A stretch of 63,947 bases of DNA, counting the filler, from Candidatus Hydrogenedentota bacterium (GTDB lineage Bacteria; JBFMHD01), in the NCBI GenBank assembly GCA_040752395.1. It is 14 parts of 14 records of this genome, joined end to end, with 100 filler letters (N's around TTAATTAATTAA, not from the genome) between each part and the next. Parts side by side here need not be neighbours in the genome. Positions count along the whole stretch, not along the records: positions 44,047 to 47,578 come from JBFMHD010000256.1; 13 more parts are not named here. One strand, 5' to 3'. Shown here piece after piece: positions 1-63,947 of the stretch. Position 1 is the stretch's first letter, and each line of letters starts with the position of its first letter. The notes under the pieces are model-generated. The model worked only from the letters and a program-made list of their open reading frames with translations, had not been told where the DNA came from and made no database searches. The position numbers and the translations under genes are program-made.

Positions 1-168
1 TCGACTCCCGACCCCTAATATACCCCATCCCCTATGACCCATCCCCTAATATCCTTTGTGGCTTCTCCTCCTGTCTTCTGTCTTCTGTCTCCTGACTTCT
101 AATTTTTAATTTAACTTTGTGCCTCTGTGTCTCTAACTACTTTTATTATTTTAACCACTAACCACTTA
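1..168. repeat. Modular intergenic repeat locus (GACTCCC, CCCCTAA, CTGTCTY and GTGCCTCT modules)
   Basis: Shares CGACTCCCGACCCCTAA, CCCCTAATATACCCCATCCCCTA and AATATCCTTTGTG with 33301-33372. Confidence 0.75.
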
Positions 169-169
169 C

Positions 170-1315
170 TCAACATATCTGCTCATATAATTTCTTTGTT
201 TGTGCTGCGATATAATCCCATGAGAAATATTCCTCAACTCTGGCTCTACCCTCTCTACCCATCTTTTCTGCCAGGGTTCTGTCTTTTAAAAGTCTGTTTA
301 CAGCATCTGCTATCTGTTTCGGGTTAGCTGGTTCTACTAAAATCCCGGTCTTTTGCGGGATTACCACCTCTAAAATCCCACCGACCGCAGATGCTACAAC
401 AGGCCGCGAACAAGCCATTGCTTCTAAATTTATTATTCCAAACGGTTCATAGATTGACGGACAGACAAATACCCGAGATGATGAGTAAAGCTGTACATAC
501 TCTTCTTCTTTCAAAAGTTTATGTATCCAGACTATGTTCTTTTTTGACTCGACTATTTTAGTCATCCGGTCTTCGTACTCTTTTGTATCAGCACCTACTG
601 CTCCAAAGACCATCTGAACGTTCTCATCTATCATCTCGCGTGCCTGAATTAGATATTCCATCCCTTTCTGAGGCGTTGGTCTGCCTACAAAAAGTATATA
701 ATTGTCAGAAATCCCGTACTCTTTTTTTAAACTATCTGAAAGCGGAGTGTATTTCCATTTGTTTAAATCAATACCGTTATGGATCACAGCAACTCGCTCC
801 TCTTTTACATTAAAATATTTTAATATATCTGCTTTCATCATATTAGAGACTGCTATTACTCTGTCTGCATTCTCTAACCCGGTTTTCTCAATCCAAGCAG
901 AGAGCTGATATCCTTTACCGAGCTGGTCTTCTTTCCATGGCCTTAACGGCTCAAGTGAATGTGAGGTTGCTACAAACGGGATCTGATATAATAATTTTAC
1001 AAGAAAGCCTGCTAAATGACCGTACCAGGTATGTGTATGCACAACATTAGAATCTATCTTATCATACACCATCGCTAAATTAGTGGAGATTGTATCTAAT
1101 GCAGGCGAAAAAATCGGTATCGGCTCTTTTTTTAATCTCTCCCAACCCTTGTAACCTTTAACAATTTTTGAGACCTCTTTTATATCCTGGTCACCAAAAC
1201 ATCTGACCTCGACCTCCATCAGTTTAGAAAGCGCCTCGGATAAATAACGTAAATGAACCCCGGCACCACCATACACATACGGCGGATACTCACGTGCAAT
1301 AAATGTTACTTTCAT
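170..1315 (-). CDS. glgM: GT4 glycogen synthase family protein, GlgA/GlgM type (probable maltose-1-phosphate synthase)
   Basis: Motifs REYPPYVYGGAGVH, HTHTWY, HSLEPLRPWKEDQLG and YEPFGIINLEAMAC. ATG at 1315 has an AGGAGG RBS. Adjacent to glgE. Confidence 0.85.
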   Translation of the reverse strand: MKVTFIAREYPPYVYGGAGVHLRYLSEALSKLMEVEVRCFGDQDIKEVSKIVKGYKGWERLKKEPIPIFSPALDTISTNLAMVYDKIDSNVVHTHTWYGHLAGFLVKLLYQIPFVATSHSLEPLRPWKEDQLGKGYQLSAWIEKTGLENADRVIAVSNMMKADILKYFNVKEERVAVIHNGIDLNKWKYTPLSDSLKKEYGISDNYILFVGRPTPQKGMEYLIQAREMIDENVQMVFGAVGADTKEYEDRMTKIVESKKNIVWIHKLLKEEEYVQLYSSSRVFVCPSIYEPFGIINLEAMACSRPVVASAVGGILEVVIPQKTGILVEPANPKQIADAVNRLLKDRTLAEKMGREGRARVEEYFSWDYIAAQTKKLYEQIC

Positions 1316-1326
1316 CGTTACCTCCT

Positions 1327-1400
1327 TTTCTTGCTTCTTGCTTCTTTCATTATCTTTCTTTTCCATTATCTTGCTTCTTGCTTCTTGCTTCTTGCTTCTA
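1327..1400. repeat. (CTTGCTT)n / TTATCTT module between glgE and glgM
   Basis: Heptamer array, the reverse complement of the AAGCAAG module at 3390, 20710 and 34915. Confidence 0.85.
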
Positions 1401-1406
1401 ATATAT

Positions 1407-3344
1407 CTAATGTCCTGGTGCTGTAATATATGCATTAATTATCGAGCTATAACCCCTGGACTGACTGATCTTATTTATACTCTCAGTATAAACCTCATCA
1501 TAGGTCTGTCCTATATAAACTTTAGGAACAATATTATTCTTATAAAACTCTGCTAACTCACGACGAGTATAAACATCATTCCGCGTTGTCACTATCTCTC
1601 TTAACCTGAAAAATGTCTCTATATCTTTTGTACTCTGTATCATAGACTGATTATCTTCAGGTAAAGGCTCTATCTTTTTCTTTGCTTGCTCGATCCTGAA
1701 AATATAACAAGGTTCATATTGTGGGTTTAATCTAACATAAATGTCATCATTTCTTAGCCAATATCTATGATTTGTGATAAGCTCAACAATCTGATAATCA
1801 CTCCCTGAAACTATACCAATATCCTCCAGAGGAAGTGTTACTCTTGAATCTTCTGTTCCATAAACATTTAGATTTATGACAACGAGTATCCTGTTTTTTC
1901 TATCCTGAGAGACTTTTATATAAGCTATCACATTATCACTCGTTGAATTACAGAATTTGAGATTATCATAGTATCGCAATGCAGGATTTGTCTTCCTTAT
2001 ATTATTCAATATACTGATATAATCTTTGATATTACCAGCTCTATTCCAGTCCCATACCTTGTATTCGTATTTTTCTGAATTTCTGTAAATCTCCGTGCCT
2101 TCAAATGCATTAGCTTCGCATAGTTCATAACCATTATACATCCCATAAGAAGACGAGAGCGTAGAAGCCAGTGCGATCCTCATCTTAAATGCCGCTCGTC
2201 CGCCTTTCTGAATTATCGGTGGACAGATATCAGGTGTATTTGTAAAGAGGTTACCCCTTAAAAAATATTTTAATGGGGGTGAAGTGAGCTTGGTAAAATA
2301 TTCAAGAACCTCGTTTTTGTTGTTTCGCCAGGTAAAATATGTATACGATTGAGTAAATCCTATCTTGGCTAATTCCTCCAACTTCTCATAATAGGTAAAT
2401 GCTTCGGATAATAATATTACATCAGGATACTCTTTCTTGAGCTCTCTTATAAGCCATTCCCAAAATTCTGATGGTTTGGTATGCGGATTATCAATCCTGA
2501 AAATCTTTATATTATGTGAGATCCAATATAAAAATATAGACTTTATCTCGTTCCAGAGTTCTTCTCTGTTTTCTGGATAAAAATTAAGCGGGTAAATATC
2601 TTCATATTTTTTAGGTGGGTTCTCTGCATAAGCAATGCTTCCATCAGCCCTTTTATAAAACCACTCAGGATGCTCTCTAACATAAGGATGATCAGGCGAA
2701 CAATTAAATGCTATATCAAGTGCAATCTTAAAGCCCATCTCCTCTGCTTTTTTTACAAAGCTATCAAACTCATCTATCGTACCTAACTCAGGATTAATAG
2801 CTTTATGACCACCGGCTTGGTTTCCAATAGCCCAGGGTGACCCGGGATCATTTGGACCTGCAATAACCGAGTTATTAGGTCCTTTACGTTTCGTTATGCC
2901 TATGGGATGAACTGGTGGTAGATATATTACATCAAACCCCATATTTTTTATATCACTTAACCGTTCTTCCATATCAGCAAATGTCGCGCTTTTACCAGGA
3001 ACCTTTCCCTGTGACCGATGAAACATCTCATACCACGCAGAAAATCGAGCCTCAATAGGCTCTACAAAAATCTGCTGAGTAAACGAATTATCTACCTTAT
3101 ATTCATAAATCCCAAGCTTATTAAACTTTATTACTCCTTCATATTTTGTAGCTGTAATCTTTTTCATTTTCTTTGTTTTCCATTGACTGGTCGTTGGTGA
3201 AAGCTGACGGTATTTTAAAAGAGGTGATGATTTAGAAGAGCTCTTAGAAACCTCGCAATACACATAAAATTCCCGATCGACCTCTGTTTTAATCGGGTAT
3301 CTGCCACCATCTAATTGTGGATATATATTCGTTATCATTACCAT
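1407..3344 (-). CDS. glgE: alpha-1,4-glucan:maltose-1-phosphate maltosyltransferase (GH13), with a C-terminal extension
   Basis: Motifs WYEMF, YLPPVHPIG, GSPWAIG, AENPPKKYEDIYP, FRIDNPHTKP, GFTQSYTYFTW and NSEKYE. Confidence 0.93.
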   Translation of the reverse strand: MVMITNIYPQLDGGRYPIKTEVDREFYVYCEVSKSSSKSSPLLKYRQLSPTTSQWKTKKMKKITATKYEGVIKFNKLGIYEYKVDNSFTQQIFVEPIEARFSAWYEMFHRSQGKVPGKSATFADMEERLSDIKNMGFDVIYLPPVHPIGITKRKGPNNSVIAGPNDPGSPWAIGNQAGGHKAINPELGTIDEFDSFVKKAEEMGFKIALDIAFNCSPDHPYVREHPEWFYKRADGSIAYAENPPKKYEDIYPLNFYPENREELWNEIKSIFLYWISHNIKIFRIDNPHTKPSEFWEWLIRELKKEYPDVILLSEAFTYYEKLEELAKIGFTQSYTYFTWRNNKNEVLEYFTKLTSPPLKYFLRGNLFTNTPDICPPIIQKGGRAAFKMRIALASTLSSSYGMYNGYELCEANAFEGTEIYRNSEKYEYKVWDWNRAGNIKDYISILNNIRKTNPALRYYDNLKFCNSTSDNVIAYIKVSQDRKNRILVVINLNVYGTEDSRVTLPLEDIGIVSGSDYQIVELITNHRYWLRNDDIYVRLNPQYEPCYIFRIEQAKKKIEPLPEDNQSMIQSTKDIETFFRLREIVTTRNDVYTRRELAEFYKNNIVPKVYIGQTYDEVYTESINKISQSRGYSSIINAYITAPGH

Positions 3345-3347
3345 AAT

Positions 3348-3622
3348 AATCTCCTCTGAAAAACATTGTAACTATAATAATATCAAGTAGAAGCAAGAGG
3401 CAAGAAGCAAGAAGCAAGAAAACGTCTGAATCTCCTCTGAAAAACTTCGCAACCCTAATAATTTGGGGTACAGGCTACGGACTACAGCCGGCTGGAGCCA
3501 AAAGCCAAGAGCCTGCTGAAAAGTCTTGAGTCTTGAGTCCTGTTTTGACTCACGACTTGCGACTTGTGACTCACGACTCTTTTTATATCATCTTTAGTTT
3601 TTCATCCTTTGTGTAGAGCGCA
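3348..3622. repeat. Modular repeat chain upstream of glgE, running into the contig end
   Basis: AATCTCCTCTGAAAAAC twice (3348, 3429), then (AAGCAAG)n, CAGCCGGCTG, (GTCTTGA)n/(GACTCAC)n and TATCATCTTTAGTTTTTCATCCTTTGTGTAGAGCGCA. Confidence 0.92.
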
Positions 3623-3722
3623 NNNNNNNNNNNNNNNNNNNNNNNNNNNNNNNNNNNNNNNNNNNNTTAATTAATTAANNNNNNNNNNNNNNNNNNNNNN
3701 NNNNNNNNNNNNNNNNNNNNNN
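3623..3722. other. Artificial contig linker (N44-TTAATTAATTAA-N44), the first of 13
   Basis: Identical 100-nt linkers at 3623-3722, 7342-7441, 25613-25712, 29316-29415, 32994-33093, 36668-36767, 40313-40412, 43947-44046, 47579-47678, 51205-51304, 54789-54888, 58372-58471 and 61915-62014. Genes are truncated at them. Confidence 0.98.
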
Positions 3723-3811
3723 GCTTTTGGCTTTTGGCTCCAGCCGGCTGTAGTCCGTAGTCTGTAGCCTGTAGCCCGAATTATTAGAGTTACAGCGTTT
3801 TTTTAGAGGAG
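3723..3811. repeat. Modular repeat chain in reverse orientation, ending at the lacI RBS
   Basis: Reverse complement of the chain at 39652-39740. Ends ...GTTACAGCGTTTTTTAGAGGAG-taata-ATG. Confidence 0.92.
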
Positions 3812-3816
3812 TAATA

Positions 3817-4860
3817 ATGAGGAATCTACTTAACATTTATGATATTGCAGAACGAGCTGGTGTCTCAATTTCTACTGTCTCGCGTGTAATCAATAATAAG
3901 GATTATGTAAGCAAAGAAAAACGCGCAAAAATATTGAAAATATTAACAAAACTTAATTTTAAACCAAATAGTATCGCCCGCTCACTCGTGCTTAAAAAAC
4001 ATAATACAATCGGGGTTTTTCTTCATTATTCTGGCCTTTTATATGTAGAACTTTTTGCAAGCAGGGTACTTTCTGGTATCTCTGAATACGTAAAAGCTGA
4101 TAGCAGCTATGCCAGCCAGCAAAAACAAATTATCAATCTGCTCCTCTTCTTCTTAAATGATGATGTTGTTAATGAACAGAATATTGATGAATCTTTAAGA
4201 AGCGTCGATGGGATTTTATTATTTGATATAAGATATAATTATGATTTTATTAAGAAACTAAAAAAGATAAATATCCCTTTTGTCCTTTTAAATGAAAAAA
4301 GTGTTAATAAAGACGATAGTTTTGTAAGTATAGATAATTTTTCAGGCGGTTATATTGCGGTGAAACATCTGCTTGATATGGGTCATAAAGATATCTGTCT
4401 TGTGACCGGCAATCTGAAACTTCAATCAGGAAAAGAGAGGTTTGATGGTTCAATAAAGGCACTTAGAGAAAAAGGTATAAAAATTAAAGAATCATTTATT
4501 ATTGATGCAAATTATCTACCAGAACTTGCGAGAAAGGGGATCAAGGATATTTTTAAGAAAAAAAATAGACCAACAGCCATATTTGCAGCAAGTGATTTGA
4601 TGGCAATGGCTATTATTGATGCGTTGAAAGAAATGAATATCAGTATCCCTGATGAGGTATCAATAGTCGGTTTCGATAATAGCATCATAGCTCCTGCGCT
4701 CAATCCACCGCTTACAAGTATAGACCAGCCGCTCTTTTTGATGGGATACAGATCTGTTGAAATCCTCTCTCAACTTATAAATACAGAAGAAAAGAAACAA
4801 GCCATACAACAAATCCTGCCAGTCGAATTAATCAAAAGAGGATCAGTTAAGCAATATTGA
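3817..4860 (+). CDS. LacI-family transcriptional regulator
   Basis: HTH IYDIAERAGVSISTVSRVIN, PNSIARSL hinge, and C-terminal IPDEVSIVGFD / PPLTSIDQP. Confidence 0.95.
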   Translation: MRNLLNIYDIAERAGVSISTVSRVINNKDYVSKEKRAKILKILTKLNFKPNSIARSLVLKKHNTIGVFLHYSGLLYVELFASRVLSGISEYVKADSSYASQQKQIINLLLFFLNDDVVNEQNIDESLRSVDGILLFDIRYNYDFIKKLKKINIPFVLLNEKSVNKDDSFVSIDNFSGGYIAVKHLLDMGHKDICLVTGNLKLQSGKERFDGSIKALREKGIKIKESFIIDANYLPELARKGIKDIFKKKNRPTAIFAASDLMAMAIIDALKEMNISIPDEVSIVGFDNSIIAPALNPPLTSIDQPLFLMGYRSVEILSQLINTEEKKQAIQQILPVELIKRGSVKQY

Positions 4861-4890
4861 GAAGTTTGGGATTCCTAATATCTTGTATGC

Positions 4891-6087
4891 TCAAAGCTTA
4901 TTTTTTAATTCTTTAATATCGGGTCCAATTTTAATCAGAGAATCTATATCAACTGATTTGAAGGCTGAATCGATATCCTTCAAGCCACAACCAGTTAATA
5001 AGACAATAATTTTTTTATCTTTATCAATAATGTTATCCAGGGCTTTTATACATCCAGCAAAAGAAGCAGAAGAAGCAGGTTCGGAAAATATACCACTTAA
5101 ACTTGCAAGTTCTTTCATAGCAGATAGGATCTCATTATCTGATACAGTAATAGCATCACCCTGACTACGTTTTATAGCACGTAGAGCAGCATCACCATCA
5201 CGTGGAAAATCTACTGATATAGAGTCAGCTAAAGTGTTACTTGAGGTCTTCTCAATGGGCTTATTAGACTTGTAAGCATTGAAAATAGCAGCACTTCCTT
5301 CGGCTTGTACCGCGAGAATTTTAGGCTCGTTTTTTATTAAATTAAATTCTTTAAGCTCATAAAACCCTTTCTCAACCCCACTTAAAATATTACCATCACC
5401 TACTGGTACAACTACCCAATCAGGCACCTCCCCTTTTAATTGTTCATAGATTTCAAAACTAACTGTTTTTTTACCCTCTCGCGTAAATGGATTATAGCCA
5501 GTATTTCTGTTATACCACCCAAACTCTTTACCTGCGTTTAAAGATAAATCAAAAGCATCATCATAAGTACCCTGCACAATAAAAACCCTTGAGCCATATA
5601 TTAAAAGTTGAGCTATTTTTGCTTTTGGTGCTGTATGCGGAACAAAAATAATAGGTTTTATACCGATTGATGCTGATAAACAGGATAGACTTGATGCCGC
5701 GTTACCAGTTGATGCACCACAGATTTCTTTATACCCACTTTCTCTGAAATGTGCTAAAGCTACTGCACTTGCCCTGTCTTTAAAAGAATACGAGGGGAGC
5801 CTACCCTCGTCTTTAAGGAATAATTTAGGTATTTTATATTTTTCATTTATACGTTTAGGCCGAATTAACGGGGTATTACCAATAATTAAATCAGGTAAGT
5901 TTGATGCTGTTTGTATCGGTAATAACTTTCTATAACGCGATAGCCCTTTACCAGGTTCTGGGAAAATCCCAATTTTTTCTTTATAATCAAATATAACCTC
6001 GAGGTTTCCACCGCATCTCTTGCATACGAATGATTCTTTTGGATCATTTTCAGTGTTACATCTGATACATTTTGTAATAAATTCCAT
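4891..6087 (-). CDS. thrC: Threonine synthase-like PLP enzyme (fold type II) with N-terminal Zn ribbon
   Basis: CxxC...CxxC, GNTPL, PSYSFKDR (PLP lysine), ASTGNA, EGKKT, VPVGDG and LTGCGLK. The substrate may not be phosphohomoserine. Confidence 0.7.
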   Translation of the reverse strand: MEFITKCIRCNTENDPKESFVCKRCGGNLEVIFDYKEKIGIFPEPGKGLSRYRKLLPIQTASNLPDLIIGNTPLIRPKRINEKYKIPKLFLKDEGRLPSYSFKDRASAVALAHFRESGYKEICGASTGNAASSLSCLSASIGIKPIIFVPHTAPKAKIAQLLIYGSRVFIVQGTYDDAFDLSLNAGKEFGWYNRNTGYNPFTREGKKTVSFEIYEQLKGEVPDWVVVPVGDGNILSGVEKGFYELKEFNLIKNEPKILAVQAEGSAAIFNAYKSNKPIEKTSSNTLADSISVDFPRDGDAALRAIKRSQGDAITVSDNEILSAMKELASLSGIFSEPASSASFAGCIKALDNIIDKDKKIIVLLTGCGLKDIDSAFKSVDIDSLIKIGPDIKELKNKL

Positions 6088-6100
6088 ATTATATTATTAA

Positions 6101-7288
6101 TTAAGTGATACGTTTATTATTCTTTCTTAACAAAATATCAATTACACCTACGGGGTCTTTAAACCGTGCAAGTAGAATCATAGCAGCGATAATAAAAGGT
6201 TTATAGCCTGCTTGTTTATAAGTATCGATTCTATATTTTTCAAAAACGCTTGCAGATACTTCACCCTCTTTACAGGAAACCGAAGAGATATCAGCTGGCA
6301 GGCAATGCATATATAGTGCTTTACCTTTCTTTGTCAGTTTCATCATTTTTTCATTACATTCCCATTTTTTAAATTTTGCATTATTAGCGAGACAATGTTT
6401 TTCAAGTTCTTTTAACGCTGCTTCATTTTTTTCTTTAAGTAGCGATGTCCTCTGCTGCATCACATATAACGGAGCCCAGCTTTTAGGATACACTATATCA
6501 GCATCTTTAAACGCGGTCTCCATAGAGTTAGTAATAGTAAATTTCGAGCCTGATCTTTGTGCATTAGTTTTAGCAACCTCAATGACTTCTGGTAAAAGGT
6601 CGTATCCTTTAGGATTTGCAAGCTCTACCTCCATCCCAAATCTTGTCATCAAACCAATTATACCCTGTGGTACTGAGAGTGGTTTACCGTAAGTTGGGGA
6701 ATATGCCCATGTCGTTGCGATTTTTTTACCTCTCAATTTATCGATGCCACCAAAGTATTCAATCATATATGATAGATCAGCCAGTGTTTGAGTTGGGTGG
6801 TCAATATCGCACTGGCAATTAATAACCACAGGTCTCTGATGTAGAACACCATTTTTATAACCGTCGTCAAGTGCAGAAGCTACCTCTCTCATATATTTAT
6901 TTCCTTCACCAAGATACATATCATCGCGAATACCAATAACTTCAGCTAAAAATGAGACCATATTTGCGGTCTCTCTTACTGTCTCACCGTGAGCGATTTG
7001 AGATTTACCTTCATCAAGGTCAATTACCTGTAGTCCCAGTAGATTAGAAGCGGACGCAAGCGAGAACCGAGTTCTTGTTGACTGGTCTTTGAAGATTGAG
7101 ATAGCGATCCCACTCTTGAAAACTTTAAGTGATATATTTTTCTTATGCATTCCTTTTAGAAGTTTTGCAAGTAAGAGTGTTGCTTTAATATCTGCATCGC
7201 TCCGCTCCCAGGTAAGCAGAAAATCTTTCCCGTACATACTGAATTTACACTCTTTTAACTTCGAAACGAGGCCCCTCATTTCTGACAT
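6101..7288 (-). CDS. ygeW: Knotted carbamoyltransferase YgeW
   Basis: DQSTRTRFS, SQIAHGETVRETANM, DIDHPTQ, WAYSPTYGKPLSVPQG, YPKSWAP and HCLPADI. Confidence 0.92.
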   Translation of the reverse strand: MSEMRGLVSKLKECKFSMYGKDFLLTWERSDADIKATLLLAKLLKGMHKKNISLKVFKSGIAISIFKDQSTRTRFSLASASNLLGLQVIDLDEGKSQIAHGETVRETANMVSFLAEVIGIRDDMYLGEGNKYMREVASALDDGYKNGVLHQRPVVINCQCDIDHPTQTLADLSYMIEYFGGIDKLRGKKIATTWAYSPTYGKPLSVPQGIIGLMTRFGMEVELANPKGYDLLPEVIEVAKTNAQRSGSKFTITNSMETAFKDADIVYPKSWAPLYVMQQRTSLLKEKNEAALKELEKHCLANNAKFKKWECNEKMMKLTKKGKALYMHCLPADISSVSCKEGEVSASVFEKYRIDTYKQAGYKPFIIAAMILLARFKDPVGVIDILLRKNNKRIT

Positions 7289-7297
7289 CACATATCC

Positions 7298-7341
7298 CTC
7301 CTATGACAAGTAAGAAGTGAGAAGTATCAGGACAGGCTACA
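7298..7341. repeat. Start of a repeat chain at the ygeW RBS, broken by the contig end
   Basis: CTCC-TATGACAAGTAAGAAGTGAGAAGTATCAGGACAGGCTACA. Same modules as 20755-20785 and 60055-60090. Confidence 0.85.
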
Positions 7342-7441
7342 NNNNNNNNNNNNNNNNNNNNNNNNNNNNNNNNNNNNNNNNNNNNTTAATTAATTAANNN
7401 NNNNNNNNNNNNNNNNNNNNNNNNNNNNNNNNNNNNNNNNN

Positions 7442-8273
7442 AGTTGTCTTTAATGCTGGTTTTCAAAATATTTAATGTAGTTTCCTGTTTTACCAGTGGG
7501 AAATCGCTTCCGAATATAAGTCGCTCACATCCTAAATTCTGTAATGCTTTTAATATTGTTTTTGGGGGTTGAAAACTCGTATCAAGATATATATTCTTAA
7601 ATTTCAGTGCCATCTCTATTACGATATTGTAATATTCAAGCCCCATATGTACAAATATGAATTTCATTTTTGGAAACTTTTTTAATAGATTGATAAAGTT
7701 TTCAGGGTATGCAAATTTTTCAGCATCAATTTTAATAAACCCTGCTCTGGCTGGACCTGTGTGAAAACAAACGGGTAGATTATATTTTGAAAATTCTTCT
7801 AAAATATTAGCTATTCTCTCGTCTTCTGGATGAATTTTCTGGATGACAGGATGTATCTTTATTCCTTTGCACCCATTCTCAATATTAAATTTTAATCTGG
7901 CTAAATAATCAGTCTGTGAAAAATCAACTGATGCAAAGGGTATAAATTCTTGATATTTTTTTGACAATTCTATTACATACTCAGTTTTAACATTAGGTTC
8001 AATCGGTAAAAGTATCGCTTTGTTTACACCGTTCTTTTTAAAAATTTCAATATAAGTTTCTGGTTTACATAATTGAACACGTTTGCAACTCTCCATATAT
8101 GCTATATCACCAAGTAATCTACTGCTATTTTTTTTTGATCTTGGATACGGTCTATTAAACTTTAAAAGCTCAAGTATTGAAACCAACCCAAACGGTATCT
8201 TATCTAAAGGATATTGTATTTGCGTACCTGTGTAGATATCACCAATATGTGTATGTGCATCAATTATATTCAT
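7442..8273 (-). CDS. Amidohydrolase-2 family protein (3' truncated)
   Basis: IIDAHTH, GIKIHP, FHTG, HMG, YLDTS and LIFGSDFP. Confidence 0.85.
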
Positions 8274-10425
8274 CAGCGATGTCCTTAATTGATTCTATAA
8301 TATAATCTATTTCTGCATCAGTAAGTCTTGGGTAAAATGGTATTGATATAGTTTCACTTCCTATTCGTTCACTAACAGGAAACATTCCTTTTTTGTACCC
8401 GTATTTTTCAGCATAATATTTCATAAGATGTATGGGTTTATAATTGACAGCTACGCCTATGCCTTTATCCTGAAGTTTATATATGAACTCATCTCTGATA
8501 TCAGCCCTGACCCATATTGTGAAAAGATGTCTTGAATGTTTTACATTGTGGAGTATCGCGGGAAGGCGTATATTTTTTATTTTTGATAAACCTTCATAAT
8601 ATCTATTAGCTATTCTTTCTCTTTTACTTAGAAGTTCCTCAATCCTCGATAACTGTCCGATCAAAAGAGCAGCATCTACGTTTGACATATTCGCTTTGTA
8701 TCCCAGTAATTCCATATCAAATTGTTTAAATCTACCTGAATATCTGGTTGCAGCATCAGCAGAAAGCCCGTGTAACCTCAGCTTCACCAGTGTATTAGCC
8801 AGTTCCTCATTATTGGTACCAATAGCGCCGCCCTCACCACTTGTAATATTCTTTGTAGCATAAAAACTAAAACAGGCTGCATCTGAAACCGCTCCTGGTC
8901 TTATATCATCCCGTACGCCTTCAACACAATGAGCACAATCTTCAATAAGATATAGTTTATGTTTTTTTGCTATTTGTGAAATTTTCTTCATATCACACAT
9001 ATGGCCATAAAGATGGACAGGAAGGATAGCTTTTGTTTTTTCTGTTATTGCATCCTCAATAAGATTAGCATCGATATTTCCTGTTTCTTCTTCAACATCG
9101 ATAAATACAGGTTTTGCTCCGCAATGTTCGATAGCATTCGCAGTTGCTACAAATGACATCGGAGTAGTAATAACTTCATCGTCTTGAGTTATGCCCAAAG
9201 CTTTTAATACAAGAAACAAGGACTCTGTACAGCTCGTTGTCCCTATAACCCTTTTTACTCCAAGATATTCACTTAAATCAGTTTCAAACTTTTTTGTTAT
9301 GTTTCCAGTAGTAAGAAAGATTGAATATAAAGTCTGTTGAACATTTAATATATCTTTTTCGTCGATATTATGTTTATAAAATTCCACTGTTCTTTTTATA
9401 ATATGTTTATCTTTTTCCTCGAGCATCGGGTTAAACTTTGTAAGATTGATATATCTTTCTGTAGTTACAGTCATCTCATCTTTATCACCTTCAAACTTTA
9501 CCACACCTTTTGCTAAAGCATCACGTATCTTGATTATGGCTTCTGGCACATTATGAGCAGGCACAAAATCAAGCACCTTCTTTATTTTCTCAAAAGATAC
9601 ATTATAGGTTCTTATATCCTGGTCTTCAGGGACTTTAATCAATTTAGCATCTGGTATTATATCATTTATCATATTTGCAACAGTAATGACTCTGAAATTC
9701 TGGTCATCACTCCCCACATTAAAAATCTCTCCAGCCACTTTTTCACGTTTGGAATTTATAATTTTTAGAAAAGCAGTTGCGGCATCTTCAACCTGCACAA
9801 GCGGTCTCCATTGTTCCCCACCACCGACCACAAAGATTTTCTTATCTTTAAATGCACGCGCAGTCATAATGTTTACAAGTAAATCAAACCTCATCCTTTT
9901 TGAAAGCCCATAAAATGTCCCGTTTCTTAAAACCGTTACAGCGAAATTTTTGTCACACATATTAAATAAGGCTTCTTCAACTATGAGTTTACACTTGGCA
10001 TAAAGAGAGACAGGTTTACATTTGGAGTCTTCTTTTAAAAATAAAGTATCACCAGAACCATACACACTGCAGGACGATGAGAATATCAATTGTTTCACCC
10101 CTGATTCTTTTGCGGCTTTTGCAAGGTTAATAGAGCCATCACGATTAATAGCCAGTGTTAAATCAGGATTTAGCGCGCAGGACGGGTCGTTTGAAAGCCC
10201 GCTTACATCTATCAAAACATCAATATTGTTAAAAGTCTCCCTGGGTATCCATCGAATATCACACTTTAATAACTCAAAATTAGGGTTTGTTTTAAAACTA
10301 TCAAGAGAAGCTTCACCAAAGAAACATCGATCCAGTACGCGAACAAAATGATTGTTCTCAAGTAACAATTTTACAAGCACTGTGCCAAGATAACCCGCAC
10401 CACCTGCTATAAGTAGATTAGCCAT
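8260..10425 (-). CDS. Fusion of NAD-dependent epimerase/dehydratase (extended SDR) and DegT/DnrJ sugar aminotransferase
   Basis: N-half has GGAGYLG, SSSCSVYG and YAKCK. C-half has SFVATAN, PVHLYG, EDCAH and FSFYATKNITSGEGG. ATG at 10425 has a GGAG RBS. Confidence 0.9.
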   Translation of the reverse strand: MANLLIAGGAGYLGTVLVKLLLENNHFVRVLDRCFFGEASLDSFKTNPNFELLKCDIRWIPRETFNNIDVLIDVSGLSNDPSCALNPDLTLAINRDGSINLAKAAKESGVKQLIFSSSCSVYGSGDTLFLKEDSKCKPVSLYAKCKLIVEEALFNMCDKNFAVTVLRNGTFYGLSKRMRFDLLVNIMTARAFKDKKIFVVGGGEQWRPLVQVEDAATAFLKIINSKREKVAGEIFNVGSDDQNFRVITVANMINDIIPDAKLIKVPEDQDIRTYNVSFEKIKKVLDFVPAHNVPEAIIKIRDALAKGVVKFEGDKDEMTVTTERYINLTKFNPMLEEKDKHIIKRTVEFYKHNIDEKDILNVQQTLYSIFLTTGNITKKFETDLSEYLGVKRVIGTTSCTESLFLVLKALGITQDDEVITTPMSFVATANAIEHCGAKPVFIDVEEETGNIDANLIEDAITEKTKAILPVHLYGHMCDMKKISQIAKKHKLYLIEDCAHCVEGVRDDIRPGAVSDAACFSFYATKNITSGEGGAIGTNNEELANTLVKLRLHGLSADAATRYSGRFKQFDMELLGYKANMSNVDAALLIGQLSRIEELLSKRERIANRYYEGLSKIKNIRLPAILHNVKHSRHLFTIWVRADIRDEFIYKLQDKGIGVAVNYKPIHLMKYYAEKYGYKKGMFPVSERIGSETISIPFYPRLTDAEIDYIIESIKDIADEYN

Positions 10426-10432
10426 TGTAGTA

Positions 10433-10474
10433 CTCCTATAAAGAAGCAAGAAGTGGGAAGTGAGAGGTATCAGA
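10433..10474. repeat. Short repeat chain between the wbqC-like gene and the SDR-DegT gene
   Basis: CTCC-TATAAAGAAGCAAGAAGTGGGAAGTGAGAGGTATCAG. Contains the RBS of one gene and the stop codon of the other. Confidence 0.8.
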
Positions 10475-11180
10475 AAGTTTGGACAATGTGGTTAGGTTTT
10501 GAAGTTAACACATTTAGACTTTTATCGCCACAATTAAATAATAAATCAACTATCGATAAATTGGGGATAAAATCTCCGAAAAACTGTGGGTATACAGGAG
10601 ATTTAAACTCCTGAAACTCAAGTTTTATACCATTCTCTAAAAATTTTTCTACACTATATAAGTTTTTACCCGCGGCGCCGTTATAACAATAGGAAGCACC
10701 AAGCTCTATACATACTGCCATCAGTCTCTCTTTACCCCTTACCTCTGTTTTTAATCGACTGCTATAGCTAATATCTCTTTCTAACCCTAAAAAATTCATA
10801 CATAAAAATATTAGTTCCATATCAAGGTCTATAAGATACTCGAATCTTTTATTTATTACATCAATTATGGGTTCAAAATAATCATTAAAATAAGGTGTTT
10901 TACCATAGCAGGCTTTTAATAGGTTTATATGTCTTTTTTGCCAATCTTCATTATAAGAAATCTTTATATCTTTAATCAACGTTTTTGTAGGAGCTTTTTT
11001 TACAGGGACCGTAATATACACATCTTTACCATTAGTAGATTTGATCCTGTTTCTATTTCTCCAGTCAAGTTTTGTATATTGGGCATCGTCAAAAACAACG
11101 AATATATCGGTTCTGTAGATCTGCTCAAAAAAACCAAGCCAGGGGAGATAACCTGGCTGTAACATCATCAGACGTTTCAT
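10470..11180 (-). CDS. WbqC-family protein
   Basis: QPGYLPWLGFF, DDAQY..WRNRNRI, and YPQF..FIPNLSIVDLLFN. Confidence 0.92.
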   Translation of the reverse strand: MKRLMMLQPGYLPWLGFFEQIYRTDIFVVFDDAQYTKLDWRNRNRIKSTNGKDVYITVPVKKAPTKTLIKDIKISYNEDWQKRHINLLKACYGKTPYFNDYFEPIIDVINKRFEYLIDLDMELIFLCMNFLGLERDISYSSRLKTEVRGKERLMAVCIELGASYCYNGAAGKNLYSVEKFLENGIKLEFQEFKSPVYPQFFGDFIPNLSIVDLLFNCGDKSLNVLTSKPNHIVQTF

Positions 11181-11342
11181 AGCATTTCACTTTTTATCAG
11201 GTCTTTTTTAAAAGTATCATTTTTAAGGAACTAAATTTTATAAAAATAGCTTTTTTCATTCTCGTAATTCTTTAAAAACAAGCTTATTCTAAACTCTCAC
11301 CAAATTTATCTGGCAATAGTTTCTATTTACTATAATAACAAT

Positions 11343-11448
11343 GTAATGCCTCAGTCTTCAGTGGAGTCTCTTTATCTTGCCTCTTGTATCTAATTCGTGC
11401 CGTTTCTTGCTTCTTGCTTCTTAATCCCACTTATAACAGAGGGATTAC
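11343..11448. repeat. TCAG/CTGA-bounded repeat element, subfamily 2
   Basis: GTAATGCCTCAGTCTTCAGTGG...(CTTGCTT)n...TATAACAGAGGGATTAC. Compare 21889-21967, 34190-34278 and 46833-46887. Confidence 0.7.
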
Positions 11449-11490
11449 ATAACAATATAGAGGTCTGGATTTAGCGTCGACGTTGTAAAC

Positions 11491-11682
11491 CTATCTTAGA
11501 CGAATTTCTGCTCTGTTTTTACTTTCTTCTAATTCCTTCAAATTAAACTCTTTTTCAGCCATCCGTACTCTGATTTCATGAAGTCCCGCCATCATATCAT
11601 CCACTTCACCTCTGGAATTCATAAATTCTTTTGCAATACTTTCCCGAACCTCTACCTGATAAAAGTTACTGAAATAAGACAT
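11491..11682 (-). CDS. Small protein (63 aa), putative antitoxin partner of the PIN protein
   Basis: GGAGG RBS overlaps the PIN stop region. Helical, with VDDMMAGLHEIRVRM. Confidence 0.55.
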   Translation of the reverse strand: MSYFSNFYQVEVRESIAKEFMNSRGEVDDMMAGLHEIRVRMAEKEFNLKELEESKNRAEIRLR

Positions 11683-11695
11683 ATAAATTACCTCC

Positions 11696-12154
11696 CTAAA
11701 GCATTGTAGGTTCAACAATTTCAATTGAATTATAGCCGAGCAAAATATTTACCACATTTACTTCCCTTTTGGTCTTTAATTTAACAATATGTTCAAAGTT
11801 CCAACTTACCATAATATCAAGAGAATTGATTGTTGTTACCGCGAGATGAATTGCATCCTCAATGTGTTTTACTGGTATGATCCCTCTTGTTACATATTCT
11901 TGAGCTAATATCCTGATTTCTTCATCCTTAGTGGAAAGAGAATTAAAGCCTTCTATAAGATTAAGTAGATTTTCTCTTGTTACTTTATTACCTGTAGATT
12001 CTATTTCCTTTATTACTAAATCAGAAATAAATACCTCATATTCTTTCAAATTTGTCCAAAATTGCCTTGTTGTCTCTTGACGGTAAGAATTCTTTTCATC
12101 AAAATAGGCATTAGGTACTGATGTATCTAAGTATAATTTTAATTTAGATCTCAT
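11696..12154 (-). CDS. PIN-domain (VapC-like) protein
   Basis: LYLDTSV, ISDLVIKEI, EDAIHLA and VSWNFEHIV. Confidence 0.9.
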   Translation of the reverse strand: MRSKLKLYLDTSVPNAYFDEKNSYRQETTRQFWTNLKEYEVFISDLVIKEIESTGNKVTRENLLNLIEGFNSLSTKDEEIRILAQEYVTRGIIPVKHIEDAIHLAVTTINSLDIMVSWNFEHIVKLKTKREVNVVNILLGYNSIEIVEPTML

Positions 12155-12346
12155 ATTTATACTTATACTATCTTTTTTATTTAAACTCAAGTAGAATTTG
12201 ATTTTTTGTAGGGGAGGTTTTTGATACTGAGTTTATCAGTTTTTTTAAAGGTATCATTTTTAAGGAACTAAATTTTATAAAAATAGCTTTTTTAATGCCA
12301 ATAGTTCTTTAAAAAACAAGCTTAAAGTTTTCAAAAACCCCTTTTT

Positions 12347-13840
12347 TTAAAAAGGGGGTTTAAAAGAGACATCTTTATCCAGCGCATAAAAATAATTATA
12401 GTTCCACGACCGGTATTCAAGGTCAATACATCCTTTACACATAGGTATCTCTTCTCTTCTACCCTGGATGTGTAATTTCCGCCAGGTATTAAAAAGCTCG
12501 GACTGCCATAACTCTTCTATACTATGTTCTTTAATATTTCCGACGCAGGAGGTATTGTAAATATCAGAAACGCATCCCCTGACATTGCCCAACGAATCTA
12601 TTAATACTCTCTCCCACAAAAATGGGCAGGGTACGGTTGAGTGGAGGTATGTAGAATATTCTTTTTTTCGCTTGATAATGCCTTTGAAACTTAATAATTT
12701 TCTTATTAATACATCATCTACAATTTCCTCCCAGAATTTAAAAATATAGTCCAGTTCATTTTCATTTGCTTCCTGCTCTATTATGCTTACCATTATTTTA
12801 GTATTATAATTATTTTCATTTCGCAATCTAACAAGTTCTTTTATATTAAACAATACTTTTTCAAAATCCAGGCCGATGCGTATTTTTTCAAAAGTCTCTT
12901 TAGTAGCGGCATCTACGCTTACTTCGATACTCCTGATCCGTCTTTTAAGCAGTCGTTCTGACTTATCAGGTGTTAATAAACTGCCGTTAGTGGTTAGGGC
13001 AACATTTTTATCTTGTTTTACATCAAGCAAGTATTCTATCATTTCAATCGCTTCAGGATGAGTTAATACTTCGCCGCAGGATGAGACACGAATCAAATTA
13101 TGGTGATATCCCGCACATTCTTCTGCAACCTTTTTTAATATCTCCCAGCTCATAAATGCATCCCTGCCTTTTATACTTGCGGTAAAATTTGTAGCAGCAT
13201 TAGGGCAATGGATACATCGGGAATTACAAATAAACGAGAGACCACAAACAACCATCTGCGGAAACGTTTTAGCTAGCGGAAATCTGAACCCGAAACTCTC
13301 AGGTATATGCGGGGATAATACCATATATATCCGTTCAACCTCATCATCACAAAAAAAATTATAATCTTCTTTTCTGCATTCAACAAATCCGAGTTTTTTA
13401 TAAGTTCTATAAGCAGCTATATTTTCTTTAAGCATTTTTATCCGAATTTTAATACAGGGGTGTATCTCCTGCCAGATATATTTTATAGTAAGCCTTAATG
13501 CCTCGGTCCCATAACCCTTTGCCCTATGCTCAGGATACCCGATAAAAATACCTATCTCTGCTTCCAGTCTATTATAATCTATCCCAAAAATATTAACGTT
13601 TCCTATATATTGTGGTTCCTGTTTATTACCAAGCATAATTTTAAAAACTCTTCTTGCTGGATCATTTCTGACTTTATTAAACCACATTAGCTGTTTTTCA
13701 AGAGTAAGCTCCTCGTTTGGTCGTTCAATCAATCTTCGTAACTCATTATCTTTCATCCATTGTAAGTTTATTTCGAGGTCATTTTCTGTAAGTTCGGCTA
13801 AATTAATATTTTCGCCCTTCATTATGTATTTATCTTCCAT
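12347..13840 (-). CDS. Fusion of GNAT N-acetyltransferase (RimJ/PseH-like) and radical SAM/SPASM domain
   Basis: AEIGIFIG..HRAKGYGTEA and NIAAYRTYKKLGF; CNSRCIHC; SPASM/twitch cysteines CPFLW, GC and CKGC. Confidence 0.88.
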   Translation of the reverse strand: MEDKYIMKGENINLAELTENDLEINLQWMKDNELRRLIERPNEELTLEKQLMWFNKVRNDPARRVFKIMLGNKQEPQYIGNVNIFGIDYNRLEAEIGIFIGYPEHRAKGYGTEALRLTIKYIWQEIHPCIKIRIKMLKENIAAYRTYKKLGFVECRKEDYNFFCDDEVERIYMVLSPHIPESFGFRFPLAKTFPQMVVCGLSFICNSRCIHCPNAATNFTASIKGRDAFMSWEILKKVAEECAGYHHNLIRVSSCGEVLTHPEAIEMIEYLLDVKQDKNVALTTNGSLLTPDKSERLLKRRIRSIEVSVDAATKETFEKIRIGLDFEKVLFNIKELVRLRNENNYNTKIMVSIIEQEANENELDYIFKFWEEIVDDVLIRKLLSFKGIIKRKKEYSTYLHSTVPCPFLWERVLIDSLGNVRGCVSDIYNTSCVGNIKEHSIEELWQSELFNTWRKLHIQGRREEIPMCKGCIDLEYRSWNYNYFYALDKDVSFKPPF

Positions 13841-15243
13841 CTTGTTTTAAAATTCTCCTCTGTCTCTTTTCTTATTCTATCAAGCTCGATAGTGGTTACA
13901 CCCATCATTTTTGCTATTTTTTCTTTTCTTTTTAAAAAAGAAAAATTGATTCTGTCCCATTCTACGCATCTTATTTTTTCAATGTCGTACTGGGTAAATT
14001 CCACTGTTTTATATAAAGCTGTTGACCTTCTACTGACGTCTGCGAGTAAATCATCTTTATTAAGCAACCCTTTTTCTAAACACTTTTTTTCTAACTCTGT
14101 CCCTCGTTGAGGTGTTGCAATCGATATAGTGACATAATCAAATAATGGGTTTGAAGCAAGAGCTATTGTTTCCTCAATCTGTTTTTGTGTTTCATCTGGA
14201 AAACCGATAACAAAATAACCAATAATTTCAAACCCTATATCTTTAGCTATCTGTAATTTCTCTATGTCTCTATTAAGTTTCACTGGTTTTTTTATTATAT
14301 TGTCGATTACTTCCTGTGAACCTGACTCAAACGCAAGATTTAACCTGTAACAGCCTGCGGTGTACATCAGCTTCAATGTTTCTTCATCAAGCGAATAAAT
14401 GCTCATACCACCAGCAGCTATCCATTTAAAATTCAATCCGCTATCGAGCACACCTTTGCATAATTCTTTTATTCTGCTTTTATTAAGATTGAGGTTTTCA
14501 TCAAGAAAATGTATCTCCTCTATACCATAATCTTTAACAAGCATACACAAGTCTTTGATGACCAATGGGAGTGTTCGAATTCTTTGTTTTCTGATGCCAC
14601 GAAGGAAACTAACGTTACAGAAAGAGCATAAGCAGGTACATCCACGAGAGGTTTGATAATGGGTATAATTTCTGCTGTATTCAGGGTATCGTAAATTTGC
14701 TCTTCCTGGATATTTAAAATATTCTTTATAATTAAATTCTTCATAACAGGGGAATGGAAGCATATCTAAATCTTCAGTAAAAAAAGTGTTAGTATCAGGA
14801 TATTTTTCATTATTAACTATTTTTAATAATGGTATATCGAACTCGCCTTTTATTAAGAAATCGGCTTTGGTTCTTTTTATTGCTTCTTTTTGATACGAGG
14901 TAGCGAAGGCACCGGTATATACGGTCTTAATATTTTTATTATAATCTTTTGTGATATCAAAAAGTTTAGCTGTATCATCATAATTTTCTTTAATTAAAAA
15001 AGTGAGCATCTGCGGTGCTGATACAATATGATCAGGTTTAAAACTCTGAAGAAATTCAATATATCTCGTTTCGATTTTGTCCTCGTTTTCTATTAAATTT
15101 AAATCAAATGCGCTGATAATATGTCCATTATTTTTCAAAAGTGCAGCGGAGAAAGCAGGTTCTATGGGGAACAAAACTTTTTTTTGCACTGACCTTGTGG
15201 TATCAAGTTTTTCACGTTGAATAATAAAAGCTACTCTCGCCAT
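13822..15243 (-). CDS. B12-binding radical SAM protein
   Basis: TSRGCTCLCSFC, FLDENL, AFESGSQ and YFVIGFPDET, with an N-terminal B12-binding-like domain. Confidence 0.85.
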   Translation of the reverse strand: MARVAFIIQREKLDTTRSVQKKVLFPIEPAFSAALLKNNGHIISAFDLNLIENEDKIETRYIEFLQSFKPDHIVSAPQMLTFLIKENYDDTAKLFDITKDYNKNIKTVYTGAFATSYQKEAIKRTKADFLIKGEFDIPLLKIVNNEKYPDTNTFFTEDLDMLPFPCYEEFNYKEYFKYPGRANLRYPEYSRNYTHYQTSRGCTCLCSFCNVSFLRGIRKQRIRTLPLVIKDLCMLVKDYGIEEIHFLDENLNLNKSRIKELCKGVLDSGLNFKWIAAGGMSIYSLDEETLKLMYTAGCYRLNLAFESGSQEVIDNIIKKPVKLNRDIEKLQIAKDIGFEIIGYFVIGFPDETQKQIEETIALASNPLFDYVTISIATPQRGTELEKKCLEKGLLNKDDLLADVSRRSTALYKTVEFTQYDIEKIRCVEWDRINFSFLKRKEKIAKMMGVTTIELDRIRKETEENFKTRWKINT

Positions 15244-16025
15244 GGTTTAGAGGCCCCGTACTTTTTATAATAAAATTCTTTTGCTCTCTTTTTATTACCA
15301 AGAAAATACCATTTAAACCAGAAAGAGAATATATTTCTTATACTTGTTTTGATAGTCTTGAAATCGCTGCATTTACCAGGCCTTATTTTTGAATAATGAG
15401 AATAATAATGTATCTGGAACTGAATAACATCAAGACCTATAGCCTGGGCTTTTAACATACATTCAGCTGGTATAAACGAACTATAACTCTCAAGCTCTAT
15501 ACCCTCACAAAAGAATTCTCTTGGATAAAATTGCACAAACTGAAAATCCTGTATAGGTGACAAAAAAAGTATTTTTATAAGCCAGTAATTTATACGGGAT
15601 TTAAGCCAGGGAAAATATGCTTTGGTTTTTGTAGTATCGTGTTTGAATGCTACGATAACATCATAATCTTTTAAAAATGGTATTACTTTTTCGAGGTCAG
15701 CAAGGCTAAAGTGACCATCTATATCGTTCCAGAAGACATAATCTTTAGTCACATATTTTCTCGCGGTCCTTACAGCATAACCAACCCCCATATTATAAGG
15801 ATGATGAATAACTTTCAGTTGCGGGATCTCTTTTTCGAGTCTATCAACGATCTCAGATGTAGCGTCAGTGCTCCCATCATCTATAAGAATGATCTCGAAA
15901 TCATCTGTAAATTTCTTGAACTGCTCAACCCATACCATTATCTGCTTTTCAACCAGTTCTGCTTCATTATATGCAAACGTAATAAGCGAAAACGAAAACC
16001 CCATTTTCTTGTTTTCGGCAGACAC
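15231..16025 (-). CDS. GT2 glycosyltransferase
   Basis: AYNEA, IDDGSTD, NMGVGYA and DID motif. Confidence 0.88.
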   Translation of the reverse strand: MSAENKKMGFSFSLITFAYNEAELVEKQIMVWVEQFKKFTDDFEIILIDDGSTDATSEIVDRLEKEIPQLKVIHHPYNMGVGYAVRTARKYVTKDYVFWNDIDGHFSLADLEKVIPFLKDYDVIVAFKHDTTKTKAYFPWLKSRINYWLIKILFLSPIQDFQFVQFYPREFFCEGIELESYSSFIPAECMLKAQAIGLDVIQFQIHYYSHYSKIRPGKCSDFKTIKTSIRNIFSFWFKWYFLGNKKRAKEFYYKKYGASKPWRE

Positions 16026-16047
16026 ATAGGTCTGCCCCTTCTGTCTT

Positions 16048-17421
16048 CTAAATTACCTGTTTCTTTAAAAGAAAAGGTATTGTTCTTACTATAATCTTTA
16101 TATCAAAAAAGAGTGACCAGTTTTCAAGATAATATAAATCAAACTTTATTCGTTCCTTAATATCAGTATCGCCTCTGAATCCATTTATCTGAGCCCAGCC
16201 AGTTAATCCCGGCTTCATTATGTGTCTGTAAATATATTGCGGGATTTCTTCAATGAATTGTTTTACAAAGACTGGTCTTTCAGGTCTTGGTCCTACAAGA
16301 CTCATATCACCAATAAATACGTTCCATAACTGCGGTATCTCATCTATTCCGAATCTACGTAAAAATTTACCAACTCTGGTGCAGCGAGTATCATCCCAGT
16401 CAGTGATAACAGGTCCTGTCTTTCTCTCCGCACCAACATACATTGTCCTGAATTTGAAAATCCGAAATACCTTGCCATCAAACCCTACTCGTTTCTGTTT
16501 ATATAAAACAGGTCCTGAAGAGGTTATTTTTATCAGCACAGCTATTACTAAACAAAGTGTTGTAACAAGCGGTAACGAACAGATAACAAAAATTATATCA
16601 AATATTCTTTTCAAAAGCAGACTTTCCCTTGAGAGTTTTATTTCTCTTAATTCATAGAGTTCAAGCCCCTCAAGTAGAATACCATCTGATCCAAAATTCT
16701 CACATATAATCTTAACCCTTTTACCATAAAGTATAGACTCGACAATTAATCTTAACTCCTTAAAAGGATCTATGCCAGGCTGAGCTATGACAACATCTGT
16801 TAATGAATCCTCTTTTAAATATCTTTCATAATTCTTAAGATTGTCTATAATGCCTTCACCATCTTGTTGTTCTTCACAAGTAATGTATCCCTTAAATTTA
16901 AAAGACGGTAATCTCGATAAAATAGATTTTATTTTATGACTTATATTGTTATAACCAATAATAAGAAACTCAGGCGGATGAATAACTCCCCTGTTTATAA
17001 GGTCTTTTGTTTTTAAATGAAATAAGACCCGAACTAAAGATAACCCTATAAAACTCAATCCAAAGAAGAATAATAAAATAAACCTTGAATAATAAAAATC
17101 AGAACTGAATTCTCTAAACAAAAATGCGAATACAATAACACTTATAAAGGTTTTATTGATAACAGAAGCAGATTTCAAAAATGCAATACTTTTATCCTGA
17201 TAATATATATTCGTAAAAAATCTCTCTATAAAACCATAAATAACAAAAAATATTATCGTGATAATAAATAAGATAATATATGGTTTAAATGAATATACAC
17301 AAAATGGCCTGATATAAGAGAAGTATATGCGAACCCGTATCGTGGCTGTATAAAAAAATAATAGTAATAAAAAATCCGTTATTAATCGTAAATATATAAA
17401 TTTAGTCCTGTCCTTAATCAC
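16048..17421 (-). CDS. Undecaprenyl-phosphate sugar phosphotransferase (WcaJ/WbaP family)
   Basis: N-terminal TM helices; KRIFD, KFRTM, DEIPQLWNV..GDMSLVGPRPE and KPGLTGWAQING. Confidence 0.93.
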   Translation of the reverse strand: MIKDRTKFIYLRLITDFLLLLFFYTATIRVRIYFSYIRPFCVYSFKPYIILFIITIIFFVIYGFIERFFTNIYYQDKSIAFLKSASVINKTFISVIVFAFLFREFSSDFYYSRFILLFFFGLSFIGLSLVRVLFHLKTKDLINRGVIHPPEFLIIGYNNISHKIKSILSRLPSFKFKGYITCEEQQDGEGIIDNLKNYERYLKEDSLTDVVIAQPGIDPFKELRLIVESILYGKRVKIICENFGSDGILLEGLELYELREIKLSRESLLLKRIFDIIFVICSLPLVTTLCLVIAVLIKITSSGPVLYKQKRVGFDGKVFRIFKFRTMYVGAERKTGPVITDWDDTRCTRVGKFLRRFGIDEIPQLWNVFIGDMSLVGPRPERPVFVKQFIEEIPQYIYRHIMKPGLTGWAQINGFRGDTDIKERIKFDLYYLENWSLFFDIKIIVRTIPFLLKKQVI

Positions 17422-18502
17422 CTTTTATAACTTTCTCCATCTTTGTTTTAAATATTTCTTGCGAAAAATTCAAAGAATGCGCTCTTACCTCTTTTTTATC
17501 CCACGTTATTCTCTCGAATTTAGTTATAATGTCAAGCAGAGATTCAACACTATTCTCAAAATCAAAAAATAAGCCAGTTTTACCATCCAGGACTGTTTCT
17601 TTTGCACCACCCCTGTTAATAGCTATTACCGGCACACCACATGCCATAGCCTCCACCGGCGTAATACCAAAATCATCCACTGCTGGGAATATAAATCCTT
17701 TTGCGCTTCTTAAATAATCCCGTAGCTTAAAATCATTGACCCAGTCTGTAAATGCTACATTTTCCGGCGCCAATCTCTTATAATATGACAGCATCGAGCC
17801 TTTACCCACAATCAATAATCTTCTACTTGCATCTTTTTTAAAAGCTTCTAATAATATACCTATCCCTTTGTATGGTTCTATTGCCGAGACAGTTATGTAA
17901 TAATTCTCTGTTTTTATTTTCTCATTAAAAACAAAAAAATCAGTCCTTGCTGGCGGATAGATAACTCTTGAATCACGATTATAAATTCTTGAGATTCTCT
18001 CTCTGACAAACTCAGAGATAGCAACAAATTCGTCGACAAAAGAAGCTCTTTTTATATCCCATTCTCTTATTCGCGTGATGAATAAGTCAGTAAATATTCT
18101 CTTGAAACTTCCTTTCCTGAAATATACATCATACATATCATACGCATACCTCATAGGAGTTAAACAATAAGATATGTGTCTTGTATTCACATCCTTTTTT
18201 ATACTCTTAGCTACGCAATGTGAGATTGAGATAACAAGGTCATAACCGCTAAAATTAAAGCCCGAGATTGCAAAAGGGAATAAAGGCAGCATATAGCGAT
18301 AATAGAGAACTATCCCTGGAAAATACTGTAAAAAAGAGGTATAAATATTATTCTTTTTTATATCTTCATCAATAGGTTCAGGGTTATATATCAGTGTATA
18401 AATATCTGTTTTGCCAGTAATTGATAAAATATTTTTTAAACACTGTTCACCACCACGCATACCTGTTAACCAATCATGAACAATAGCTATCCGTTTTGGC
18501 AT
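17414..18502 (-). CDS. GT4 glycosyltransferase (WbaZ-like)
   Basis: VHDWLTGMRGGE, YCLTPMRY and DFGITPVEAMACG. Confidence 0.9.
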   Translation of the reverse strand: MPKRIAIVHDWLTGMRGGEQCLKNILSITGKTDIYTLIYNPEPIDEDIKKNNIYTSFLQYFPGIVLYYRYMLPLFPFAISGFNFSGYDLVISISHCVAKSIKKDVNTRHISYCLTPMRYAYDMYDVYFRKGSFKRIFTDLFITRIREWDIKRASFVDEFVAISEFVRERISRIYNRDSRVIYPPARTDFFVFNEKIKTENYYITVSAIEPYKGIGILLEAFKKDASRRLLIVGKGSMLSYYKRLAPENVAFTDWVNDFKLRDYLRSAKGFIFPAVDDFGITPVEAMACGVPVIAINRGGAKETVLDGKTGLFFDFENSVESLLDIITKFERITWDKKEVRAHSLNFSQEIFKTKMEKVIKGD

Positions 18503-19572
18503 AGAACTTCCTCAAATATTTTGAAAACCAAAAATGCTGTGTTTCTCCATTGATATTCTTTTACATAATCTATCCCTTCAACCACTAATTTTTTATAAGT
18601 GATCTCATCGTTCCAGATTTTCGCAATTAATAAAGCTGCTGAATCAACCTCAGCCGGTACGCTGATAATGCCTCGCTTGATATATGTATTTATCCTGCTG
18701 TCGTTTAAAACAATGGCCGGTGTGCCGAAACCTAAACCCTCTACTACCGACAACCCGAACCCTTCCTGACTCGATAATAAAAAAACAAATTTAGCTTTTC
18801 TATAATACTCAAATAATAATTCGTCACTTACTTTACCCTTAATCTCAATCTCGCCACGTAATATCATTTCATAATATTTTGTTATTAAATCTTTACTTAA
18901 ATCTGAAAATTCAAAACCTGTGCATACAATTTTATCTACAAGTCTAAATCTATTCTTCAAGACTAAAAAGATATCAAACATAAAATCCAGATTCTTATGT
19001 TCTTTTGCATTACCGCAATACAAAATTATATTCTCTTTATTCTCAATATTGCTGGTTGCTAAACTCATCTTTGCTGGTGTCGCTATCCTTATTTTTTCTT
19101 TATCAATCCATCTCGATAATTCGTTTCTGGAGACTATTGAATCGGTAATCACAATGTCTGCTGTTTTTTGTAAATAAAAGAGCATAAACTTTAAATAAAT
19201 CTCAGCAAAAAACCCAAGTTTTAATTCAGGTTTCAAATATAATAAGTCATGAACAGTAACAACCACCTTTGACTCTTTATTATTTTTTATTAAAGGCGTA
19301 TCAAAGTGCGGAAAAAAATATAGATCAAAATTAGATAGCCATATCTTAGTAAAATATATATGCTCCAGTAACGAATACACCCTGTATCTACAGGTACTCC
19401 ACTTGAAAAATCTATTTTGAAAGAGAGGATCAATGTGTTCCAATATTAAAATATTAAAATTATATTTATCATTGTTTATCTCTTTTAAATTATATAAGAG
19501 TTCTTCAACATATCTTCCAACACCACCATACCCTATCATTCTTGCATCAATAAAGATATTTTTTCGCATCAA
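18487..19572 (-). CDS. GT4 glycosyltransferase (MtfB/WbpY-like)
   Basis: IDAR..GGVGRY, TVHDL, HKN and EGFGLSVVE. Confidence 0.85.
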   Translation of the reverse strand: MMRKNIFIDARMIGYGGVGRYVEELLYNLKEINNDKYNFNILILEHIDPLFQNRFFKWSTCRYRVYSLLEHIYFTKIWLSNFDLYFFPHFDTPLIKNNKESKVVVTVHDLLYLKPELKLGFFAEIYLKFMLFYLQKTADIVITDSIVSRNELSRWIDKEKIRIATPAKMSLATSNIENKENIILYCGNAKEHKNLDFMFDIFLVLKNRFRLVDKIVCTGFEFSDLSKDLITKYYEMILRGEIEIKGKVSDELLFEYYRKAKFVFLLSSQEGFGLSVVEGLGFGTPAIVLNDSRINTYIKRGIISVPAEVDSAALLIAKIWNDEITYKKLVVEGIDYVKEYQWRNTAFLVFKIFEEVLCQNG

Positions 19573-20645
19573 TTGCCTAAGGAGATTCCCATACCCCTGG
19601 TCTGTTTGATAATTTCTGAATTTTTATCAATTTTGTGATATATACCGATAGCATTTTTTATAGGGACAGATTCTATGTTAAAACCCTTTAAACAAACCAT
19701 ATGACCAAACATGGACTCAGCTATAAGCCTTGTTGCAGCAGCACCATATCTCGTCCCAAGAATCCTATCAAATGAACACGGTGACCCTCCTCTCTGTATA
19801 TGGCCAAGAACAGTGCTCCTCACCTCTATACCTGTCCTTTTTTCTATTTCTTTCCCGATACTCTCACCTATCTTCCCAGGTCCTATCCCTGCACCATAAA
19901 CCACCTTATCATTTTTAGGCATAGCACTTTCTGCAACCACAACTATGGAGAACGTGCTACCAGAGCGATACCTCTTTTTCAAAAACTGACATACCTTTTC
20001 AATATCATATGGTATCTCTGGAATAAGTATAACATCAGCCCCACCCGCAATCCCCGCATAAAGAGCGATCCAGCCAGCATGCCGACCCATTACCTCAAGT
20101 ACCAGGATACGATGATGCGATTCTGCGGTTGTATGTAATTTATCTATGGCATCAGTTGCAGTATTAACAGCTGTGATAAATCCAAAAGTATAATCTGTAT
20201 ATGATAGATCGTTATCTATAGTTTTTGGAACACCCACTATTTTTACCCCTAACTCGTAAAACTCCTGAGCCAATTTTAACGAACCATCACCACCAATAAC
20301 AATCAAGGCATCTATCCTCTCTTTGGTTAATCGGTTTATTGCTTTAATGATTAATCTTTTTATTTTTTTTTGTTTTTCCGTGGTTTGGTCTCTGTCAAAA
20401 AATATTTTAAAAGGCCCCTTATTAGTCGTCCCAAGTATGGTTCCGCCTCTCGGTAATATACCCTTGACATTTAAGAGTGTAAGCTCCAGAAATGACCCTG
20501 GCGACACAAGTCCCTGAAAACCATCCCTTATGCCGAAAACCCTATATCCATAAACTTTAATAGCTACTTTTGTTGCAGCTCTGATAACAGCATTCAACCC
20601 GGGGCAATCGCCGCCAGATGTCATAATACCTATTCGCTTGATCAT
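19569..20645 (-). CDS. pfkA: 6-phosphofructokinase, group III type, probably ATP-dependent
   Basis: TSGGDCPGLN, GGTILGT, GGDGS, PKTIDND, EVMGRHAG and LGHIQRGG. Confidence 0.92.
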   Translation of the reverse strand: MIKRIGIMTSGGDCPGLNAVIRAATKVAIKVYGYRVFGIRDGFQGLVSPGSFLELTLLNVKGILPRGGTILGTTNKGPFKIFFDRDQTTEKQKKIKRLIIKAINRLTKERIDALIVIGGDGSLKLAQEFYELGVKIVGVPKTIDNDLSYTDYTFGFITAVNTATDAIDKLHTTAESHHRILVLEVMGRHAGWIALYAGIAGGADVILIPEIPYDIEKVCQFLKKRYRSGSTFSIVVVAESAMPKNDKVVYGAGIGPGKIGESIGKEIEKRTGIEVRSTVLGHIQRGGSPCSFDRILGTRYGAAATRLIAESMFGHMVCLKGFNIESVPIKNAIGIYHKIDKNSEIIKQTRGMGISLGN

Positions 20646-20670
20646 TTCTTATTTCCTCTCTCTATCCCCA

Positions 20671-21012
20671 CTCCTCTGAAAAACATTGTAACTCTAATGA
20701 TATCAAGTAGAAGCAAGAGGCAAGAAGCAAGAAGCAAGAAGCAAGATAACGGAAGAAGTGAGAGGTGTCAGGACAGGCTACAGGCTACGGACTACAGCCG
20801 GCTGGAGACAAAAGCCAAAAGCCAGCTGAAAAGTCTTGAGTCTTGAGTCTCGAGTCCTGTTTTGACTCACGACTTGCGACTTGTGACTCACGACTCTTTT
20901 CATATCATCTTTAGTTTTTCATCCTTTGTGCCTTTGCCTGCCTGCCGCGGCGGAGCGCGGCGCAGGCAGGTGCCTCTGTACCTTTGAAAGTAAAAAGTAA
21001 GAAGTATCGAAA
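20671..21012. repeat. Long modular repeat chain containing a nested 34-bp palindrome
   Basis: Contains the CTCCTCTGAAAAAC, AAGCAAG, GTGTCAGGAC, CAGCCGGCTG, GTCTTGA/GACTCAC, TATCATCTTTAG, GTGCCTYT and AAGTATC modules. Confidence 0.93.
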
Positions 21013-21021
21013 GGACAAACT

Positions 21022-21831
21022 TTATCTTACTGTAATTTTTTTCTCGCCAGTAGCAAAAAGACCATAATACTCAGCTGGTACATTATCTTTTACTGCTTCA
21101 TAAAGAAAATGTTCTGCAAAACCACCAATAAGGTCATCACCCACAATATCAGTCACCATAAACTCGCAAAACCCTGATATAATGTTAGAATCCTTCTTTA
21201 AGACGCAGGCAAAAACAGACGGCACACCACCTTGATTGTAATTAATTACCTGTTTTATGTCCTGATTAATACTTGAGAATTTTATTTTATCACCAGCTTT
21301 AAATTTATCTACCCCGGTTTTATCAATAAAGAAATATTGTATATAATCTTCTCCTGGAGCCGATTTGAAACTCCCTGCTTTCCTTATAAGAAACTGAGTC
21401 TTGTATTCTATCCCTGTATTCAATTCAATAGCTAATTTAATTCTGTTTGCATCCATCACCCCGACTATACCAGCGGACTCGGGTATAACCGTAACCACCT
21501 TTGTTGTAGTTTGATCAGTGGAAGCTTTACCTATTAATCTCATCATATAAAGAGGTAATTTTTTAGCTGCTTTTACTGTTAGTATACAATTTCTCTGAGA
21601 TACTACTGGAGTCTGATCTTTAAAAATTATATTCTTCTGTTTTGCTTTTGAATTTAAATAATCTATAGCCTTTTGAGGTTCATAAGGAAGATATTGACCT
21701 GCTTCCTTGAGAAGTAATTCTATCTCTTTCTGCAATGCTCGTCGGCCCTTAATACTTCTGTATACATCAGCCACCATACCAACAGCTATTAAAAACGCGA
21801 GTACACTACCAATTAGTATCAATCTTTTCAT
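21022..21831 (-). CDS. Hypothetical protein with N-terminal TM helix (weakly Tad/TadG-like)
   Basis: 269-aa ORF. Hydrophobic N-terminus followed by DVYR..RRALQ. Confidence 0.5.
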   Translation of the reverse strand: MKRLILIGSVLAFLIAVGMVADVYRSIKGRRALQKEIELLLKEAGQYLPYEPQKAIDYLNSKAKQKNIIFKDQTPVVSQRNCILTVKAAKKLPLYMMRLIGKASTDQTTTKVVTVIPESAGIVGVMDANRIKLAIELNTGIEYKTQFLIRKAGSFKSAPGEDYIQYFFIDKTGVDKFKAGDKIKFSSINQDIKQVINYNQGGVPSVFACVLKKDSNIISGFCEFMVTDIVGDDLIGGFAEHFLYEAVKDNVPAEYYGLFATGEKKITVR

Positions 21832-21872
21832 ATTGCAATTTTATAGTAAAAAATATAATTATAGTCAAGAAA

Positions 21873-21985
21873 AATTTTCTGATACTTCGTATTCCCTCAG
21901 TTTTCGGTGGAGTTTCTTTATCTTGCTTCTTAAGTAAATTCTACAGCACCAATAACTGACGGATTACGATACTTCTTACTTTTGC
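21873..21985. repeat. Repeat element, subfamily 2, between divergent genes
   Basis: TTTTCTGATACTTC, GTATTCCCTCAGTTTTCGGTGG, TTATCTTGCTTCT, AATAACTGACGGATTAC and GATACTTCTTACTTTT. Confidence 0.7.
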
Positions 21986-21997
21986 CAGTGAGAAAAG

Positions 21998-22879
21998 ATG
22001 AAACCTGATTATTTGAAGATAAAACTGAGACCTCCTAATAAAAATAGAAAACATATCGAGATGCTTTTAAAAAAATACAATCTTAGAACAATCTGTGATT
22101 ATGCATTATGCCCGAATAAATGTGAATGTTATAATAACTCTGAGCTAACGTTTCTTATTCTGGGTCCTTACTGCTCTCGTAAATGTGGATTCTGTAGGAT
22201 CAGCACTATCGATTCTTCACCAGATCTCGATTATAGTGAACCGTATAATATTTTAAAAATCGCAAAGATACTTAAATTAAAATACGTTGTAATAACCTCA
22301 ACAACAAGGGATGATTTACCATTTTATGGCGCCTCACATTTTGCAGAGATAACCACACTTCTTAAAAATAACAATATCCCTGTCGAGTTACTTATACCGG
22401 ATTTCAATGGTGATAATAAATGTTATGAAATAATTTATAATAGTAAACCTGATGTTATCTCACATAATATTGAGACTGTACCTGCTCTCTATAACAAATT
22501 CAGGCAAGATTTCTCTTTTGATAGAAGTATCTCGCTTCTTAAGTGGTTCAGAGAAAAAGATAAAGATGTCATTCTCAAGACCTCAATACTTGTTGGGATT
22601 GGTGAAACTATCAATGATTTAACAAAAGTTTTTACCATCCTCTATAATTATCAAATAAATATTTTAATTATAGGTCAGTATCTCCAGCCAACAAAAAATA
22701 ATCCTTTAGTTGTAAAATATTATTCTCTTGATGAATTTAAACTTCTTGAGAATCTTGCTTTAAGATGTGGTATCCCTGTGGTTGTATCATCGCCGTTTGC
22801 TCGAAGCTCGTATAAAGCTTCCAGCATTAAATCAAAAGTTGTTATCGAATCTGCTTGTGGAGAGTCTGTACAAATATAA
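21998..22879 (+). CDS. lipA: Lipoyl synthase
   Basis: CX4CX5C (CDYALCPNKCEC), CX3CX2C, HNIETV, GQYLQP and RSSY. Confidence 0.93.
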   Translation: MKPDYLKIKLRPPNKNRKHIEMLLKKYNLRTICDYALCPNKCECYNNSELTFLILGPYCSRKCGFCRISTIDSSPDLDYSEPYNILKIAKILKLKYVVITSTTRDDLPFYGASHFAEITTLLKNNNIPVELLIPDFNGDNKCYEIIYNSKPDVISHNIETVPALYNKFRQDFSFDRSISLLKWFREKDKDVILKTSILVGIGETINDLTKVFTILYNYQINILIIGQYLQPTKNNPLVVKYYSLDEFKLLENLALRCGIPVVVSSPFARSSYKASSIKSKVVIESACGESVQI

Positions 22880-24364
22880 ACCAAAATCATTATAATACTT
22901 GACATTTACGAGCTCATAATCATCACTGCTAAAATTCCTGTCAGCGCTTAATAAATAATATCCGATATTATTCTCTTTTATCTTTTCGCTATATTCCTTT
23001 AATTTATTGAATTGTATCACATTAAAACTTTTGACGTTCTCTAAAAAAGCTAATTCAAAACCTGAGATAAGATTATTCGAAACAATGTTTTTATCTAAAA
23101 CTATCTCTCCACTCATCTGTTGAACAGCTTTGTGATGTGACGTGACAGGATGAACTAAATAGAATATACTTGCGGGTATAACATAACTCGCTATCCAGCA
23201 TAGCATAAATACAGGTAAAACTATCATTTCTATCCAGCTCTTTCTTAGTATAATGCAGTGCTTCGAAAAATTGTTGACAGAGAGAAAGAACAATCTACCA
23301 AGTAAGACAATCTCAATCCCAAGACTTGCAAATAAATACCGCTCCTCTATATATAAGAAGAGATAACCAATATGATATAACAGAATAGCAAAAATTAGAA
23401 AAAAATCATCTCTATTCATTTTTTTAAAATTAATAAATATAAGAGCTAATAGAGTAAAAGTTATAACAGGGAGTCTATAAAAGTTTATAAATAAGTCTTT
23501 TTTAACGTTATCTTTTACTGCGTGAAAAAATTGTTTTAATGAGATATTTAGCTTAAGTGTTGAAGCAAAATTTGTAGGATTACTCCAGAAATGAGTCCTC
23601 TCTCTCTCTGGCTCTAAATATTTATCACCCCAGTCATTTTGGTTCTCACGCTGTACTAATAAATAATAAAGATTGTATCTTACAACAGAATTGTCTGAAA
23701 AGATTATTTTATAAGGTGAATAAAAGATACAAAGACCAATGATAAATATCATAAACTTTTTTATGCGGGACTTTTTTATAAAAAGTAAAAACAAATATAA
23801 TATAAAACCATAGATTATTAAATAAGATTTGACAATACTTCCAAGCCCACAAATCAATCCTGAAATAAACTCATTTTTTAATCTGTCAAAAGTCAATGAT
23901 TGAGAGTAGACTCTTATTAATAATAATATAAACACTGCCACAAGTAGATCAGGAGTCATTGTTAATAATGGGTTACCGCTTAATAAATATAATAAAGCAA
24001 TCACGCAGCTGAACAATGGATAAATAAGGCAGTGGGTAGAGATATTCTGCCATTTGATACCGCCAGCTGCAAGGGGCACCCATACTAAAAAATATATCCC
24101 TGCACTCCAGCAGATCCCTATTATTAAAGAGAGGTATTTAGCACAATATATCGGATTTAATTTTAAAAAATGTACTGGTATGAGTAAGAGCGTATAAGCA
24201 GGGCTCCAGTATCCTGTAAAACCAGACAGCTCTCCACAAGATAATATCCTTGAATTGTCAAGATAACTCAAGCCATCAGAAGAAACAATAGCACCACTAT
24301 TCTTTATAAAAAAACAAACCGCAGATAAATATATAACAAAAAACAGAATTAAAAGTTTTTTAAT
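22832..24364 (-). CDS. Polytopic membrane protein, GT-C fold-like glycosyltransferase; possible ATT start
   Basis: DGLSY..GYWSP, TPD and EERY motifs with many TM segments. The frame is open to an ATT at 24364 preceded by AAGGGG. Confidence 0.6.
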   Translation of the reverse strand: MKKLLILFFVIYLSAVCFFIKNSGAIVSSDGLSYLDNSRILSCGELSGFTGYWSPAYTLLLIPVHFLKLNPIYCAKYLSLIIGICWSAGIYFLVWVPLAAGGIKWQNISTHCLIYPLFSCVIALLYLLSGNPLLTMTPDLLVAVFILLLIRVYSQSLTFDRLKNEFISGLICGLGSIVKSYLIIYGFILYLFLLFIKKSRIKKFMIFIIGLCIFYSPYKIIFSDNSVVRYNLYYLLVQRENQNDWGDKYLEPERERTHFWSNPTNFASTLKLNISLKQFFHAVKDNVKKDLFINFYRLPVITFTLLALIFINFKKMNRDDFFLIFAILLYHIGYLFLYIEERYLFASLGIEIVLLGRLFFLSVNNFSKHCIILRKSWIEMIVLPVFMLCWIASYVIPASIFYLVHPVTSHHKAVQQMSGEIVLDKNIVSNNLISGFELAFLENVKSFNVIQFNKLKEYSEKIKENNIGYYLLSADRNFSSDDYELVNVKYYNDFGLYLYRLSTSRFDNNF

Positions 24365-24380
24365 AGTTTAACCCCTTTCA

Positions 24381-24470
24381 TCTTGCTTCTTGCTTCTTGA
24401 TATCCCCTCAGTCTACTACGGGTCTAAAGACCCTCACTACTCTGTGCCTCTTTCTTTATCTTGCTTCTTG
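24381..24470. repeat. Repeat modules overlapping a gene 3' end
   Basis: (CTTGCTT)n plus CTCAGTCTACTACGGGTC-taaa-GACCCTCACTACT. The same module occurs at 33129-33163 with a different 4-nt loop. Confidence 0.8.
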
Positions 24471-25612
24471 CTTCTTACATAATATAATGCTCTGGTAAAA
24501 AATATAAAAGAAATAATGGCATATAAAATAATTATATATTCTCCACCATAAAGCCTCGTCATAATAACATCACTACCATATATTGCTATGGCTTCTAATT
24601 GTATATAAACCTTACCAAAAATCGATTCAAGCAAAGTTAATGGTCTGTTATGATTGTATAAGGTCAAATAAAACATATTTACTATAACTACTGAGGTTCC
24701 ACAAAGTTGAATAAACACACTGAATAAAAATATTATAAAAAAAAGAATCTTATTAATCTCTTTATAAGCAAAACTATAAATTGAAATAAATAGCAGAATA
24801 AGATATGGAACCATAAGCCGCGGTCCGTACTCAAGATTAATCTCTTTGTCCCGCCAGAAACTGTATAACAAAAGATAAGAAAGAAAAATAATCCACGAAA
24901 TTAAAATATCTTTTATCTTTATGGACTCCTGCTCTTGCCGGAATAATATGACTAATTTGTAAAAAGTATAAAAAAACGTTAATATTAATAATGGGAAATA
25001 GTAAAATATGGACTTGAATGGACTTAATAAATATATCCTTAAACCCTCTAATAAGTTCGAATCCCATAAATTCTCATATCCTGTTTCAAGTATATCCCCT
25101 GTTCTTATATAATTATAATACGCTGCAATAATAAGAGCTAAAAACAACCAGGCTGAAATCATTAAAATGGATTGTTTATTTCTATAGAGTAAATAGTAAT
25201 ATACTACTAAAAGAAATATCGCAATGATTGTATCAAATCTCACTAAAAATAACAGAGATACAATAACCCCGATAATTAAACTATTATATAATTTTGCGTC
25301 TTTAAAAGTTCGCCAGAATAATAAAACAAGTAAAAACGTTGTAAGAACTGTATTGAAAAAATACTCTGCATAAACCCATACTGGAGACGCAAACCCGATT
25401 ATTATTGAACATAACGCTGATTTATATGTATCCAGTCTCGTTCGGCAAATAAGATATGCTACTACAACTGTCAAAGCAGCTGAAAGAATACTTAAAAGAG
25501 AGCAAAACCAGTGTCGCATAACCTCTTTAGCTGTCTCACCTTTGCAGAATCTTGAAAAGAAATCACCTGCATAATAAAAAGGTATGGCAATAAGTGACAT
25601 ACCTATACCAAA
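24437..25612 (-). CDS. Polytopic membrane protein, GT39/GT-C-like (5' truncated)
   Basis: YNYIRTG..ETGY, LLSPFKSIFYYFP and YGPRL. Similar in architecture to 54889-56185. Confidence 0.65.
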   Translation of the reverse strand, partial: FGIGMSLIAIPFYYAGDFFSRFCKGETAKEVMRHWFCSLLSILSAALTVVVAYLICRTRLDTYKSALCSIIIGFASPVWVYAEYFFNTVLTTFLLVLLFWRTFKDAKLYNSLIIGVIVSLLFLVRFDTIIAIFLLVVYYYLLYRNKQSILMISAWLFLALIIAAYYNYIRTGDILETGYENLWDSNLLEGLRIYLLSPFKSIFYYFPLLILTFFYTFYKLVILFRQEQESIKIKDILISWIIFLSYLLLYSFWRDKEINLEYGPRLMVPYLILLFISIYSFAYKEINKILFFIIFLFSVFIQLCGTSVVIVNMFYLTLYNHNRPLTLLESIFGKVYIQLEAIAIYGSDVIMTRLYGGEYIIILYAIISFIFFTRALYYVRSKKQDKERGTE

Positions 25613-25712
25613 NNNNNNNNNNNNNNNNNNNNNNNNNNNNNNNNNNNNNNNNNNNNTTAATTAATTAANNNNNNNNNNNNNNNNNNNNNNNNNNNNNNNN
25701 NNNNNNNNNNNN

Positions 25713-25814
25713 ATGTCATATGGTGTCAGGATGGCTCGTCGCGGTTTTTGTAAGAAAGAAGATTGTATCAATACTTTCGATTATCAACATCTAAAATTTA
25801 TTAATAAAAAATAA
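25713..25814 (+). CDS. C-terminal fragment of a PolX/PHP-domain protein (5' truncated)
   Basis: Translates as MSYGVRMARRGFCKKEDCINT..., matching the YGVxxARRG...NT end of PolX-PHP. Confidence 0.6.
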   Translation: MSYGVRMARRGFCKKEDCINTFDYQHLKFINKK

Positions 25815-26117
25815 AGGGTCTTTCGTAATTAAGTTGCAATATGCGTTCTGCTTTTCTATTTTTTGTTTTTTATTGGATGGGGAATTTATATGAAATTCCT
25901 ACACTTATAGATGAATTATTGAATCAGACTACTCTGGCAAAAAAGTTAAAGAAATTAAAACATACAGGTAAGTTACCTAAATTTAATAAAGGAATATTTA
26001 AAAAAGAACTTGATGATATTATTTTTTTTATATTCTCGGTTTAACCAAAGAAAGGCAATAGTAATTTTGATTTGAGCTGGAAAGTATCACGAACAAAAGA
26101 AAAGAACATTTAATTAT

Positions 26118-27443
26118 TCATCCCGAGATACTTACTCCTTCAAGTAATATCGAAGGCGCACATACACCTGAAACAAAATACTCTGTATTATCGCACACCG
26201 CTACAATCTGCTCCAATATATCTCTTATATTACCAGCTATTGTCATTTTATGAACTGCTTTTTTTATCTCGCCTGATGAAATAATATTACCACTCGCACC
26301 AATAGAAAATTCACCGCTTATCGTATCTATGGTGTGTAATCCCATTAACTCGGTTATGTATAAACCATCATTTACATTTTTTATAAGTGACTCGAAATTG
26401 TTTTCACCTTTTTCTATGTTTAAGTGAATCGGTGCTATACCTGGTATAGCCCTGTATCCTGCTCTGACCCCGTTCCCTGTAAGTCTATCTCCTAATTTTA
26501 TGCTTGAGTATTTATTATGTAAGAATGTTTTTAAGACACCTTTCTCTATTATGTATTTTTTTCTTACAGGAACACCCTCACCATCAAAATTAAAAAGCGA
26601 GATAGAATTATAATCAAACGGGTCATCTACAATGTTTAATACTCTGGAACCTATGTTTTTATCTAATTTATCAACGAATATACTCTTTCTTTTATATATA
26701 TTATCACCTGTTAACGCAGTGATAAAACTCGAGATTAGTTCTGCTGTAATAAAGGGGCTTAAAACAAGGTTGTATTTCCCTGGTTTTAATTCAATCGGGT
26801 AAAACTTTTTTACGATTTTAGAAACTAGTTTTTTTGCAACCTTTTCCGCATCTGGTAATTCCTCTTTAATAGAATACTCTACCTCAAAACCTAACTGCCT
26901 ATCACCTTTTTCTTCTCCAACCGCGGTAATATGTAGTATAGAACAATAACCCTCACCACTGATATCAACCTCAGCGGTATTTAAAATATGTGAATAAAAG
27001 TGCGTAAAACTGCTTTCTATATCTCTAAAACTCTTTATTCGCGAGTCAAGTGATAATGCTATCTCTTCACATAAAAAGGCATTCTTTATTAAATTATCTA
27101 TACCTGGTTCGAACCATTGTTTTTGTTTATCTATTTTTTGATACAAAGAACACTCGTCTTTTGTAGGTAATATATTAGCTCCATCGCTCTCACATACCTC
27201 TGCTATCTCCATAGCATATTTAAGTGTCTTTTCTATGTCTTCATTCTTATTACCAGTGGTAAAAGCAAACCCCACTCTACCATGCTTTATTACCCGTATA
27301 CCAATGCCCTCATCTATATTTTCTCTCTGTTCTTCAATCTTTTTCTCATTCACTTTTACTGATTTACTCTTAGATACACTGTAATATATCTCTCCCTCAA
27401 ACCCATAGTCTTTAATCTTTTTTAAGGTCTTCTCAAATTCCAT
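26118..27443 (-). CDS. pmbA: PmbA/TldE metalloprotease subunit
   Basis: GIGIRV..GFA, FDGEG, TGNG and GEFS; lacks the HExxGH motif. Confidence 0.9.
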   Translation of the reverse strand: MEFEKTLKKIKDYGFEGEIYYSVSKSKSVKVNEKKIEEQRENIDEGIGIRVIKHGRVGFAFTTGNKNEDIEKTLKYAMEIAEVCESDGANILPTKDECSLYQKIDKQKQWFEPGIDNLIKNAFLCEEIALSLDSRIKSFRDIESSFTHFYSHILNTAEVDISGEGYCSILHITAVGEEKGDRQLGFEVEYSIKEELPDAEKVAKKLVSKIVKKFYPIELKPGKYNLVLSPFITAELISSFITALTGDNIYKRKSIFVDKLDKNIGSRVLNIVDDPFDYNSISLFNFDGEGVPVRKKYIIEKGVLKTFLHNKYSSIKLGDRLTGNGVRAGYRAIPGIAPIHLNIEKGENNFESLIKNVNDGLYITELMGLHTIDTISGEFSIGASGNIISSGEIKKAVHKMTIAGNIRDILEQIVAVCDNTEYFVSGVCAPSILLEGVSISG

Positions 27444-27457
27444 TAACGTCTCCCCTT

Positions 27458-28879
27458 TTAGTTTCGGATAGAATCCTTAAGTTCGGTGGATTGTCCACCA
27501 ACAATAAGCTCTTTTATGAGTATCGTTGGTTGGGCATCTGATACAGGGACTCCCTGGCCTTCTTTGCCGCAGGTTCCAACATTAAATCCTAAATCATTAC
27601 CAACTTTCTCTATGTTTAATAATACCTCAGGTCCGCTGCCGAGTAATATAGCGCCTCTTATCGGCTCTTTTATCTCTCCCTTTTCTATAAGATATGCCTC
27701 ACCTACATAAAAAACAAAATTACCTGTTACAGGATCCACTTCTCCGCCGCCCATATTTTTTACAAGTATCCCTTTCTCAACACTTTTAATAATATCAAGT
27801 GGGTCATCATTTCCCGGGTTTATCATAGTATTTCGCATTCGAGGTATCGGTAGATTAGAATAACTCTCGCGTCTACTGTTACCTGTGGGTTTAGTATTCA
27901 TTTTTTTAGCTGTTTTTTTGGAGTGTAAGAATCCTTTTAAAATGCCGTTTTCAATAAGTACAACTTTCTCTGTTTTTATACCTTCATCATCAAAAGAAGC
28001 GCTACCTCTTTTACCGGCTAATCTGCCATTATCAATAACAGTTACTTTTCCCGAGGCAACTCTTTTACCAGTTTTACCCTTATATACACTGAACCCTTTT
28101 TCTACTAAATCAGCTTCAAGTCCGTGTCCGCAAGCCTCATGTATCATTGTACCGCCAGCGGAGCTACTAATCACAACAGGGAACCTGCCGCAAGGTGCTG
28201 GATTAGCGCCGACCTGAACTGCTGCTATTCTGGCTGCCTCTAACCCTATCTTATGCACATCTACTATATTAAAAAATTCTAAACCGTACTGCCCGCCATC
28301 TGCTTTATATCCTGTCCTTATCTCTTCACCATCTCTTAAACATACATTTACAGCAAAAATAATACCCGGGGTAATATCTGAAATTACATTCTCATCATCT
28401 GTTACTATAAATATTTTGCGCATAGACTCACTATAGCGGATAGTAACCTGTAAAACATCTTGATATTTCTCCCGTATGCTATTATCTACTTTTTTCAAAA
28501 TATCAGCTTTCTCATTTAAACTCATAGCAGAGAAATCTTTTTTTATTTCACTAATTGGCTCAAAAATAACTTCTTTTTTCTTTTTTCTTTTTTCTGTCTC
28601 CTGTCTCCTGTCTCCTGTCTTCTTAATCTTTATTTTATTAACTATTTCATCATATCTATCCGAGGGTATGGAATAAAAAATAGTTTTATCACCTGAAAGT
28701 AGCCTTATACCAGTACCAGATGATACGAATCTAATAACATTTTCAAGTTTTCTATCATCAAATATTAAAGTTAGACCCTCTTTATTTTCGCAAAAGATTT
28801 CTGCGTAATCAAATTCATCTTTTATTGATTCAAAAATAGCTTTGTATTCATTTTTGTTTAATGGAATATAGGGTTTCAT
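27458..28879 (-). CDS. tldD: TldD metalloprotease
   Basis: HEACGHGLEAD, DDEG, TGNSRRESY, PRMRNT and CGKEGQ. Confidence 0.93.
   Translation of the reverse strand: MKPYIPLNKNEYKAIFESIKDEFDYAEIFCENKEGLTLIFDDRKLENVIRFVSSGTGIRLLSGDKTIFYSIPSDRYDEIVNKIKIKKTGDRRQETEKRKKKKEVIFEPISEIKKDFSAMSLNEKADILKKVDNSIREKYQDVLQVTIRYSESMRKIFIVTDDENVISDITPGIIFAVNVCLRDGEEIRTGYKADGGQYGLEFFNIVDVHKIGLEAARIAAVQVGANPAPCGRFPVVISSSAGGTMIHEACGHGLEADLVEKGFSVYKGKTGKRVASGKVTVIDNGRLAGKRGSASFDDEGIKTEKVVLIENGILKGFLHSKKTAKKMNTKPTGNSRRESYSNLPIPRMRNTMINPGNDDPLDIIKSVEKGILVKNMGGGEVDPVTGNFVFYVGEAYLIEKGEIKEPIRGAILLGSGPEVLLNIEKVGNDLGFNVGTCGKEGQGVPVSDAQPTILIKELIVGGQSTELKDSIRN
28594..28621. repeat. (CTGTCTY)4 heptamer array inside tldD
   Basis: Four tandem heptamers. 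The same unit occurs intergenically at 71-91. Confidence 0.8.
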
Positions 28880-28880
28880 A

Positions 28881-29315
28881 TCATTCTGAAATTTTAAATA
28901 GGCTTACAAAATTATTATACAAATTTTGTTTTAATATTTCCAGAGACATACCTCTACTTTCACAGACAAAATTGTAAATTTCGCAAACAAAAGACGGTTC
29001 ATTCAATTTACCTCTATGTTTTTGTGGTGTCAAGTAAGGTGAATCAGTTTCAAGAAGCATAAATTCAAGTGGGATATTCTTTATAACAGAGACCGTATCA
29101 GAAGAATTTTTATAAGTAATATTACCACAGAATCCAAGTACAAATCCGTTATCAATTACTTTAAAAGCTAATTTTTTATCACCTGAGAAACAATGCCAGA
29201 CCCCATAAAGTTTCGAACCATCAAAATGTGATTTTAATATTTCATGCATTCTTTTATCTGATTCTCTTGAATGAATTATAATTGGCAGCTCCAGGGATAG
29301 TGCCAACTCAATAAA
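28881..29315 (-). CDS. tatD: TatD-family DNase (5' truncated)
   Basis: IIHSRES, HCFSG, LETDSPYLTP and NEP. Confidence 0.9.
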   Translation of the reverse strand, partial: FIELALSLELPIIIHSRESDKRMHEILKSHFDGSKLYGVWHCFSGDKKLAFKVIDNGFVLGFCGNITYKNSSDTVSVIKNIPLEFMLLETDSPYLTPQKHRGKLNEPSFVCEIYNFVCESRGMSLEILKQNLYNNFVSLFKISE

Positions 29316-29427
29316 NNNNNNNNNNNNNNNNNNNNNNNNNNNNNNNNNNNNNNNNNNNNTTAATTAATTAANNNNNNNNNNNNNNNNNNNNNNNNNNNNN
29401 NNNNNNNNNNNNNNNGATATTTGTAAT

Positions 29428-32400
29428 TTAATAATTGAATTCGAAGGTGATTTTGCCGAAGTTGTCGCTATAATCGTCGCCAAATGGTTCCCAGGATGGG
29501 TCACCATAGCGGGTACGCTTGTACTCGAGGAATAATCGTGCATAGTTTGTTAGATAATATTCGATTTTACTCTGAAAGATATTTGTCTGGTATCTGTTGT
29601 TTGTTGTAAGATTTAAGTTCGTCGGTCGTTCAATCCTGTATTTTGTCCAGAGCCTTATGGAGTTTGTTATTTTATCTTCAAAATAGAGTTCATATATGTT
29701 TTTTTCTTCGTATTTATTAGTTTCAAAATTACTTCGATTGCCACGATTGAAAGTATATTTTTCTTTGTAATATTCGTAATAAAGCGAGACTGCTATTTTA
29801 GGGATACCGTAATATCCGATATTTCCTTTTGCGAATCGTCGAAAACCATCATCATCTGAGATTCTATCTATATCATCGTATTCCATCCATAGACCGAATG
29901 GTCCTATGGATTTAGAATAAAATAGATTAAACCCTTTCTGGTCGGTCTGCCACTCATCATAAGACATCGGATCATCACGCCATCTGGGCTTAAAATTAGT
30001 GCCGAGTTTCCTGTACTTTGTTCGCAGGAACGAGTTATCAAATAGAACATTTTTAAGTTTTATCTCAAAATTTATGTAGTCATCGTTTTCTTTGATTGGT
30101 GTTTGTAGTTTTTCTGTAAATGTAGGGTCTGTTAGATTAGAGATGTTTTTCTGACCGTATTTTGCAAGATAGTTATAGCCATAAATGAGCTCAAGAGTAA
30201 GTTTATCAGAAAAAAACCGTTTATAGGTCTCAAACAGAATAACAGCATCTCTACCAACGAGTTCTGTGATAATGTTTGTATTATCAGGTATGGTCAGTAC
30301 ACCATTTACAATCTGTGCATTTGCCAGTGATTTTGCTGTGTCGTGATAATACACTGCAGTTGTTCTAAAAAATAGGTTCCAGGGAAAATTGCGTTCAAAT
30401 TGTAAACCCGTTGTAAATGAATCGTATCTATGTTTTATGATAAACCAGTCATAACTTGTGCCTTCAATATTCCCTTCAATATTTAATCCTTTCCATTCCC
30501 ATTTAGCCGGGAAGATATGTATGCCGTAATCTATCCAGAGGTTGCCGAGCGTAATCTGCGAGACGTACGGTAATAAATTATTTGCTTGCATTTTATAAGC
30601 TATCATATCTATATCTGGTATGCTGGTATATATTTTATTATGTGTATCAGCATAGACTGTTCTGTCATAATATTCAGTTGTAGATACTATTTCTACTCTT
30701 GAGTTAAAATTGTCAATTTTACCATCAGCTATAAGTTTAGCATAATCACAGACCTCGTGATTCATCTCAGGTGTATACTGATACATAGCCCAGGCGACAC
30801 CTGAAAAATCGATATTTCCGCGTTTACCAAACCCGATTGGGATTTGCAGGAATCTGGCGACCTCAGGCAGTGATACTTCCTCAGGTACCAGGCCTTTACC
30901 AACTGCGTAGAACTTATCAATCCAGACAATGCCTGATGTAGCCTCATTGGTTTCGCCGATAATAGTTAAATCCAGTCTTTTTATCTTTTCTTTATTAAAT
31001 ATGTTATTTATCTTGGTGCTTTCCTGGAGTAGATTTAATTTATCAAGTTCTATCTCGAACATCCGCCACTCTTTATTAATCAAAGCGTATTCAAAAGTTT
31101 TACCCCATATTTCGCCATCAGCATCTATACTTGAGAATTGGAAACTATTTCGTGTTCCATCGCCTTTAATCCATATCCGTATTTTTTCTACTCGTGACCA
31201 ATCGAGCGGTTTTTGGGGTGTAGCAGATGCTGTGACCCAGGTAGCGCTACCACGCTCTGTGGTCAAGGTATAGTCCATAATCATCGAGTAATCGCCTTCC
31301 TGTACATCGCGATCGGACCGGAGATCGAGGTCAGATAAATCGCCTTCAAAGACGCGGTAAATAGTATTCGGGTTAACTCTTTCAAACCCATCGATCAACA
31401 CCTTGTTAGTTCCGAGAGGCCTTTCAGTAAGAGTAACTTTTGGTTTTTCAGAATATTCAATATCATCAAATACAACTTTTCCACTGCCACCATCTTTTTT
31501 AGAGATAGCGATACAGAATAGTTTAAGTTGAGTCAGATCAAGTTTATTATCACCGCCCCACCAGTATTGGAACTCATTAAATGGTATTTTTTCGATAACC
31601 CAATCATCGGTAGCTGTAGCTTCCTCGTATTTAACACCGAAATTACTGCCGTCGGCATCAACGAGTTTGATCTCTATATTATTTTTTGAGCCAACCCCTT
31701 TATATCGGATTTTTATCTCATCTAAACTACTGAAATCGTCGGTTAAATCTTTTTCTATCTGGACCCAGTCACCGACTTCAAGCGAGTAATCAAACTCAAT
31801 TGCGTCACCAACAACACCCGTGGTCTTTCTTATATTTCTCGATGTACCCTCAGCACCTATAAGTCTCCATCTGCTTCTTTGTGACATATCATCGAGTATT
31901 TTGAATTCTTTTTTTTCTTGTGGTTTTATCTCTTCGGGTGTTTCTCTTCTGAAATACTCGATATCATCAAAAGCGATCTTACCTTTACCTCCATCAATTT
32001 TAGAAACAGCGATATTCATCATTTTGAGTTTAGTTAAATCAAGAAGTTTATCACCGGCCCACCAGTGCTGGAAGTATTTTATAGGTATAGTTTTTGTTAT
32101 CCAGCCGTCAGTAGGTGTTCCTGGCGAGAATTTCACGCCGAAATTACTGCCGTCAGCATCGACGAGTTTTATCTCTATATTATTTTTCGAGCCTTCGGCT
32201 TTGTAAGTGATTCTAAGTTTTTCCAACCCGCTCCAGTCACCTTTCATATCTCGTGTTATTTGTGCCCAGTCACCTTTTTCAAGTGAATACGTAAACTCGA
32301 GTGCTTTGCCTTTAGCGGTGTCAACTTTCTCTAAACTTTTAGTAGTACCCTCTGCACCTTCAAGTCTCCATTTTAATCTATTTTCCATATCATCAAGGAG

Positions 32401-32993
32401 CTTGTATTCAATTTTATCTTCAGTAGTTTCTATTATGTCAACTCTTTCGTCTCTTCCGATAATTGCAAGGTTGTCTATAACTATTTTGCCAGAGCCTACC
32501 TTTGTAAAAGCAAGGTTTAGGTTTTCAGGTATAGTTAGATCAATGTCAGCAAAAGCAGAGAGCGGTATCTTAACCATCTGCCACTCACGAGTTGTCACGA
32601 AATGGTCATTAGATAAAACCTTTTTCTCATTACCTTTTTCATCTTTGATTCCGATCTCGAATATTTCCCAACCTTCGCCGCCTCTTACCATAAATGAAAG
32701 ATACATCTGGTTTGATATATTATAGCCTTTTAGTATTGTTCCACAACCGGCGAACCCTAAACGATTGATTTTATAATTTAATTCCAGTGAATAACCGACC
32801 TCAGTATAGGCATCTTTACCACTAACATATTTAACCTCAAGAGATGAGCCTGATTTCAAGTCGGCGAAATCAAAATACCCTGTGCCGAGAGCATTTGGTG
32901 GGCCACCTTGATTGAAATTATCAATTATTAGTGGTTCGGCATGGACAGAGGCAAGAAGCAAGATAACGGAAAGAAAGATAACGAAAGAAGCAA
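29428..32993 (-). CDS. Large secreted protein with four CBM11/CIA30-like domains and a putative C-terminal beta-barrel (5' truncated)
   Basis: Repeated (I/L)DD(F/M)...LSFxxRG / I.IK.xD..G / W....IP...F / I.xDDI units. Signal cleavage VHA-EP. Aromatic alternating C-terminal ~450 aa ending FNY. Confidence 0.7.
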
Positions 32994-33093
32994 NNNNNNN
33001 NNNNNNNNNNNNNNNNNNNNNNNNNNNNNNNNNNNNNTTAATTAATTAANNNNNNNNNNNNNNNNNNNNNNNNNNNNNNNNNNNNNNNNNNNN

Positions 33094-33436
33094 GTGAAAT
33101 TTGCAATTCGACATGCGCGGCGAGTCGACTCAGTCTACTACGGGTCTTGTGACCCTCACTACTTCGAAAAACTTCGCAACTCTAATAATTCGGGGTACAG
33201 ACTACGGGCTACGGACTACAGCCGGCTGGAGACAAAAGCCCGGAGCCTGCTGAAAAGTCTTAAGTCTTGAGTCTTGAGTCTCGAGTCCTGTTTTGACTCA
33301 CGACTCTCGACTCCCGACCCCTAACCCCTAACCGACGCCCCCTAATATACCCCATCCCCTAATATCCTTTGTGCCTTTGTGCCTCTTTCGTTATCTTTCT
33401 TTTCCTTTATCTTGCTTCTTGCTTCTATGATATCGC
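33094..33436. repeat. Modular repeat chain downstream of pyrH
   Basis: Hairpin GGGTC/GACCC module, GAAAAAC..AACTCTAATAATT, CAGCCGGCTG, GTCTTGA/GACTC, CCCCTAA, GTGCCT and CTTGCTT modules. Confidence 0.92.
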
Positions 33437-34174
33437 CTATAACTCATGGGATGCTATAATAGTGCCAATCTTTTTACCAATTACAATATTTTTTAGAGCA
33501 TTTTTCTTCAAAAGATTAAAAACAATAATTGGTATATTATTTTCCATACATAGGGAGATAGCAGTGAGGTCCATAACTTTTAACTTTTTGTTTATTACAT
33601 CAAGATAAGTCAAAGAGTTATAAAATCTTGCTTTTTCAAATTTATGTGGATCAGCAGAATATACACCATCAACTTTTGTAGCTTTTAATATAACATCAGC
33701 ATTTAATTCGCTTGCTCTTAATGCGGCTGCCATATCAGTCGAAAAATAGGGGTTTCCAGTACCACCTGCAAATATAACTATTCTTCCTTTTTCAAGGTGT
33801 CGATCTGCACGACGTTTGATAAAAGGTTCTGCTATTTTGGGCGCTTCTATTGCAGAAAGAACACGTGTGGTAATATTAAGCTTTTCAATAGCATTCTGAA
33901 GAGCAAGCGCATTTATTACTGTTGCTAACATACCCATATAATCTGCGGTTACTCTATCTATCCCGTTATCAGAAGAGCTCCCACCACGAATAATATTTCC
34001 ACCACCTATTACAATCATTACCGCCACTCCTAATTTATGAATTTCACTTATTTCAGTAGCAATATAATTTACTATTTCAGGATCTATATTATACCTTTTA
34101 TCCCCTAATAAAGCCTCTCCACTTATTTTTAACAGAATTCTTTTGTATTTTATTTTATAGCGTGATTTTAGCAT
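33437..34174 (-). CDS. pyrH: UMP kinase
   Basis: [32 protein letters not shown] and VMDLTA. Confidence 0.97.
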
Positions 34175-34189
34175 AATTAATAATTATTT

Positions 34190-34278
34190 GTATCTCCTCA
34201 GTCTTTTTCTGATACTTCTCACTTCTTACTTTTTTCATTATCTTGCTTCTTGCTTCTAACCTATAACTGAGTAGTTAC
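34190..34278. repeat. Repeat element, subfamily 2, between tsf and pyrH
   Basis: GTATCTCCTCAG...CTGATACTTCTCACTTCTTAC...(CTTGCTT)n...TATAACTGAGTAGTTAC. Confidence 0.78.
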
Positions 34279-34280
34279 AA

Positions 34281-34871
34281 TTATTCTCCTATAGCAAACC
34301 TTACAAATCTTTTGACAACGATATTTTCTCCAAGTTTGGAAGCCACAGAAGCAACAATATCTTTTACTTTTTTATTTTCATCTTTTATATACTGGCCTTC
34401 AAGTAAAACCATATCCTGATAAAACTTTTCCATTTTACCTTCGATAATTTTTTCAATAACTTTTTCGGGTTTATTACTATTTTTAAGTTGCTCTTTATAT
34501 ATTTCTCTCTCTTTCTGCAAAACCTCTTCTTCTATATTCTCACGAGAGATATAAAGCGGATTAGTAGCTGCTACCTGCATCGCGAGATTATGCGCAAGGG
34601 CCCTGAATTCATCGGTTCTTGCCACAAAATCAGTTTCGCAATCCATTTCTATTAAAACACCCATTTTTCTATTGGAATGTATATAAGCCTCGATAATACC
34701 TTGTTTTGTTATTCTGCCAGCCCGTTTAGCAACATCCATTAATCCCTTCTTTCTTAATATCTCAGTAGCTTTTTCTATGTCGCCATTTGCTTCGCCTAAA
34801 GCGTTTTTACAATCCATCATCCCGGCACCGGTCTTTTCTCTCAGTTTTTTAACCATCGCAGGCGTAATCAT
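34281..34871 (-). CDS. tsf: Elongation factor Ts (short form)
   Basis: VKKLREKTGAGMMDCK, CETDFVA and LGENIVVKRF. Confidence 0.97.
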   Translation of the reverse strand: MITPAMVKKLREKTGAGMMDCKNALGEANGDIEKATEILRKKGLMDVAKRAGRITKQGIIEAYIHSNRKMGVLIEMDCETDFVARTDEFRALAHNLAMQVAATNPLYISRENIEEEVLQKEREIYKEQLKNSNKPEKVIEKIIEGKMEKFYQDMVLLEGQYIKDENKKVKDIVASVASKLGENIVVKRFVRFAIGE

Positions 34872-34875
34872 AATC

Positions 34876-35172
34876 CTCCTCTGAAAAACGTTGTAACTCT
34901 AATAATATCAAATAGAAGCAAGAAGCAAGATAACGGAAAGAAAGATAACGAAAGAGGCAAGATAAACAAACATCTAGTTTTTCATACGTTGTGTAGAGCG
35001 CAAAAACGCAATAACCCAATAACCCAAGAACCCAATAACCCAATAGTGTAGAGCGCAAACCGCGCTCATGAGTACTCCTTCGAAAAAAGTTCGGAGTTCG
35101 AAGCTCGGTGCTATTATTACGAACTCCTAACTTCTAACTCCTATGAAAAGTTAAAAGTTAAAAATATCATAT
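34876..35172. repeat. Modular repeat chain between rpsB and tsf
   Basis: CTCCTCTGAAAAAC, (AAGCAAG)n, GTGTAGAGCGCAAA twice, (AATAACCC)n, and AGTTCGG/CTAACT arrays. Confidence 0.92.
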
Positions 35173-35177
35173 CATTT

Positions 35178-36068
35178 CTACTGTTTTTTAGTTTCTTTAT
35201 CATGGGCTTCTAATTCTTCTTTTTCTTTTGCTTCTATTTCAAGTTCAGCTTCAAGAAAGAGTTTCTTTTCTTCTGTAAGGTCATCGGTTAACTCGTATTT
35301 TTCTTTAAAAAACCTTTCAGTTAATTTATCAGGTTTAACCTCTTCAGCTTTTTCTTCTATTTTTTCATCTTTATGTTCAGCTTCATATTCCTGTCTGCCA
35401 GCAATAACAGCATTTGCTACCATATCGCATATCAGAGAAGTGGACCTTATCGCATCATCATTCCCCGGTATAACATAATCAACATAACTCGGGTCACAAT
35501 TAGTATCAACAAGTCCGATAACTGGTATCCCGAGTTTTTTTGCTTCTTTAACAGCTATCTGTTCTTTACTCGGATCAACTACAAATATTGCCTCTGGTAA
35601 TTTTTTCATATTATATATACCCTGAAAGAATCCCTCAAGTTTGGTTATTTCTTTATTTAAATTAGCTGCCTCTTTTTTGGGTAATATCTCTAACATTCCG
35701 GTATCTCTCATCTCTTTTAGTTCTTTCAGTCTATTTATTCTTTTATTTATAGTCTGCCAGTTTGTTAACATTCCACCAAGCCATCGGTTATTTATGTACG
35801 GCATACCGCATTTTGTAGCACCTTCACTTATTGCTTTTTGTGCCTGGTGTTTCGTACCTATAAATAATACGGTTCCAGCATTCTTGATAATACTTTTTAT
35901 AAATTGATAGGCTTCTTCTGCTAAAACTATGGTCTTTTGTAAATCAATAATATGAATACCGTTCCGTTCAGCATAAATATATTTAGACATTTTAGGGTTC
36001 CATCGTTTTGTCTGATGACCAAAATGTACGCCTGCTTCTAATAAGTCCTTCATTACAACAGCTGGCAT
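35178..36068 (-). CDS. rpsB: 30S ribosomal protein S2
   Basis: [34 protein letters not shown] and PGNDDAIRS. Confidence 0.98.
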
Positions 36069-36087
36069 AAAAGATGTTTCCTCCGTT

Positions 36088-36210
36088 ATCCCGGGTTATA
36101 AATTTACCGACTTTAAATTTATGCAATATTTTTCTTAATATTGTAAAGGATTTTTTTACCTCCACACCAATTATTATAGCAAGATGCTATGGTCCGATTG
36201 GTGTGTGGGT
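36088..36210 (-). promoter_or_regulatory. Probable rpsB leader (t44/S2 autoregulatory RNA)
   Basis: Minus strand has a CACACCAAT...ATTGGTGTG stem followed by GAGG, an inner ATAGC/GCTAT hairpin, and AACCCG near the RBS, as in t44-type leaders. Confidence 0.6.
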
Positions 36211-36340
36211 GGTTATTTTTTTCTCAACTTTAGCCTATTTTATGCCGATAAAGTTAATGCACAGCAATAACTTAGGTGGTTTCCCCTCCCATTCCACTTG
36301 CCTAATTATTGCTTAAAACAACTTTCACTCACTTATTGAG

Positions 36341-36372
36341 GCACCGCTTCAAAATAAGCGGTGCTTTTTTTT
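36341..36372 (+). terminator. Intrinsic terminator
   Basis: GCACCGCTT-caaaat-AAGCGGTGC followed by T8. Confidence 0.75.
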
Positions 36373-36490
36373 ACCCTACCCAAGCTCAGCAGGGACGAGC
36401 TGGCGGCTCGCCTCCACGGTTGCCCCATTTTCCAATCTGCCTATTTTTCCCTGTAAGCGTAAGCTAAATTAACTGATTTGATGTAGTGAT

Positions 36491-36667
36491 TTATTTTAAA
36501 ATCTTACTAACTGCTTCATCAAAAGTATCAACCGTTTGAATAAGGTTTTCAAGATGAGTTAATCTAATAATTTTTTTAATAGATTCATTAGCAAAAACCA
36601 GAAATAATGGCTTGTCAATTTGCATTAATTTTTTTTTAAAACCCACAATCGCTCCCAACCCGGAACT
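36491..36667 (-). CDS. STAS-domain anti-sigma factor antagonist (5' truncated)
   Basis: Translates as SSGLGAIV...IKKIIRLTHL...DTFDEAV. Confidence 0.8.
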   Translation of the reverse strand, partial: SSGLGAIVGFKKKLMQIDKPLFLVFANESIKKIIRLTHLENLIQTVDTFDEAVSKILK

Positions 36668-36767
36668 NNNNNNNNNNNNNNNNNNNNNNNNNNNNNNNNN
36701 NNNNNNNNNNNTTAATTAATTAANNNNNNNNNNNNNNNNNNNNNNNNNNNNNNNNNNNNNNNNNNNN

Positions 36768-36968
36768 GCTACAGGCTACAGGCTACGGACTACAGCCGGC
36801 TGGAGCCCGAAGCCCGGAGCCTGCTGAAAAGTCTTGAGTCTTGAGTCTTGAGTCTCGAGTCCTGTTTTGACTCACGACTTGCGACTCACGACTCACGACT
36901 CTTTTCATATCATCTTTAGTTTTTCATACCTTGTGTAGAGCGCAAACCGCGCTCATGACGACTCCTTC
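36768..36968. repeat. Modular repeat chain at a contig start
   Basis: GGCTACA, CAGCCGGCTG, GTCTTGA/GACTCAC, TATCATCTTTAG and a single GTGTAGAGCGCAAACCGCGCTC. Confidence 0.92.
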
Positions 36969-37078
36969 CTGAATCTCTCTATATGTAAGCCATCTGACCC
37001 CTTCTTTTCGCCATTCAAAAATACAATTTCCTTCAGTTGGCAGATTATAATCAACAGAATAAGTATTTTTTTATAAAA

Positions 37079-38056
37079 TTATTCGTAGTTTACTTTATAA
37101 TACGGATAGAATATACTCATCTTCAATATTTTTTTATATGTGAGATACATATCACGTATCTTCTGTTTCTCGGCTTCTAAAATATTAGATTTTAATTCTC
37201 TGCTGTATTTATATAACCTGATTAAAATGCCGGTACCTGTAACCACTTTTAAAAACAGCATCGAGAACCAGCCGTAATGTTTGCTAAAAAAATAAAATCT
37301 TGAATGATGCCAGACCTGAGTCATCTTAGGATACTCCTGAACTATGCTTTTTGCAGTATGATGAATCACTACTGGTTCTGTGTAATACTTTATCTTCCAA
37401 CCAGCATCTATAGCTCGCTTACACCAGTCGATCTCTTCAAAATAAATAAACAGTCTCTCATCAAGTATGCTGATCTGTTCTATAACCTCTTTTCTTACTA
37501 CAAGAAATGCACCGAGGCCCCAGTGGATATAATGGTCTCTCTCAAATGCCTCTTTTTCAGTCTCGTAATATTTATTATAAAAATATTTATGAAGTTTTGT
37601 ATTATAAAACAACTCGCTTACTATGCTCCGTTCTGCTAACACGTTGCTCCATCTCGGAAAACTTGTATGTATATTGTAATACAGTGTACCGTCTGGATAA
37701 TACATCCTGCAACAGGCAATACCTACATCTCTATCCCTGTCCATAAACTCTACCATCAAATCAAGACAATTCTTCCCAACCTCTGTATCGTTGTTCAGTA
37801 ATATAGAGTATCTGCCACTTGCTATCTTAAGTGCCTGATTGTTCCCACGCGTGAACCCTATATTTTGTTCATTCCTTATAATCCTCACTACAGGAAAATA
37901 TGTTTTTATATATTCTGAGACACCATCACTCGAACCGTTATCAACCAGAATAATTTCGTAAGTGATTCGCCGGGTATTTTTCAATATCGATTCAATACAT
38001 TTCACAGTCAGGTCTTTAGTGTTCCAGGTTAGAATACAGATCGACAGGTCAATCAT
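37079..38056 (-). CDS. GT2 glycosyltransferase (WbbL-like)
   Basis: VDNGSSDG, NIGFTRGNNQ, LLNND and YFEEIDWC. Confidence 0.9.
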   Translation of the reverse strand: MIDLSICILTWNTKDLTVKCIESILKNTRRITYEIILVDNGSSDGVSEYIKTYFPVVRIIRNEQNIGFTRGNNQALKIASGRYSILLNNDTEVGKNCLDLMVEFMDRDRDVGIACCRMYYPDGTLYYNIHTSFPRWSNVLAERSIVSELFYNTKLHKYFYNKYYETEKEAFERDHYIHWGLGAFLVVRKEVIEQISILDERLFIYFEEIDWCKRAIDAGWKIKYYTEPVVIHHTAKSIVQEYPKMTQVWHHSRFYFFSKHYGWFSMLFLKVVTGTGILIRLYKYSRELKSNILEAEKQKIRDMYLTYKKILKMSIFYPYYKVNYE

Positions 38057-38063
38057 AATAACC

Positions 38064-39383
38064 TTAATTCACTATTTTATTACATATACCAGCATCAATC
38101 TCTTTTATCTGAGCATAAATCTCTTCATAATATAAATACGACGCAATAATAAGTTTATCGAATCGAACCCTGTTTAAATATTTTGTATGATAAACGGGAC
38201 AATTAAATAATTTTACTCTTTCCTGGTTTAAATTATTATCAAAAACAATAAGATCCATATAACCAAAAACCTGCAAAAGTCTATAGACATAATAACCAAA
38301 ATTTCCCATACCGCATATCGCTATTCTGGTATTTTTCAGGATACGGGCTGTAACAGTATTTTTCTTTTTTAATCCCGTAATCCATTCTTTATACCGGGCA
38401 ATTAAATCCATTCGGTTCGGTAAAGTATAATCTTCTATAATTCTCTTCTTAAATCTCTTTAACCCACGTTTTAATTTATCTATATTATCTATGGCCATTC
38501 TACTCTTTTCATACCACTCACTAACTTTGAGAGTATCGACTTTTAAAATTTCCCTGTCTCTAAATATTCTATATGGTTCAATATTGCTATAAATACCAAC
38601 TATATCATTTAAAACATATTCAAGTAACTTAATATTACTTTTGGATTGATTAAAAATATGATTGCTCAACGGAGCATATCCTATATCAAACCTGTTTTTA
38701 GAGAAACTCCTAAGATATTTAAAGTAGTCGTTCTCCCAGCCAATAAATTCCACAGGTATATCTATACCTTCCGTATCTCTCACTGCTGAGCCTATCATTC
38801 TGAAACTTAATCTCTGGTTATATCTTTTATATAATTTTTCCCAGACCCTGAGTATAATATGAATATATCCTCTATGGCTGAAAGACCCTGAATATCCAAG
38901 AACAAGAGTATCCTTATATTCTGTCTTATAATCCACAAACAAATCTTCTTTTAACAGGTTCGGATAAATAAATATATTCTTATTGAACTTTAATAATTGT
39001 GATTTTAATGTGTCTGTCGAAACTACTAATCCGTCAACTAACTTTAAAGTTTTTTTGTATTCATTTCGAAACTGACAATATATTTTTTTTTCGGGATGCC
39101 AGGGTACCACTCTTATAAGATAATCATCAATATCATAAATCACTTTAATATTTCTCTCTTTAGCCATCTCAACTATTATTCTAACCAGTAGATTTGGCAC
39201 TTCCCGATGTAGTATAATCACATCCCTGTTAATAAAATCATCTATAACAACCTTATCGATATTAAAAAAATCATAATTATCCGCAATTACATTAAGACTT
39301 TTCATAAATTGAAAAGGTATTCTGCCTCTAAGTGTGGAAGAAGATGTTATCTGTGGATGAAAAAAAAGGTTTAATGTTTTCAT
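38064..39383 (-). CDS. Glycosyltransferase-like (GT-B) protein with a C-terminal Rossmann-like domain
   Basis: YDIDD, GYSGSFSH, DIGYAPL..FNQSKSNIKLLEY; C-terminal IAICGMG. Confidence 0.7.
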   Translation of the reverse strand: MKTLNLFFHPQITSSSTLRGRIPFQFMKSLNVIADNYDFFNIDKVVIDDFINRDVIILHREVPNLLVRIIVEMAKERNIKVIYDIDDYLIRVVPWHPEKKIYCQFRNEYKKTLKLVDGLVVSTDTLKSQLLKFNKNIFIYPNLLKEDLFVDYKTEYKDTLVLGYSGSFSHRGYIHIILRVWEKLYKRYNQRLSFRMIGSAVRDTEGIDIPVEFIGWENDYFKYLRSFSKNRFDIGYAPLSNHIFNQSKSNIKLLEYVLNDIVGIYSNIEPYRIFRDREILKVDTLKVSEWYEKSRMAIDNIDKLKRGLKRFKKRIIEDYTLPNRMDLIARYKEWITGLKKKNTVTARILKNTRIAICGMGNFGYYVYRLLQVFGYMDLIVFDNNLNQERVKLFNCPVYHTKYLNRVRFDKLIIASYLYYEEIYAQIKEIDAGICNKIVN

Positions 39384-39388
39384 TAGAA

Positions 39389-39643
39389 TCAGGTTGTCTT
39401 AAAACTTACGTAAAATAATCTCTCAAATATTTCTGAATCATAATATAAAATTATATTCTCTTTTTTGATCTCTTTTTTTAGAAGATGCTGTAAAATTTCC
39501 TCCTGATACCCCAGTGAGGTTATCACAATCCTTGTAATCTTCTCTCTCACTTTATCAATAGTGTTATATATTTTAGTATTTTTATATCTATCGCAGCTCT
39601 GGTTAGCATCTACTATGGCAACAATTTTATATTTTTTATTCAT
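39389..39643 (-). CDS. Small Rossmann-fragment-like protein
   Basis: 84 aa with IVAIVD..IVITS. The GGAG RBS lies at the repeat junction. Confidence 0.45.
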   Translation of the reverse strand: MNKKYKIVAIVDANQSCDRYKNTKIYNTIDKVREKITRIVITSLGYQEEILQHLLKKEIKKENIILYYDSEIFERLFYVSFKTT

Positions 39644-39651
39644 TAATATAT

Positions 39652-39848
39652 CTCCTCTGAAAAACGCTGTAACTCTAATAATTCGGGCTACAGGCTACGG
39701 GCTACGGACTACAGCCGGCTGGAGCCCGAAGCCCGGAGCCTGAAGCCAACATATCATCTTTAGTTTTTCATACCTTGTGTAGAGCGCAAAAACGCAATAA
39801 CCCAATAACCCGATAGTGTAGAGCCCAACCCGAGCTCATTACGACTTC
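39652..39848. repeat. Modular repeat chain lacking the GTCTTGA/GACTCAC module
   Basis: CTCCTCTGAAAAAC, CAGCCGGCTG, TATCATCTTTAG, GTGTAGAGC twice and AATAACCC. Confidence 0.9.
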
Positions 39849-40412
39849 TTTATTTTTCTCCGGTTCAACAACCGTCACTACGATTTCCTGTTTGAGGTTC
39901 CAAGATACAACCCCCTGAGGTTCAGACCATATAACCGGTCAACAACAATCTCTCTGTTTTTGGGGCAAGGTAATCTGAGATACTGGTTCTGCAGCGTTAA
40001 GCCCTGAACCAATCAACCAGTATGTCTGCTTTAAAGATGTTTTTCAATTCATCAGGAATTCTGGTCTGTCATAAATAAGCATAGAATAAATAAAATAATA
40101 GATAAGTCAAGAGAGAGTGAATTATAAATTCACTATTTTATTTGGAGAAGATATATCCATACACGCTTGTGCAACGATGTTGGGTTCACTTAACCCGTAA
40201 TGTAAAAGATAAAATTAATCGTAGTTGCGAAGGCAATACCCTCATTTAAGAATAAGGCAAGTTGTGAACGTATTCTTTTTGCTATTTTTAACTATTATAA
40301 TGTTAAATGGAANNNNNNNNNNNNNNNNNNNNNNNNNNNNNNNNNNNNNNNNNNNNTTAATTAATTAANNNNNNNNNNNNNNNNNNNNNNNNNNNNNNNN
40401 NNNNNNNNNNNN

Positions 40413-40901
40413 CGTGGAGACCTGGTTTCTGCTGAAATGCTTCATAATATGTATGCTGGAGGCTGCCGAATAATTTGCTTTGGTATAGAAACAGGTAGCC
40501 AGCGTGTTCTTGACATTGTAAAAAAGGGTGGGACAGTGGGATTGAACCGTAATGCTATAAAGATGGCCAAATCTGTAGGACTTAAGGTTAAACTATTCGT
40601 TATGGTAGGATTACCGGGTGAGACTGAGGATGATATCAATAGAACTATTGAATTCGTTCGGGAATGCGACCCTGATACAGTTGACTGTTATATTACGACG
40701 CCATACCCTTATACTGAGTTATGGGATGATGCAGATAAATTCGGGATTAAAATAAAATCTTTTGATTGGGACAGTTATTTTTATGCGGGGATGAAAGGCA
40801 ATGTGCCAGTTTTAATGAGCACTGATAAACTTTCTGAAAAAGATATTACGAGACTTTATCGAAAAATTAGAAATAAACTTAAGAAATATATTACGGTATA
40901 A
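40413..40901 (+). CDS. Radical SAM protein C-terminus, B12-binding class (5' truncated)
   Basis: GC..ICFGIETGSQ, MVGLPGET and TPYPYT. Confidence 0.8.
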   Translation, partial: RGDLVSAEMLHNMYAGGCRIICFGIETGSQRVLDIVKKGGTVGLNRNAIKMAKSVGLKVKLFVMVGLPGETEDDINRTIEFVRECDPDTVDCYITTPYPYTELWDDADKFGIKIKSFDWDSYFYAGMKGNVPVLMSTDKLSEKDITRLYRKIRNKLKKYITV

Positions 40902-40910
40902 TATTATGAT

Positions 40911-42449
40911 TTAAGTTAATAAGATACCAGCTTGATGATAATATTCTAATAATTTATCAACAGCAATTGCTGTTGTATGCATTTTTTTGACATATTTAAC
41001 GTTTCTATTACGTAATTCAGGGTCAAGATATATTTTTTTATCAATAATATTTTTCAGGTTTTCATATATATTATAAGGATTAGTGTTAATAATTGGACAA
41101 CCAGGGACATACTTCATTATATCATCTCTAATATAACTTAGCACTGTTACCCCCCGAGCCATCATCTCCATTGCAAATATTCCATACCAACCCTGAATAA
41201 GTTGATCAACAGCAATGTCCGCTATATCATATATTTTTTCAGCGAGATTATGTGGAGTATTTTCAATTATTTTTAGTTCGATATTATAACCTTCTTCTTT
41301 CAAACGTCTTGTAGCAGATATTATATATTCAGTGCCTTTAAGTTTTCTAAAGGTAGGAGCGTGTATTATATTAATTTTCTCATCAGGATTTTTAATTTTA
41401 TTTAATTTAATATTCTTATCATTAATTGAGTCGAATAATAGTTTACCTTCAGGACAGAACTCAAGGATATCCGGTATTGCAACAATATGAAGATCAGCAT
41501 ACATTTTAAATCTATTTATTTTATTTTTTTGAATAACTTCTCCGCCGCATAACCTATCACATTCTTTGCATACATTAATAGGGTACTTACTTTTAATTAT
41601 TTTATCAATCCGTATATCACAGCCCTGATAATGACTTACAATCTTTTTGTTACCCTTCTTAAGCAACTCTAATTCATTAAATTCCGTGAATAGTAATTCG
41701 GTAAAATGGTAATGGAAAACATTGTATTTTAAATAGAGTCTTACAAAATGATAGTATTTAACTAACAATTTATTTGAATATAATATATAATCCTCAATAT
41801 TGATTAATGAATCAGTTATAATGTTATATCTATGAATATTTAGGTACTCGGCGTTTATATTCCTTGCTTTTAATTCATCCGTCAATAGCTGCGGAGCAAA
41901 AGCTACATTGTTTGGAAGAATTACAACTCCTTTGCATCGAATTATTTTTACAAGATGAGGTAAAATTTTGTTTATGAGACTTATAATATATGTTAGTAAG
42001 GGTAAGAAAATCTTGATATCTATATAATCAATACATAACTTATATTTTAAATAATGAGGTTTGACAGTAAATGAATTCATAGAAATATCAATATATTCGA
42101 TAAGGTCAGTTTTAAGAAGTGCGGTAACTAACTCAACGTTATTATAGTTATGTATTATTAAATTGTAATAATCTTTGAACTTTAGTTCTGTTTTTGGAAA
42201 ATTCAGGTTAACCAAAATGACAATTCTATTAAAAACTATATTTTTTATAATCGGATATTTTTTAATTATTGATAAATTTATATTATTGCTATGACTATAA
42301 GTTAAGAAAATGACATTGTCTGGTTTCTCTATTTTTTGAGCAAAATCATCCCGGATCAATACATAGTACAGGCACTGATTATTTATCCTGGTTTGCAAAT
42401 AATTTAAAACTATTTTAAAAGGGGCAGAGCAGAATAATAGTATCTTCAT
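40911..42449 (-). CDS. GT4-like glycosyltransferase
   Basis: HYQGCDIR, HAPT..KGT and VDQLIQGWYGIFAMEMMARG. Confidence 0.78.
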   Translation of the reverse strand: MKILLFCSAPFKIVLNYLQTRINNQCLYYVLIRDDFAQKIEKPDNVIFLTYSHSNNINLSIIKKYPIIKNIVFNRIVILVNLNFPKTELKFKDYYNLIIHNYNNVELVTALLKTDLIEYIDISMNSFTVKPHYLKYKLCIDYIDIKIFLPLLTYIISLINKILPHLVKIIRCKGVVILPNNVAFAPQLLTDELKARNINAEYLNIHRYNIITDSLINIEDYILYSNKLLVKYYHFVRLYLKYNVFHYHFTELLFTEFNELELLKKGNKKIVSHYQGCDIRIDKIIKSKYPINVCKECDRLCGGEVIQKNKINRFKMYADLHIVAIPDILEFCPEGKLLFDSINDKNIKLNKIKNPDEKINIIHAPTFRKLKGTEYIISATRRLKEEGYNIELKIIENTPHNLAEKIYDIADIAVDQLIQGWYGIFAMEMMARGVTVLSYIRDDIMKYVPGCPIINTNPYNIYENLKNIIDKKIYLDPELRNRNVKYVKKMHTTAIAVDKLLEYYHQAGILLT

Positions 42450-42450
42450 T

Positions 42451-43845
42451 TTAATTTTTTATATTAATGTACTTACGTGCTTTTTTATGAGCCGGATTTA
42501 TTAATAGACATTTATAAAAATGGTCCCTGCTTTGCTTTTTAAGGTTTAATTTTAGAAAAATATCTCCAAGATGAAAATAAGCCCCGGCATGATAAACTTC
42601 TCTTTTATCGGTTCCAATAGAAAGAACATGTCTAAATAGCTGTATTGCTTCTTTATAGAAATTATAATTTTTCAAAAGAGATGCTATGGAATAGCATCTG
42701 TTTATTTCATCAAATTTATTTATTTTTAAGCCCAATAATTCCAGCAATTGATAGTCGGCTCTCTCTTTATTTATAGATAACTGTAAATAGAGTTTTTTTA
42801 ACGATTCTATTACTTCGGTAAAAGGTGGACAAATAATCCGGTTTGATTTTTTAAGACATTTAATACTTTTTTCATAATTACCTTGATAATGATAGTAAAT
42901 AGAAAGCAGTAAATAGTAGATGTTTTTGTTTCTATTTTTAAAATAATACACATATTTTATTGCTGTGTTAAATATGAGGTTCAATATATTAAACTTGAAT
43001 AATTCGATAATCTCATACTGATTAACAATGTTTCTATTATAAAATTTATGTTTTTCTTTTTTTATGTATCTTCTGTATTTCTTATAAATCATTCTTACTG
43101 CAATCTGTTTTAATATTTTTGAAACAGCTGATATATTATAGTATCTATTTCCTTCATGGTGCCGGCCATTATGTAAAACCTTTCTTATTAATCCAATCTT
43201 TCTATCACGGGCAGCAAGAGTCAACCACATATAATAATCGTTTACTCGCCAGATATCAGGTATTGATTTACTTTTATCTATAAAAAAATTATTTTCTTTT
43301 ACAGCGACTTTTTTTATTAATACAGTACTTCCATGTATAATACATTCCTGCACCAATAGTTGAAGATATTGATTCTTATTTATTTCAGGTTTATATACTT
43401 GGATAATTTTTCCATTATCATCTACGATATTAGCCCATGTATGGCACATATCGTATTCTGTGTTTTTACTCATAAACTCATACTGAATTTTTAGTTTTTC
43501 CGGTTCGAAATAATCGTCAGCACTAAGCCAGGCTATATATTTGCCTCTCGCTTTTCGGATACCATAATTCAAGGGAACTGAGGTTCCGCTTGGACCATTA
43601 ATTTTGTAATAATAAATTCTATATTTTTTATTTTTTTTAATTATTTTTTTCACAATCTCTTCTGTATTATCAGTTGAGCCATCGTCTACAATAATCAATT
43701 CCCAATCCTTGAAAGTCTGATTGATGACGCTCTGGATGCATTGAGGCAGAAATTTTGCATAATTATACGTTGGCACAACAACACTTATCTTTACTTCTTC
43801 ATTTAAATTTCTGACTCTTTTAAAACTTTGTGTACATACGTTCAT
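42451..43845 (-). CDS. GT2 glycosyltransferase with TPR-like C-terminus
   Basis: SVVVPTYN, VDDGSTD and WLSADD; C-terminal GAYFHLG..CLLINPAH. Confidence 0.85.
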   Translation of the reverse strand: MNVCTQSFKRVRNLNEEVKISVVVPTYNYAKFLPQCIQSVINQTFKDWELIIVDDGSTDNTEEIVKKIIKKNKKYRIYYYKINGPSGTSVPLNYGIRKARGKYIAWLSADDYFEPEKLKIQYEFMSKNTEYDMCHTWANIVDDNGKIIQVYKPEINKNQYLQLLVQECIIHGSTVLIKKVAVKENNFFIDKSKSIPDIWRVNDYYMWLTLAARDRKIGLIRKVLHNGRHHEGNRYYNISAVSKILKQIAVRMIYKKYRRYIKKEKHKFYNRNIVNQYEIIELFKFNILNLIFNTAIKYVYYFKNRNKNIYYLLLSIYYHYQGNYEKSIKCLKKSNRIICPPFTEVIESLKKLYLQLSINKERADYQLLELLGLKINKFDEINRCYSIASLLKNYNFYKEAIQLFRHVLSIGTDKREVYHAGAYFHLGDIFLKLNLKKQSRDHFYKCLLINPAHKKARKYINIKN

Positions 43846-44046
43846 AGATAATTAATAAACTATACTTTCGCACATTTTACCTTAAAAAAATAAAAAGCCC
43901 CCGTATAATATTGACTACAATTAAATAATCAACACTATACTGAGGANNNNNNNNNNNNNNNNNNNNNNNNNNNNNNNNNNNNNNNNNNNNTTAATTAATT
44001 AANNNNNNNNNNNNNNNNNNNNNNNNNNNNNNNNNNNNNNNNNNNN

Positions 44047-46101
44047 ATTGAAAATGAATTGCAAAATAAGCACCTTAAATCACGCCTCCTTACAACTATT
44101 GTTATCGCACTTATTCTCTATGCCGGCCAACCAGAAACCTCGCTGTATGTGTTATTATTAGGATTTCTTTATGCCTTGCTTAAATTGTTTAACCATAACC
44201 AACTTCAACTGATTAATATAATACAATTCTTCATTACCTGGAGTCTCGGTTTTTTCCTCGCAGCCCCACAAATCTTATTATTTCTTGAAACAATTAATTA
44301 TTCAATCCATCTTCATCCCATTGGCGGTGAGATGGGTGTATTCAGTCCCACTGAATTTTCTCATCTGAAATATTTGTTATTGCCATCTTTAACACCAACA
44401 TTATCCCACTATAAAGTTTTTCCGCATAGCGGAAAATGGGACTGGCTTGGAGGATATATTAGTATTATTTGCTGGCTATTAGTATCTTCTGCTGTATCTT
44501 TTAAAAAAATAACCAATCATAAACACTTTCTATATTTCGCTATCTTTGGCTTTTTTATCCTTTTAAACAATTTTAGAATACCACCGTTCTATTGGATAGG
44601 ATACTTGCCTTTATTTGACCAGGTGTGGACACCACGATGGGCCGGCTGCATATGGACTTTCTGCCTCTCTGTTTCCTGCGGCATCGCAGCTGATAACATC
44701 TCGCTTATATCCACAAAAAGGTTAAAAATTGTTTTGATTATCTTTTTATTATTTGCTCTATCTGTTATGTTGGATTTATCGAAAAATATTTCTCATCTTC
44801 TAATAACTAATCCCGCTGATATTAAAGACATTTTTAAACTTCCAGTAGACCTGACAAACTATAATTTAAACGCAGGTTTATATGGTATTTTAAATGGTGA
44901 ATGGGCAATTAAATATATAAACTCCTTAAAACATTTTTTTAATCAATCAATTATCCAATTCTTCGGAGTTATTATTTTCTTTTATTTTATAATGAGGTCT
45001 GCCGATCTATCTCACACCACAGATGATCCGAAATCGTGCCGAATAATTAAATTGTTAATCGTTCTCGCTGTTTTTGAATTGTGGTTTTATATACCAAAAG
45101 GATATAATTATCTGATTAATTATTGTGTTCTTATCCCTCTATTTTTAGGGTGGGGAAGTATAATCTTATTTAAATTTAGAAAACTTAAAATCTTTCTCTG
45201 GACTCTCGCAATAATAATATATTTTATTATGGAAACAATGTCTGATACAGGAATCCCTAAAAAACATAACCCATTTAAAATAACACCCACTATAATGAAA
45301 GCTTTAGAAAATAAAGACTATTATCGATGTATTGGACTCGGTGGTGTGTTAATGCCTAATTATACAGGCGCTTATAAATTATATGATGTCCGATATATCA
45401 ATGCTGTTTCTCCTGTTGAATTTAATTATTTTTTTAATGTACATCTCTTAACTAAACCATTGAACAGATTTGATTGTTTATGGTTTACAGGTATGATAAG
45501 CACTGATTTTAGTTTTATTGATGAATTTATTAATAGAAAGCATCTCTATTCCTGGCTGGGAGTTAAATATATATTTACTCCGAAAAATATTGAGCTGGAT
45601 TTACCCCTTTTGTTTAATGATAATGTAAAACTCTATGAAAATCCAGATGCTTACCCGCGAGCATACATACTTTATAATACTATTTATGCAGACAACTTTA
45701 AAAAGGCTCAGAACTTAATTGTAAAAAAAGATTTTGATTTGAAAAACATTGGAGTAGTTGAAGATAAACAATTGGTTATGAATAATAAGAATGGTAACAA
45801 CTCAGTTAAAATTATTGAATACAAAGCTACTAAAGTTAAAATTAAAGCAATCTCGGATAAACCTGGTATCTTGGTTTTAACTGATAATTATTATCCAACC
45901 TGGGAATGTTATCTGAACAAGAAGATAACGAAATTTTATCGAATCAACGGTCTCGTCCGTGGTGTCCCATTACCAGCCGGTGAACATATTATTGAATTTA
46001 ATTACTTTCCATCTACTTTTATTATAGGCTGTATTTTATCTCTGTTATCACTTGTATTTTATCTTATTTTATTTTTTGTTCGCGAAAATCCATCCACTTA
46101 A
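44047..46101 (+). CDS. YfhO-family membrane protein (5' truncated)
   Basis: GQPET, LAAPQ, AYPRAY, and LTDNYYPTW..NGLVRGV..GEH.I.F.Y.P. Confidence 0.82.
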   Translation: MENELQNKHLKSRLLTTIVIALILYAGQPETSLYVLLLGFLYALLKLFNHNQLQLINIIQFFITWSLGFFLAAPQILLFLETINYSIHLHPIGGEMGVFSPTEFSHLKYLLLPSLTPTLSHYKVFPHSGKWDWLGGYISIICWLLVSSAVSFKKITNHKHFLYFAIFGFFILLNNFRIPPFYWIGYLPLFDQVWTPRWAGCIWTFCLSVSCGIAADNISLISTKRLKIVLIIFLLFALSVMLDLSKNISHLLITNPADIKDIFKLPVDLTNYNLNAGLYGILNGEWAIKYINSLKHFFNQSIIQFFGVIIFFYFIMRSADLSHTTDDPKSCRIIKLLIVLAVFELWFYIPKGYNYLINYCVLIPLFLGWGSIILFKFRKLKIFLWTLAIIIYFIMETMSDTGIPKKHNPFKITPTIMKALENKDYYRCIGLGGVLMPNYTGAYKLYDVRYINAVSPVEFNYFFNVHLLTKPLNRFDCLWFTGMISTDFSFIDEFINRKHLYSWLGVKYIFTPKNIELDLPLLFNDNVKLYENPDAYPRAYILYNTIYADNFKKAQNLIVKKDFDLKNIGVVEDKQLVMNNKNGNNSVKIIEYKATKVKIKAISDKPGILVLTDNYYPTWECYLNKKITKFYRINGLVRGVPLPAGEHIIEFNYFPSTFIIGCILSLLSLVFYLILFFVRENPST

Positions 46102-46174
46102 ACCACCTCACCTCTACAATGAAATAAAAACAATCCATAAAATGATCATACCTCAACCGCTATATAAAATTAAA

Positions 46175-46201
46175 AATGCAGGGCCGTGGCGGCCCTGCAT
46201 T
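46175..46201. terminator. Strong hairpin between convergent genes, probable terminator
   Basis: Perfect 12-bp stem AATGCAGGGCCG-tgg-CGGCCCTGCATT, with a T-run on the minus strand. Confidence 0.65.
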
Positions 46202-46247
46202 ATTGTATGGGAGTGGGGGAAGTTGGCTTGTTGATTTTAACTTAATT

Positions 46248-46499
46248 TTATATATAAAAATTGAATTTTGTCAAGAGTAATCTTCTAAAATTTTTAAATG
46301 TATATAATATTCTACTTAATATACTAATGTTAATATTATCAACTCTGTTATTTATAAGGCCGTAACTTTTATGTAATCTATAACTCTCTAAAAATAATAT
46401 TCTATCAAATGTAAAATATAAGTTTTGTAGTTTAAATTCGAATAACTCTAATTTTCTGTTTAATGATTCTAACTCGGTTTCAATATCTCTTTTTTCCAT
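46248..46499 (-). CDS. Hypothetical protein
   Basis: 83-aa ORF overlapping the ftsB-like stop; coiled-coil-like N-terminus. Confidence 0.35.
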   Translation of the reverse strand: MEKRDIETELESLNRKLELFEFKLQNLYFTFDRILFLESYRLHKSYGLINNRVDNINISILSRILYTFKNFRRLLLTKFNFYI

Positions 46500-46800
46500 C
46501 TACGTCTCTGTAAATTATCTCACCCTCCTTCACTAATCCTAATTTTTCCCTCGCCAATGTCTCAATGTAAAATAAATTTGTATCATAATTTTTTATCTCT
46601 TTTTTTAACCTTACATTCTCTCGTATTAAATTATCTATTTCGTCTTCTATACTTATTATGTTGCTGTATGTTTTATATAAATCAATCAAGCCGTTTTCAC
46701 TTCCAACTATATAAACAAAAAGAATAAGTATCATTAACATAAAAAAATATCTTTTATATCCTATATAAATTTCCTTTATTTTGTTGCTGATTTTTTTCAT
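46480..46800 (-). CDS. Septum formation initiator (FtsB/DivIC family)
   Basis: TM helix, GSENG, coiled coil and IETLAREKLGLVKEGE. Confidence 0.88.
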   Translation of the reverse strand: MKKISNKIKEIYIGYKRYFFMLMILILFVYIVGSENGLIDLYKTYSNIISIEDEIDNLIRENVRLKKEIKNYDTNLFYIETLAREKLGLVKEGEIIYRDVDGKKRY

Positions 46801-46832
46801 TCAATTTTTATCCAAAAATTCTATCGCCTTTA

Positions 46833-46887
46833 TATAATGCCCCGGTCTTCGGTGGTCTTTCGTTATCTACTATAACTGAGTAACTAC
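46833..46887. repeat. Minimal subfamily-2 repeat element
   Basis: ATAATGCCCCGGTCTTCGGTGG-TCTTTCGTTATCT-ACTATAACTGAGTAACTAC. Confidence 0.65.
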
Positions 46888-47011
46888 GTCTTTATCTATA
46901 TCGGTAGATATTTATAAATTATTAATGAATTTTAAAAGAAGGTGTTTATAAAGGGTAATTAAATCCGCAATTTAATATTTGTAATTTGCAATGGAGCAAA
47001 GCAACAATAAG

Positions 47012-47084
47012 AGCGGGAGATGGGATTTGAACCCACGACCTCTTGCTTGGCAAGCAAGAGCTCTACCACCTGAGCTACTCCCGC
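47012..47084 (-). tRNA. tRNA-Gly(GCC)
   Basis: GCGGGAGTAGCTCAG...CTTGC-TTGCCAA-GCAAG...GGTTCAAATCC...CTCCCGCT. CCA is not encoded. Confidence 0.95.
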
Positions 47085-47123
47085 ACCTCTTTGAGCTTCT
47101 TGCCTCTTTCGTTATCTTAATTA

Positions 47124-47208
47124 TGGAGGGAGGAGGATTCGAACCTCCGAAGACTTAAAGCCAACAGATTTACAGTCTGCCCCCTTTGGCCAGCTTGGGT
47201 ATCCCTCC
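47124..47208 (-). tRNA. tRNA-Tyr(GTA)
   Basis: GGAGGGATACCCAAG...GCAGA-CTGTAAA-TCTGT, long variable arm and GGTTCGAATCC. CCA is not encoded. Confidence 0.95.
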
Positions 47209-47515
47209 TCTGAAAAACATTCTAACTCTAATAATTCGGGCTACAGGCTACGGGCTACGAACTACAGCCGGCTGGAGCCCCCTATGAAAAGTCTTGAGTC
47301 TCGAGTCCTGTTTTGACTCACGACTCGCGACTTTTGACTCTTTTCATATCATCTTTAGTTTTTCATCCTTTGTGTAGAACGCAAAAACGCAATAACCCAA
47401 TAACACAATAACACAATAGTGTAGAGCGCAACCCGCGCTTATGTTGACTCCCTCGAAAAAGTAAGAAGTAAGAAGTATCAGAAAAAATTTTAATCTTTTA
47501 ATCTCTCAATTTTTA
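47209..47515. repeat. Modular repeat chain filling the tRNA-Thr to tRNA-Tyr spacer
   Basis: Begins TCTGAAAAAC immediately at the tRNA-Tyr 5' end. Contains CAGCCGGCTG, GTCTTGA/GACTC, TATCATCTTTAG, GTGTAGA twice and AAGTATCAG. Confidence 0.92.
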
Positions 47516-47521
47516 AACATA

Positions 47522-47578
47522 AGCCATCGAAGGGACTTGAACCCCCGACCTAGTGATTACAAATCACTTGCTCTACCC
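47522..47578 (-). tRNA. tRNA-Thr(TGT), 5' truncated by the contig end
   Basis: GGTAGAGCAAGTGA-TTTGTAA-TCACT...GGTTCAAGTCC..CGATGGCT. Confidence 0.9.
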
Positions 47579-47744
47579 NNNNNNNNNNNNNNNNNNNNNN
47601 NNNNNNNNNNNNNNNNNNNNNNTTAATTAATTAANNNNNNNNNNNNNNNNNNNNNNNNNNNNNNNNNNNNNNNNNNNNGTTTTTATAAGAATTAGACAGG
47701 GGATTTAAAGTTTAAATTATTCATTAAATTAAATTAAAGCAGTC

Positions 47745-48002
47745 TTACTGAAGGAGGTTATTTTGATTAAGAATTGTATATTTTTTTTCGGTTGAAAAAA
47801 AGTTTGATTCAATAAACTCCCGGTCATTAATTTCAAGTTCAAGCCCCAGTTCGTCAAGAGTTAGAAAATAAAAATTAATTATATGTGTCATTCTTTCACA
47901 GACTTCGTTTTCATTTTTACCAAAACAGTATAATTCCAATTCATTACATCGTGCTGTATAATTATATTCATCATTTTTATGTACTTCGATTGTAAGCTTC
48001 AT
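47745..48002 (-). CDS. HicB-like small protein
   Basis: YTARCNELELYCFGKNENEV resembles the HicB N-terminal fold. No hicA is adjacent. Confidence 0.5.
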   Translation of the reverse strand: MKLTIEVHKNDEYNYTARCNELELYCFGKNENEVCERMTHIINFYFLTLDELGLELEINDREFIESNFFSTEKKYTILNQNNLLQ

Positions 48003-48067
48003 AATTTTTCTATCGTCAATTAATCATCTTGACTTTAAATCTATGTAATAATATTCAGGAAAATGTT

Positions 48068-48817
48068 ATGAAACTGATTATTTTGTTTATTATGGGACTT
48101 TTTGCAGGATGCATTAATACGATTGTTGGTGCCGGATCTTTTTTTTCTATTCCTTCACTTTTACTTTTTGGTCTCGATGCAAAGATAGCTGTTGCGACGA
48201 ATAGATTCTCCTTTATCTTTCTTGCACTTACAAATTCTGCAACATTATATAAAAATAAAGTATTAAATTTAAAACGCGCTTTGAAATTCAGTATTTTTGC
48301 TTCTTTAGGTAGTTTGCTTGGTGCACATTTTGTGGTAAAGATTAATGAATCAATTATGGAAAATATAGTAATTGTGCTTCTTTTAGTTATATTTTTTAAA
48401 TATCTTATTCCTGCAAATAGACTAAACTTAACACCTAAAATTAATTGTATTAAATACAAATTTTTATTTTATTTATTATTATTTATAATAGGTATTTATG
48501 GTGGTTTTTTTGGTGTTGCAATTACTGTATTTTTTGTTGCGAGTATGGTCTTTTTTTTAGATTTACCTTTGATCGAGGCAATGGCTACTAATCAGATTAT
48601 TATCTTATTTATCTCCATAGTTGCATCTATCATTTTTATAAAAAATAGACTTGTAGATTATTATGCAGCCGTTCCGCTTATAACAGGCATGTCAGCAGGT
48701 GGATTTATTACATTTAAGTTTATTATTGAATCTAAGTCAAAAAAACTTGAAAAAATATTTATTGTAGCACTTGGTCTGATGATTTTAATTACATTCATCA
48801 AATTTAAATTCTTCTAA
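48068..48817 (+). CDS. TauE/SafE (TSUP) family transporter
   Basis: AG.INTIVGAG, AVATN and GIYGGFFG, with about 8 TM segments. Confidence 0.85.
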   Translation: MKLIILFIMGLFAGCINTIVGAGSFFSIPSLLLFGLDAKIAVATNRFSFIFLALTNSATLYKNKVLNLKRALKFSIFASLGSLLGAHFVVKINESIMENIVIVLLLVIFFKYLIPANRLNLTPKINCIKYKFLFYLLLFIIGIYGGFFGVAITVFFVASMVFFLDLPLIEAMATNQIIILFISIVASIIFIKNRLVDYYAAVPLITGMSAGGFITFKFIIESKSKKLEKIFIVALGLMILITFIKFKFF

Positions 48818-49414
48818 ATTTTCATCTGATTTAGTAAAATCATAAATGATATTTGAACCGAAGCCGGTTCTTAAAAGATAACAAACAGCCTTGTTTTTGT
48901 CTTTTAATATGGATAATTTTTTTTTGAAAAGTTTCTCTGCTTTTCTTTTTTCGATAGCATTATCGTAAATCAAATATTTGCTTATCAGTTCTTTGTCATA
49001 ATCTTTTTTATAGAGTTCATTTTTTATTCTTAAATATGAAAAGTTTTTATTATTCATTCTTTTTATTTCAGAGAGTATCTTTTCCTCATCATTTAATATC
49101 TGTAGTTCCTCCAATCTTCCAATCACTTCTTTAATAACTGAACCTTCAAACCCCTTTCTTTTTAATTTCTTCTTTATCTGTGATATCGAGTATGAAAACC
49201 GTGATAAGATCCTCATACAATAATCCATAGCATAAAATAAATTACTATCTTTTAAAAATAGCTCAAAATCACTATCCTGTACCTTATTGTCTTTATGAAT
49301 ATTATATTTAGTTATTATGGGGGAAGAAGAAATAATAGGTATATTTGAACCCTCTATATATACTTTAACTCTTCCTGAATTTAAATATTTAATATTCTTT
49401 ACGAATTTATCCAA
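48785..49414 (-). CDS. recX: RecX-family regulator
   Basis: ILSRFSYS..IKKKL.RKG, LND, IKNEL..K and YLLRTGF. Confidence 0.75.
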   Translation of the reverse strand: MDKFVKNIKYLNSGRVKVYIEGSNIPIISSSPIITKYNIHKDNKVQDSDFELFLKDSNLFYAMDYCMRILSRFSYSISQIKKKLKRKGFEGSVIKEVIGRLEELQILNDEEKILSEIKRMNNKNFSYLRIKNELYKKDYDKELISKYLIYDNAIEKRKAEKLFKKKLSILKDKNKAVCYLLRTGFGSNIIYDFTKSDENLEEFKFDECN

Positions 49415-49422
49415 TTATTTAA

Positions 49423-49611
49423 TCAACCCTGTACACTTATAGTAGAGCCTATACCTCGCTCCTGTAAAGTATCAGCAATAACCTTTTCAATAAACGAGGT
49501 ACGCTCAGGTATAGGTCTTGAAAGCACACCCGGTGTCAATACGGGACTTTTCTGTACATTAATGACCGCATCCATTATCCCTGTCTCTTGATTAATACCC
49601 TGGACTGGCAT
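49423..49611 (-). CDS. Small hypothetical protein (62 aa)
   Basis: Strong GGAGG RBS and a consensus promoter upstream. C-terminus GIGSTISVQG. Confidence 0.55.
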   Translation of the reverse strand: MPVQGINQETGIMDAVINVQKSPVLTPGVLSRPIPERTSFIEKVIADTLQERGIGSTISVQG

Positions 49612-49668
49612 ATCTTTTCCCTCCCTGACGGTAATAACCGACTTCCATTGTTTTAATTTTATATTCTA

Positions 49669-49696
49669 ATTATATTCTTTTTTTCATATTTGTCAA
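49669..49696 (-). promoter_or_regulatory. sigma70-type promoter for the small ORF and recX
   Basis: TTGACA-N16-TATAAT on the minus strand. Confidence 0.65.
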
Positions 49697-49720
49697 TATA
49701 AAAAATTCAATTTTTTTGTA

Positions 49721-49749
49721 TTGACTATTACACTTTTAATATATACTAT
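49721..49749 (+). promoter_or_regulatory. sigma70-type promoter, probably giving a leaderless mRNA
   Basis: TTGACT-N17-TACTAT, with the ATG 7 nt downstream and no SD. Confidence 0.5.
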
Positions 49750-49756
49750 AGAATTA

Positions 49757-50779
49757 ATGAAATTGAAATTTTTAATCAGAATAGCTATTTTATTTTTCTC
49801 CTTTGTTATATCATTAATTATTATTGAATTTATTTTAAGGAATACCAGGTGGGGTCAAGATGGGAAATTTAATTCAATGTATGTTTATAAAAAATCAAAA
49901 TATAGTTATTACGGGTTAAAAAACAACTTTAAAGTTCTTTATAAAAATATAGAATATAGTACAAACTCGTTTGGACTCCGGGGAGAAGAATTTAAGTTGG
50001 ATGATTTAAAGGATAAATATGTAATAATTGGTTTAGGTGATTCAATAATGATGGGATATAATCTAAGTGAGAAAGATACATTTTTATATCAATTAGGATT
50101 ACTACTCAATACTTTCAATGAAGATAGGAGATTTTTTACGATAAATCAAGGCGTCTCAGGAATGAACCTCACGGGTTCTATTCAAAGATTTTATGATTTA
50201 AATTCAGATGAATTTAATCCCCAGATGATTATTCATCAAATCTTGATCGATGATTTTATACTATATAAAGAAGAAGAAAAATTGCAAAATAAACCCTTAA
50301 TAAATCATATTAAAGAATTTGTGAAATCAAATATGTATGGTATATATTTTTTGTTAAAATACTCTATGCAGAAATTAAATATTTATAAGACGTACGGTGT
50401 TTCGGTTTCAGAGAACGAATCATATTATGATAAAATATTTAAGGTTCATACATCTGATCTTGAAATCTCACAGAATGAGATTATTAATCTTAAGAGATAT
50501 TGTGATAGTAAGGGATATATTCTTATCTATGTAATATTCCCTGTTTTAGAAAGCTCGAAAGAATACCAGTATACTTCGTATCATAAAATATGGGATGATT
50601 TTTTTGAGAAAAATAATATATTATATATAGACCTTATTAACCATCTATCCTCTGATAACTTAAATGAATATAAGTTGACTGATGAAGATAAAGTACACCC
50701 AAATGCTTTTGCTACACAACTCTTTGCTAAGATTATATATCAGAATATAATAATTCATCTATACTTTAGCAGAAAATAA
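49757..50779 (+). CDS. Membrane-anchored SGNH/GDSL hydrolase-like protein
   Basis: TNSFGLRG, LGDS, NQGVSG and DKVHPN. Confidence 0.8.
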   Translation: MKLKFLIRIAILFFSFVISLIIIEFILRNTRWGQDGKFNSMYVYKKSKYSYYGLKNNFKVLYKNIEYSTNSFGLRGEEFKLDDLKDKYVIIGLGDSIMMGYNLSEKDTFLYQLGLLLNTFNEDRRFFTINQGVSGMNLTGSIQRFYDLNSDEFNPQMIIHQILIDDFILYKEEEKLQNKPLINHIKEFVKSNMYGIYFLLKYSMQKLNIYKTYGVSVSENESYYDKIFKVHTSDLEISQNEIINLKRYCDSKGYILIYVIFPVLESSKEYQYTSYHKIWDDFFEKNNILYIDLINHLSSDNLNEYKLTDEDKVHPNAFATQLFAKIIYQNIIIHLYFSRK

Positions 50780-50904
50780 GTCAATGGATTTCATTTAAGC
50801 AGCCATTTTTAAGGTAAAATGTGCGAAAGTATAGTAATTCATATTAAATAATTATATAGTGCTATACTGCTACCCTGAAACGTGAGACACTTTAAAGGGG
50901 AGGA

Positions 50905-51204
50905 AAAGAGGCACAAAGGCACAAAGGATGAAAAAGATAGGAGTTAGGAGTTCGTAATAATAGATACGAGCTCCGAGCTCCGAACTCCGAACTTTTTCGA
51001 AGGAGTCAACATGAGCGCGGGTTGCGCTCTACACTATTGTGTTATTGTGTTATTGGGTTATTGCGTTTTTGCGCTCTACACAAAGGATGAAAAACTAAAG
51101 ATGATATAAAAAGAGTCGTGAGTCGTGAGTCGCAAGTCGTGAGTCAAAACAGGACTCGAGACTCAAGACTCAAGACTTTTCAGCAGGCTCCGGGCTTCGG
51201 GCTC
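50905..51204. repeat. Modular repeat chain in reverse orientation with nested direct repeats
   Basis: CACAAAGGATGAAAAA at 50920 and 51079; TGCGCTCTACAC at 51023 and 51070. Runs to the contig end. Confidence 0.92.
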
Positions 51205-51304
51205 NNNNNNNNNNNNNNNNNNNNNNNNNNNNNNNNNNNNNNNNNNNNTTAATTAATTAANNNNNNNNNNNNNNNNNNNNNNNNNNNNNNNNNNNNNNNN
51301 NNNN

Positions 51305-51601
51305 AATAATTTTAACAGTATATGTTGGGTCACTTTTAATCTGAGCGGAATAAGCTATAATAGAGGCATTGTGCGTTTTTATATCAAGTTCTTCGATAAG
51401 TTCTCCCTTATTGAGTATCTCCTCGCTATCCGCGTTTAGAAGTATAACCTCGGTATTCTCTTCTTCAAACTTCTGGATACCCTCTTCAATATTAGCGCAC
51501 TCAATAGTTTTTTCAGCCTGTTCAACATTAAACATTATCTTTTTTAATTCAACTCTGTTTTCACTCGATGGGTCAATTATAAGTGCTTTAAATGTCTGCA
51601 T
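51305..51601 (-). CDS. Receiver-like domain protein (3' truncated, degenerate)
   Basis: ALIID..R..LK, VILLN (no phospho-Asp) and IIAYSA. Confidence 0.5.
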
Positions 51602-51670
51602 TTTGCCTTCTTCCTTACATTAATAAATTTTACTTCTTTTTTAAATATCGTCAAGTTTTAAAAATAAATT

Positions 51671-53518
51671 TTAATCTTTTTTAATATAAAATAATTCCTG
51701 ACCCTGAATCACAGGCTGCTCGTTTTCAACTAAAATCTTTACTACAACACCCGAACACTCTGCTTTTATCTCATTAAATAATTTCATAGCTTCAATGATA
51801 CACATCGATGTATCTGGGTTTACTCTTGAACCTTCTATTACAAATGGTTCAGCTCCTGGTGCTGGGGAACGATAAAAAACGCCGGCCATCGGAGATGTAA
51901 TGATGGTTGTTCCTGGTTCAACAACCTTTTCTTTTTCCTCTTTTGATACAGATTCAGCGGTTTTAACAAAAGTTTCTCCTAAATAAAAAGGATATTCTCT
52001 TGTTTCGCTTTTAGCAAGATAAATCCTATCATCTTCTCCCTCATCTAAACTTATCTCAACAACATTGTGTTCGGTCATCCATTCGCTCAGTTTTTTAAGC
52101 CTCAGGGCAGAGGCTGCAAGCGGGTCTATTGATTCATCGTGTTTTTGTTCAGCTGCTTTTATACTGCCCGGGTCTTCTCTATACTTAAAAAATCTCATGG
52201 CAAGCGCTGGAAATAAAGCATACGTTAAATAATCTTCGTCTTTCTCTATTAACTCTTTACTCAAACTATTTTTTATTTCTTGATATTTTGATTTTAATAA
52301 ATCCGCGGGCCTGACATTAATTGGATCATAATCTCTCTTATCCGGGAATACCTTATCTATAACATCTTTCGAAATTTCGGCCGATGGTCTGCCATACCAT
52401 CCCCTTAAATACCAGCTTATCTCTTTAGGCACTATTTTATATCTCTCACCCGTTAATACATTCGATACTGCCTGTAACCCAACAATGTGAGAAATCGGAG
52501 CAATCAATGGCGGGTATCCGAGTTCTTTTTCAATAATCCTTACCTCTCTTAATACCTCATCTGTTCTCTCAAGAAATCCCTGTTTATCAAGATGAGATAT
52601 AATGTTTGATAAAAGCCCTGTAGGAAGCCCATACATAATAGTATTGAAGTTCAATACTGTTCTTTCTCTTGTATCACCCATATGTTTAAAAGCAACCTTT
52701 GATGCTGCACGAGCAAGATTAAAGACCTTTGCTCGGGTTAATTCCGTAGTATATTTCATATTTTCTAAAATATCAATTATCGTTTCCAACGCAGGCTGAT
52801 TAGAATATATAGCTAACGGACTTATAGCACAATCAAGCGTATCTGCTCCTGCAATTACACCAAATACATAAGCAGAACTCGCTATGCCACCAGGTGAATT
52901 ACAATGTAATGATACAGGTATTCCAACCTCTTTTCGAATGTTATAAACTAAAGTATAAGCAAGTTTCGGGTCCAATGTTCCTGTTAAATCTTTAATGCAA
53001 ATTGAATCAGCTCCGAGCTCTTTTGCATATCTCGCTTTTTCTATAAATAAACCAGTATCATATAACGGATTTTTCCAGTAAATTAATGCGACCTCTGCTT
53101 CCATCCCGACTTCCTTAGCTGTTAAAACAGATTTCTCAACATTTCGTATGTCATTTAGAGGGTCATAGGTTCTTATAATATCAACTTTATAGTTTTTGAG
53201 TGTTTTAATAAACCTTTCGAGGATATCGTCAGGATAATGTTTATACCCAAAAATATTTTGTCCACGGAGTAATACACGTATCCGCGTATTTTTTAATATT
53301 TCCCTGAACCTCTTCAATCTCTCCCATGGATCTTCAAATAAATATCTGAGACACGCATCAAATGTATCTCCGCCCCAGACCTCTGCACCATCAACCCCTA
53401 TATCGGAAAGTTCATAAGCTATCGGTATAAGCTCTGATAAAGTAAGCTGCGTTCCTTTTATACATTGATACGCATCTCTTAAAGTAACATCAATTATGTT
53501 TATCTTTCGCTTCTTCAT
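51671..53518 (-). CDS. Pyruvate carboxylase B / oxaloacetate decarboxylase alpha-like carboxyltransferase fused to an AccB-type biotin carrier
   Basis: TLRD, EVWGG.TFD, EDPWERL, LRGQN and CIKD; C-terminal SPMAGVFYRSPAP and EAMKLFNEI. Confidence 0.85.
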   Translation of the reverse strand: MKKRKINIIDVTLRDAYQCIKGTQLTLSELIPIAYELSDIGVDGAEVWGGDTFDACLRYLFEDPWERLKRFREILKNTRIRVLLRGQNIFGYKHYPDDILERFIKTLKNYKVDIIRTYDPLNDIRNVEKSVLTAKEVGMEAEVALIYWKNPLYDTGLFIEKARYAKELGADSICIKDLTGTLDPKLAYTLVYNIRKEVGIPVSLHCNSPGGIASSAYVFGVIAGADTLDCAISPLAIYSNQPALETIIDILENMKYTTELTRAKVFNLARAASKVAFKHMGDTRERTVLNFNTIMYGLPTGLLSNIISHLDKQGFLERTDEVLREVRIIEKELGYPPLIAPISHIVGLQAVSNVLTGERYKIVPKEISWYLRGWYGRPSAEISKDVIDKVFPDKRDYDPINVRPADLLKSKYQEIKNSLSKELIEKDEDYLTYALFPALAMRFFKYREDPGSIKAAEQKHDESIDPLAASALRLKKLSEWMTEHNVVEISLDEGEDDRIYLAKSETREYPFYLGETFVKTAESVSKEEKEKVVEPGTTIITSPMAGVFYRSPAPGAEPFVIEGSRVNPDTSMCIIEAMKLFNEIKAECSGVVVKILVENEQPVIQGQELFYIKKD

Positions 53519-53524
53519 CAGTTA

Positions 53525-53755
53525 CTCCTCTGAAAAACGCTGTAACTCTAATAATTCGGGGTACAGGCTACGGGCTACGGACTACAGCCGGCTGGAGGCC
53601 GGAGCCTGCTGAAAAGTCTTGAGTCTCGAGTCTTGTTTTGACTCACGACTCTTTTCATATCATCTTTAGTTTTTCATCCTTTGTGCCTCTGTGCCTTTGA
53701 AAGTAAGAAGAGTATCAGAAAAATTTTTAATCTTTCAATCTTTGAATCTTTCAAC
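53525..53755. repeat. Modular repeat chain between hflX and the carboxyltransferase gene
   Basis: CTCCTCTGAAAAAC, CAGCCGGCTG, GTCTTGA/GACTC, TATCATCTTTAG, GTGCCTYT, GTATCAG and AATCTTT arrays. Confidence 0.92.
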
Positions 53756-54788
53756 TTATAATATACTTTTATCTATCCTGTAAATCAAATCTTTTATGCC
53801 AATTTTTTCTCTTGCACTTATAAATACTGAGCCATCTTCTTCGTTTTGTGGATGATTTTCTAATTTGTCAATTTTATTATATACTTCAAGAATAGTAGTA
53901 CCACAAATCCCAAGTTCTTTAAGAGTATCAATTACTATCTCTTTTTCATTAAAAGCAGCCGGATTCGATATATCAATTAAATGAATTATAAAGTCGGCGA
54001 AAACAACAACTTCGAGCGTTGATTTAAATGACTCTACCAGTTTATGCGGTAACCTTCTTATAAACCCAACGGTGTCCGAGATAACAACGAACTTACCTGA
54101 TGGTAATCTAATTCTTTTAGTTGTTGGATCAAGGGTTGTAAATAGCTTATCTTCAATTTTTGTAGATGATTTTGTTAAAAGATTAAATAAAGTGGATTTT
54201 CCTGCATTTGTATAGCCAACTATGGCTATCTTAAATATCTCTTCTCTTCTTTTTCTCTGGGTTATTCTTCTTCTTTCAATCCTGGATAGCCGTTCTTTAA
54301 GCTTTAATATTCTATTTTCAATACTACGTCGATCAAGCTCTATTTGTTTTTCGCCTGGTCCACCTCTTATCTGTGATTTTCCAAATTGTCTTTCAAGATG
54401 CTGCCATCTACCACGTAATCTTGGTAATAAATATTCAAGTCTTGCTAATTCTACCTGTACTTTTGCTTCATAGGTTTTTGCATGCAAGAAAAATAATTCT
54501 AATATTAACTCTGTCCTGTCTATTACCTCACATCCTATTGTTTCAGCGAGATTTCTTTGTTGGTTTGGTGCCAGTTCTCCATCAAAAATTATCCTGTCAA
54601 GATTGTTATCTATTTTTATCTCTCTTAACAACATAACTTTACCATAACCTATAAAGGTAGCAGGATTTATCTCTTTTAAATTAAATAACTTAGACCCCAC
54701 AACAATATTACCCACAGATTTAGCTAAACTTTCTAATTCTACTATTGAAATAGATAAATCATTTAGATTAGATTTTGGAAGTCTGCAC
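53756..54788 (-). CDS. hflX: GTPase HflX (5' truncated)
   Basis: GPGEKQIELDRR, GYTNAGKSTL, LFTTLDPT, DTVGFI and NKID. Confidence 0.95.
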
Positions 54789-54888
54789 NNNNNNNNNNNN
54801 NNNNNNNNNNNNNNNNNNNNNNNNNNNNNNNNTTAATTAATTAANNNNNNNNNNNNNNNNNNNNNNNNNNNNNNNNNNNNNNNNNNNN

Positions 54889-56185
54889 AGAAAAGATCAG
54901 GCTCTGCACCACTTAATAGATACCTGATGTGACCGATATAAGGCGACCAGGTTAATTCATAAATTGTACTATGTCTCTGTGACTGAGCCCATTCTATATA
55001 ATCCATAAAATTTACTAAAAAACCAGGTACCTGGATTAAAAATCCTGTTAGAAATATAACTAAAATAAAATTTATCAATAATTTATTCTCTCTCTTATTT
55101 AAAATAGAAGCTAACGCATTAATAGCAGGTAATAATAATAATGTAAGAATACCAATAAGTCTTCTCGGCCCCCACGACCAGCCCCCCATCCATGAATGCC
55201 ACTTCGAATGTAATATTAACACAGGTAAAATTATAAAAAATAAAATAATAAAAGATTCTATACCACGAGTTTTAATCCAATCCTTCAAACCCCAGATAGA
55301 TAAAATAATGACCGGTGCATAAAATATTATCCCCTTGCCCGGAGATAATAACATACCGCTCAACCCTACAAATAAAGGTGTTGAGAATTTATCACTCGGG
55401 TCCTGGTTATATATCCCGGTATCATAAAACCGTCCAAACCTTGTATGATTATATAACCCTAAAAAAAGAAAAATTACAACTACGGGAACAATATAAAAAA
55501 TAATTTTATAAAGACTTTTTTTGTTTGTCTTGAGAAGATTAAGGAAAAGCAAACTAATTCCAGGAATTATTATGGTGTATTCGAATCTCGTGGCAAACAT
55601 CAAACCAGAAAATATCCCCGAATAAAATAAATATCTTTCTCTAAGATTCTGGGTTTGAAGCGCAGCCTTAAATAAATAAAAAAAATAAATAGATAAAGTT
55701 AGATTCAAAAGACAGAACGGGTCATTAAAAAGAGTCCTGCCATAAGGCATCAAAAAAGTAGAAAACCCTAAAGTCAAAGATAAAATTATACTTATTTTTC
55801 TATTTTTTGATATATTCCAAACAAGTAAACAAAAAACAGCGACAATAAGCGATATTACAATGATATTGGCAAAAGATGATACAAAGTATAAAAGATTAGT
55901 CTGCTTTAATCCGAAAATAATACTTATGAATTTCCCGGTAATAATAAACGGAACAAGAAATAATGAGAACCCGATCCCGAATTTAGAATAATATTTGTTA
56001 TCAACGCCTTTCTTACAATAAAAATGATTCTTTTCTGTATGCTCGATATCAGTCGAGAAGTTTTCAACAATACTTCTTGCAGTCTGAAAAGTTACCTCTT
56101 CATCAAGACTATAAATATGACCTGAGATTATTAGTATCTGAAATGTTAATGTTAATAAAAATAAAAGAATAAAAATTTCTTTCAT
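54889..56185 (-). CDS. GT39/GT-C-like polytopic membrane protein (3' truncated)
   Basis: SLDE, YSKFGIG, YNHTRFG, SPGKG..YAP and WMGGWSWGPR. Confidence 0.7.
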
Positions 56186-57681
56186 AGTAATAATATCAAA
56201 ATTGAAAAAGCTAATATTATAAAATTAATATAATAAAAATATTTCAAATAAAATGAAGGCATAAAAATAATATTAGTTTCGAATCTTTTAATATCTCTTT
56301 TCATAATATTTAAAGTATCTACCTCGTTCTTCACATCGGGTCTATATAAACCTGTTATACCACTGTTGCCACACCTTATCCAGCTTATACCAAATTCAAT
56401 GCATCGTAATAATCCGGCTTTGAAATGTTGAAGATGCGAAGTTCTGCTTTTGGCCCAACCATCATTTGTAAGCGTTAATAACACCGGTAACTTATTCTCA
56501 TTATACAACTTATATACCCTATCTCTTATTAAATAGTCAAATGAAGACTCAAAGCATACAGTAGAAACTAAATATAAATTATTATACAGAAAATAATTTT
56601 CATTATTACCTCTATCAAATGGTGACCAGTCTTTATACCAGTCTAATTTTAATAAAAAATTGATATTAAACGGGATATATTCACCGAAAGGTACAAGATG
56701 AAATTTCGGGTAGGAATTCATAGCATCACCATTAAAATAAAAGATAGCATTATATGATTTATTATTTTCATCTAAAACGCATCCAAAAATTACTGCATTA
56801 TACCTCGAATTTAATTTTTTTATAAATTCTTTTATACCATCATTAAGAGAAGTCTGGAAAACAGTTTCTGGCAATACAATCAATCCTCCCTCTTCACTCT
56901 CACCTATAATTTTATTTAGTTCATTTAATCGTTGGTTAGTTTTAATATTCTCATCAAAATTGGGTTGAATTAAAGTAACAGCAAATGATTTATTGAGAGA
57001 AATTAAATTATTCTGATGTTTGAAAATGTATGGTATCAGTAACAAAATAATCAAAATAATGCAGTACCTTAAGCCATTCTGCAAAAGCAGATTGTTGATG
57101 CGAAAAGTATAAGCCGTGCCAAAAAATATTCTGAATAAACCTCTAAATAAGAAAAAGATGGTAAGATTTAAAAGATATATATATAAGTTTGTCCCGTAAG
57201 TACCGAGATTTTTTATCAACCCATAAAAATATGAGACCTCTAAAAAATTTTCAGCGGGTTGAAGAAAAGGTAGCCCGAAGCTACCAATCGCTCTTATAAT
57301 ATCAAGAATAACAAGAAGTACTATCAACTTTAATAATCTGTGATTTTCTCTCTTTATAACTAAAAAATGAATAAAAAGACTATAAAGAAAAGCATAACAT
57401 AAACCCAGAACCAATGGGGCTATGTTAGTAAAATAAGATAGCCAGTAAAAAGAAATAAGATAAAAAATAAAATAGTAAATAAATATCAACCGCGTTTTAT
57501 AAATACTATATTCAATAAGATAAAATAAAGGGATATATGCTATTATAATCAAATTATTAAAGACTAAAAATGTAAAAGAAAGTAATAAAGCTCCTAAAAG
57601 AGTTATAATAATATACTTCAAGCTATAACCAGAAATTCCATCTATCCTGTTTTTCAGCCATCCGCTTAAATCTTTGAGCAA
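56182..57681 (-). CDS. lnt: Apolipoprotein N-acyltransferase (start uncertain)
   Basis: IQPN, LPET, YNA, KFHLVPFGEY, VCFES, TNDGW and QH; the E-K-C triad is intact. Confidence 0.88.
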   Translation of the reverse strand: MLKDLSGWLKNRIDGISGYSLKYIIITLLGALLLSFTFLVFNNLIIIAYIPLFYLIEYSIYKTRLIFIYYFIFYLISFYWLSYFTNIAPLVLGLCYAFLYSLFIHFLVIKRENHRLLKLIVLLVILDIIRAIGSFGLPFLQPAENFLEVSYFYGLIKNLGTYGTNLYIYLLNLTIFFLFRGLFRIFFGTAYTFRINNLLLQNGLRYCIILIILLLIPYIFKHQNNLISLNKSFAVTLIQPNFDENIKTNQRLNELNKIIGESEEGGLIVLPETVFQTSLNDGIKEFIKKLNSRYNAVIFGCVLDENNKSYNAIFYFNGDAMNSYPKFHLVPFGEYIPFNINFLLKLDWYKDWSPFDRGNNENYFLYNNLYLVSTVCFESSFDYLIRDRVYKLYNENKLPVLLTLTNDGWAKSRTSHLQHFKAGLLRCIEFGISWIRCGNSGITGLYRPDVKNEVDTLNIMKRDIKRFETNIIFMPSFYLKYFYYINFIILAFSILILLL

Positions 57682-58081
57682 TGATTTTTAATGTTTTTTC
57701 ATAAATTTGTAGTGAGGCTTTAGGATTGCTTGTTTGTAATTTAGAAAACGCTGCTTCAGTTAATTCTAAGACTTTAATCTCCTTATCCTGTTCGGTTCTG
57801 CATTTTGCTGTTCGGATTTTATCTCCTACAAGAGCTATCTCACCTATGATATCACCGGGTTTTAAAACAGCTATCACATTATAATCGCCCTCTTTTCGTT
57901 TCTTTGTAAGAACCTCTACATTCCCTTCAATGATAATAAGCATAAAATCACCTTTATCACCTTCATTAAAAATTATTCCTTTTTTTGATACCTCATTAGT
58001 AGCATTAATTATAGCTTCCACTGTTTCAAGAGACATACCTTTAAAAAATTCTAAGTGTCTTAAAGTCTCAGGTGCCACCAT
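57623..58081 (-). CDS. Cyclic nucleotide-binding domain protein
   Basis: IFNEGDKGD, G.V.V and GDIIGEIAL..RTA. Confidence 0.88.
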   Translation of the reverse strand: MVAPETLRHLEFFKGMSLETVEAIINATNEVSKKGIIFNEGDKGDFMLIIIEGNVEVLTKKRKEGDYNVIAVLKPGDIIGEIALVGDKIRTAKCRTEQDKEIKVLELTEAAFSKLQTSNPKASLQIYEKTLKIIAQRFKRMAEKQDRWNFWL

Positions 58082-58095
58082 CTAACTAAACCTCC

Positions 58096-58371
58096 TTAGC
58101 CCCATATCCTTGGCTTAAAATTAGGGCTATTCAATATCTTCATATTCTCACCTTTTGGGGCTAATACATATAAACCCTGCTCCTCTGCATATCTCCCCGC
58201 ACCTTTCTCAAATCTTATCCCGCTCGCAACTCCTATCACCTTCCTACCCCTATATTCTGGAAAAAATTCTATGAATTGACTTAGTGCCTCCTCGATTTTA
58301 TTTACTTCCCTTATTGTTAAATTACTTTTTACCTCTATCACTAAAACTATATCTTCTCCATCCCTGTTTTT
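58096..58371 (-). CDS. DUF3782-like / PD-(D/E)XK-type protein C-terminus (5' truncated)
   Basis: VIEVKS, FFPEY, and YAEEQGLYVL..N..FKPRIW. Confidence 0.65.
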   Translation of the reverse strand, partial: KNRDGEDIVLVIEVKSNLTIREVNKIEEALSQFIEFFPEYRGRKVIGVASGIRFEKGAGRYAEEQGLYVLAPKGENMKILNSPNFKPRIWG

Positions 58372-58508
58372 NNNNNNNNNNNNNNNNNNNNNNNNNNNNN
58401 NNNNNNNNNNNNNNNTTAATTAATTAANNNNNNNNNNNNNNNNNNNNNNNNNNNNNNNNNNNNNNNNNNNNCTCCTTTGAAAGAGTTAATGAGTTCAGGA
58501 GTTAGAAG

Positions 58509-59996
58509 TCAGGCCAATCGGGCTGATACACTATCGATTACGGTTTTTAAAACCTTTAGTCGGGCATATAATTTGCAATTTGATTCTACGATTGTCCAGG
58601 GTGCATAAGTGGTGCTTGTTCTAAAGAGCATTTCATCAACAGCTTCTTTATATGCATCCCATTTTTCTCTGTTTCTCCAGTCTTCATCAGTTATCTTCCA
58701 CTGTTTATGTTTTATTTTCTGTCTTTGTTTAAATCTTCGCAGCTGTTCCTCTTTATCAATCTGTATCCAGAATTTAATTAAAACAGTTCCGAAATTTGTG
58801 AGTTGTTCTTCAAATTCATTGATCTCTTTATATGCCCTTTTCCAATCATCTTCAGTACAAAATCCTTCTATACGTTCAACAAGCACCCTGCCATACCATG
58901 TTCTATCAAATATTGCGATGTGTCCAGCTTTGGGTATAGCTCTCCAGAACCTCCAGAGATAATGATGGGCTTTTTCTTCATCATTCGGTGCAGCTATCGG
59001 TATAACCTCATAGCCTCGTGGGTCCATATTTTGAGTTAATCTTCGGATATTGCCTCCTTTACCCGCAGCATCCCAGCCCTCATAAGTTATAATAACTGGT
59101 ATCCTTTTAATGTAAATCTGATGTTCAATCTCTCTGATTCTCTGTTGATACTCATCTAACTTCTTTTTATACTCTTCTTTTTCAACCCTCTTAGATAAAT
59201 CAACCCTATCAAGCATTGAAGAATCAAGCGCTTTTAGTTTGGCTATAGAGACTCTATCTTTATTCTTTTTTATCTCTGTTTCTTTAATATCATTTACTTT
59301 ATCCTGTATAGCCTCAATTACCCTTGTAAATATTTTTACTGTTGCAAATCTTCTATCCTGAGATTCAACAATTGTCCAGGGTGCATATTCTGTATCAGTT
59401 TTTTCTATCATTTCTTCAATAGCTGTAGCATAGGTATCATATTGTTTATGATGTTTCCAGTCTTCTTTTTTTATTTTCCACGATGTAGTTTTATCTTTTT
59501 CCATTTTTTTAAATCTTTTTTTCTGTTCTTTTTTGCTTATATGAAGAAAAAATTTGATTATAACATTGCCTGCATCAGCAAGTTGACGTTCAAAAGATTT
59601 AATCTCATCATACGCTTTTTTCCATTCCGCCTCTTTTACAATCCCATCGATTCTTTCAACAAGAACGCGTCTGTACCAGCTTCTATCAAATATTGCGATT
59701 CTACCTTTAGCAGGCGTCTTTAACCAGAATCTCCAGAGAAAAGGCCTTAATCTTTCTTCGTCAGTTGGAGGTAGCGTTGGATAAACATTAAAGCCTCTTG
59801 GGTCAAGCGGTAGCATAAGTTGGTTAATTAATGTCCCTTTACCTGCTGCATCCCAACCTTCAAAAACAATGATAAGAGGTATTTTTAAATCTTTTGCCTC
59901 TCTCTGTAACTCGCCGAGTTGCAATTCAAGTTTAGACATTATCTTTTTGTATTCAGGCTTTTCTAATTTTTTTGATAAATCAACTTTTTCTAACAT
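58509..59996 (-). CDS. pap: Polyphosphate:AMP phosphotransferase (two-domain PPK2)
   Basis: Two copies each of EGWDAAGKG, DPRG, FDR(S/T)WY and APWTIV. Confidence 0.92.
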   Translation of the reverse strand: MLEKVDLSKKLEKPEYKKIMSKLELQLGELQREAKDLKIPLIIVFEGWDAAGKGTLINQLMLPLDPRGFNVYPTLPPTDEERLRPFLWRFWLKTPAKGRIAIFDRSWYRRVLVERIDGIVKEAEWKKAYDEIKSFERQLADAGNVIIKFFLHISKKEQKKRFKKMEKDKTTSWKIKKEDWKHHKQYDTYATAIEEMIEKTDTEYAPWTIVESQDRRFATVKIFTRVIEAIQDKVNDIKETEIKKNKDRVSIAKLKALDSSMLDRVDLSKRVEKEEYKKKLDEYQQRIREIEHQIYIKRIPVIITYEGWDAAGKGGNIRRLTQNMDPRGYEVIPIAAPNDEEKAHHYLWRFWRAIPKAGHIAIFDRTWYGRVLVERIEGFCTEDDWKRAYKEINEFEEQLTNFGTVLIKFWIQIDKEEQLRRFKQRQKIKHKQWKITDEDWRNREKWDAYKEAVDEMLFRTSTTYAPWTIVESNCKLYARLKVLKTVIDSVSARLA

Positions 59997-60018
59997 AAAA
60001 TCTCTCTCATAAACCTTT

Positions 60019-60177
60019 CTCCTCCTTTGATTAAGAAGCAAGAAGCAAGATAACAGAAGAAGTGAGAGGTATCAGGACGGGCTACAGGCTACAGGCTCCA
60101 GCCGGCCGTAGTCCGTAGCCCGTAGTCTGTAGCCTGCTGAAAAGTCTTGAGTCCTGTTTTGACTCAGAACTCACGAC
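60019..60177. repeat. Modular repeat chain between tilS and pap, with an internally inverted module
   Basis: AAGCAAG, GTATCAGGAC, inverted GCCGGC module and GTCTTGA/GACTCA. Overlaps the tilS stop. Confidence 0.9.
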
Positions 60178-61555
60178 CGTTTTCATATCTTTGCCATTCT
60201 AATTTCAAAATTTCCGTGGTATTGTTATCTATTTTCACTCTCTCGTCAAGCCTTAAACCGCAAACCCAGATTATCTTTTCACCATCAACCACAAGAGGTA
60301 TTTTTCTTCTTTTTCTTATGGGTATCTTCTCATCAATAAAAAACTTTTTTATTTTTTTAGTCTTCCCTTCTAATCCCAACGGACAGAATTTATCACCCTG
60401 CCTTTTATATCTTATATATAAATTCCCATTTATCTTATTCCTGTCAATATAAGCTACATTTTTATCAACATCAGTAAAATCAACAAACCTACCCTCCACT
60501 TTTTCAATTTTTATAATGCTACCATCCTTTAGTGATACAGGATTAACCAAATCAAGCAGAATTGTTGATTCTGTTATTTCATCAATTTTTTCTATTTTTT
60601 TAAATTTTAAACAATTATCTTCAATTACAAATAAATAATTTACTCCAACCCTGATCTCGCCCTTTTGATTATTTATTATTTCCCATAGCAGACCCAATTT
60701 TTTTTTAGAAACAGATATTTCTCTTTGCTCCAAATATTTTTTTATAAAACTGGTTATAATCACTTTGTTATGGTTTAAGGATATCAGTGGTATCTCTTCT
60801 TTATTCAGATATTCCTCAATCTTTGTATCTTTCAAGAGTTCATCAATTAAACCAGTAAATCCCTCTGCTAACTCTGTTATGTCTTTTATGCTTTGCTCTA
60901 CTCTTCTTCTCCCAAAAATTTTATTTAATAGAGGGATAAGTTCGTTTCTGATTTTATTTCTGGTATAAATTGAGTCAAAATTAGTTTCATCCTCTCTGTA
61001 TTTCAAATTATTTTTATTTAAAAACTCCAGTAGCCTTGATTTCGATATAGTGAGCATGGGTCTGATAAGCAGGAGCCCATCCTTTCTTTTTGTAACAAAT
61101 TGGATCCCTTTTAATCCTGTTATCCCGCTACCGCGAAACATTTTAAAAATTACTGTTTCAACACAATCATCAAAATGGTGAGCAAGAACCACCTTATAGA
61201 TACCTGTTTGTTCTTTAATCTTGTTATATACTTGAAACCTTATCTCTCTTGCTTGTGTCTGTATTCTGGCTCTGTTAACATTGACTTTTTCAACAAACAA
61301 ATCAACCCCCATATCTTTACATAAATCTATACAGAACTTTTCATCAAGATTAGAATTTTCTCCTCTTAACTGATAATTTATATGCACTACGAATAACTTA
61401 ATGTTATATCTTTTTTCAATAAACTTTAACAGGTACAAAAGAGCAACTGAATCTGGTCCTGCACTTAAAGAAACAAGTATTTTGTCATTATCATCAAAAA
61501 GTCTATATTTTCTAACTATCGATATAAATTCTGTTATAATACCGGGATATCCCAA
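60164..61555 (-). CDS. tilS: tRNA(Ile)-lysidine synthetase
   Basis: SAGPDS, AHHFDD..ET, IRPML, DETN and RNKIR, plus the C-terminal TilS_C domain. Confidence 0.93.
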   Translation of the reverse strand: MGYPGIITEFISIVRKYRLFDDNDKILVSLSAGPDSVALLYLLKFIEKRYNIKLFVVHINYQLRGENSNLDEKFCIDLCKDMGVDLFVEKVNVNRARIQTQAREIRFQVYNKIKEQTGIYKVVLAHHFDDCVETVIFKMFRGSGITGLKGIQFVTKRKDGLLLIRPMLTISKSRLLEFLNKNNLKYREDETNFDSIYTRNKIRNELIPLLNKIFGRRRVEQSIKDITELAEGFTGLIDELLKDTKIEEYLNKEEIPLISLNHNKVIITSFIKKYLEQREISVSKKKLGLLWEIINNQKGEIRVGVNYLFVIEDNCLKFKKIEKIDEITESTILLDLVNPVSLKDGSIIKIEKVEGRFVDFTDVDKNVAYIDRNKINGNLYIRYKRQGDKFCPLGLEGKTKKIKKFFIDEKIPIRKRRKIPLVVDGEKIIWVCGLRLDERVKIDNNTTEILKLEWQRYENGREF

Positions 61556-61595
61556 GATAATCTACCTGTTAAAGACACTGGTGAGTGTCCTATGA

Positions 61596-61669
61596 CAGCG
61601 GTGGAGGGAGTCGAACCCACGACCTGCGGATTATGATTCCGTCGCTCTAACCAGCTGAGCTACACCGCC
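61596..61669 (-). tRNA. tRNA-Met(CAT), elongator type
   Basis: GGCGGTGTAGCTCAGCTGGTTAGAGC..GGAATCATAATCC..GGTTCGACTCC..CACCGCT. No CCA. Confidence 0.88.
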
Positions 61670-61767
61670 ATATAACGTTGCAAGCATCTTACTGCGTGCC
61701 CGGGACGACCGCAAGGGTCAGCCATTATTCTGAATTCTACATGTTAAATCCCTATCTCTGATTCATT

Positions 61768-61900
61768 GTGGCGGGGGCAGGATTTGGTCACCTCGAATTT
61801 GCTTCCTCGCAAATTCTCCTCGACCCCCTCGGTTTGCTTTCGCTCACTTCCTGTTCGCTTATCCTCGCTATCCGCTCGGCGCAAACCTCGCTTCAAATCC
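61768..61900 (-). other. tRNA 3'-end fragment fused to a GC-rich structured element
   Basis: The minus strand ends CAAATCCTGCCCCCGCCA, resembling the tRNA-fMet 3' end. A GGATTTG...CAAATCC inverted pair encloses nested hairpins. Confidence 0.6.
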
Positions 61901-62014
61901 TTATCCCTAATTCANNNNNNNNNNNNNNNNNNNNNNNNNNNNNNNNNNNNNNNNNNNNTTAATTAATTAANNNNNNNNNNNNNNNNNNNNNNNNNNNNNN
62001 NNNNNNNNNNNNNN

Positions 62015-62213
62015 CTTCTTTAATCTCTCTGACAGCAGTATCATAGGCTGATTCAATAGAATTGGAATCCATCTTACCACCCAGACCTGCATAAAATCCA
62101 GGTAAGACTGCTCGTTTTTCACTTCGTTTCATAAGGAGTACTTTTGTTTTACAGGGAGATAGTACAAATATTTCAACAGCGCCAAGATACCTGAAATTGT
62201 TAAAATCATCCAT
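62015..62213 (-). CDS. NUDIX hydrolase (3' truncated)
   Basis: VLLMKRS and GGK...ES...AVREIKE Nudix box. Confidence 0.8.
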
Positions 62214-62222
62214 ATAATTCAG

Positions 62223-63791
62223 TTAAAAGTGGCGGAAGTGTCGGACACCTGTAAAAGCCATTGCTATCCCGAACTCATTACATTTTTTAATGATTTCAGG
62301 GTCACGTTTTGAGCCGCCTGGCTGAACGATGTATTTAATACTGTACTGATTTGCTATTTCGATTATATCTTCGAATGGGAAAAATGCTTCGCTTATTAAT
62401 ACTGTATCATCAGGTAATCTATCTATATTAAAGAATTTTTTACTGTTATCAAGTGCTTTGGGTATAGCAAGTCGAGATAAAGAATCTATTCTATTAGGCT
62501 GACCTGAGCCCATCCCGAGTTGTATCATACCTTCTTTATCAGGTGTTTTACAAACAAGCGAGACCGAGTTAGATTTAATATTTGCACAACTTATAATACC
62601 AAATCTTACTAATTCCATTAAAGATTCATCAATTTTTTTATCTGTAACAGGCTTTAAATCCTCATCTTTTATCTCATCCATAAGAGTTTCAAGTGCTATG
62701 CCACTGAAACAGTGTATTTCTTTTTTAATATTTTTTAATTTATCTATATCAAGTTTAATAACTCTTAAATTAGCACTTTTTTCTTTTAAGAATGAGAGTG
62801 CTTTTTCATCATAATCTGGTGCAGCGATTACCTCAATGAATTTATTTTTTGTAAGGGTAGCGAGATCAGGGGTGCATTTACGATTCATGGCAACTATGCC
62901 GCCGAATGCACTTTTGCTATCACATTCCCATGCATATTCAAAAGCTTTGCTTAATCCCCTATGGGTGGCAAGTCCGCAAGGATTAGTATGTTTTACAACA
63001 CAAACCGCAGCCTGGTTTATATTAAATAACGGTCTAATTGAAGCATATAAATCAAGATAATTATTATAAGACATTTCTCTGCCGTGCAATATTTCAGCAT
63101 TTTTTAGCGAATAGGAATCGTTAGCCATATTATAAAGCAGTGCTAATTGATGCGGGTTTTCGCCGTATCTTAATTTTTCACCCTCTTCTAAGACTATAAA
63201 ATCACTATTTTTATTATCTAATCTTTCCAATAGCCGTTTCCATATACAGGCATCATAATTCATAGTTGTTTTAAAAGCTTTCAGGGCGAGATATTTCCTT
63301 GTTTCAGGTTTTATATATTTATAACTTACAATCTCGTTTATAATTAAATCATAATCATCGATATCCACAATAACAGCCACGCGCTTATAATTTTTAGCTG
63401 CAGCCCTTATTAAAGCAACACCACCTATATCAATCATTTCTATTAATTCTTCAATTGATGAGTTTTTATCAATTCCTTCAAATGGATAGAGGTTTACGCA
63501 GCAAACATCTATAAAATTAATATTTAATTGATTTAATTGTTTGATATCTTCATCTGTGTCACGGCCAAGAAGCCCGCCATGTATTGCTGGGTGCAAAGTT
63601 TTAACTCTGCCATTTAGTATTTCAGGAAACCCTGTAATTTTTTCAACAGGTATGGCAGGTATATTATTTTGAACGAGATAGTTATACGTGCCACCACTTG
63701 AAATAATTTCAAAATAGGCATTTACAAAAGTTTTAGCCAGTTCAAGAATTTTATCTTTTTTATAAACACTAATCAAAACCCGTTTTTTCAT
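62223..63791 (-). CDS. purH: Bifunctional AICAR transformylase / IMP cyclohydrolase
   Basis: GRVKTLHP, NLYPF, IDIGG..RAAAKN, LRYGENPHQ, KHTNPCG, QPGGSKRD and RHFRH. Confidence 0.97.
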   Translation of the reverse strand: MKKRVLISVYKKDKILELAKTFVNAYFEIISSGGTYNYLVQNNIPAIPVEKITGFPEILNGRVKTLHPAIHGGLLGRDTDEDIKQLNQLNINFIDVCCVNLYPFEGIDKNSSIEELIEMIDIGGVALIRAAAKNYKRVAVIVDIDDYDLIINEIVSYKYIKPETRKYLALKAFKTTMNYDACIWKRLLERLDNKNSDFIVLEEGEKLRYGENPHQLALLYNMANDSYSLKNAEILHGREMSYNNYLDLYASIRPLFNINQAAVCVVKHTNPCGLATHRGLSKAFEYAWECDSKSAFGGIVAMNRKCTPDLATLTKNKFIEVIAAPDYDEKALSFLKEKSANLRVIKLDIDKLKNIKKEIHCFSGIALETLMDEIKDEDLKPVTDKKIDESLMELVRFGIISCANIKSNSVSLVCKTPDKEGMIQLGMGSGQPNRIDSLSRLAIPKALDNSKKFFNIDRLPDDTVLISEAFFPFEDIIEIANQYSIKYIVQPGGSKRDPEIIKKCNEFGIAMAFTGVRHFRHF

Positions 63792-63793
63792 TA

Positions 63794-63946
63794 TTACACT
63801 TCTTACAGCCGTAGTTTCACCGCTTCTACATTGCATAGCAGCTAGCAAACAGCAGAATGGGTTAAGGCACTGCCCCATCCGTCTCTTTGGCAACAAAATT
63901 TACGCTTCTTACGGCCATAGTTCGCTGCCTCTATATGGCATAGCAG
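63794..63946 (-). promoter_or_regulatory. Tandem ~48-nt structured repeat in the purH leader (candidate RNA element)
   Basis: Copies at 63794-63841 and 63900-63946, 39/48 identical, with a covarying stem. Confidence 0.45.
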
Positions 63947-63947
63947 T

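Follow-up and report, generated by a model that had tools for sequence, protein, structure and literature searches.

Chains of short repeat modules lie in the intergenic spacers of the bacterial DNA analyzed here, and we consider it fairly probable that they are copies of a mosaic repeat of the BIME/BOX kind that is lineage-specific and non-autonomous. Such an element would have been copied as a unit, diversified by slippage and direct-repeat deletion, and co-transcribed with its neighbors.

The window, by which we mean the whole stretch of 63,947 nucleotides, consists of 14 short MAG contigs linked by N44-TTAATTAATTAA-N44 spacers. These 63 kb of fragmented short-read MAG (contigs of ~3.5 kb) and one 2.2-kb contig are the basis of the whole analysis. 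The host genome has a GC content of ~33% and belongs to a Firmicutes-like lineage, with best RpsB matches of 62-67%. The host bacterium is uncultured and poorly sampled. L006, a contig from another assembly (MAG G001), was used for cross-assembly comparison.

Module composition of the chains

Self-BLAST repeats covered 3206 of the 8696 non-coding bases in the window. The 29-mer of module F had seven matches (≤3 mismatches), the 27-mer of A had six, and the 19-mer and 23-mer cores of D and E had nine and eight, respectively, each against none expected from 100 shuffles. Modules are found at ~21 intergenic loci, 13 of which have at least two module types; the original prediction of more than 20 loci holds only if small B, C and K fragments are counted. 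Composites measure ~120-380 bp. Rfam returned no family match for the chains, the sole chance-level match being a streptococcal sRNA (E 0.91).

Modules B, G, J and L are direct arrays of 7- or 8-nt units, and A, C, F and K are unique linkers. D, E and I are long imperfect hairpins built from inverted arrays of 7-nt units, in which each unit contributes 6 paired bases and 1 unpaired base to the stem; loops are 4-13 nt and unit number differs from copy to copy, as predicted. D, E, I and H are all significantly stable (z -2.8 to -7.0, 200 shuffles). H is a GC-rich palindrome, GTAGAGCGCAAACCGCGCTC, with a 6-bp stem (z -3.4) and a GTAG tag whose G is the first stem base; GTAGAGCGC had 7 matches in 63 kb. 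The D units (GTAGCCN) likewise contain GTAG, on the opposite strand, and both D and H are GC-rich against the ~33% GC genome. The original prediction spoke of heptamer-array modules, and a strict detector indeed found 24 arrays of period 7 in the window, none of period 6 and four of period 8 (TRF listed many more tandem arrays), but the units of G and J are 8 nt long, as are those of an additional module, L (TTTYAATC). A hairpin, M (CTCAGTCTACTACGGGTCT..GACCC), and a CCCCTAA array are further additions.

The heptamer unit numbers vary as slippage predicts, and heptameric simple-sequence repeats are over-represented in some bacteria (PMC4692102). Such repeats could have grown locally in each spacer with no copying between loci. 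However, the non-repetitive linkers A, C and F (19-31 nt) are identical or nearly identical at 6-9 unrelated loci, for which an independent origin is impossible, and module counts of 6-9 against 0 expected contradict this explanation, which we regard as the least credible of all.

Table 1. Repeat features of the window. From 3345 onward, the strand of a chain is that of the downstream gene.
Position	Strand	Feature
1..169	-	Contig-end fragment 3' of GT4 stop: E right arm, CCCCTAA-type array, heptamer arrays CTGTCTT and TAACCAC, J-like unit
1316..1406	+	B arrays (AAGCAAG)n, reversed relative to main chains, ending 4 nt before GGAGG of GT4 gene
3345..3622	-	Chain A-B-A-D-E-F-H, contig-end-truncated; A end abuts GGAG, 6 nt before ATG of GlgE-like gene
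3723..3816	+	Chain (contig end)-D-A, aimed at LacI-family gene on + strand
7292..7341	-	C-D start of chain, 5' of carbamoyltransferase gene, contig-end-truncated; polarity opposite to 3723 chain on same contig
10437..10477	-	Mini-chain B-C-K-like, from WbqC stop to SD of epimerase-aminotransferase gene
11349..11426	.	M-like piece and reversed B array
20646..21021	-	Fullest chain, A-B-C-D-E-F-J-K (example 20671), between 269-aa ORF stop and PFK
20937-20969		Unique 33-nt GC-rich palindrome inside J of the 20646..21021 chain
21874..21931	.	K, M-like and reversed B pieces in divergent intergenic region
24375..24477	.	Reversed B arrays around M hairpin and J-like unit
32943..32993	-	B module 5' of 1177-aa CBM11 protein gene, contig-end-truncated
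33094..33436	-	Chain M-A(variant)-D-E-(CCCCTAA array)-J-reversed B, ending at pyrH stop
34175..34280	+	Reversed K-C-B cluster between tsf and pyrH
34872..35177	-	Chain A-B-(F 3' part)-H-G-H-I (example 34876), between rpsB and tsf
36768..36968	-	Chain (contig end)-D-E-F-H; H without G
39646..39839	-	Chain A-D-F-H(half)-G-H (example 39652), without E, 5' of 84-aa ORF; 135/137 bases match L006
47205..47520	-	Chain A-D-E-F-H-G-H-K-L, entire tRNA-Thr/tRNA-Tyr spacer; CTCC of A is first four bases of tRNA-Tyr (GGAG)
50860..51204	+	Chain J-(F 3' part)-I-H-G-H-F-E-D, contig-end-truncated; 3' of GDSL gene, directed rightwards
53519..53755	-	Chain A-D-E-F-J-K-L, entire spacer from hflX stop to SD of oadA-like gene
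58472..58508	.	Contig-end fragment, J/K-like and GAGTTAA-type heptamers
60020..60177	-	Chain B-C-D(core inverted)-E (example 60036); distal end provides last codons and stop of tilS

Chains share a single module order

The modules had been thought to combine freely. Instead, 13 chains are colinear in a single order, A-(B-[A|C])-D-E-F-(H-G-H)-I-J-K-L; what distinguishes them is which blocks are present. The exceptions are a duplicated A, a single D core that is inverted, and the clusters of B, K and C in reverse orientation. In the colinear alignment, some blocks are optional and the tandem modules B, G, J and L vary in number. Most predicted paths were recovered, namely 20671, 53525 (now with L), 47205 (with H-G-H and L), 34876 and 60036; for 39652 the modules were right, but their order had to be corrected because G lies inside H rather than before it.

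Direct repeats enclose optional blocks: G is bounded by a 13-nt repeat (GTGTAGAGCGCAA), the H-G-H-I block at 50899 by a 16-nt repeat (TTTTTCATCCTTTGTG), and B at 3351 by two copies of A, a direct repeat of ~30 nt. These repeats are apparent footprints of deletion or duplication inside one composite element. In addition, the A-D-F-H variant recurs beside an unrelated gene in L006 with 135 of 137 bases identical, indicating that composites are copied as units. On inspection of their sequences, the chains have no terminal inverted repeats (TIRs) and no conserved distal end; a direct TCWGAAAAA is all that the distal ends (K/L, F, H) share with the A end (TCTGAAAAAC..). No duplicated bases indicative of a target-site duplication (TSD) were seen in the flanks of chains 20671, 47205 and 53525.

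The original prediction viewed the modules as empty cassettes or attachment sites assembled by recombination and mobilized by a tyrosine recombinase or an HUH/RAYT enzyme; in a site-specific system, the tyrosine recombinase would shuffle them. The modules are discrete and meet at recurrent junction points, and their hairpins, with bases left unpaired, are reminiscent of integron attC sites. Nevertheless, order and polarity are fixed apart from the exceptions given above, optional blocks are flanked by direct repeats, and whole variants are copied. Moreover, the window has no integrase, its loci are scattered among housekeeping genes instead of forming an array at a single platform, and the inverted arms, between which small genes had been suggested as possible cargo at other loci, enclose no ORF in the window, their loops being those of 4-13 nt. 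An integron/attC system was rejected on these grounds, and site-specific recombination in general is very improbable.

Chains point toward downstream genes

The A end adjoins the start of the downstream gene in all eight A-ended chains and in L006, and the A-less chains at 7292, 10437, 32943 and 60020 have the same polarity. Even the two chains on contig 2, which are opposed in direction, are each aimed at their own gene. CTCC precedes the A copy of L006 and all eight standard-form copies in the window, and the sequences beyond this tetranucleotide are unrelated; in front of the variant A at 33166 stands CTAC. The A end abuts GGAG, which is either a Shine-Dalgarno (SD) sequence or, at tRNA-Tyr, the native 5' tetranucleotide of the tRNA. 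In the latter case, CTCC represents the tRNA's own 5' GGAG, the pairing partner of CUCC at its 3' end. For six of seven protein genes, the GGAG at the A end is 5-9 nt from the ATG, a working Shine-Dalgarno distance; selection for function and target choice fit this spacing equally.

As predicted, chains are present within rpsB-tsf-pyrH and a tRNA cluster, where they occupy the rpsB-tsf, tsf-pyrH and tRNA-Thr/tRNA-Tyr spacers (tRNA-Thr is truncated by a contig end). The comparison of orthologous spacers suggested by the original prediction showed that the rpsB-tsf spacer, at 306 nt, is longer than in any of 67 relatives (median 36, maximum 208), and that the tsf-pyrH spacer is 106 nt versus a median of 8 in 65 relatives. 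Chain modules were absent from all 80 related loci compared, and the gene order rpsB-tsf-pyrH was confirmed in 65-67 relatives.

Seven contig ends fall within a self-BLAST repeat interval and an eighth contig starts 35 nt from one, in agreement with the predicted figure of about eight. Given a short-read MAG with contigs of this size and 7-8 contig ends inside chains, a few real repeat loci might have collapsed in the de Bruijn graph; the apparent paths would then be chimeric contig walks, and a tangled assembly graph does look like paths through shared modules. Such an artefact is improbable. Traversed chains link canonical synteny (rpsB-tsf-pyrH and tRNA Thr-Tyr-Gly), A-D-F-H is reproduced in the contig from another assembly, and copies are distinguished by point changes and unit numbers in addition to their joins.

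We also considered that the chains are a standard intercistronic cassette with a host function, comprising attenuator or terminator hairpins, stems for RNA processing or stabilization, and a ribosome-binding leader, which is homogenized by gene conversion and not transposed. Their fixed polarity and the GGAG spacing are as expected of such a cassette, as is their presence inside essential operons with no evident harm. E and I each lie between an A run and a U run, resembling bidirectional intrinsic terminators, and the U runs are 3' of both in the gene sense. Further, heptamers just 5' of start codons in Beggiatoaceae are proposed to be sites for post-transcriptional regulators (PMC4679880). 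However, relatives have spacers of a few to ~200 nt in the same operon with none of these modules, and every complete chain has its own module set, so that no module is indispensable. The same leader is also found in front of a tRNA, which has no use for an SD, and one chain extends into the 3' end of tilS. Searches for sigma-70-like promoters or clear terminators inside the chains gave no signal beyond chance, and the chains match no Rfam family. Together, these observations make the cassette unlikely, if still the strongest competitor of the mosaic-repeat reading. Single hairpins showed no consistent strand bias in stability; 10 of 12 whole chains are more stable in the gene sense, but G+U richness alone can explain this bias. 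An RNA-level role for the chains is therefore putative.

Comparison with known repeat systems

BIMEs are mosaics of GTAG-tagged REPs and are proposed to be non-autonomous and moved by RAYTs (PMC2817692; PMC3733652). Like BIMEs, the chains are high-copy mosaics of short intergenic motifs, mostly between co-directional genes; they include a GC-rich palindrome with GTAG (H), and on the opposite strand each D unit has a GTAG of its own; and they have no TIR or TSD and break assemblies. REPs flank a cognate RAYT gene and bear an unpaired GTAG (or CGTC) tag at one end of the palindrome; in H, the G of GTAG belongs to the stem. Unlike BIMEs, which come from Proteobacteria and have single palindromes of 20-40 nt, the chains consist mostly of inverted heptamer arrays in which each unit leaves one base unpaired. 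Their modules number at least 12 and keep to one order and one polarity, and the chains abut a ribosome-binding site and reside in a low-GC, Firmicutes-like host.

BOX-type repeats have up to seven modules, with seven sub-sequences occurring "in particular permutations" in S. suis (PMC3049150). The streptococcal BOX, compared here by description, resembles the chains as a composite of named modules, tens to hundreds of bp long, with variable tandem modules, extensive predicted RNA structure and co-transcription with neighboring genes (proposed for the chains). It differs in having TIRs and TSDs, neither of which is seen in the chains, and no fixed abutment to an SD, as present in the chains, is reported for it.

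In the chains, hairpin D is ~30 nt from the A end and the distal end varies. IS200/IS605-derived elements lack TIRs and TSDs, carry hairpins close to an end and have a constant tetranucleotide on one flank; the non-autonomous type inserts 3' of a fixed tetra- or pentanucleotide and has conserved subterminal hairpins at both ends. The chains similarly lack TIRs and TSDs and have CTCC on one flank only, but their variable distal end and a modularity far beyond known examples set them apart. Hairpin recognition, which is relevant to IS200/IS605-type single-strand transposition, is stated in PMC2817692.

Heptamer hairpins and arrays also occur elsewhere. Heptamer tandem repeats of cyanobacteria and Beggiatoaceae include STRR. 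Heptamer repeats are intergenic in these groups and are preferentially located between aligned ORFs or, in forward orientation, just 5' of start codons (PMC4679880; PMC4692102). Direct TAACTGA arrays end a few nt ahead of the start codon. The tandem repeats STRR, GGGNATC and TAACTGA share with the chains 7-nt intergenic units, variable unit number and similar placement, but they form single direct arrays rather than inverted hairpin pairs chained by linkers, and their unit sequences are unrelated. TAACTGA is found in the window as single words only, near reversed B arrays and never as a direct array; a TAACTGA-type repeat was rejected because the unit sequences differ.

Two other lineages have inverted heptamer-array hairpins of their own, in one case inside classical MITEs. 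MAG G001, which represents another phylum (RpsB 46-56% identity, 25 genomes), has 90 period-7 arrays in 163 kb. Its MITEs are nested in one another and have an inverted heptamer-array hairpin core, (GAAATTA)n..(CCAATTT)n, clear TIRs (GGGACGGTTCA..TGAACCGTCCC) and TSDs of 7-9 bp. The window chains share the heptamer-hairpin core and high copy number, but lack TIRs and TSDs and have unrelated unit sequences. The original prediction had set aside both MITEs and CRISPR, and we concur: a classical MITE was rejected because inspection showed no TIR or TSD at chain ends, and CRISPR because the 7-8 nt units are contiguous with no unique spacers and there was no Rfam or CRISPR-like match.

Proposed origin of the chains

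No intact transposase or integrase was found in the window. Pfam searches of 49 window ORFs gave no match to Y1_Tnp and no mobilizing enzyme beside the chains, consistent with the prediction that such an enzyme is encoded elsewhere; all that was seen of a transposase was a 27-aa IS256/Mutator remnant scoring under the Pfam cutoff. A mobilizing enzyme of the HUH/RAYT type is possible; H is a GTAG-tagged, GC-rich palindrome and CTCC is constant at the A end. The variable distal end runs against this model, which would expect a conserved one.

We propose that an enzyme acting in trans would have copied a mosaic composite whole into the gaps between cistrons. This enzyme may be a single-strand HUH/Y1 transposase whose insertions fall beside a fixed tetranucleotide. 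Array slippage and deletion or duplication between short direct repeats may later have diversified the copies, giving rise to the apparent paths. The element resembles known bacterial mosaic repeats, though its build and placement are unusual. Inserted copies would be co-transcribed with the flanking genes, and their hairpins probably serve as attenuators or 3'-end stabilizers, with E and I then followed by U runs in the gene sense.

Lineage and gene content

The window (63,947 bases) comprises 14 contigs linked via N44-TTAATTAATTAA-N44 spacers. They come from a metagenome-assembled genome (MAG) that is fragmented, and the GC content is 27–38%. The genes have housekeeping and polysaccharide functions and include rpsB, tsf, pyrH, pfk, ppk2, tilS, hflX, purH and an oadA-like gene, with numerous glycosyltransferases and radical-SAM enzymes. 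There are also genes for tRNA-Gly, tRNA-Tyr and tRNA-Met, and for a tRNA-Thr that is truncated by a contig end. The best matches to RpsB in a search of 5.8 billion proteins are 62–67% identical, with none above 67%, and the named ones among them are mostly Clostridia-like. Tsf is at most 62% identical to its best match in the JGI metagenomes. Therefore, the lineage is poorly sampled, and our database searches turned up no close relative. RpsB is 296 residues long and has a C-terminal extension; most homologues cover only about 76% of its length, and the two top-scoring ones are likewise long (338 and 346 residues).

The window also has repeats of other kinds than the intergenic chains described below (see table for coordinates). 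The gene for a 1177-residue CBM11 protein contains an internal 241-nt repeat, which is a protein-domain duplication with no relation to the chains. An 84-nt direct repeat in the polysaccharide cluster brackets about 1 kb containing a weak PIN-domain ORF, and this stretch resembles either a duplicated spacer or the insertion of a toxin-antitoxin-like module. Two contigs carry, near a gene 3' end, an exact inverted repeat of 30 nt (ACTATACTTTCGCACATTTTACCTTAAAAA) that falls outside the main chains.

Heptamer modules and their hairpins

The chains are composite non-coding repeats built of modules A to L, some with a further hairpin, M. Modules D, E and I are hairpins of inverted heptamer arrays, H is a GTAG-tagged palindrome, B, G, J and L are direct arrays, and A, C, F and K are unique linkers. 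With up to 3 mismatches allowed, the 29-nt linker F has 7 copies; module A has 6, the D core 9 and the E core 8, compared to 0 expected for each in 100 shuffles. A regular-expression map, the printed sequences and self-BLAST together yielded about 21 loci, which agrees with the original count of more than 20 only when small B/C/K fragments are included, and 13 of these contain at least two module types. Repeats make up 3206 of the 8696 non-coding bases. Tandem arrays were assessed by a strict period count as well as a TRF listing; units of 7 nt dominate by far, as the strict count gave 24 arrays of period 7 and 4 of period 8 but none of period 6. The predicted hairpins D, E and I were borne out: together with H they have stability z-scores of −2.8 to −7.0 against shuffles, and their stems show a regular pattern of six paired bases and one unpaired base per unit. 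About eight contig ends had been assigned to these repeats; seven lie within them and the eighth begins 35 nt from one.

In the chain at 20671, array J contains a 33-nt, very GC-rich palindrome (GCCTGCC..GGCAGG) with no further copy in the window. A CCCCTAA-type array occurs at two sites, and because its gene-sense strand carries GGGG runs spaced 3–8 nt apart, it could form a G-quadruplex.

Chains follow one module order

Thirteen chains, one of them from another assembly, align colinearly in the order A-(B-[A/C])-D-E-F-(H-G-H)-I-(F 3' part)-J-K-L, with the few exceptions listed in the table. Each complete chain is a distinct presence/absence variant. Such colinearity is at odds with the proposal that the modules combine freely. 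Direct repeats flank three optional blocks, and deletion or duplication between direct repeats plus array slippage is enough to produce the module "paths". A 2.2-kb contig of a public MAG from another phylum (L006) carries H-F-D-A followed by GGAG and then ATG; 135 of 137 bases match the chain at 39652, and the copy precedes an unrelated gene. Thus, composites are copied as units, which, together with the single fixed order, argues against the suggestion that the chains are arrays of empty cassettes or attachment sites.

Chains face the downstream gene and abut GGAG

For every chain whose neighbouring gene is known, the A end adjoins the start of that gene. On contig 2, two chains run in opposite directions and face the LacI gene (+) and a carbamoyltransferase gene (−). 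Because each faces its own gene, polarity tracks the gene and not the replication strand. Each of the window's eight standard A copies, like the L006 copy, is preceded by CTCC (GGAG in the gene sense), beyond which the sequences are unrelated; in a variant A, at 33166, the flank reads CTAC. The GGAG lies 5–9 nt from the ATG in six of seven protein genes. At tRNA-Tyr, the junction GGAG cannot come from the repeat, because it is the native 5' end of the tRNA and pairs with the 3' CUCC. The GGAG junction therefore points either to insertion beside a GGAG or to joining by microhomology. The distal ends vary and reach an upstream stop codon, the tRNA-Thr 3' end or into the last tilS codons. We saw neither terminal inverted repeats (TIRs) nor target-site duplications (TSDs) in the printed chain sequences, consistent with the claim that the chains are not simple derivatives of an insertion sequence or MITE that has both.

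Chains are additions to compact spacers

The rpsB-tsf spacer is 306 nt in the window versus a median of 36 and a maximum of 208 nt in 67 metagenomic relatives, and the tsf-pyrH spacer is 106 nt versus a median of 8 nt in 65 relatives, where the relatives' lengths are approximate because gene starts were extrapolated from alignments. A metagenome scan with Tsf found chain modules in 0 of 80 related loci. The chains have been added to spacers that are otherwise compact. Within the window there are 11 internal spacers between co-directional genes that measure 90 nt or more; 10 of them hold a repeat of some kind, and six of these 10 hold chains proper.

Coordinates of chains, chain variants and other repeats (positions in the window unless a contig is named)
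Feature	Position	Details
Chains proper in co-directional spacers	20646, 34175, 34872, 47209, 53519, 60042	
Order exception	3351	duplicated A
Order exception	1316, 24375, 33389, 34204	reversed B or K-C-B clusters
Order exception	60096	inverted D core
Optional block G		direct repeats of 13 nt on both sides
Optional block H-G-H-I	50899	direct repeats of 16 nt on both sides
Optional block B	3351	two A copies as bracketing direct repeats
33-nt palindrome	20937-20969	
CCCCTAA-type array	12-64, 33310-33365	
CBM11-gene repeat	31452-31692 / 31953-32193	73% identical
84-nt direct repeat	11204-11286 / 12241-12324	90% identical
PIN-domain ORF	11696-12190	
30-nt inverted repeat	43859-43888 / 50806-50835	
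RpsB	35178-36068	
IS256/Mutator remnant	40142-40249 (+)	
Possible further remnant pieces	39990-40070 (−)	
MITE examples in MAG G001	L102-L121, L014, L016	very abundant
Arrays in metagenome contig L028	4190-4320, 5200-5305, 6588-6613	operon downstream of rpsB-tsf-pyrH

Searches for a transposase, an RNA role and further copies

The window contains no intact transposase or integrase. The one transposase trace, close to a contig end and some 300 nt away from the 39652 chain, is a 27-residue IS256/Mutator-family remnant (motif QRCWVHLTRN), with possible further pieces nearby; its match to Pfam PF00872 (E = 6.7e-4, 19.1 bits) is under the cutoff of 21. No Rfam family matched the chains, and promoter and terminator scans of the chains gave counts at chance level. 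Modules E and I are bordered by A and U runs, as in bidirectional terminators. The gene-sense strand folds better in 10 of 12 whole chains, and the bias is inconsistent for single D and E hairpins; this asymmetry was uninformative as a test of an RNA role. The D and E patterns had 0 matches in viral contigs, and plasmids gave no chain match. When genome contigs were scanned with a 21-mer of F, L006 was the sole true element among the matches listed, which also included nine chance ones in clostridial genomes.

Heptamer-array hairpins in other lineages

The MAG that contains L006 (G001) was ruled out as the organism of the window, as it has no RpsB match and its DNA matches at 66–73% for a few genes only. 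Its phylum comprises 25 genomes, with RpsB 46–56% identical to that of the window, and a D 25-mer was found in 0 of the 24 others. Outside L006, searches of G001 for modules A, E, B and D gave no further copy. Because the rest of this different organism is without modules, L006 (contig 128 of G001) may be mis-binned.

G001 has 90 period-7 arrays versus 5 of period 6 in 163 kb. The commonest is an inverted (GAAATTA)n..(CCAATTT)n hairpin, which is the core of a MITE with TIRs GGGACGGTTCA..TGAACCGTCCC and TSDs of 7–9 bp. Another heptamer hairpin holds one MITE copy in its loop, and this insertion has a 9-nt duplication. In G001 at least, inverted heptamer-array hairpins belong to classical transposable elements. 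On a metagenome contig from a third lineage (L028; Tsf 54% identity), inverted arrays of heptamers and octamers, nested in one another, lie immediately before start codons in the same conserved operon. Together, the arrays of G001 and L028 indicate that such hairpins are a recurrent architecture with lineage-specific sequences, shared, with unrelated units, by no fewer than three lineages that are distant and uncultured (window, G001 and L028).

Discussion

The chains are real: they form an elaborate mosaic repeat of intergenic spacers that is specific to this lineage. The closest kinds are BIME/REP mosaics (PMC2817692; PMC3733652), BOX-type modular repeats (PMC3049150) and the heptamer simple sequence repeats of cyanobacteria and Beggiatoaceae (PMC4679880; PMC4692102). 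The chains differ from all three in that they join heptamer-array hairpins through unique linkers, run through 12 or more modules in a set order, keep one polarity and abut GGAG. BOX elements and MITEs have TIRs and TSDs, whereas the chains show neither.

If the reading of the chains as a lineage-specific mosaic repeat holds, they would to our knowledge be among the most module-rich mosaic intergenic repeats. They may be mobilised by an HUH/RAYT enzyme, one of the types originally suggested.

More specifically, the chains could be a non-autonomous, HUH-type single-strand element. By targeting GGAG, this element would land precisely before ribosome-binding sites and tRNA-Tyr, would take the leader position of the gene that follows and would grow by nested copies. 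In that case, hairpins of inverted heptamer arrays, each unit with one unpaired base, would represent a general and so far undescribed architecture of HUH-type elements. We regard this combined proposal as improbable.

Chain repeats break up short-read assemblies of such organisms. The recurrence of heptamer-array hairpins in three unrelated lineages suggests a common way to build stable, non-perfect palindromes. Because the chains face the next gene and touch its ribosome-binding site, they form a natural experiment that can show how essential operons tolerate repeats or exploit them.

Follow-up and report, generated by a model that had tools for sequence, protein, structure and literature searches.

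Chains of repeats fill the spacers between genes in this Candidatus Hydrogenedentota genome and end at the tetranucleotide GGAG, which is usually part of a Shine-Dalgarno (SD) sequence and which at one locus is formed by the first four bases of a tRNA-Tyr. This locus raises the question of whether GGAG is a site at which the repeats dock or a sequence that they bring with them. If GGAG is a true docking site, the repeats would be mobile or recombining elements that home to ribosome-binding sites (RBSs), with direct leverage on translation and operon structure. This would explain how entire intergenic regions can be rewritten while the genes survive. It would also provide a testable handle on the spread of heptamer-array mosaics, a question that, to our knowledge, dates back to the first descriptions of the cyanobacterial STRR and SDR repeats. 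If GGAG is carried, the chains would be portable RBSs in a genome that mostly lacks them, which is nearer to the known behavior of MITEs.

The tRNA-Tyr junction

The window analyzed here, that is, the whole stretch of 63,947 nucleotides (64 kb), consists of contigs strung together with 13 N44-TTAATTAATTAA-N44 linkers, and many of its pieces end within repeats or chains. The features at the tRNA-Tyr locus are as follows (here and below, a slash within a sequence marks a joint).

47124 to 47208, minus strand: intact tRNA-Tyr (anticodon GTA), called by ARAGORN and by Rfam (RF00005, 56.6 bits, model positions 1 to 71, full)
47205 to 47208, minus strand: GGAG, nucleotides 1 to 4 of the mature tRNA-Tyr and putative docking tetranucleotide (tRNA calls and motif scan)
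47209 to 47235, minus strand: module A, in gene sense ATTATTAGAGTTAGAATGTTTTTCAGA (repeat families D3 and D5)
47209 to 47447, minus strand: composite X...A unit (repeat families, chain reading, and inverted-repeat analysis)
47448 to 47451, minus strand: distal GGAG of this X...A unit, at the joint TTTTTCGAG/GGAG/TCAAC (motif scan and chain reading)
47452 to 47520, minus strand: probably older distal module (GTAAGAA array, TATCAG, and array of the 8-mer TTTTAATC), extending to the 3' end of tRNA-Thr (families D18 and D19; 85% to 53711 to 53758)
47521 to 47578, minus strand: 3' part of tRNA-Thr(TGT), truncated where the contig ends (84% to positions 288 to 337 of contig C344 of genome G001, a tRNA-Thr by ARAGORN)

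On the plus strand, the junction reads ...gggtatccCTCC/TCTGAAAAACATTCTAACTCTAATAAT..., with CTCC at 47205 to 47208 and TCTGAAAAAC beginning right beyond it, at 47209. Read on the minus strand, it is ...ATTATTAGAGTTAGAATGTTTTTCAGA/GGAGGGATACCC, with the module A end TTTTTCAGA abutting GGAG. The earlier note on this DNA had described module A as abutting nucleotides 1 to 4 of the tRNA, and the placement of the tRNA by ARAGORN and Rfam together with the strand reading bears this out. The note had also held that this GGAG cannot have come from the element. It is indeed host sequence, because nucleotides 1 to 4 lie inside the intact acceptor stem formed by GGAGGGA and the 3'-terminal TCCCTCC of the tRNA and because the tRNA-Tyr(GTA) of a distant metagenome-assembled genome (G001) likewise begins with GGAG in a setting without module A. 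On contig C344 of that genome, ARAGORN placed tRNA-Thr(TGT) and tRNA-Tyr(GTA) with 113 nt between them, and this spacer is made of different heptamers.

The entire 312-nt spacer that separates tRNA-Tyr from the truncated tRNA-Thr consists of modules found elsewhere in the window (families D3, D7, D10, D12, D13, and D19). In gene sense, the X...A unit opens at its distal end with an X module that contains a GAGCGC-N5-GCGCTC-type hairpin, followed by an 8-mer array and an MKN-like linker, and continues proximally with a terminator-like heptamer hairpin, a GGCTACR array with the palindrome CAGCCGGCTG, and module A. The array-like spacer before a tRNA-Gly ends in ...AAAGAGGT/GCGG instead of GGAG.

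Architecture of the chains

In the window, spacers are filled by module chains that extend between the stop codon of one gene and the start region of the next, and every chain is co-oriented with its downstream gene. The module kit comprises dozens of period-7 and period-8 tandem arrays, hairpins whose two arms are an array and its complement, with a palindrome between them (39686 to 39747, with 31-nt arms, and 47287 to 47342), and unique linkers, such as module A. A-tract/hairpin/T-tract structures are also present, with fold z-scores of -2.3 and -2.6. Modules occur in variable number and combination, and whole modules are present or missing from one chain to the next; among the window chains, no clean filled/empty pair was found for modules within arrays. 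The gene-side or contig-edge ends that were read stop at A/GGAG in all 14 cases, and these ends belong to six module types, namely, ...TTTTTCAGA, ...TTGTCATA, ...TTCTTTATA, ...GCAAGAAAA, ...AGACTGA, and ...TCAAA.

The composite X...A units are about 180 to 240 nt long; they begin with module X (TCNNCATGAGCGCGGKTTGCGCTCTACAC, which contains a 6-bp hairpin) and finish with module A. The three units with both ends on one contig are all flanked by G(G/A)AG on both sides, as GGAG...GGAG at tsf and tRNA-Tyr and as GAAG...GGAG at 39652. These flanks, which resemble a 4-bp duplication or a recombination core, make it doubtful that there is no target duplication, as had been proposed earlier. The hairpin GAGCGC-N5-GCGCTC lies 7 nt from the distal GGAG, and inverted-repeat analysis of the units found no hairpin at the module A end. 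Terminal inverted repeats are absent in the three units; the sole inverted match common to them, the 8-nt pair TGAAAAAC and GTTTTTCA, joins the module A end with an internal linker and not with the opposite end of the unit.

A search of the window with Rfam returned three tRNAs and nothing else, and scans with sigma-70 and terminator consensus sequences detected no promoter in module A. No transposase, recombinase, integrase, Y1, or RAYT protein was found in the 30 ORFs scanned with Pfam, out of 46 ORFs of at least 100 amino acids plus one of 84 amino acids. The chain between rpsB and tsf is free of the terminator-like hairpin module; many other chains place one between the upstream gene and the gene at which the chain ends, which casts doubt on the proposal that the insertion sites are harmless.

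Junctions with GGAG elsewhere in the window

The exact sequence TTTTCAGAGGAG occurs seven times, at 3351, 3432, 20671, 34876, 39652, 47205, and 53525, while the copy at the LacI-family gene has the variant junction TTTTTTTAGA/GGAG. The copies of module A and their surroundings, with neighboring genes here and below named by Pfam (GlgE-like, LacI, EF-Ts, OTCase/YgeW-like, SDR-DegT, and OadA-like), are as follows.

3351 to 3381, minus strand: GGAG and module A, 6 nt ahead of the ATG of a GlgE-like gene (motif scan, Pfam, and start distance)
3432 to 3462, minus strand: GGAG and module A (CTTCGCAAC variant), internal to a chain and with no adjacent gene (repeat families and motif scan)
3776 to 3811, plus strand: module A (TTTTTTTAGA variant) and GGAG (3808), 5 nt ahead of a LacI-family gene (Pfam and start distance)
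20671 to 20701, minus strand: GGAG and module A, 25 nt upstream of the start of PFK, which has its own GAGG closer to the start (motif scan and Pfam)
33164 to 33190, minus strand: module A variant TTTTTCGA; AGTAG and a hairpin module stand in the place of GGAG (repeat families and chain reading)
34876 to 35086, minus strand: X...A unit in the rpsB-tsf spacer, with GGAG at 34876 to 34879, 4 nt before the ATG of tsf (EF-Ts), and at 35075 to 35078 (motif scan, Pfam, and chain reading)
39652 to 39833, minus strand: X...A unit with its proximal GGAG 8 nt ahead of an 84-amino-acid ORF and its distal GAAG beside unique DNA (chain reading and alignment with the external copy L001, see below)
53525 to 53555, minus strand: GGAG and module A, 6 nt ahead of an OadA-like carboxyltransferase gene (motif scan, Pfam, and start distance)

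Modules other than A adjoin GGAG as well.

1322 to 1401, minus strand: GCAAGAA array at GGAGG, 6 nt ahead of the start (1315) of a GT4 glycosyltransferase gene (Pfam and chain reading)
7298 to 7341, minus strand: non-A module (CTTCTYA array ... TTGTCATA) at GGAG, 6 nt ahead of an OTCase/YgeW-like gene (Pfam and chain reading)
10433 to 10473, minus strand: non-A module (...TTCTTTATA) at GGAG, 7 nt ahead of an SDR-DegT fusion gene (Pfam and chain reading)
36959 to 36962 (approximate within 1 to 2 nt), minus strand: distal GGAG of an X module beside unique DNA, GATTCAGGAA/GGAG/TCGTCATGAGCG (chain reading)

Further non-A modules adjoin GGAG at 34194 (a pyrH-like gene), at 60022, and at the contig edge at 58472. 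The junctions that had been listed before, for module A at 3351, 3808 (the variant), 34876, 39652, and 53525 and for other modules at the SD sequences of the YgeW-like (7298) and SDR-DegT (10433) genes, hold at these coordinates, and each of the junction variants TCTGA, TATGA, TTCGA, CTCGA, and TTTGA was found.

GGAG is present in eight of the nine window copies of module A and also in the external copy L001. The bases that follow GGAG at the junctions are A, A, T, T, G, A, G, T, and G, and the flanks are unrelated to one another, so that repeat similarity stops precisely at GGAG in every module A copy compared. The wider motif TTTTCNNNGGAG (TTTTC-N3-GGAG) occurs 13 times against 0.73 expected, a count reached in none of 100 shuffles; 11 of the 13 occurrences lie inside chains, the exceptions being 21901 (in a hairpin module) and 59731 (within an ORF).

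The k-mer repeat masks covered k = 13 and k = 11, the latter for 41 of 42 rows. Gene starts were the longest-ORF calls, three of them adjusted (GT4, SDR-DegT, and 58509), and the following counts of GGAG distances are therefore approximate: among 13 chain-adjacent genes, GGAG lies 4 to 8 nt before the start in 8, lies at 19 to 25 nt in 3 (PFK, the pyrH-like gene, and the 58509 gene), and is absent in 2, with starts at 21998 and 21831. Chain-free genes have GGAG at 4 to 9 nt in 1 of 28 cases and at 10 to 14 nt in 4 more, and the difference between chain-adjacent (8/13) and other (1/28) genes corresponds to a Fisher P value of 1e-4. This association of chains with GGAG is as compatible with chains that bring GGAG as with chains that seek it. 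G follows the GGAG at which chains end in 5 of 12 cases (binomial P = 0.06), which is weak evidence for native GGAGG sites. Upstream of tsf, GGAG is found within 40 nt in 16 of 22 distant genomes.

Copies and relatives outside the window

A contig scan for module A gave at least five matches; of those listed, four were chance matches and one was true. The latter (L001, on contig C128 of the metagenome-assembled genome G001) lies on a 2.2-kb contig and contains a chain that is identical to 39652 to 39775 for about 120 nt and shares the absence of the hairpin module. It adjoins a different gene than the chain at 39652, and the similarity stops exactly at GGAG, where the host flank lengthens the motif to GGAGGTG, a longer match to the anti-SD sequence. 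The alignment shows that an entire chain has been copied to a second locus and that its boundary falls exactly at GGAG.

Among G001, 60 relatives, 12 genomes of its order, and 25 genomes of its phylum, module A is present on contig C128 of G001 alone. G001 was ruled out as a close relative, with genes at about 70% nucleotide identity and an EF-Ts at 49% protein identity; the EF-Ts proteins of phylum members are 39 to 54% identical in all 24 genomes with a match (25 searched). None of the 60 relatives of G001 has an orthologue of the C128 gene above 38% identity. Given the distance of G001 and the lack of a close orthologue of the C128 gene among these 60 genomes, C128 is probably mis-binned or transferred. 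No empty orthologous site was found at the nucleotide level in G001 or in the phylum members compared. A 58-copy repeat of G001 was considered as a possible homologue and rejected, as it is an ordinary MITE with terminal inverted repeats (TIRs) and AT-rich flanks that does not dock at GGAG. Metagenome scans returned no matches to module A or to the GGACTACAGCCGGCTGGAG module, and viral contigs returned none to module A; four viral-contig matches to a 17-mer were discarded as unrelated coding DNA.

Origin of the GGAG at the junctions

We see about an even chance that (A)GGAG was there first and that the units were attached to it through targeted insertion or short-homology crossover. The gene-side GGAG would then belong to the host, either as the SD core of a gene or, at 47205 to 47208, as nucleotides 1 to 4 of tRNA-Tyr, and the joining reaction that copies units into position would require (A)GGAG in the recipient. 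Such joining may proceed by orientation-specific insertion at GGAG, which would leave GGAG on each side in the manner of a recombination core or a 4-bp duplication, or by an exchange between separate chains at their TTTTC-NNA-GGAG joints, through short-homology template switching or gene conversion. New units would be added at the gene-proximal GGAG, with older ones shifted upstream. At tRNA-Tyr, the state before insertion would have been ...CTTACTTTTTCGAG/GGAGGGATACC, a sequence that is like the module A end at 11 of 13 positions by manual count. Mobility, the order of insertion, and a joining enzyme are features that we infer.

Docking is favored because random insertion of an element that carries its own GGAG would give ...CAGAGGAG/GGAGGG at tRNA-Tyr and because random insertion into spacers of 100 to 500 nt would rarely place GGAG 4 to 8 nt from a start; for such an element, the observed SD spacing would require strong selection. 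The extended SD match of L001, the GGAG upstream of tsf in distant genomes, and the variant at 33164 are minor supports. The tRNA-Tyr junction is the only one that separates host GGAG from element GGAG, and it is a single case picked post hoc. Against docking, chain-free genes rarely have GGAG, and chains therefore either occupy most GGAG sites or bring GGAG. In addition, GGAG is kept where it is not an RBS, at the internal joint at 3432 and at 19 to 25 nt from PFK, the pyrH-like gene, and the 58509 gene; the starts at 21998 and 21831 lack it; and the tRNA-Gly spacer ends in AAAGAGGT/GCGG. The view taken in the earlier note, that GGAG is a target or crossover core and not a carried RBS, is therefore upheld in part: the tRNA junction, the end of repeat similarity at GGAG, the SD spacing in 8 of 13 genes, the 33164 variant, and the 16 of 22 tsf genes speak for it, and the single discriminating junction, the 1 of 28 chain-free genes, and the GGAG at internal joints and at 19 to 25 nt speak against it.

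The main rival, which we hold to be rather unlikely, is that the chains are portable RBSs whose repeat unit itself ends in GGAG (...TTTTTCAGAGGAG). The chains would supply a T-rich leader and an SD core in a genome that mostly has none, and selection would keep copies that lie 4 to 9 nt before starts. Such an element would have inserted just after nucleotide 4 of tRNA-Tyr, where it is viable since it restores GGAG, or a later GGAG-GGAG deletion would have produced the junction. This explanation accounts for the presence of GGAG in eight of nine window copies and in L001, for its retention at the internal joint at 3432 and 25 nt before PFK despite the gene's own GAGG, for its rarity at 4 to 9 nt from chain-free starts (1/28), for the lack of a clear enrichment of G after it (5/12; P = 0.06), and for the SD-like AAAGAGGT before tRNA-Gly, where an RBS is not needed. 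However, at tRNA-Tyr it demands a coincidence (a random position on the minus strand reads GGAG with a probability of 0.0025), one viable position in an estimated 70 or so of the spacer, or a second event, and 8 of 11 ends with GGAG would lie 4 to 8 nt from a start only under strong selection. The module A variant at 33164, which has no GGAG, and the SD match in the L001 flank, which runs past the repeat as GGAGGTG, also count against it. An explanation that dispenses with mobile units altogether, and which we regard as improbable, is that the chains are functional cassettes of terminator hairpin, leader, and SD that are homogenized by concerted evolution and array slippage. In this case, nothing but purifying selection would fix the chain edges, acting on the first base that is essential (the SD in genes, +1 in a tRNA). 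The filling of entire spacers from stop codon to SD, the co-orientation of all chains with the downstream gene, the A-tract/hairpin/T-tract structures with their fold z-scores of -2.3 and -2.6, and the rpsB-tsf chain, whose lack of a hairpin module is expected within an operon, all agree with functional cassettes. Selection alone, however, explains neither why module A is complete and leaves no extra base at tRNA-Tyr nor why two unrelated loci share an identical, sharply bounded chain of about 120 nt; moreover, module A has no sigma-70-like promoter, and a terminator-like hairpin has no obvious function in the spacer of a tRNA operon.

An assembly artifact, in which short contigs break in repeats and the joint between tRNA-Tyr and module A is chimeric, is in our judgment very improbable. 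The 13 linkers between the pieces and the many pieces that end within chains would fit such an origin, but the joint lies 370 nt inside its own contig (44047 to 47578), an assembler could not join on four shared bases, and junctions of this type recur with about 10 unique flanks and were also assembled independently in L001. Returning to joining at a pre-existing GGAG, a broader form of it, which we put forward tentatively and consider doubtful, would make the SD core GGAG a genome-wide att site for noncoding, orientation-specific miniature elements. Insertion at the gene-proximal GGAG, with GGAG left on both sides, would build chains upstream of genes that resemble cassette arrays, and chains would also grow upstream of any RNA gene that starts with GGAG.

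Relation to known repeat systems

The chains are a variant of mosaic intergenic repeats that are already known. Elhai et al. reportedly described the small dispersed repeats (SDR) of Nostoc in 2008 (Genome Res 18:1484). Dispersed elements of 21 to 27 nt inserted within arrays, as judged from filled and empty copies, characterize the STRR and SDR repeats of heterocystous cyanobacteria. The cyanobacterial STRR heptamer repeats are tandem 7-nt intergenic arrays (PMC2670836). The STRR and SDR repeats and the window chains have in common tandem 7-nt intergenic arrays that often form hairpins, short conserved pieces in a mosaic, nested mix, and locations near or inside structural RNA genes. The host here, in contrast, is a low-GC organism (34% G+C) that shows no cyanobacterial sign, and the sequences are unrelated. 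We know of no description of co-orientation with the downstream gene or of GGAG at every joint for STRR or SDR. Keyword searches of a literature collection for heptamer repeats, small dispersed repeats, and MITEs found no description of repeats docking at GGAG, which is not proof of absence. The window chains stand apart in that they are strictly co-oriented with genes, occupy spacers completely, and have a constant GGAG at every joint.

Like pneumococcal BOX elements (boxA-boxB(n)-boxC), SPRITE, and the BIME of E. coli, the chains are modular, with variable internal modules, clustering and nesting, and likely effects on cotranscribed genes, and both SPRITE and the window chains include a terminator-like hairpin element (PMC3049150). 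Terminal inverted repeats, target duplications, and an enrichment between convergent genes characterize BOX and RUP (PMC3049150). The window chains, in contrast, have no terminal inverted repeats, keep a single orientation upstream of genes, and stop at GGAG, and no boxA/boxC or REP-type terminal or palindromic modules were found in them (with Rfam, tRNAs alone; the sequences are unrelated).

The target of Correia elements is TA. Correia elements of Neisseria and signal-carrying MITEs resemble the chains in being small nonautonomous repeats immediately upstream of genes, a position from which they can supply expression signals (PMC10969869). Correia is a TIR element, whereas module A has no detected promoter and its flank is the nonpalindromic GGAG. 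Compared with a DDE-derived MITE, the X...A units have no terminal inverted repeats, and their GGAG/GAAG-GGAG flanks could be a duplication or a carried GGAG. Fixed tetranucleotides are known from IS608 (TTAC) and REP (GTAG). REP/RAYT and REPIN are treated in PMC3116915. IS200/IS605-type elements, their miniature derivatives, and REP/RAYT share with the chains a constant 4-nt host flank at one end of the element, strand- and orientation-specific placement, and a hairpin near an end; their tetranucleotide is one-sided, however, whereas GGAG here is two-sided, and there is no hairpin at the module A end. Integron cassette arrays grow by site-specific recombination at a short core between attI and attC. 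Unlike these, the chains are made of noncoding units without an attC-like structure, occur as arrays at many loci, and are accompanied by no integrase in the scanned ORFs; like integron cassettes, they have one orientation and units bounded by the same short core, and gene-proximal growth is plausible.

Shine-Dalgarno use and gene starts

Shine-Dalgarno sequences seem scarce in this organism, genes with docked chains excepted. Over the whole window, a GGAG at 4 to 9 nt from the gene start was missing in 27 of the 28 genes that carry no chain, and the upstream regions of most of these genes are AT-rich. Tandem arrays were read through by the minus-strand longest-ORF calls at 170-1435, 58509-60041, and 29428-32961, and automatic annotation of this genome would yield over-extended N-termini. 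The glycosyltransferase gene with a docked array (GT4) has its true start at 1315, given that residue 15 of this shorter form is where its Pfam domain begins.

Module X, the distal start of the composite X...A unit, itself resembles a gene start, with GGAG followed after 5 nt by ATGAGCGCGG, and it contains a hairpin, GAGCGC-N5-GCGCTC. Since the 8-mer arrays that come next differ in length, the reading frame downstream of it is not conserved. It takes this form at these positions:

35055-35086, module X
36930-36962, module X
47425-47451, module X
50994-51030, module X

The 39 nt that separate tRNA-Tyr from tRNA-Gly (47085-47123) likewise include array-like sequence, GATAACGAAAGAGGCAAGAAGC, and at their end the SD-like AAAGAGGT immediately precedes tRNA-Gly.

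A matching chain and a separate MITE in a distant MAG

The module-A match on a 2.2-kb contig (C128) of the distant MAG G001 lies in a chain (positions 1-165 of locus L001) that is identical over ~120 nt to window positions 39652-39775, despite a nucleotide identity of only ~70% between the genes of this MAG and the window. No close orthologue of the C128 gene was found among 60 relatives. This points either to mis-binning of the contig or to transfer of the chain from one lineage to another.

G001 also has a MITE of its own, with 58 copies of ~330 nt each (loci L046-L075, e.g., L046 and L057), terminal inverted repeats CGACCTGTATGGTTAAG and CTAACCATACAGCTCG, AT-rich flanks, and short tandem arrays inside. 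GGAG docking was absent for this 58-copy repeat, and its internal box, TTTTGCTTCGCAAC..., is similar to the module-A variant CTTCGCAAC at window positions 3437 and 33164.

Composition of the window

The contigs are joined by 100-nt linkers of the form N44-TTAATTAATTAA-N44:

3623-3722, contig join
7342-7441, contig join
25613-25712, contig join
10 further linkers, contig joins

Because the window consists of contigs strung together in this way, gene neighborhood across linkers is not real. Apart from one 18.2-kb piece (7442-25612), the pieces grow steadily shorter, their lengths running from 3719 to 3543 nt, as though ordered by length. A PIN-domain ORF (11696-12190) is flanked on both sides by a direct repeat of ~90 nt (11202-11286 and 12241-12334), in positions upstream of this ORF and of a WbqC-like gene.
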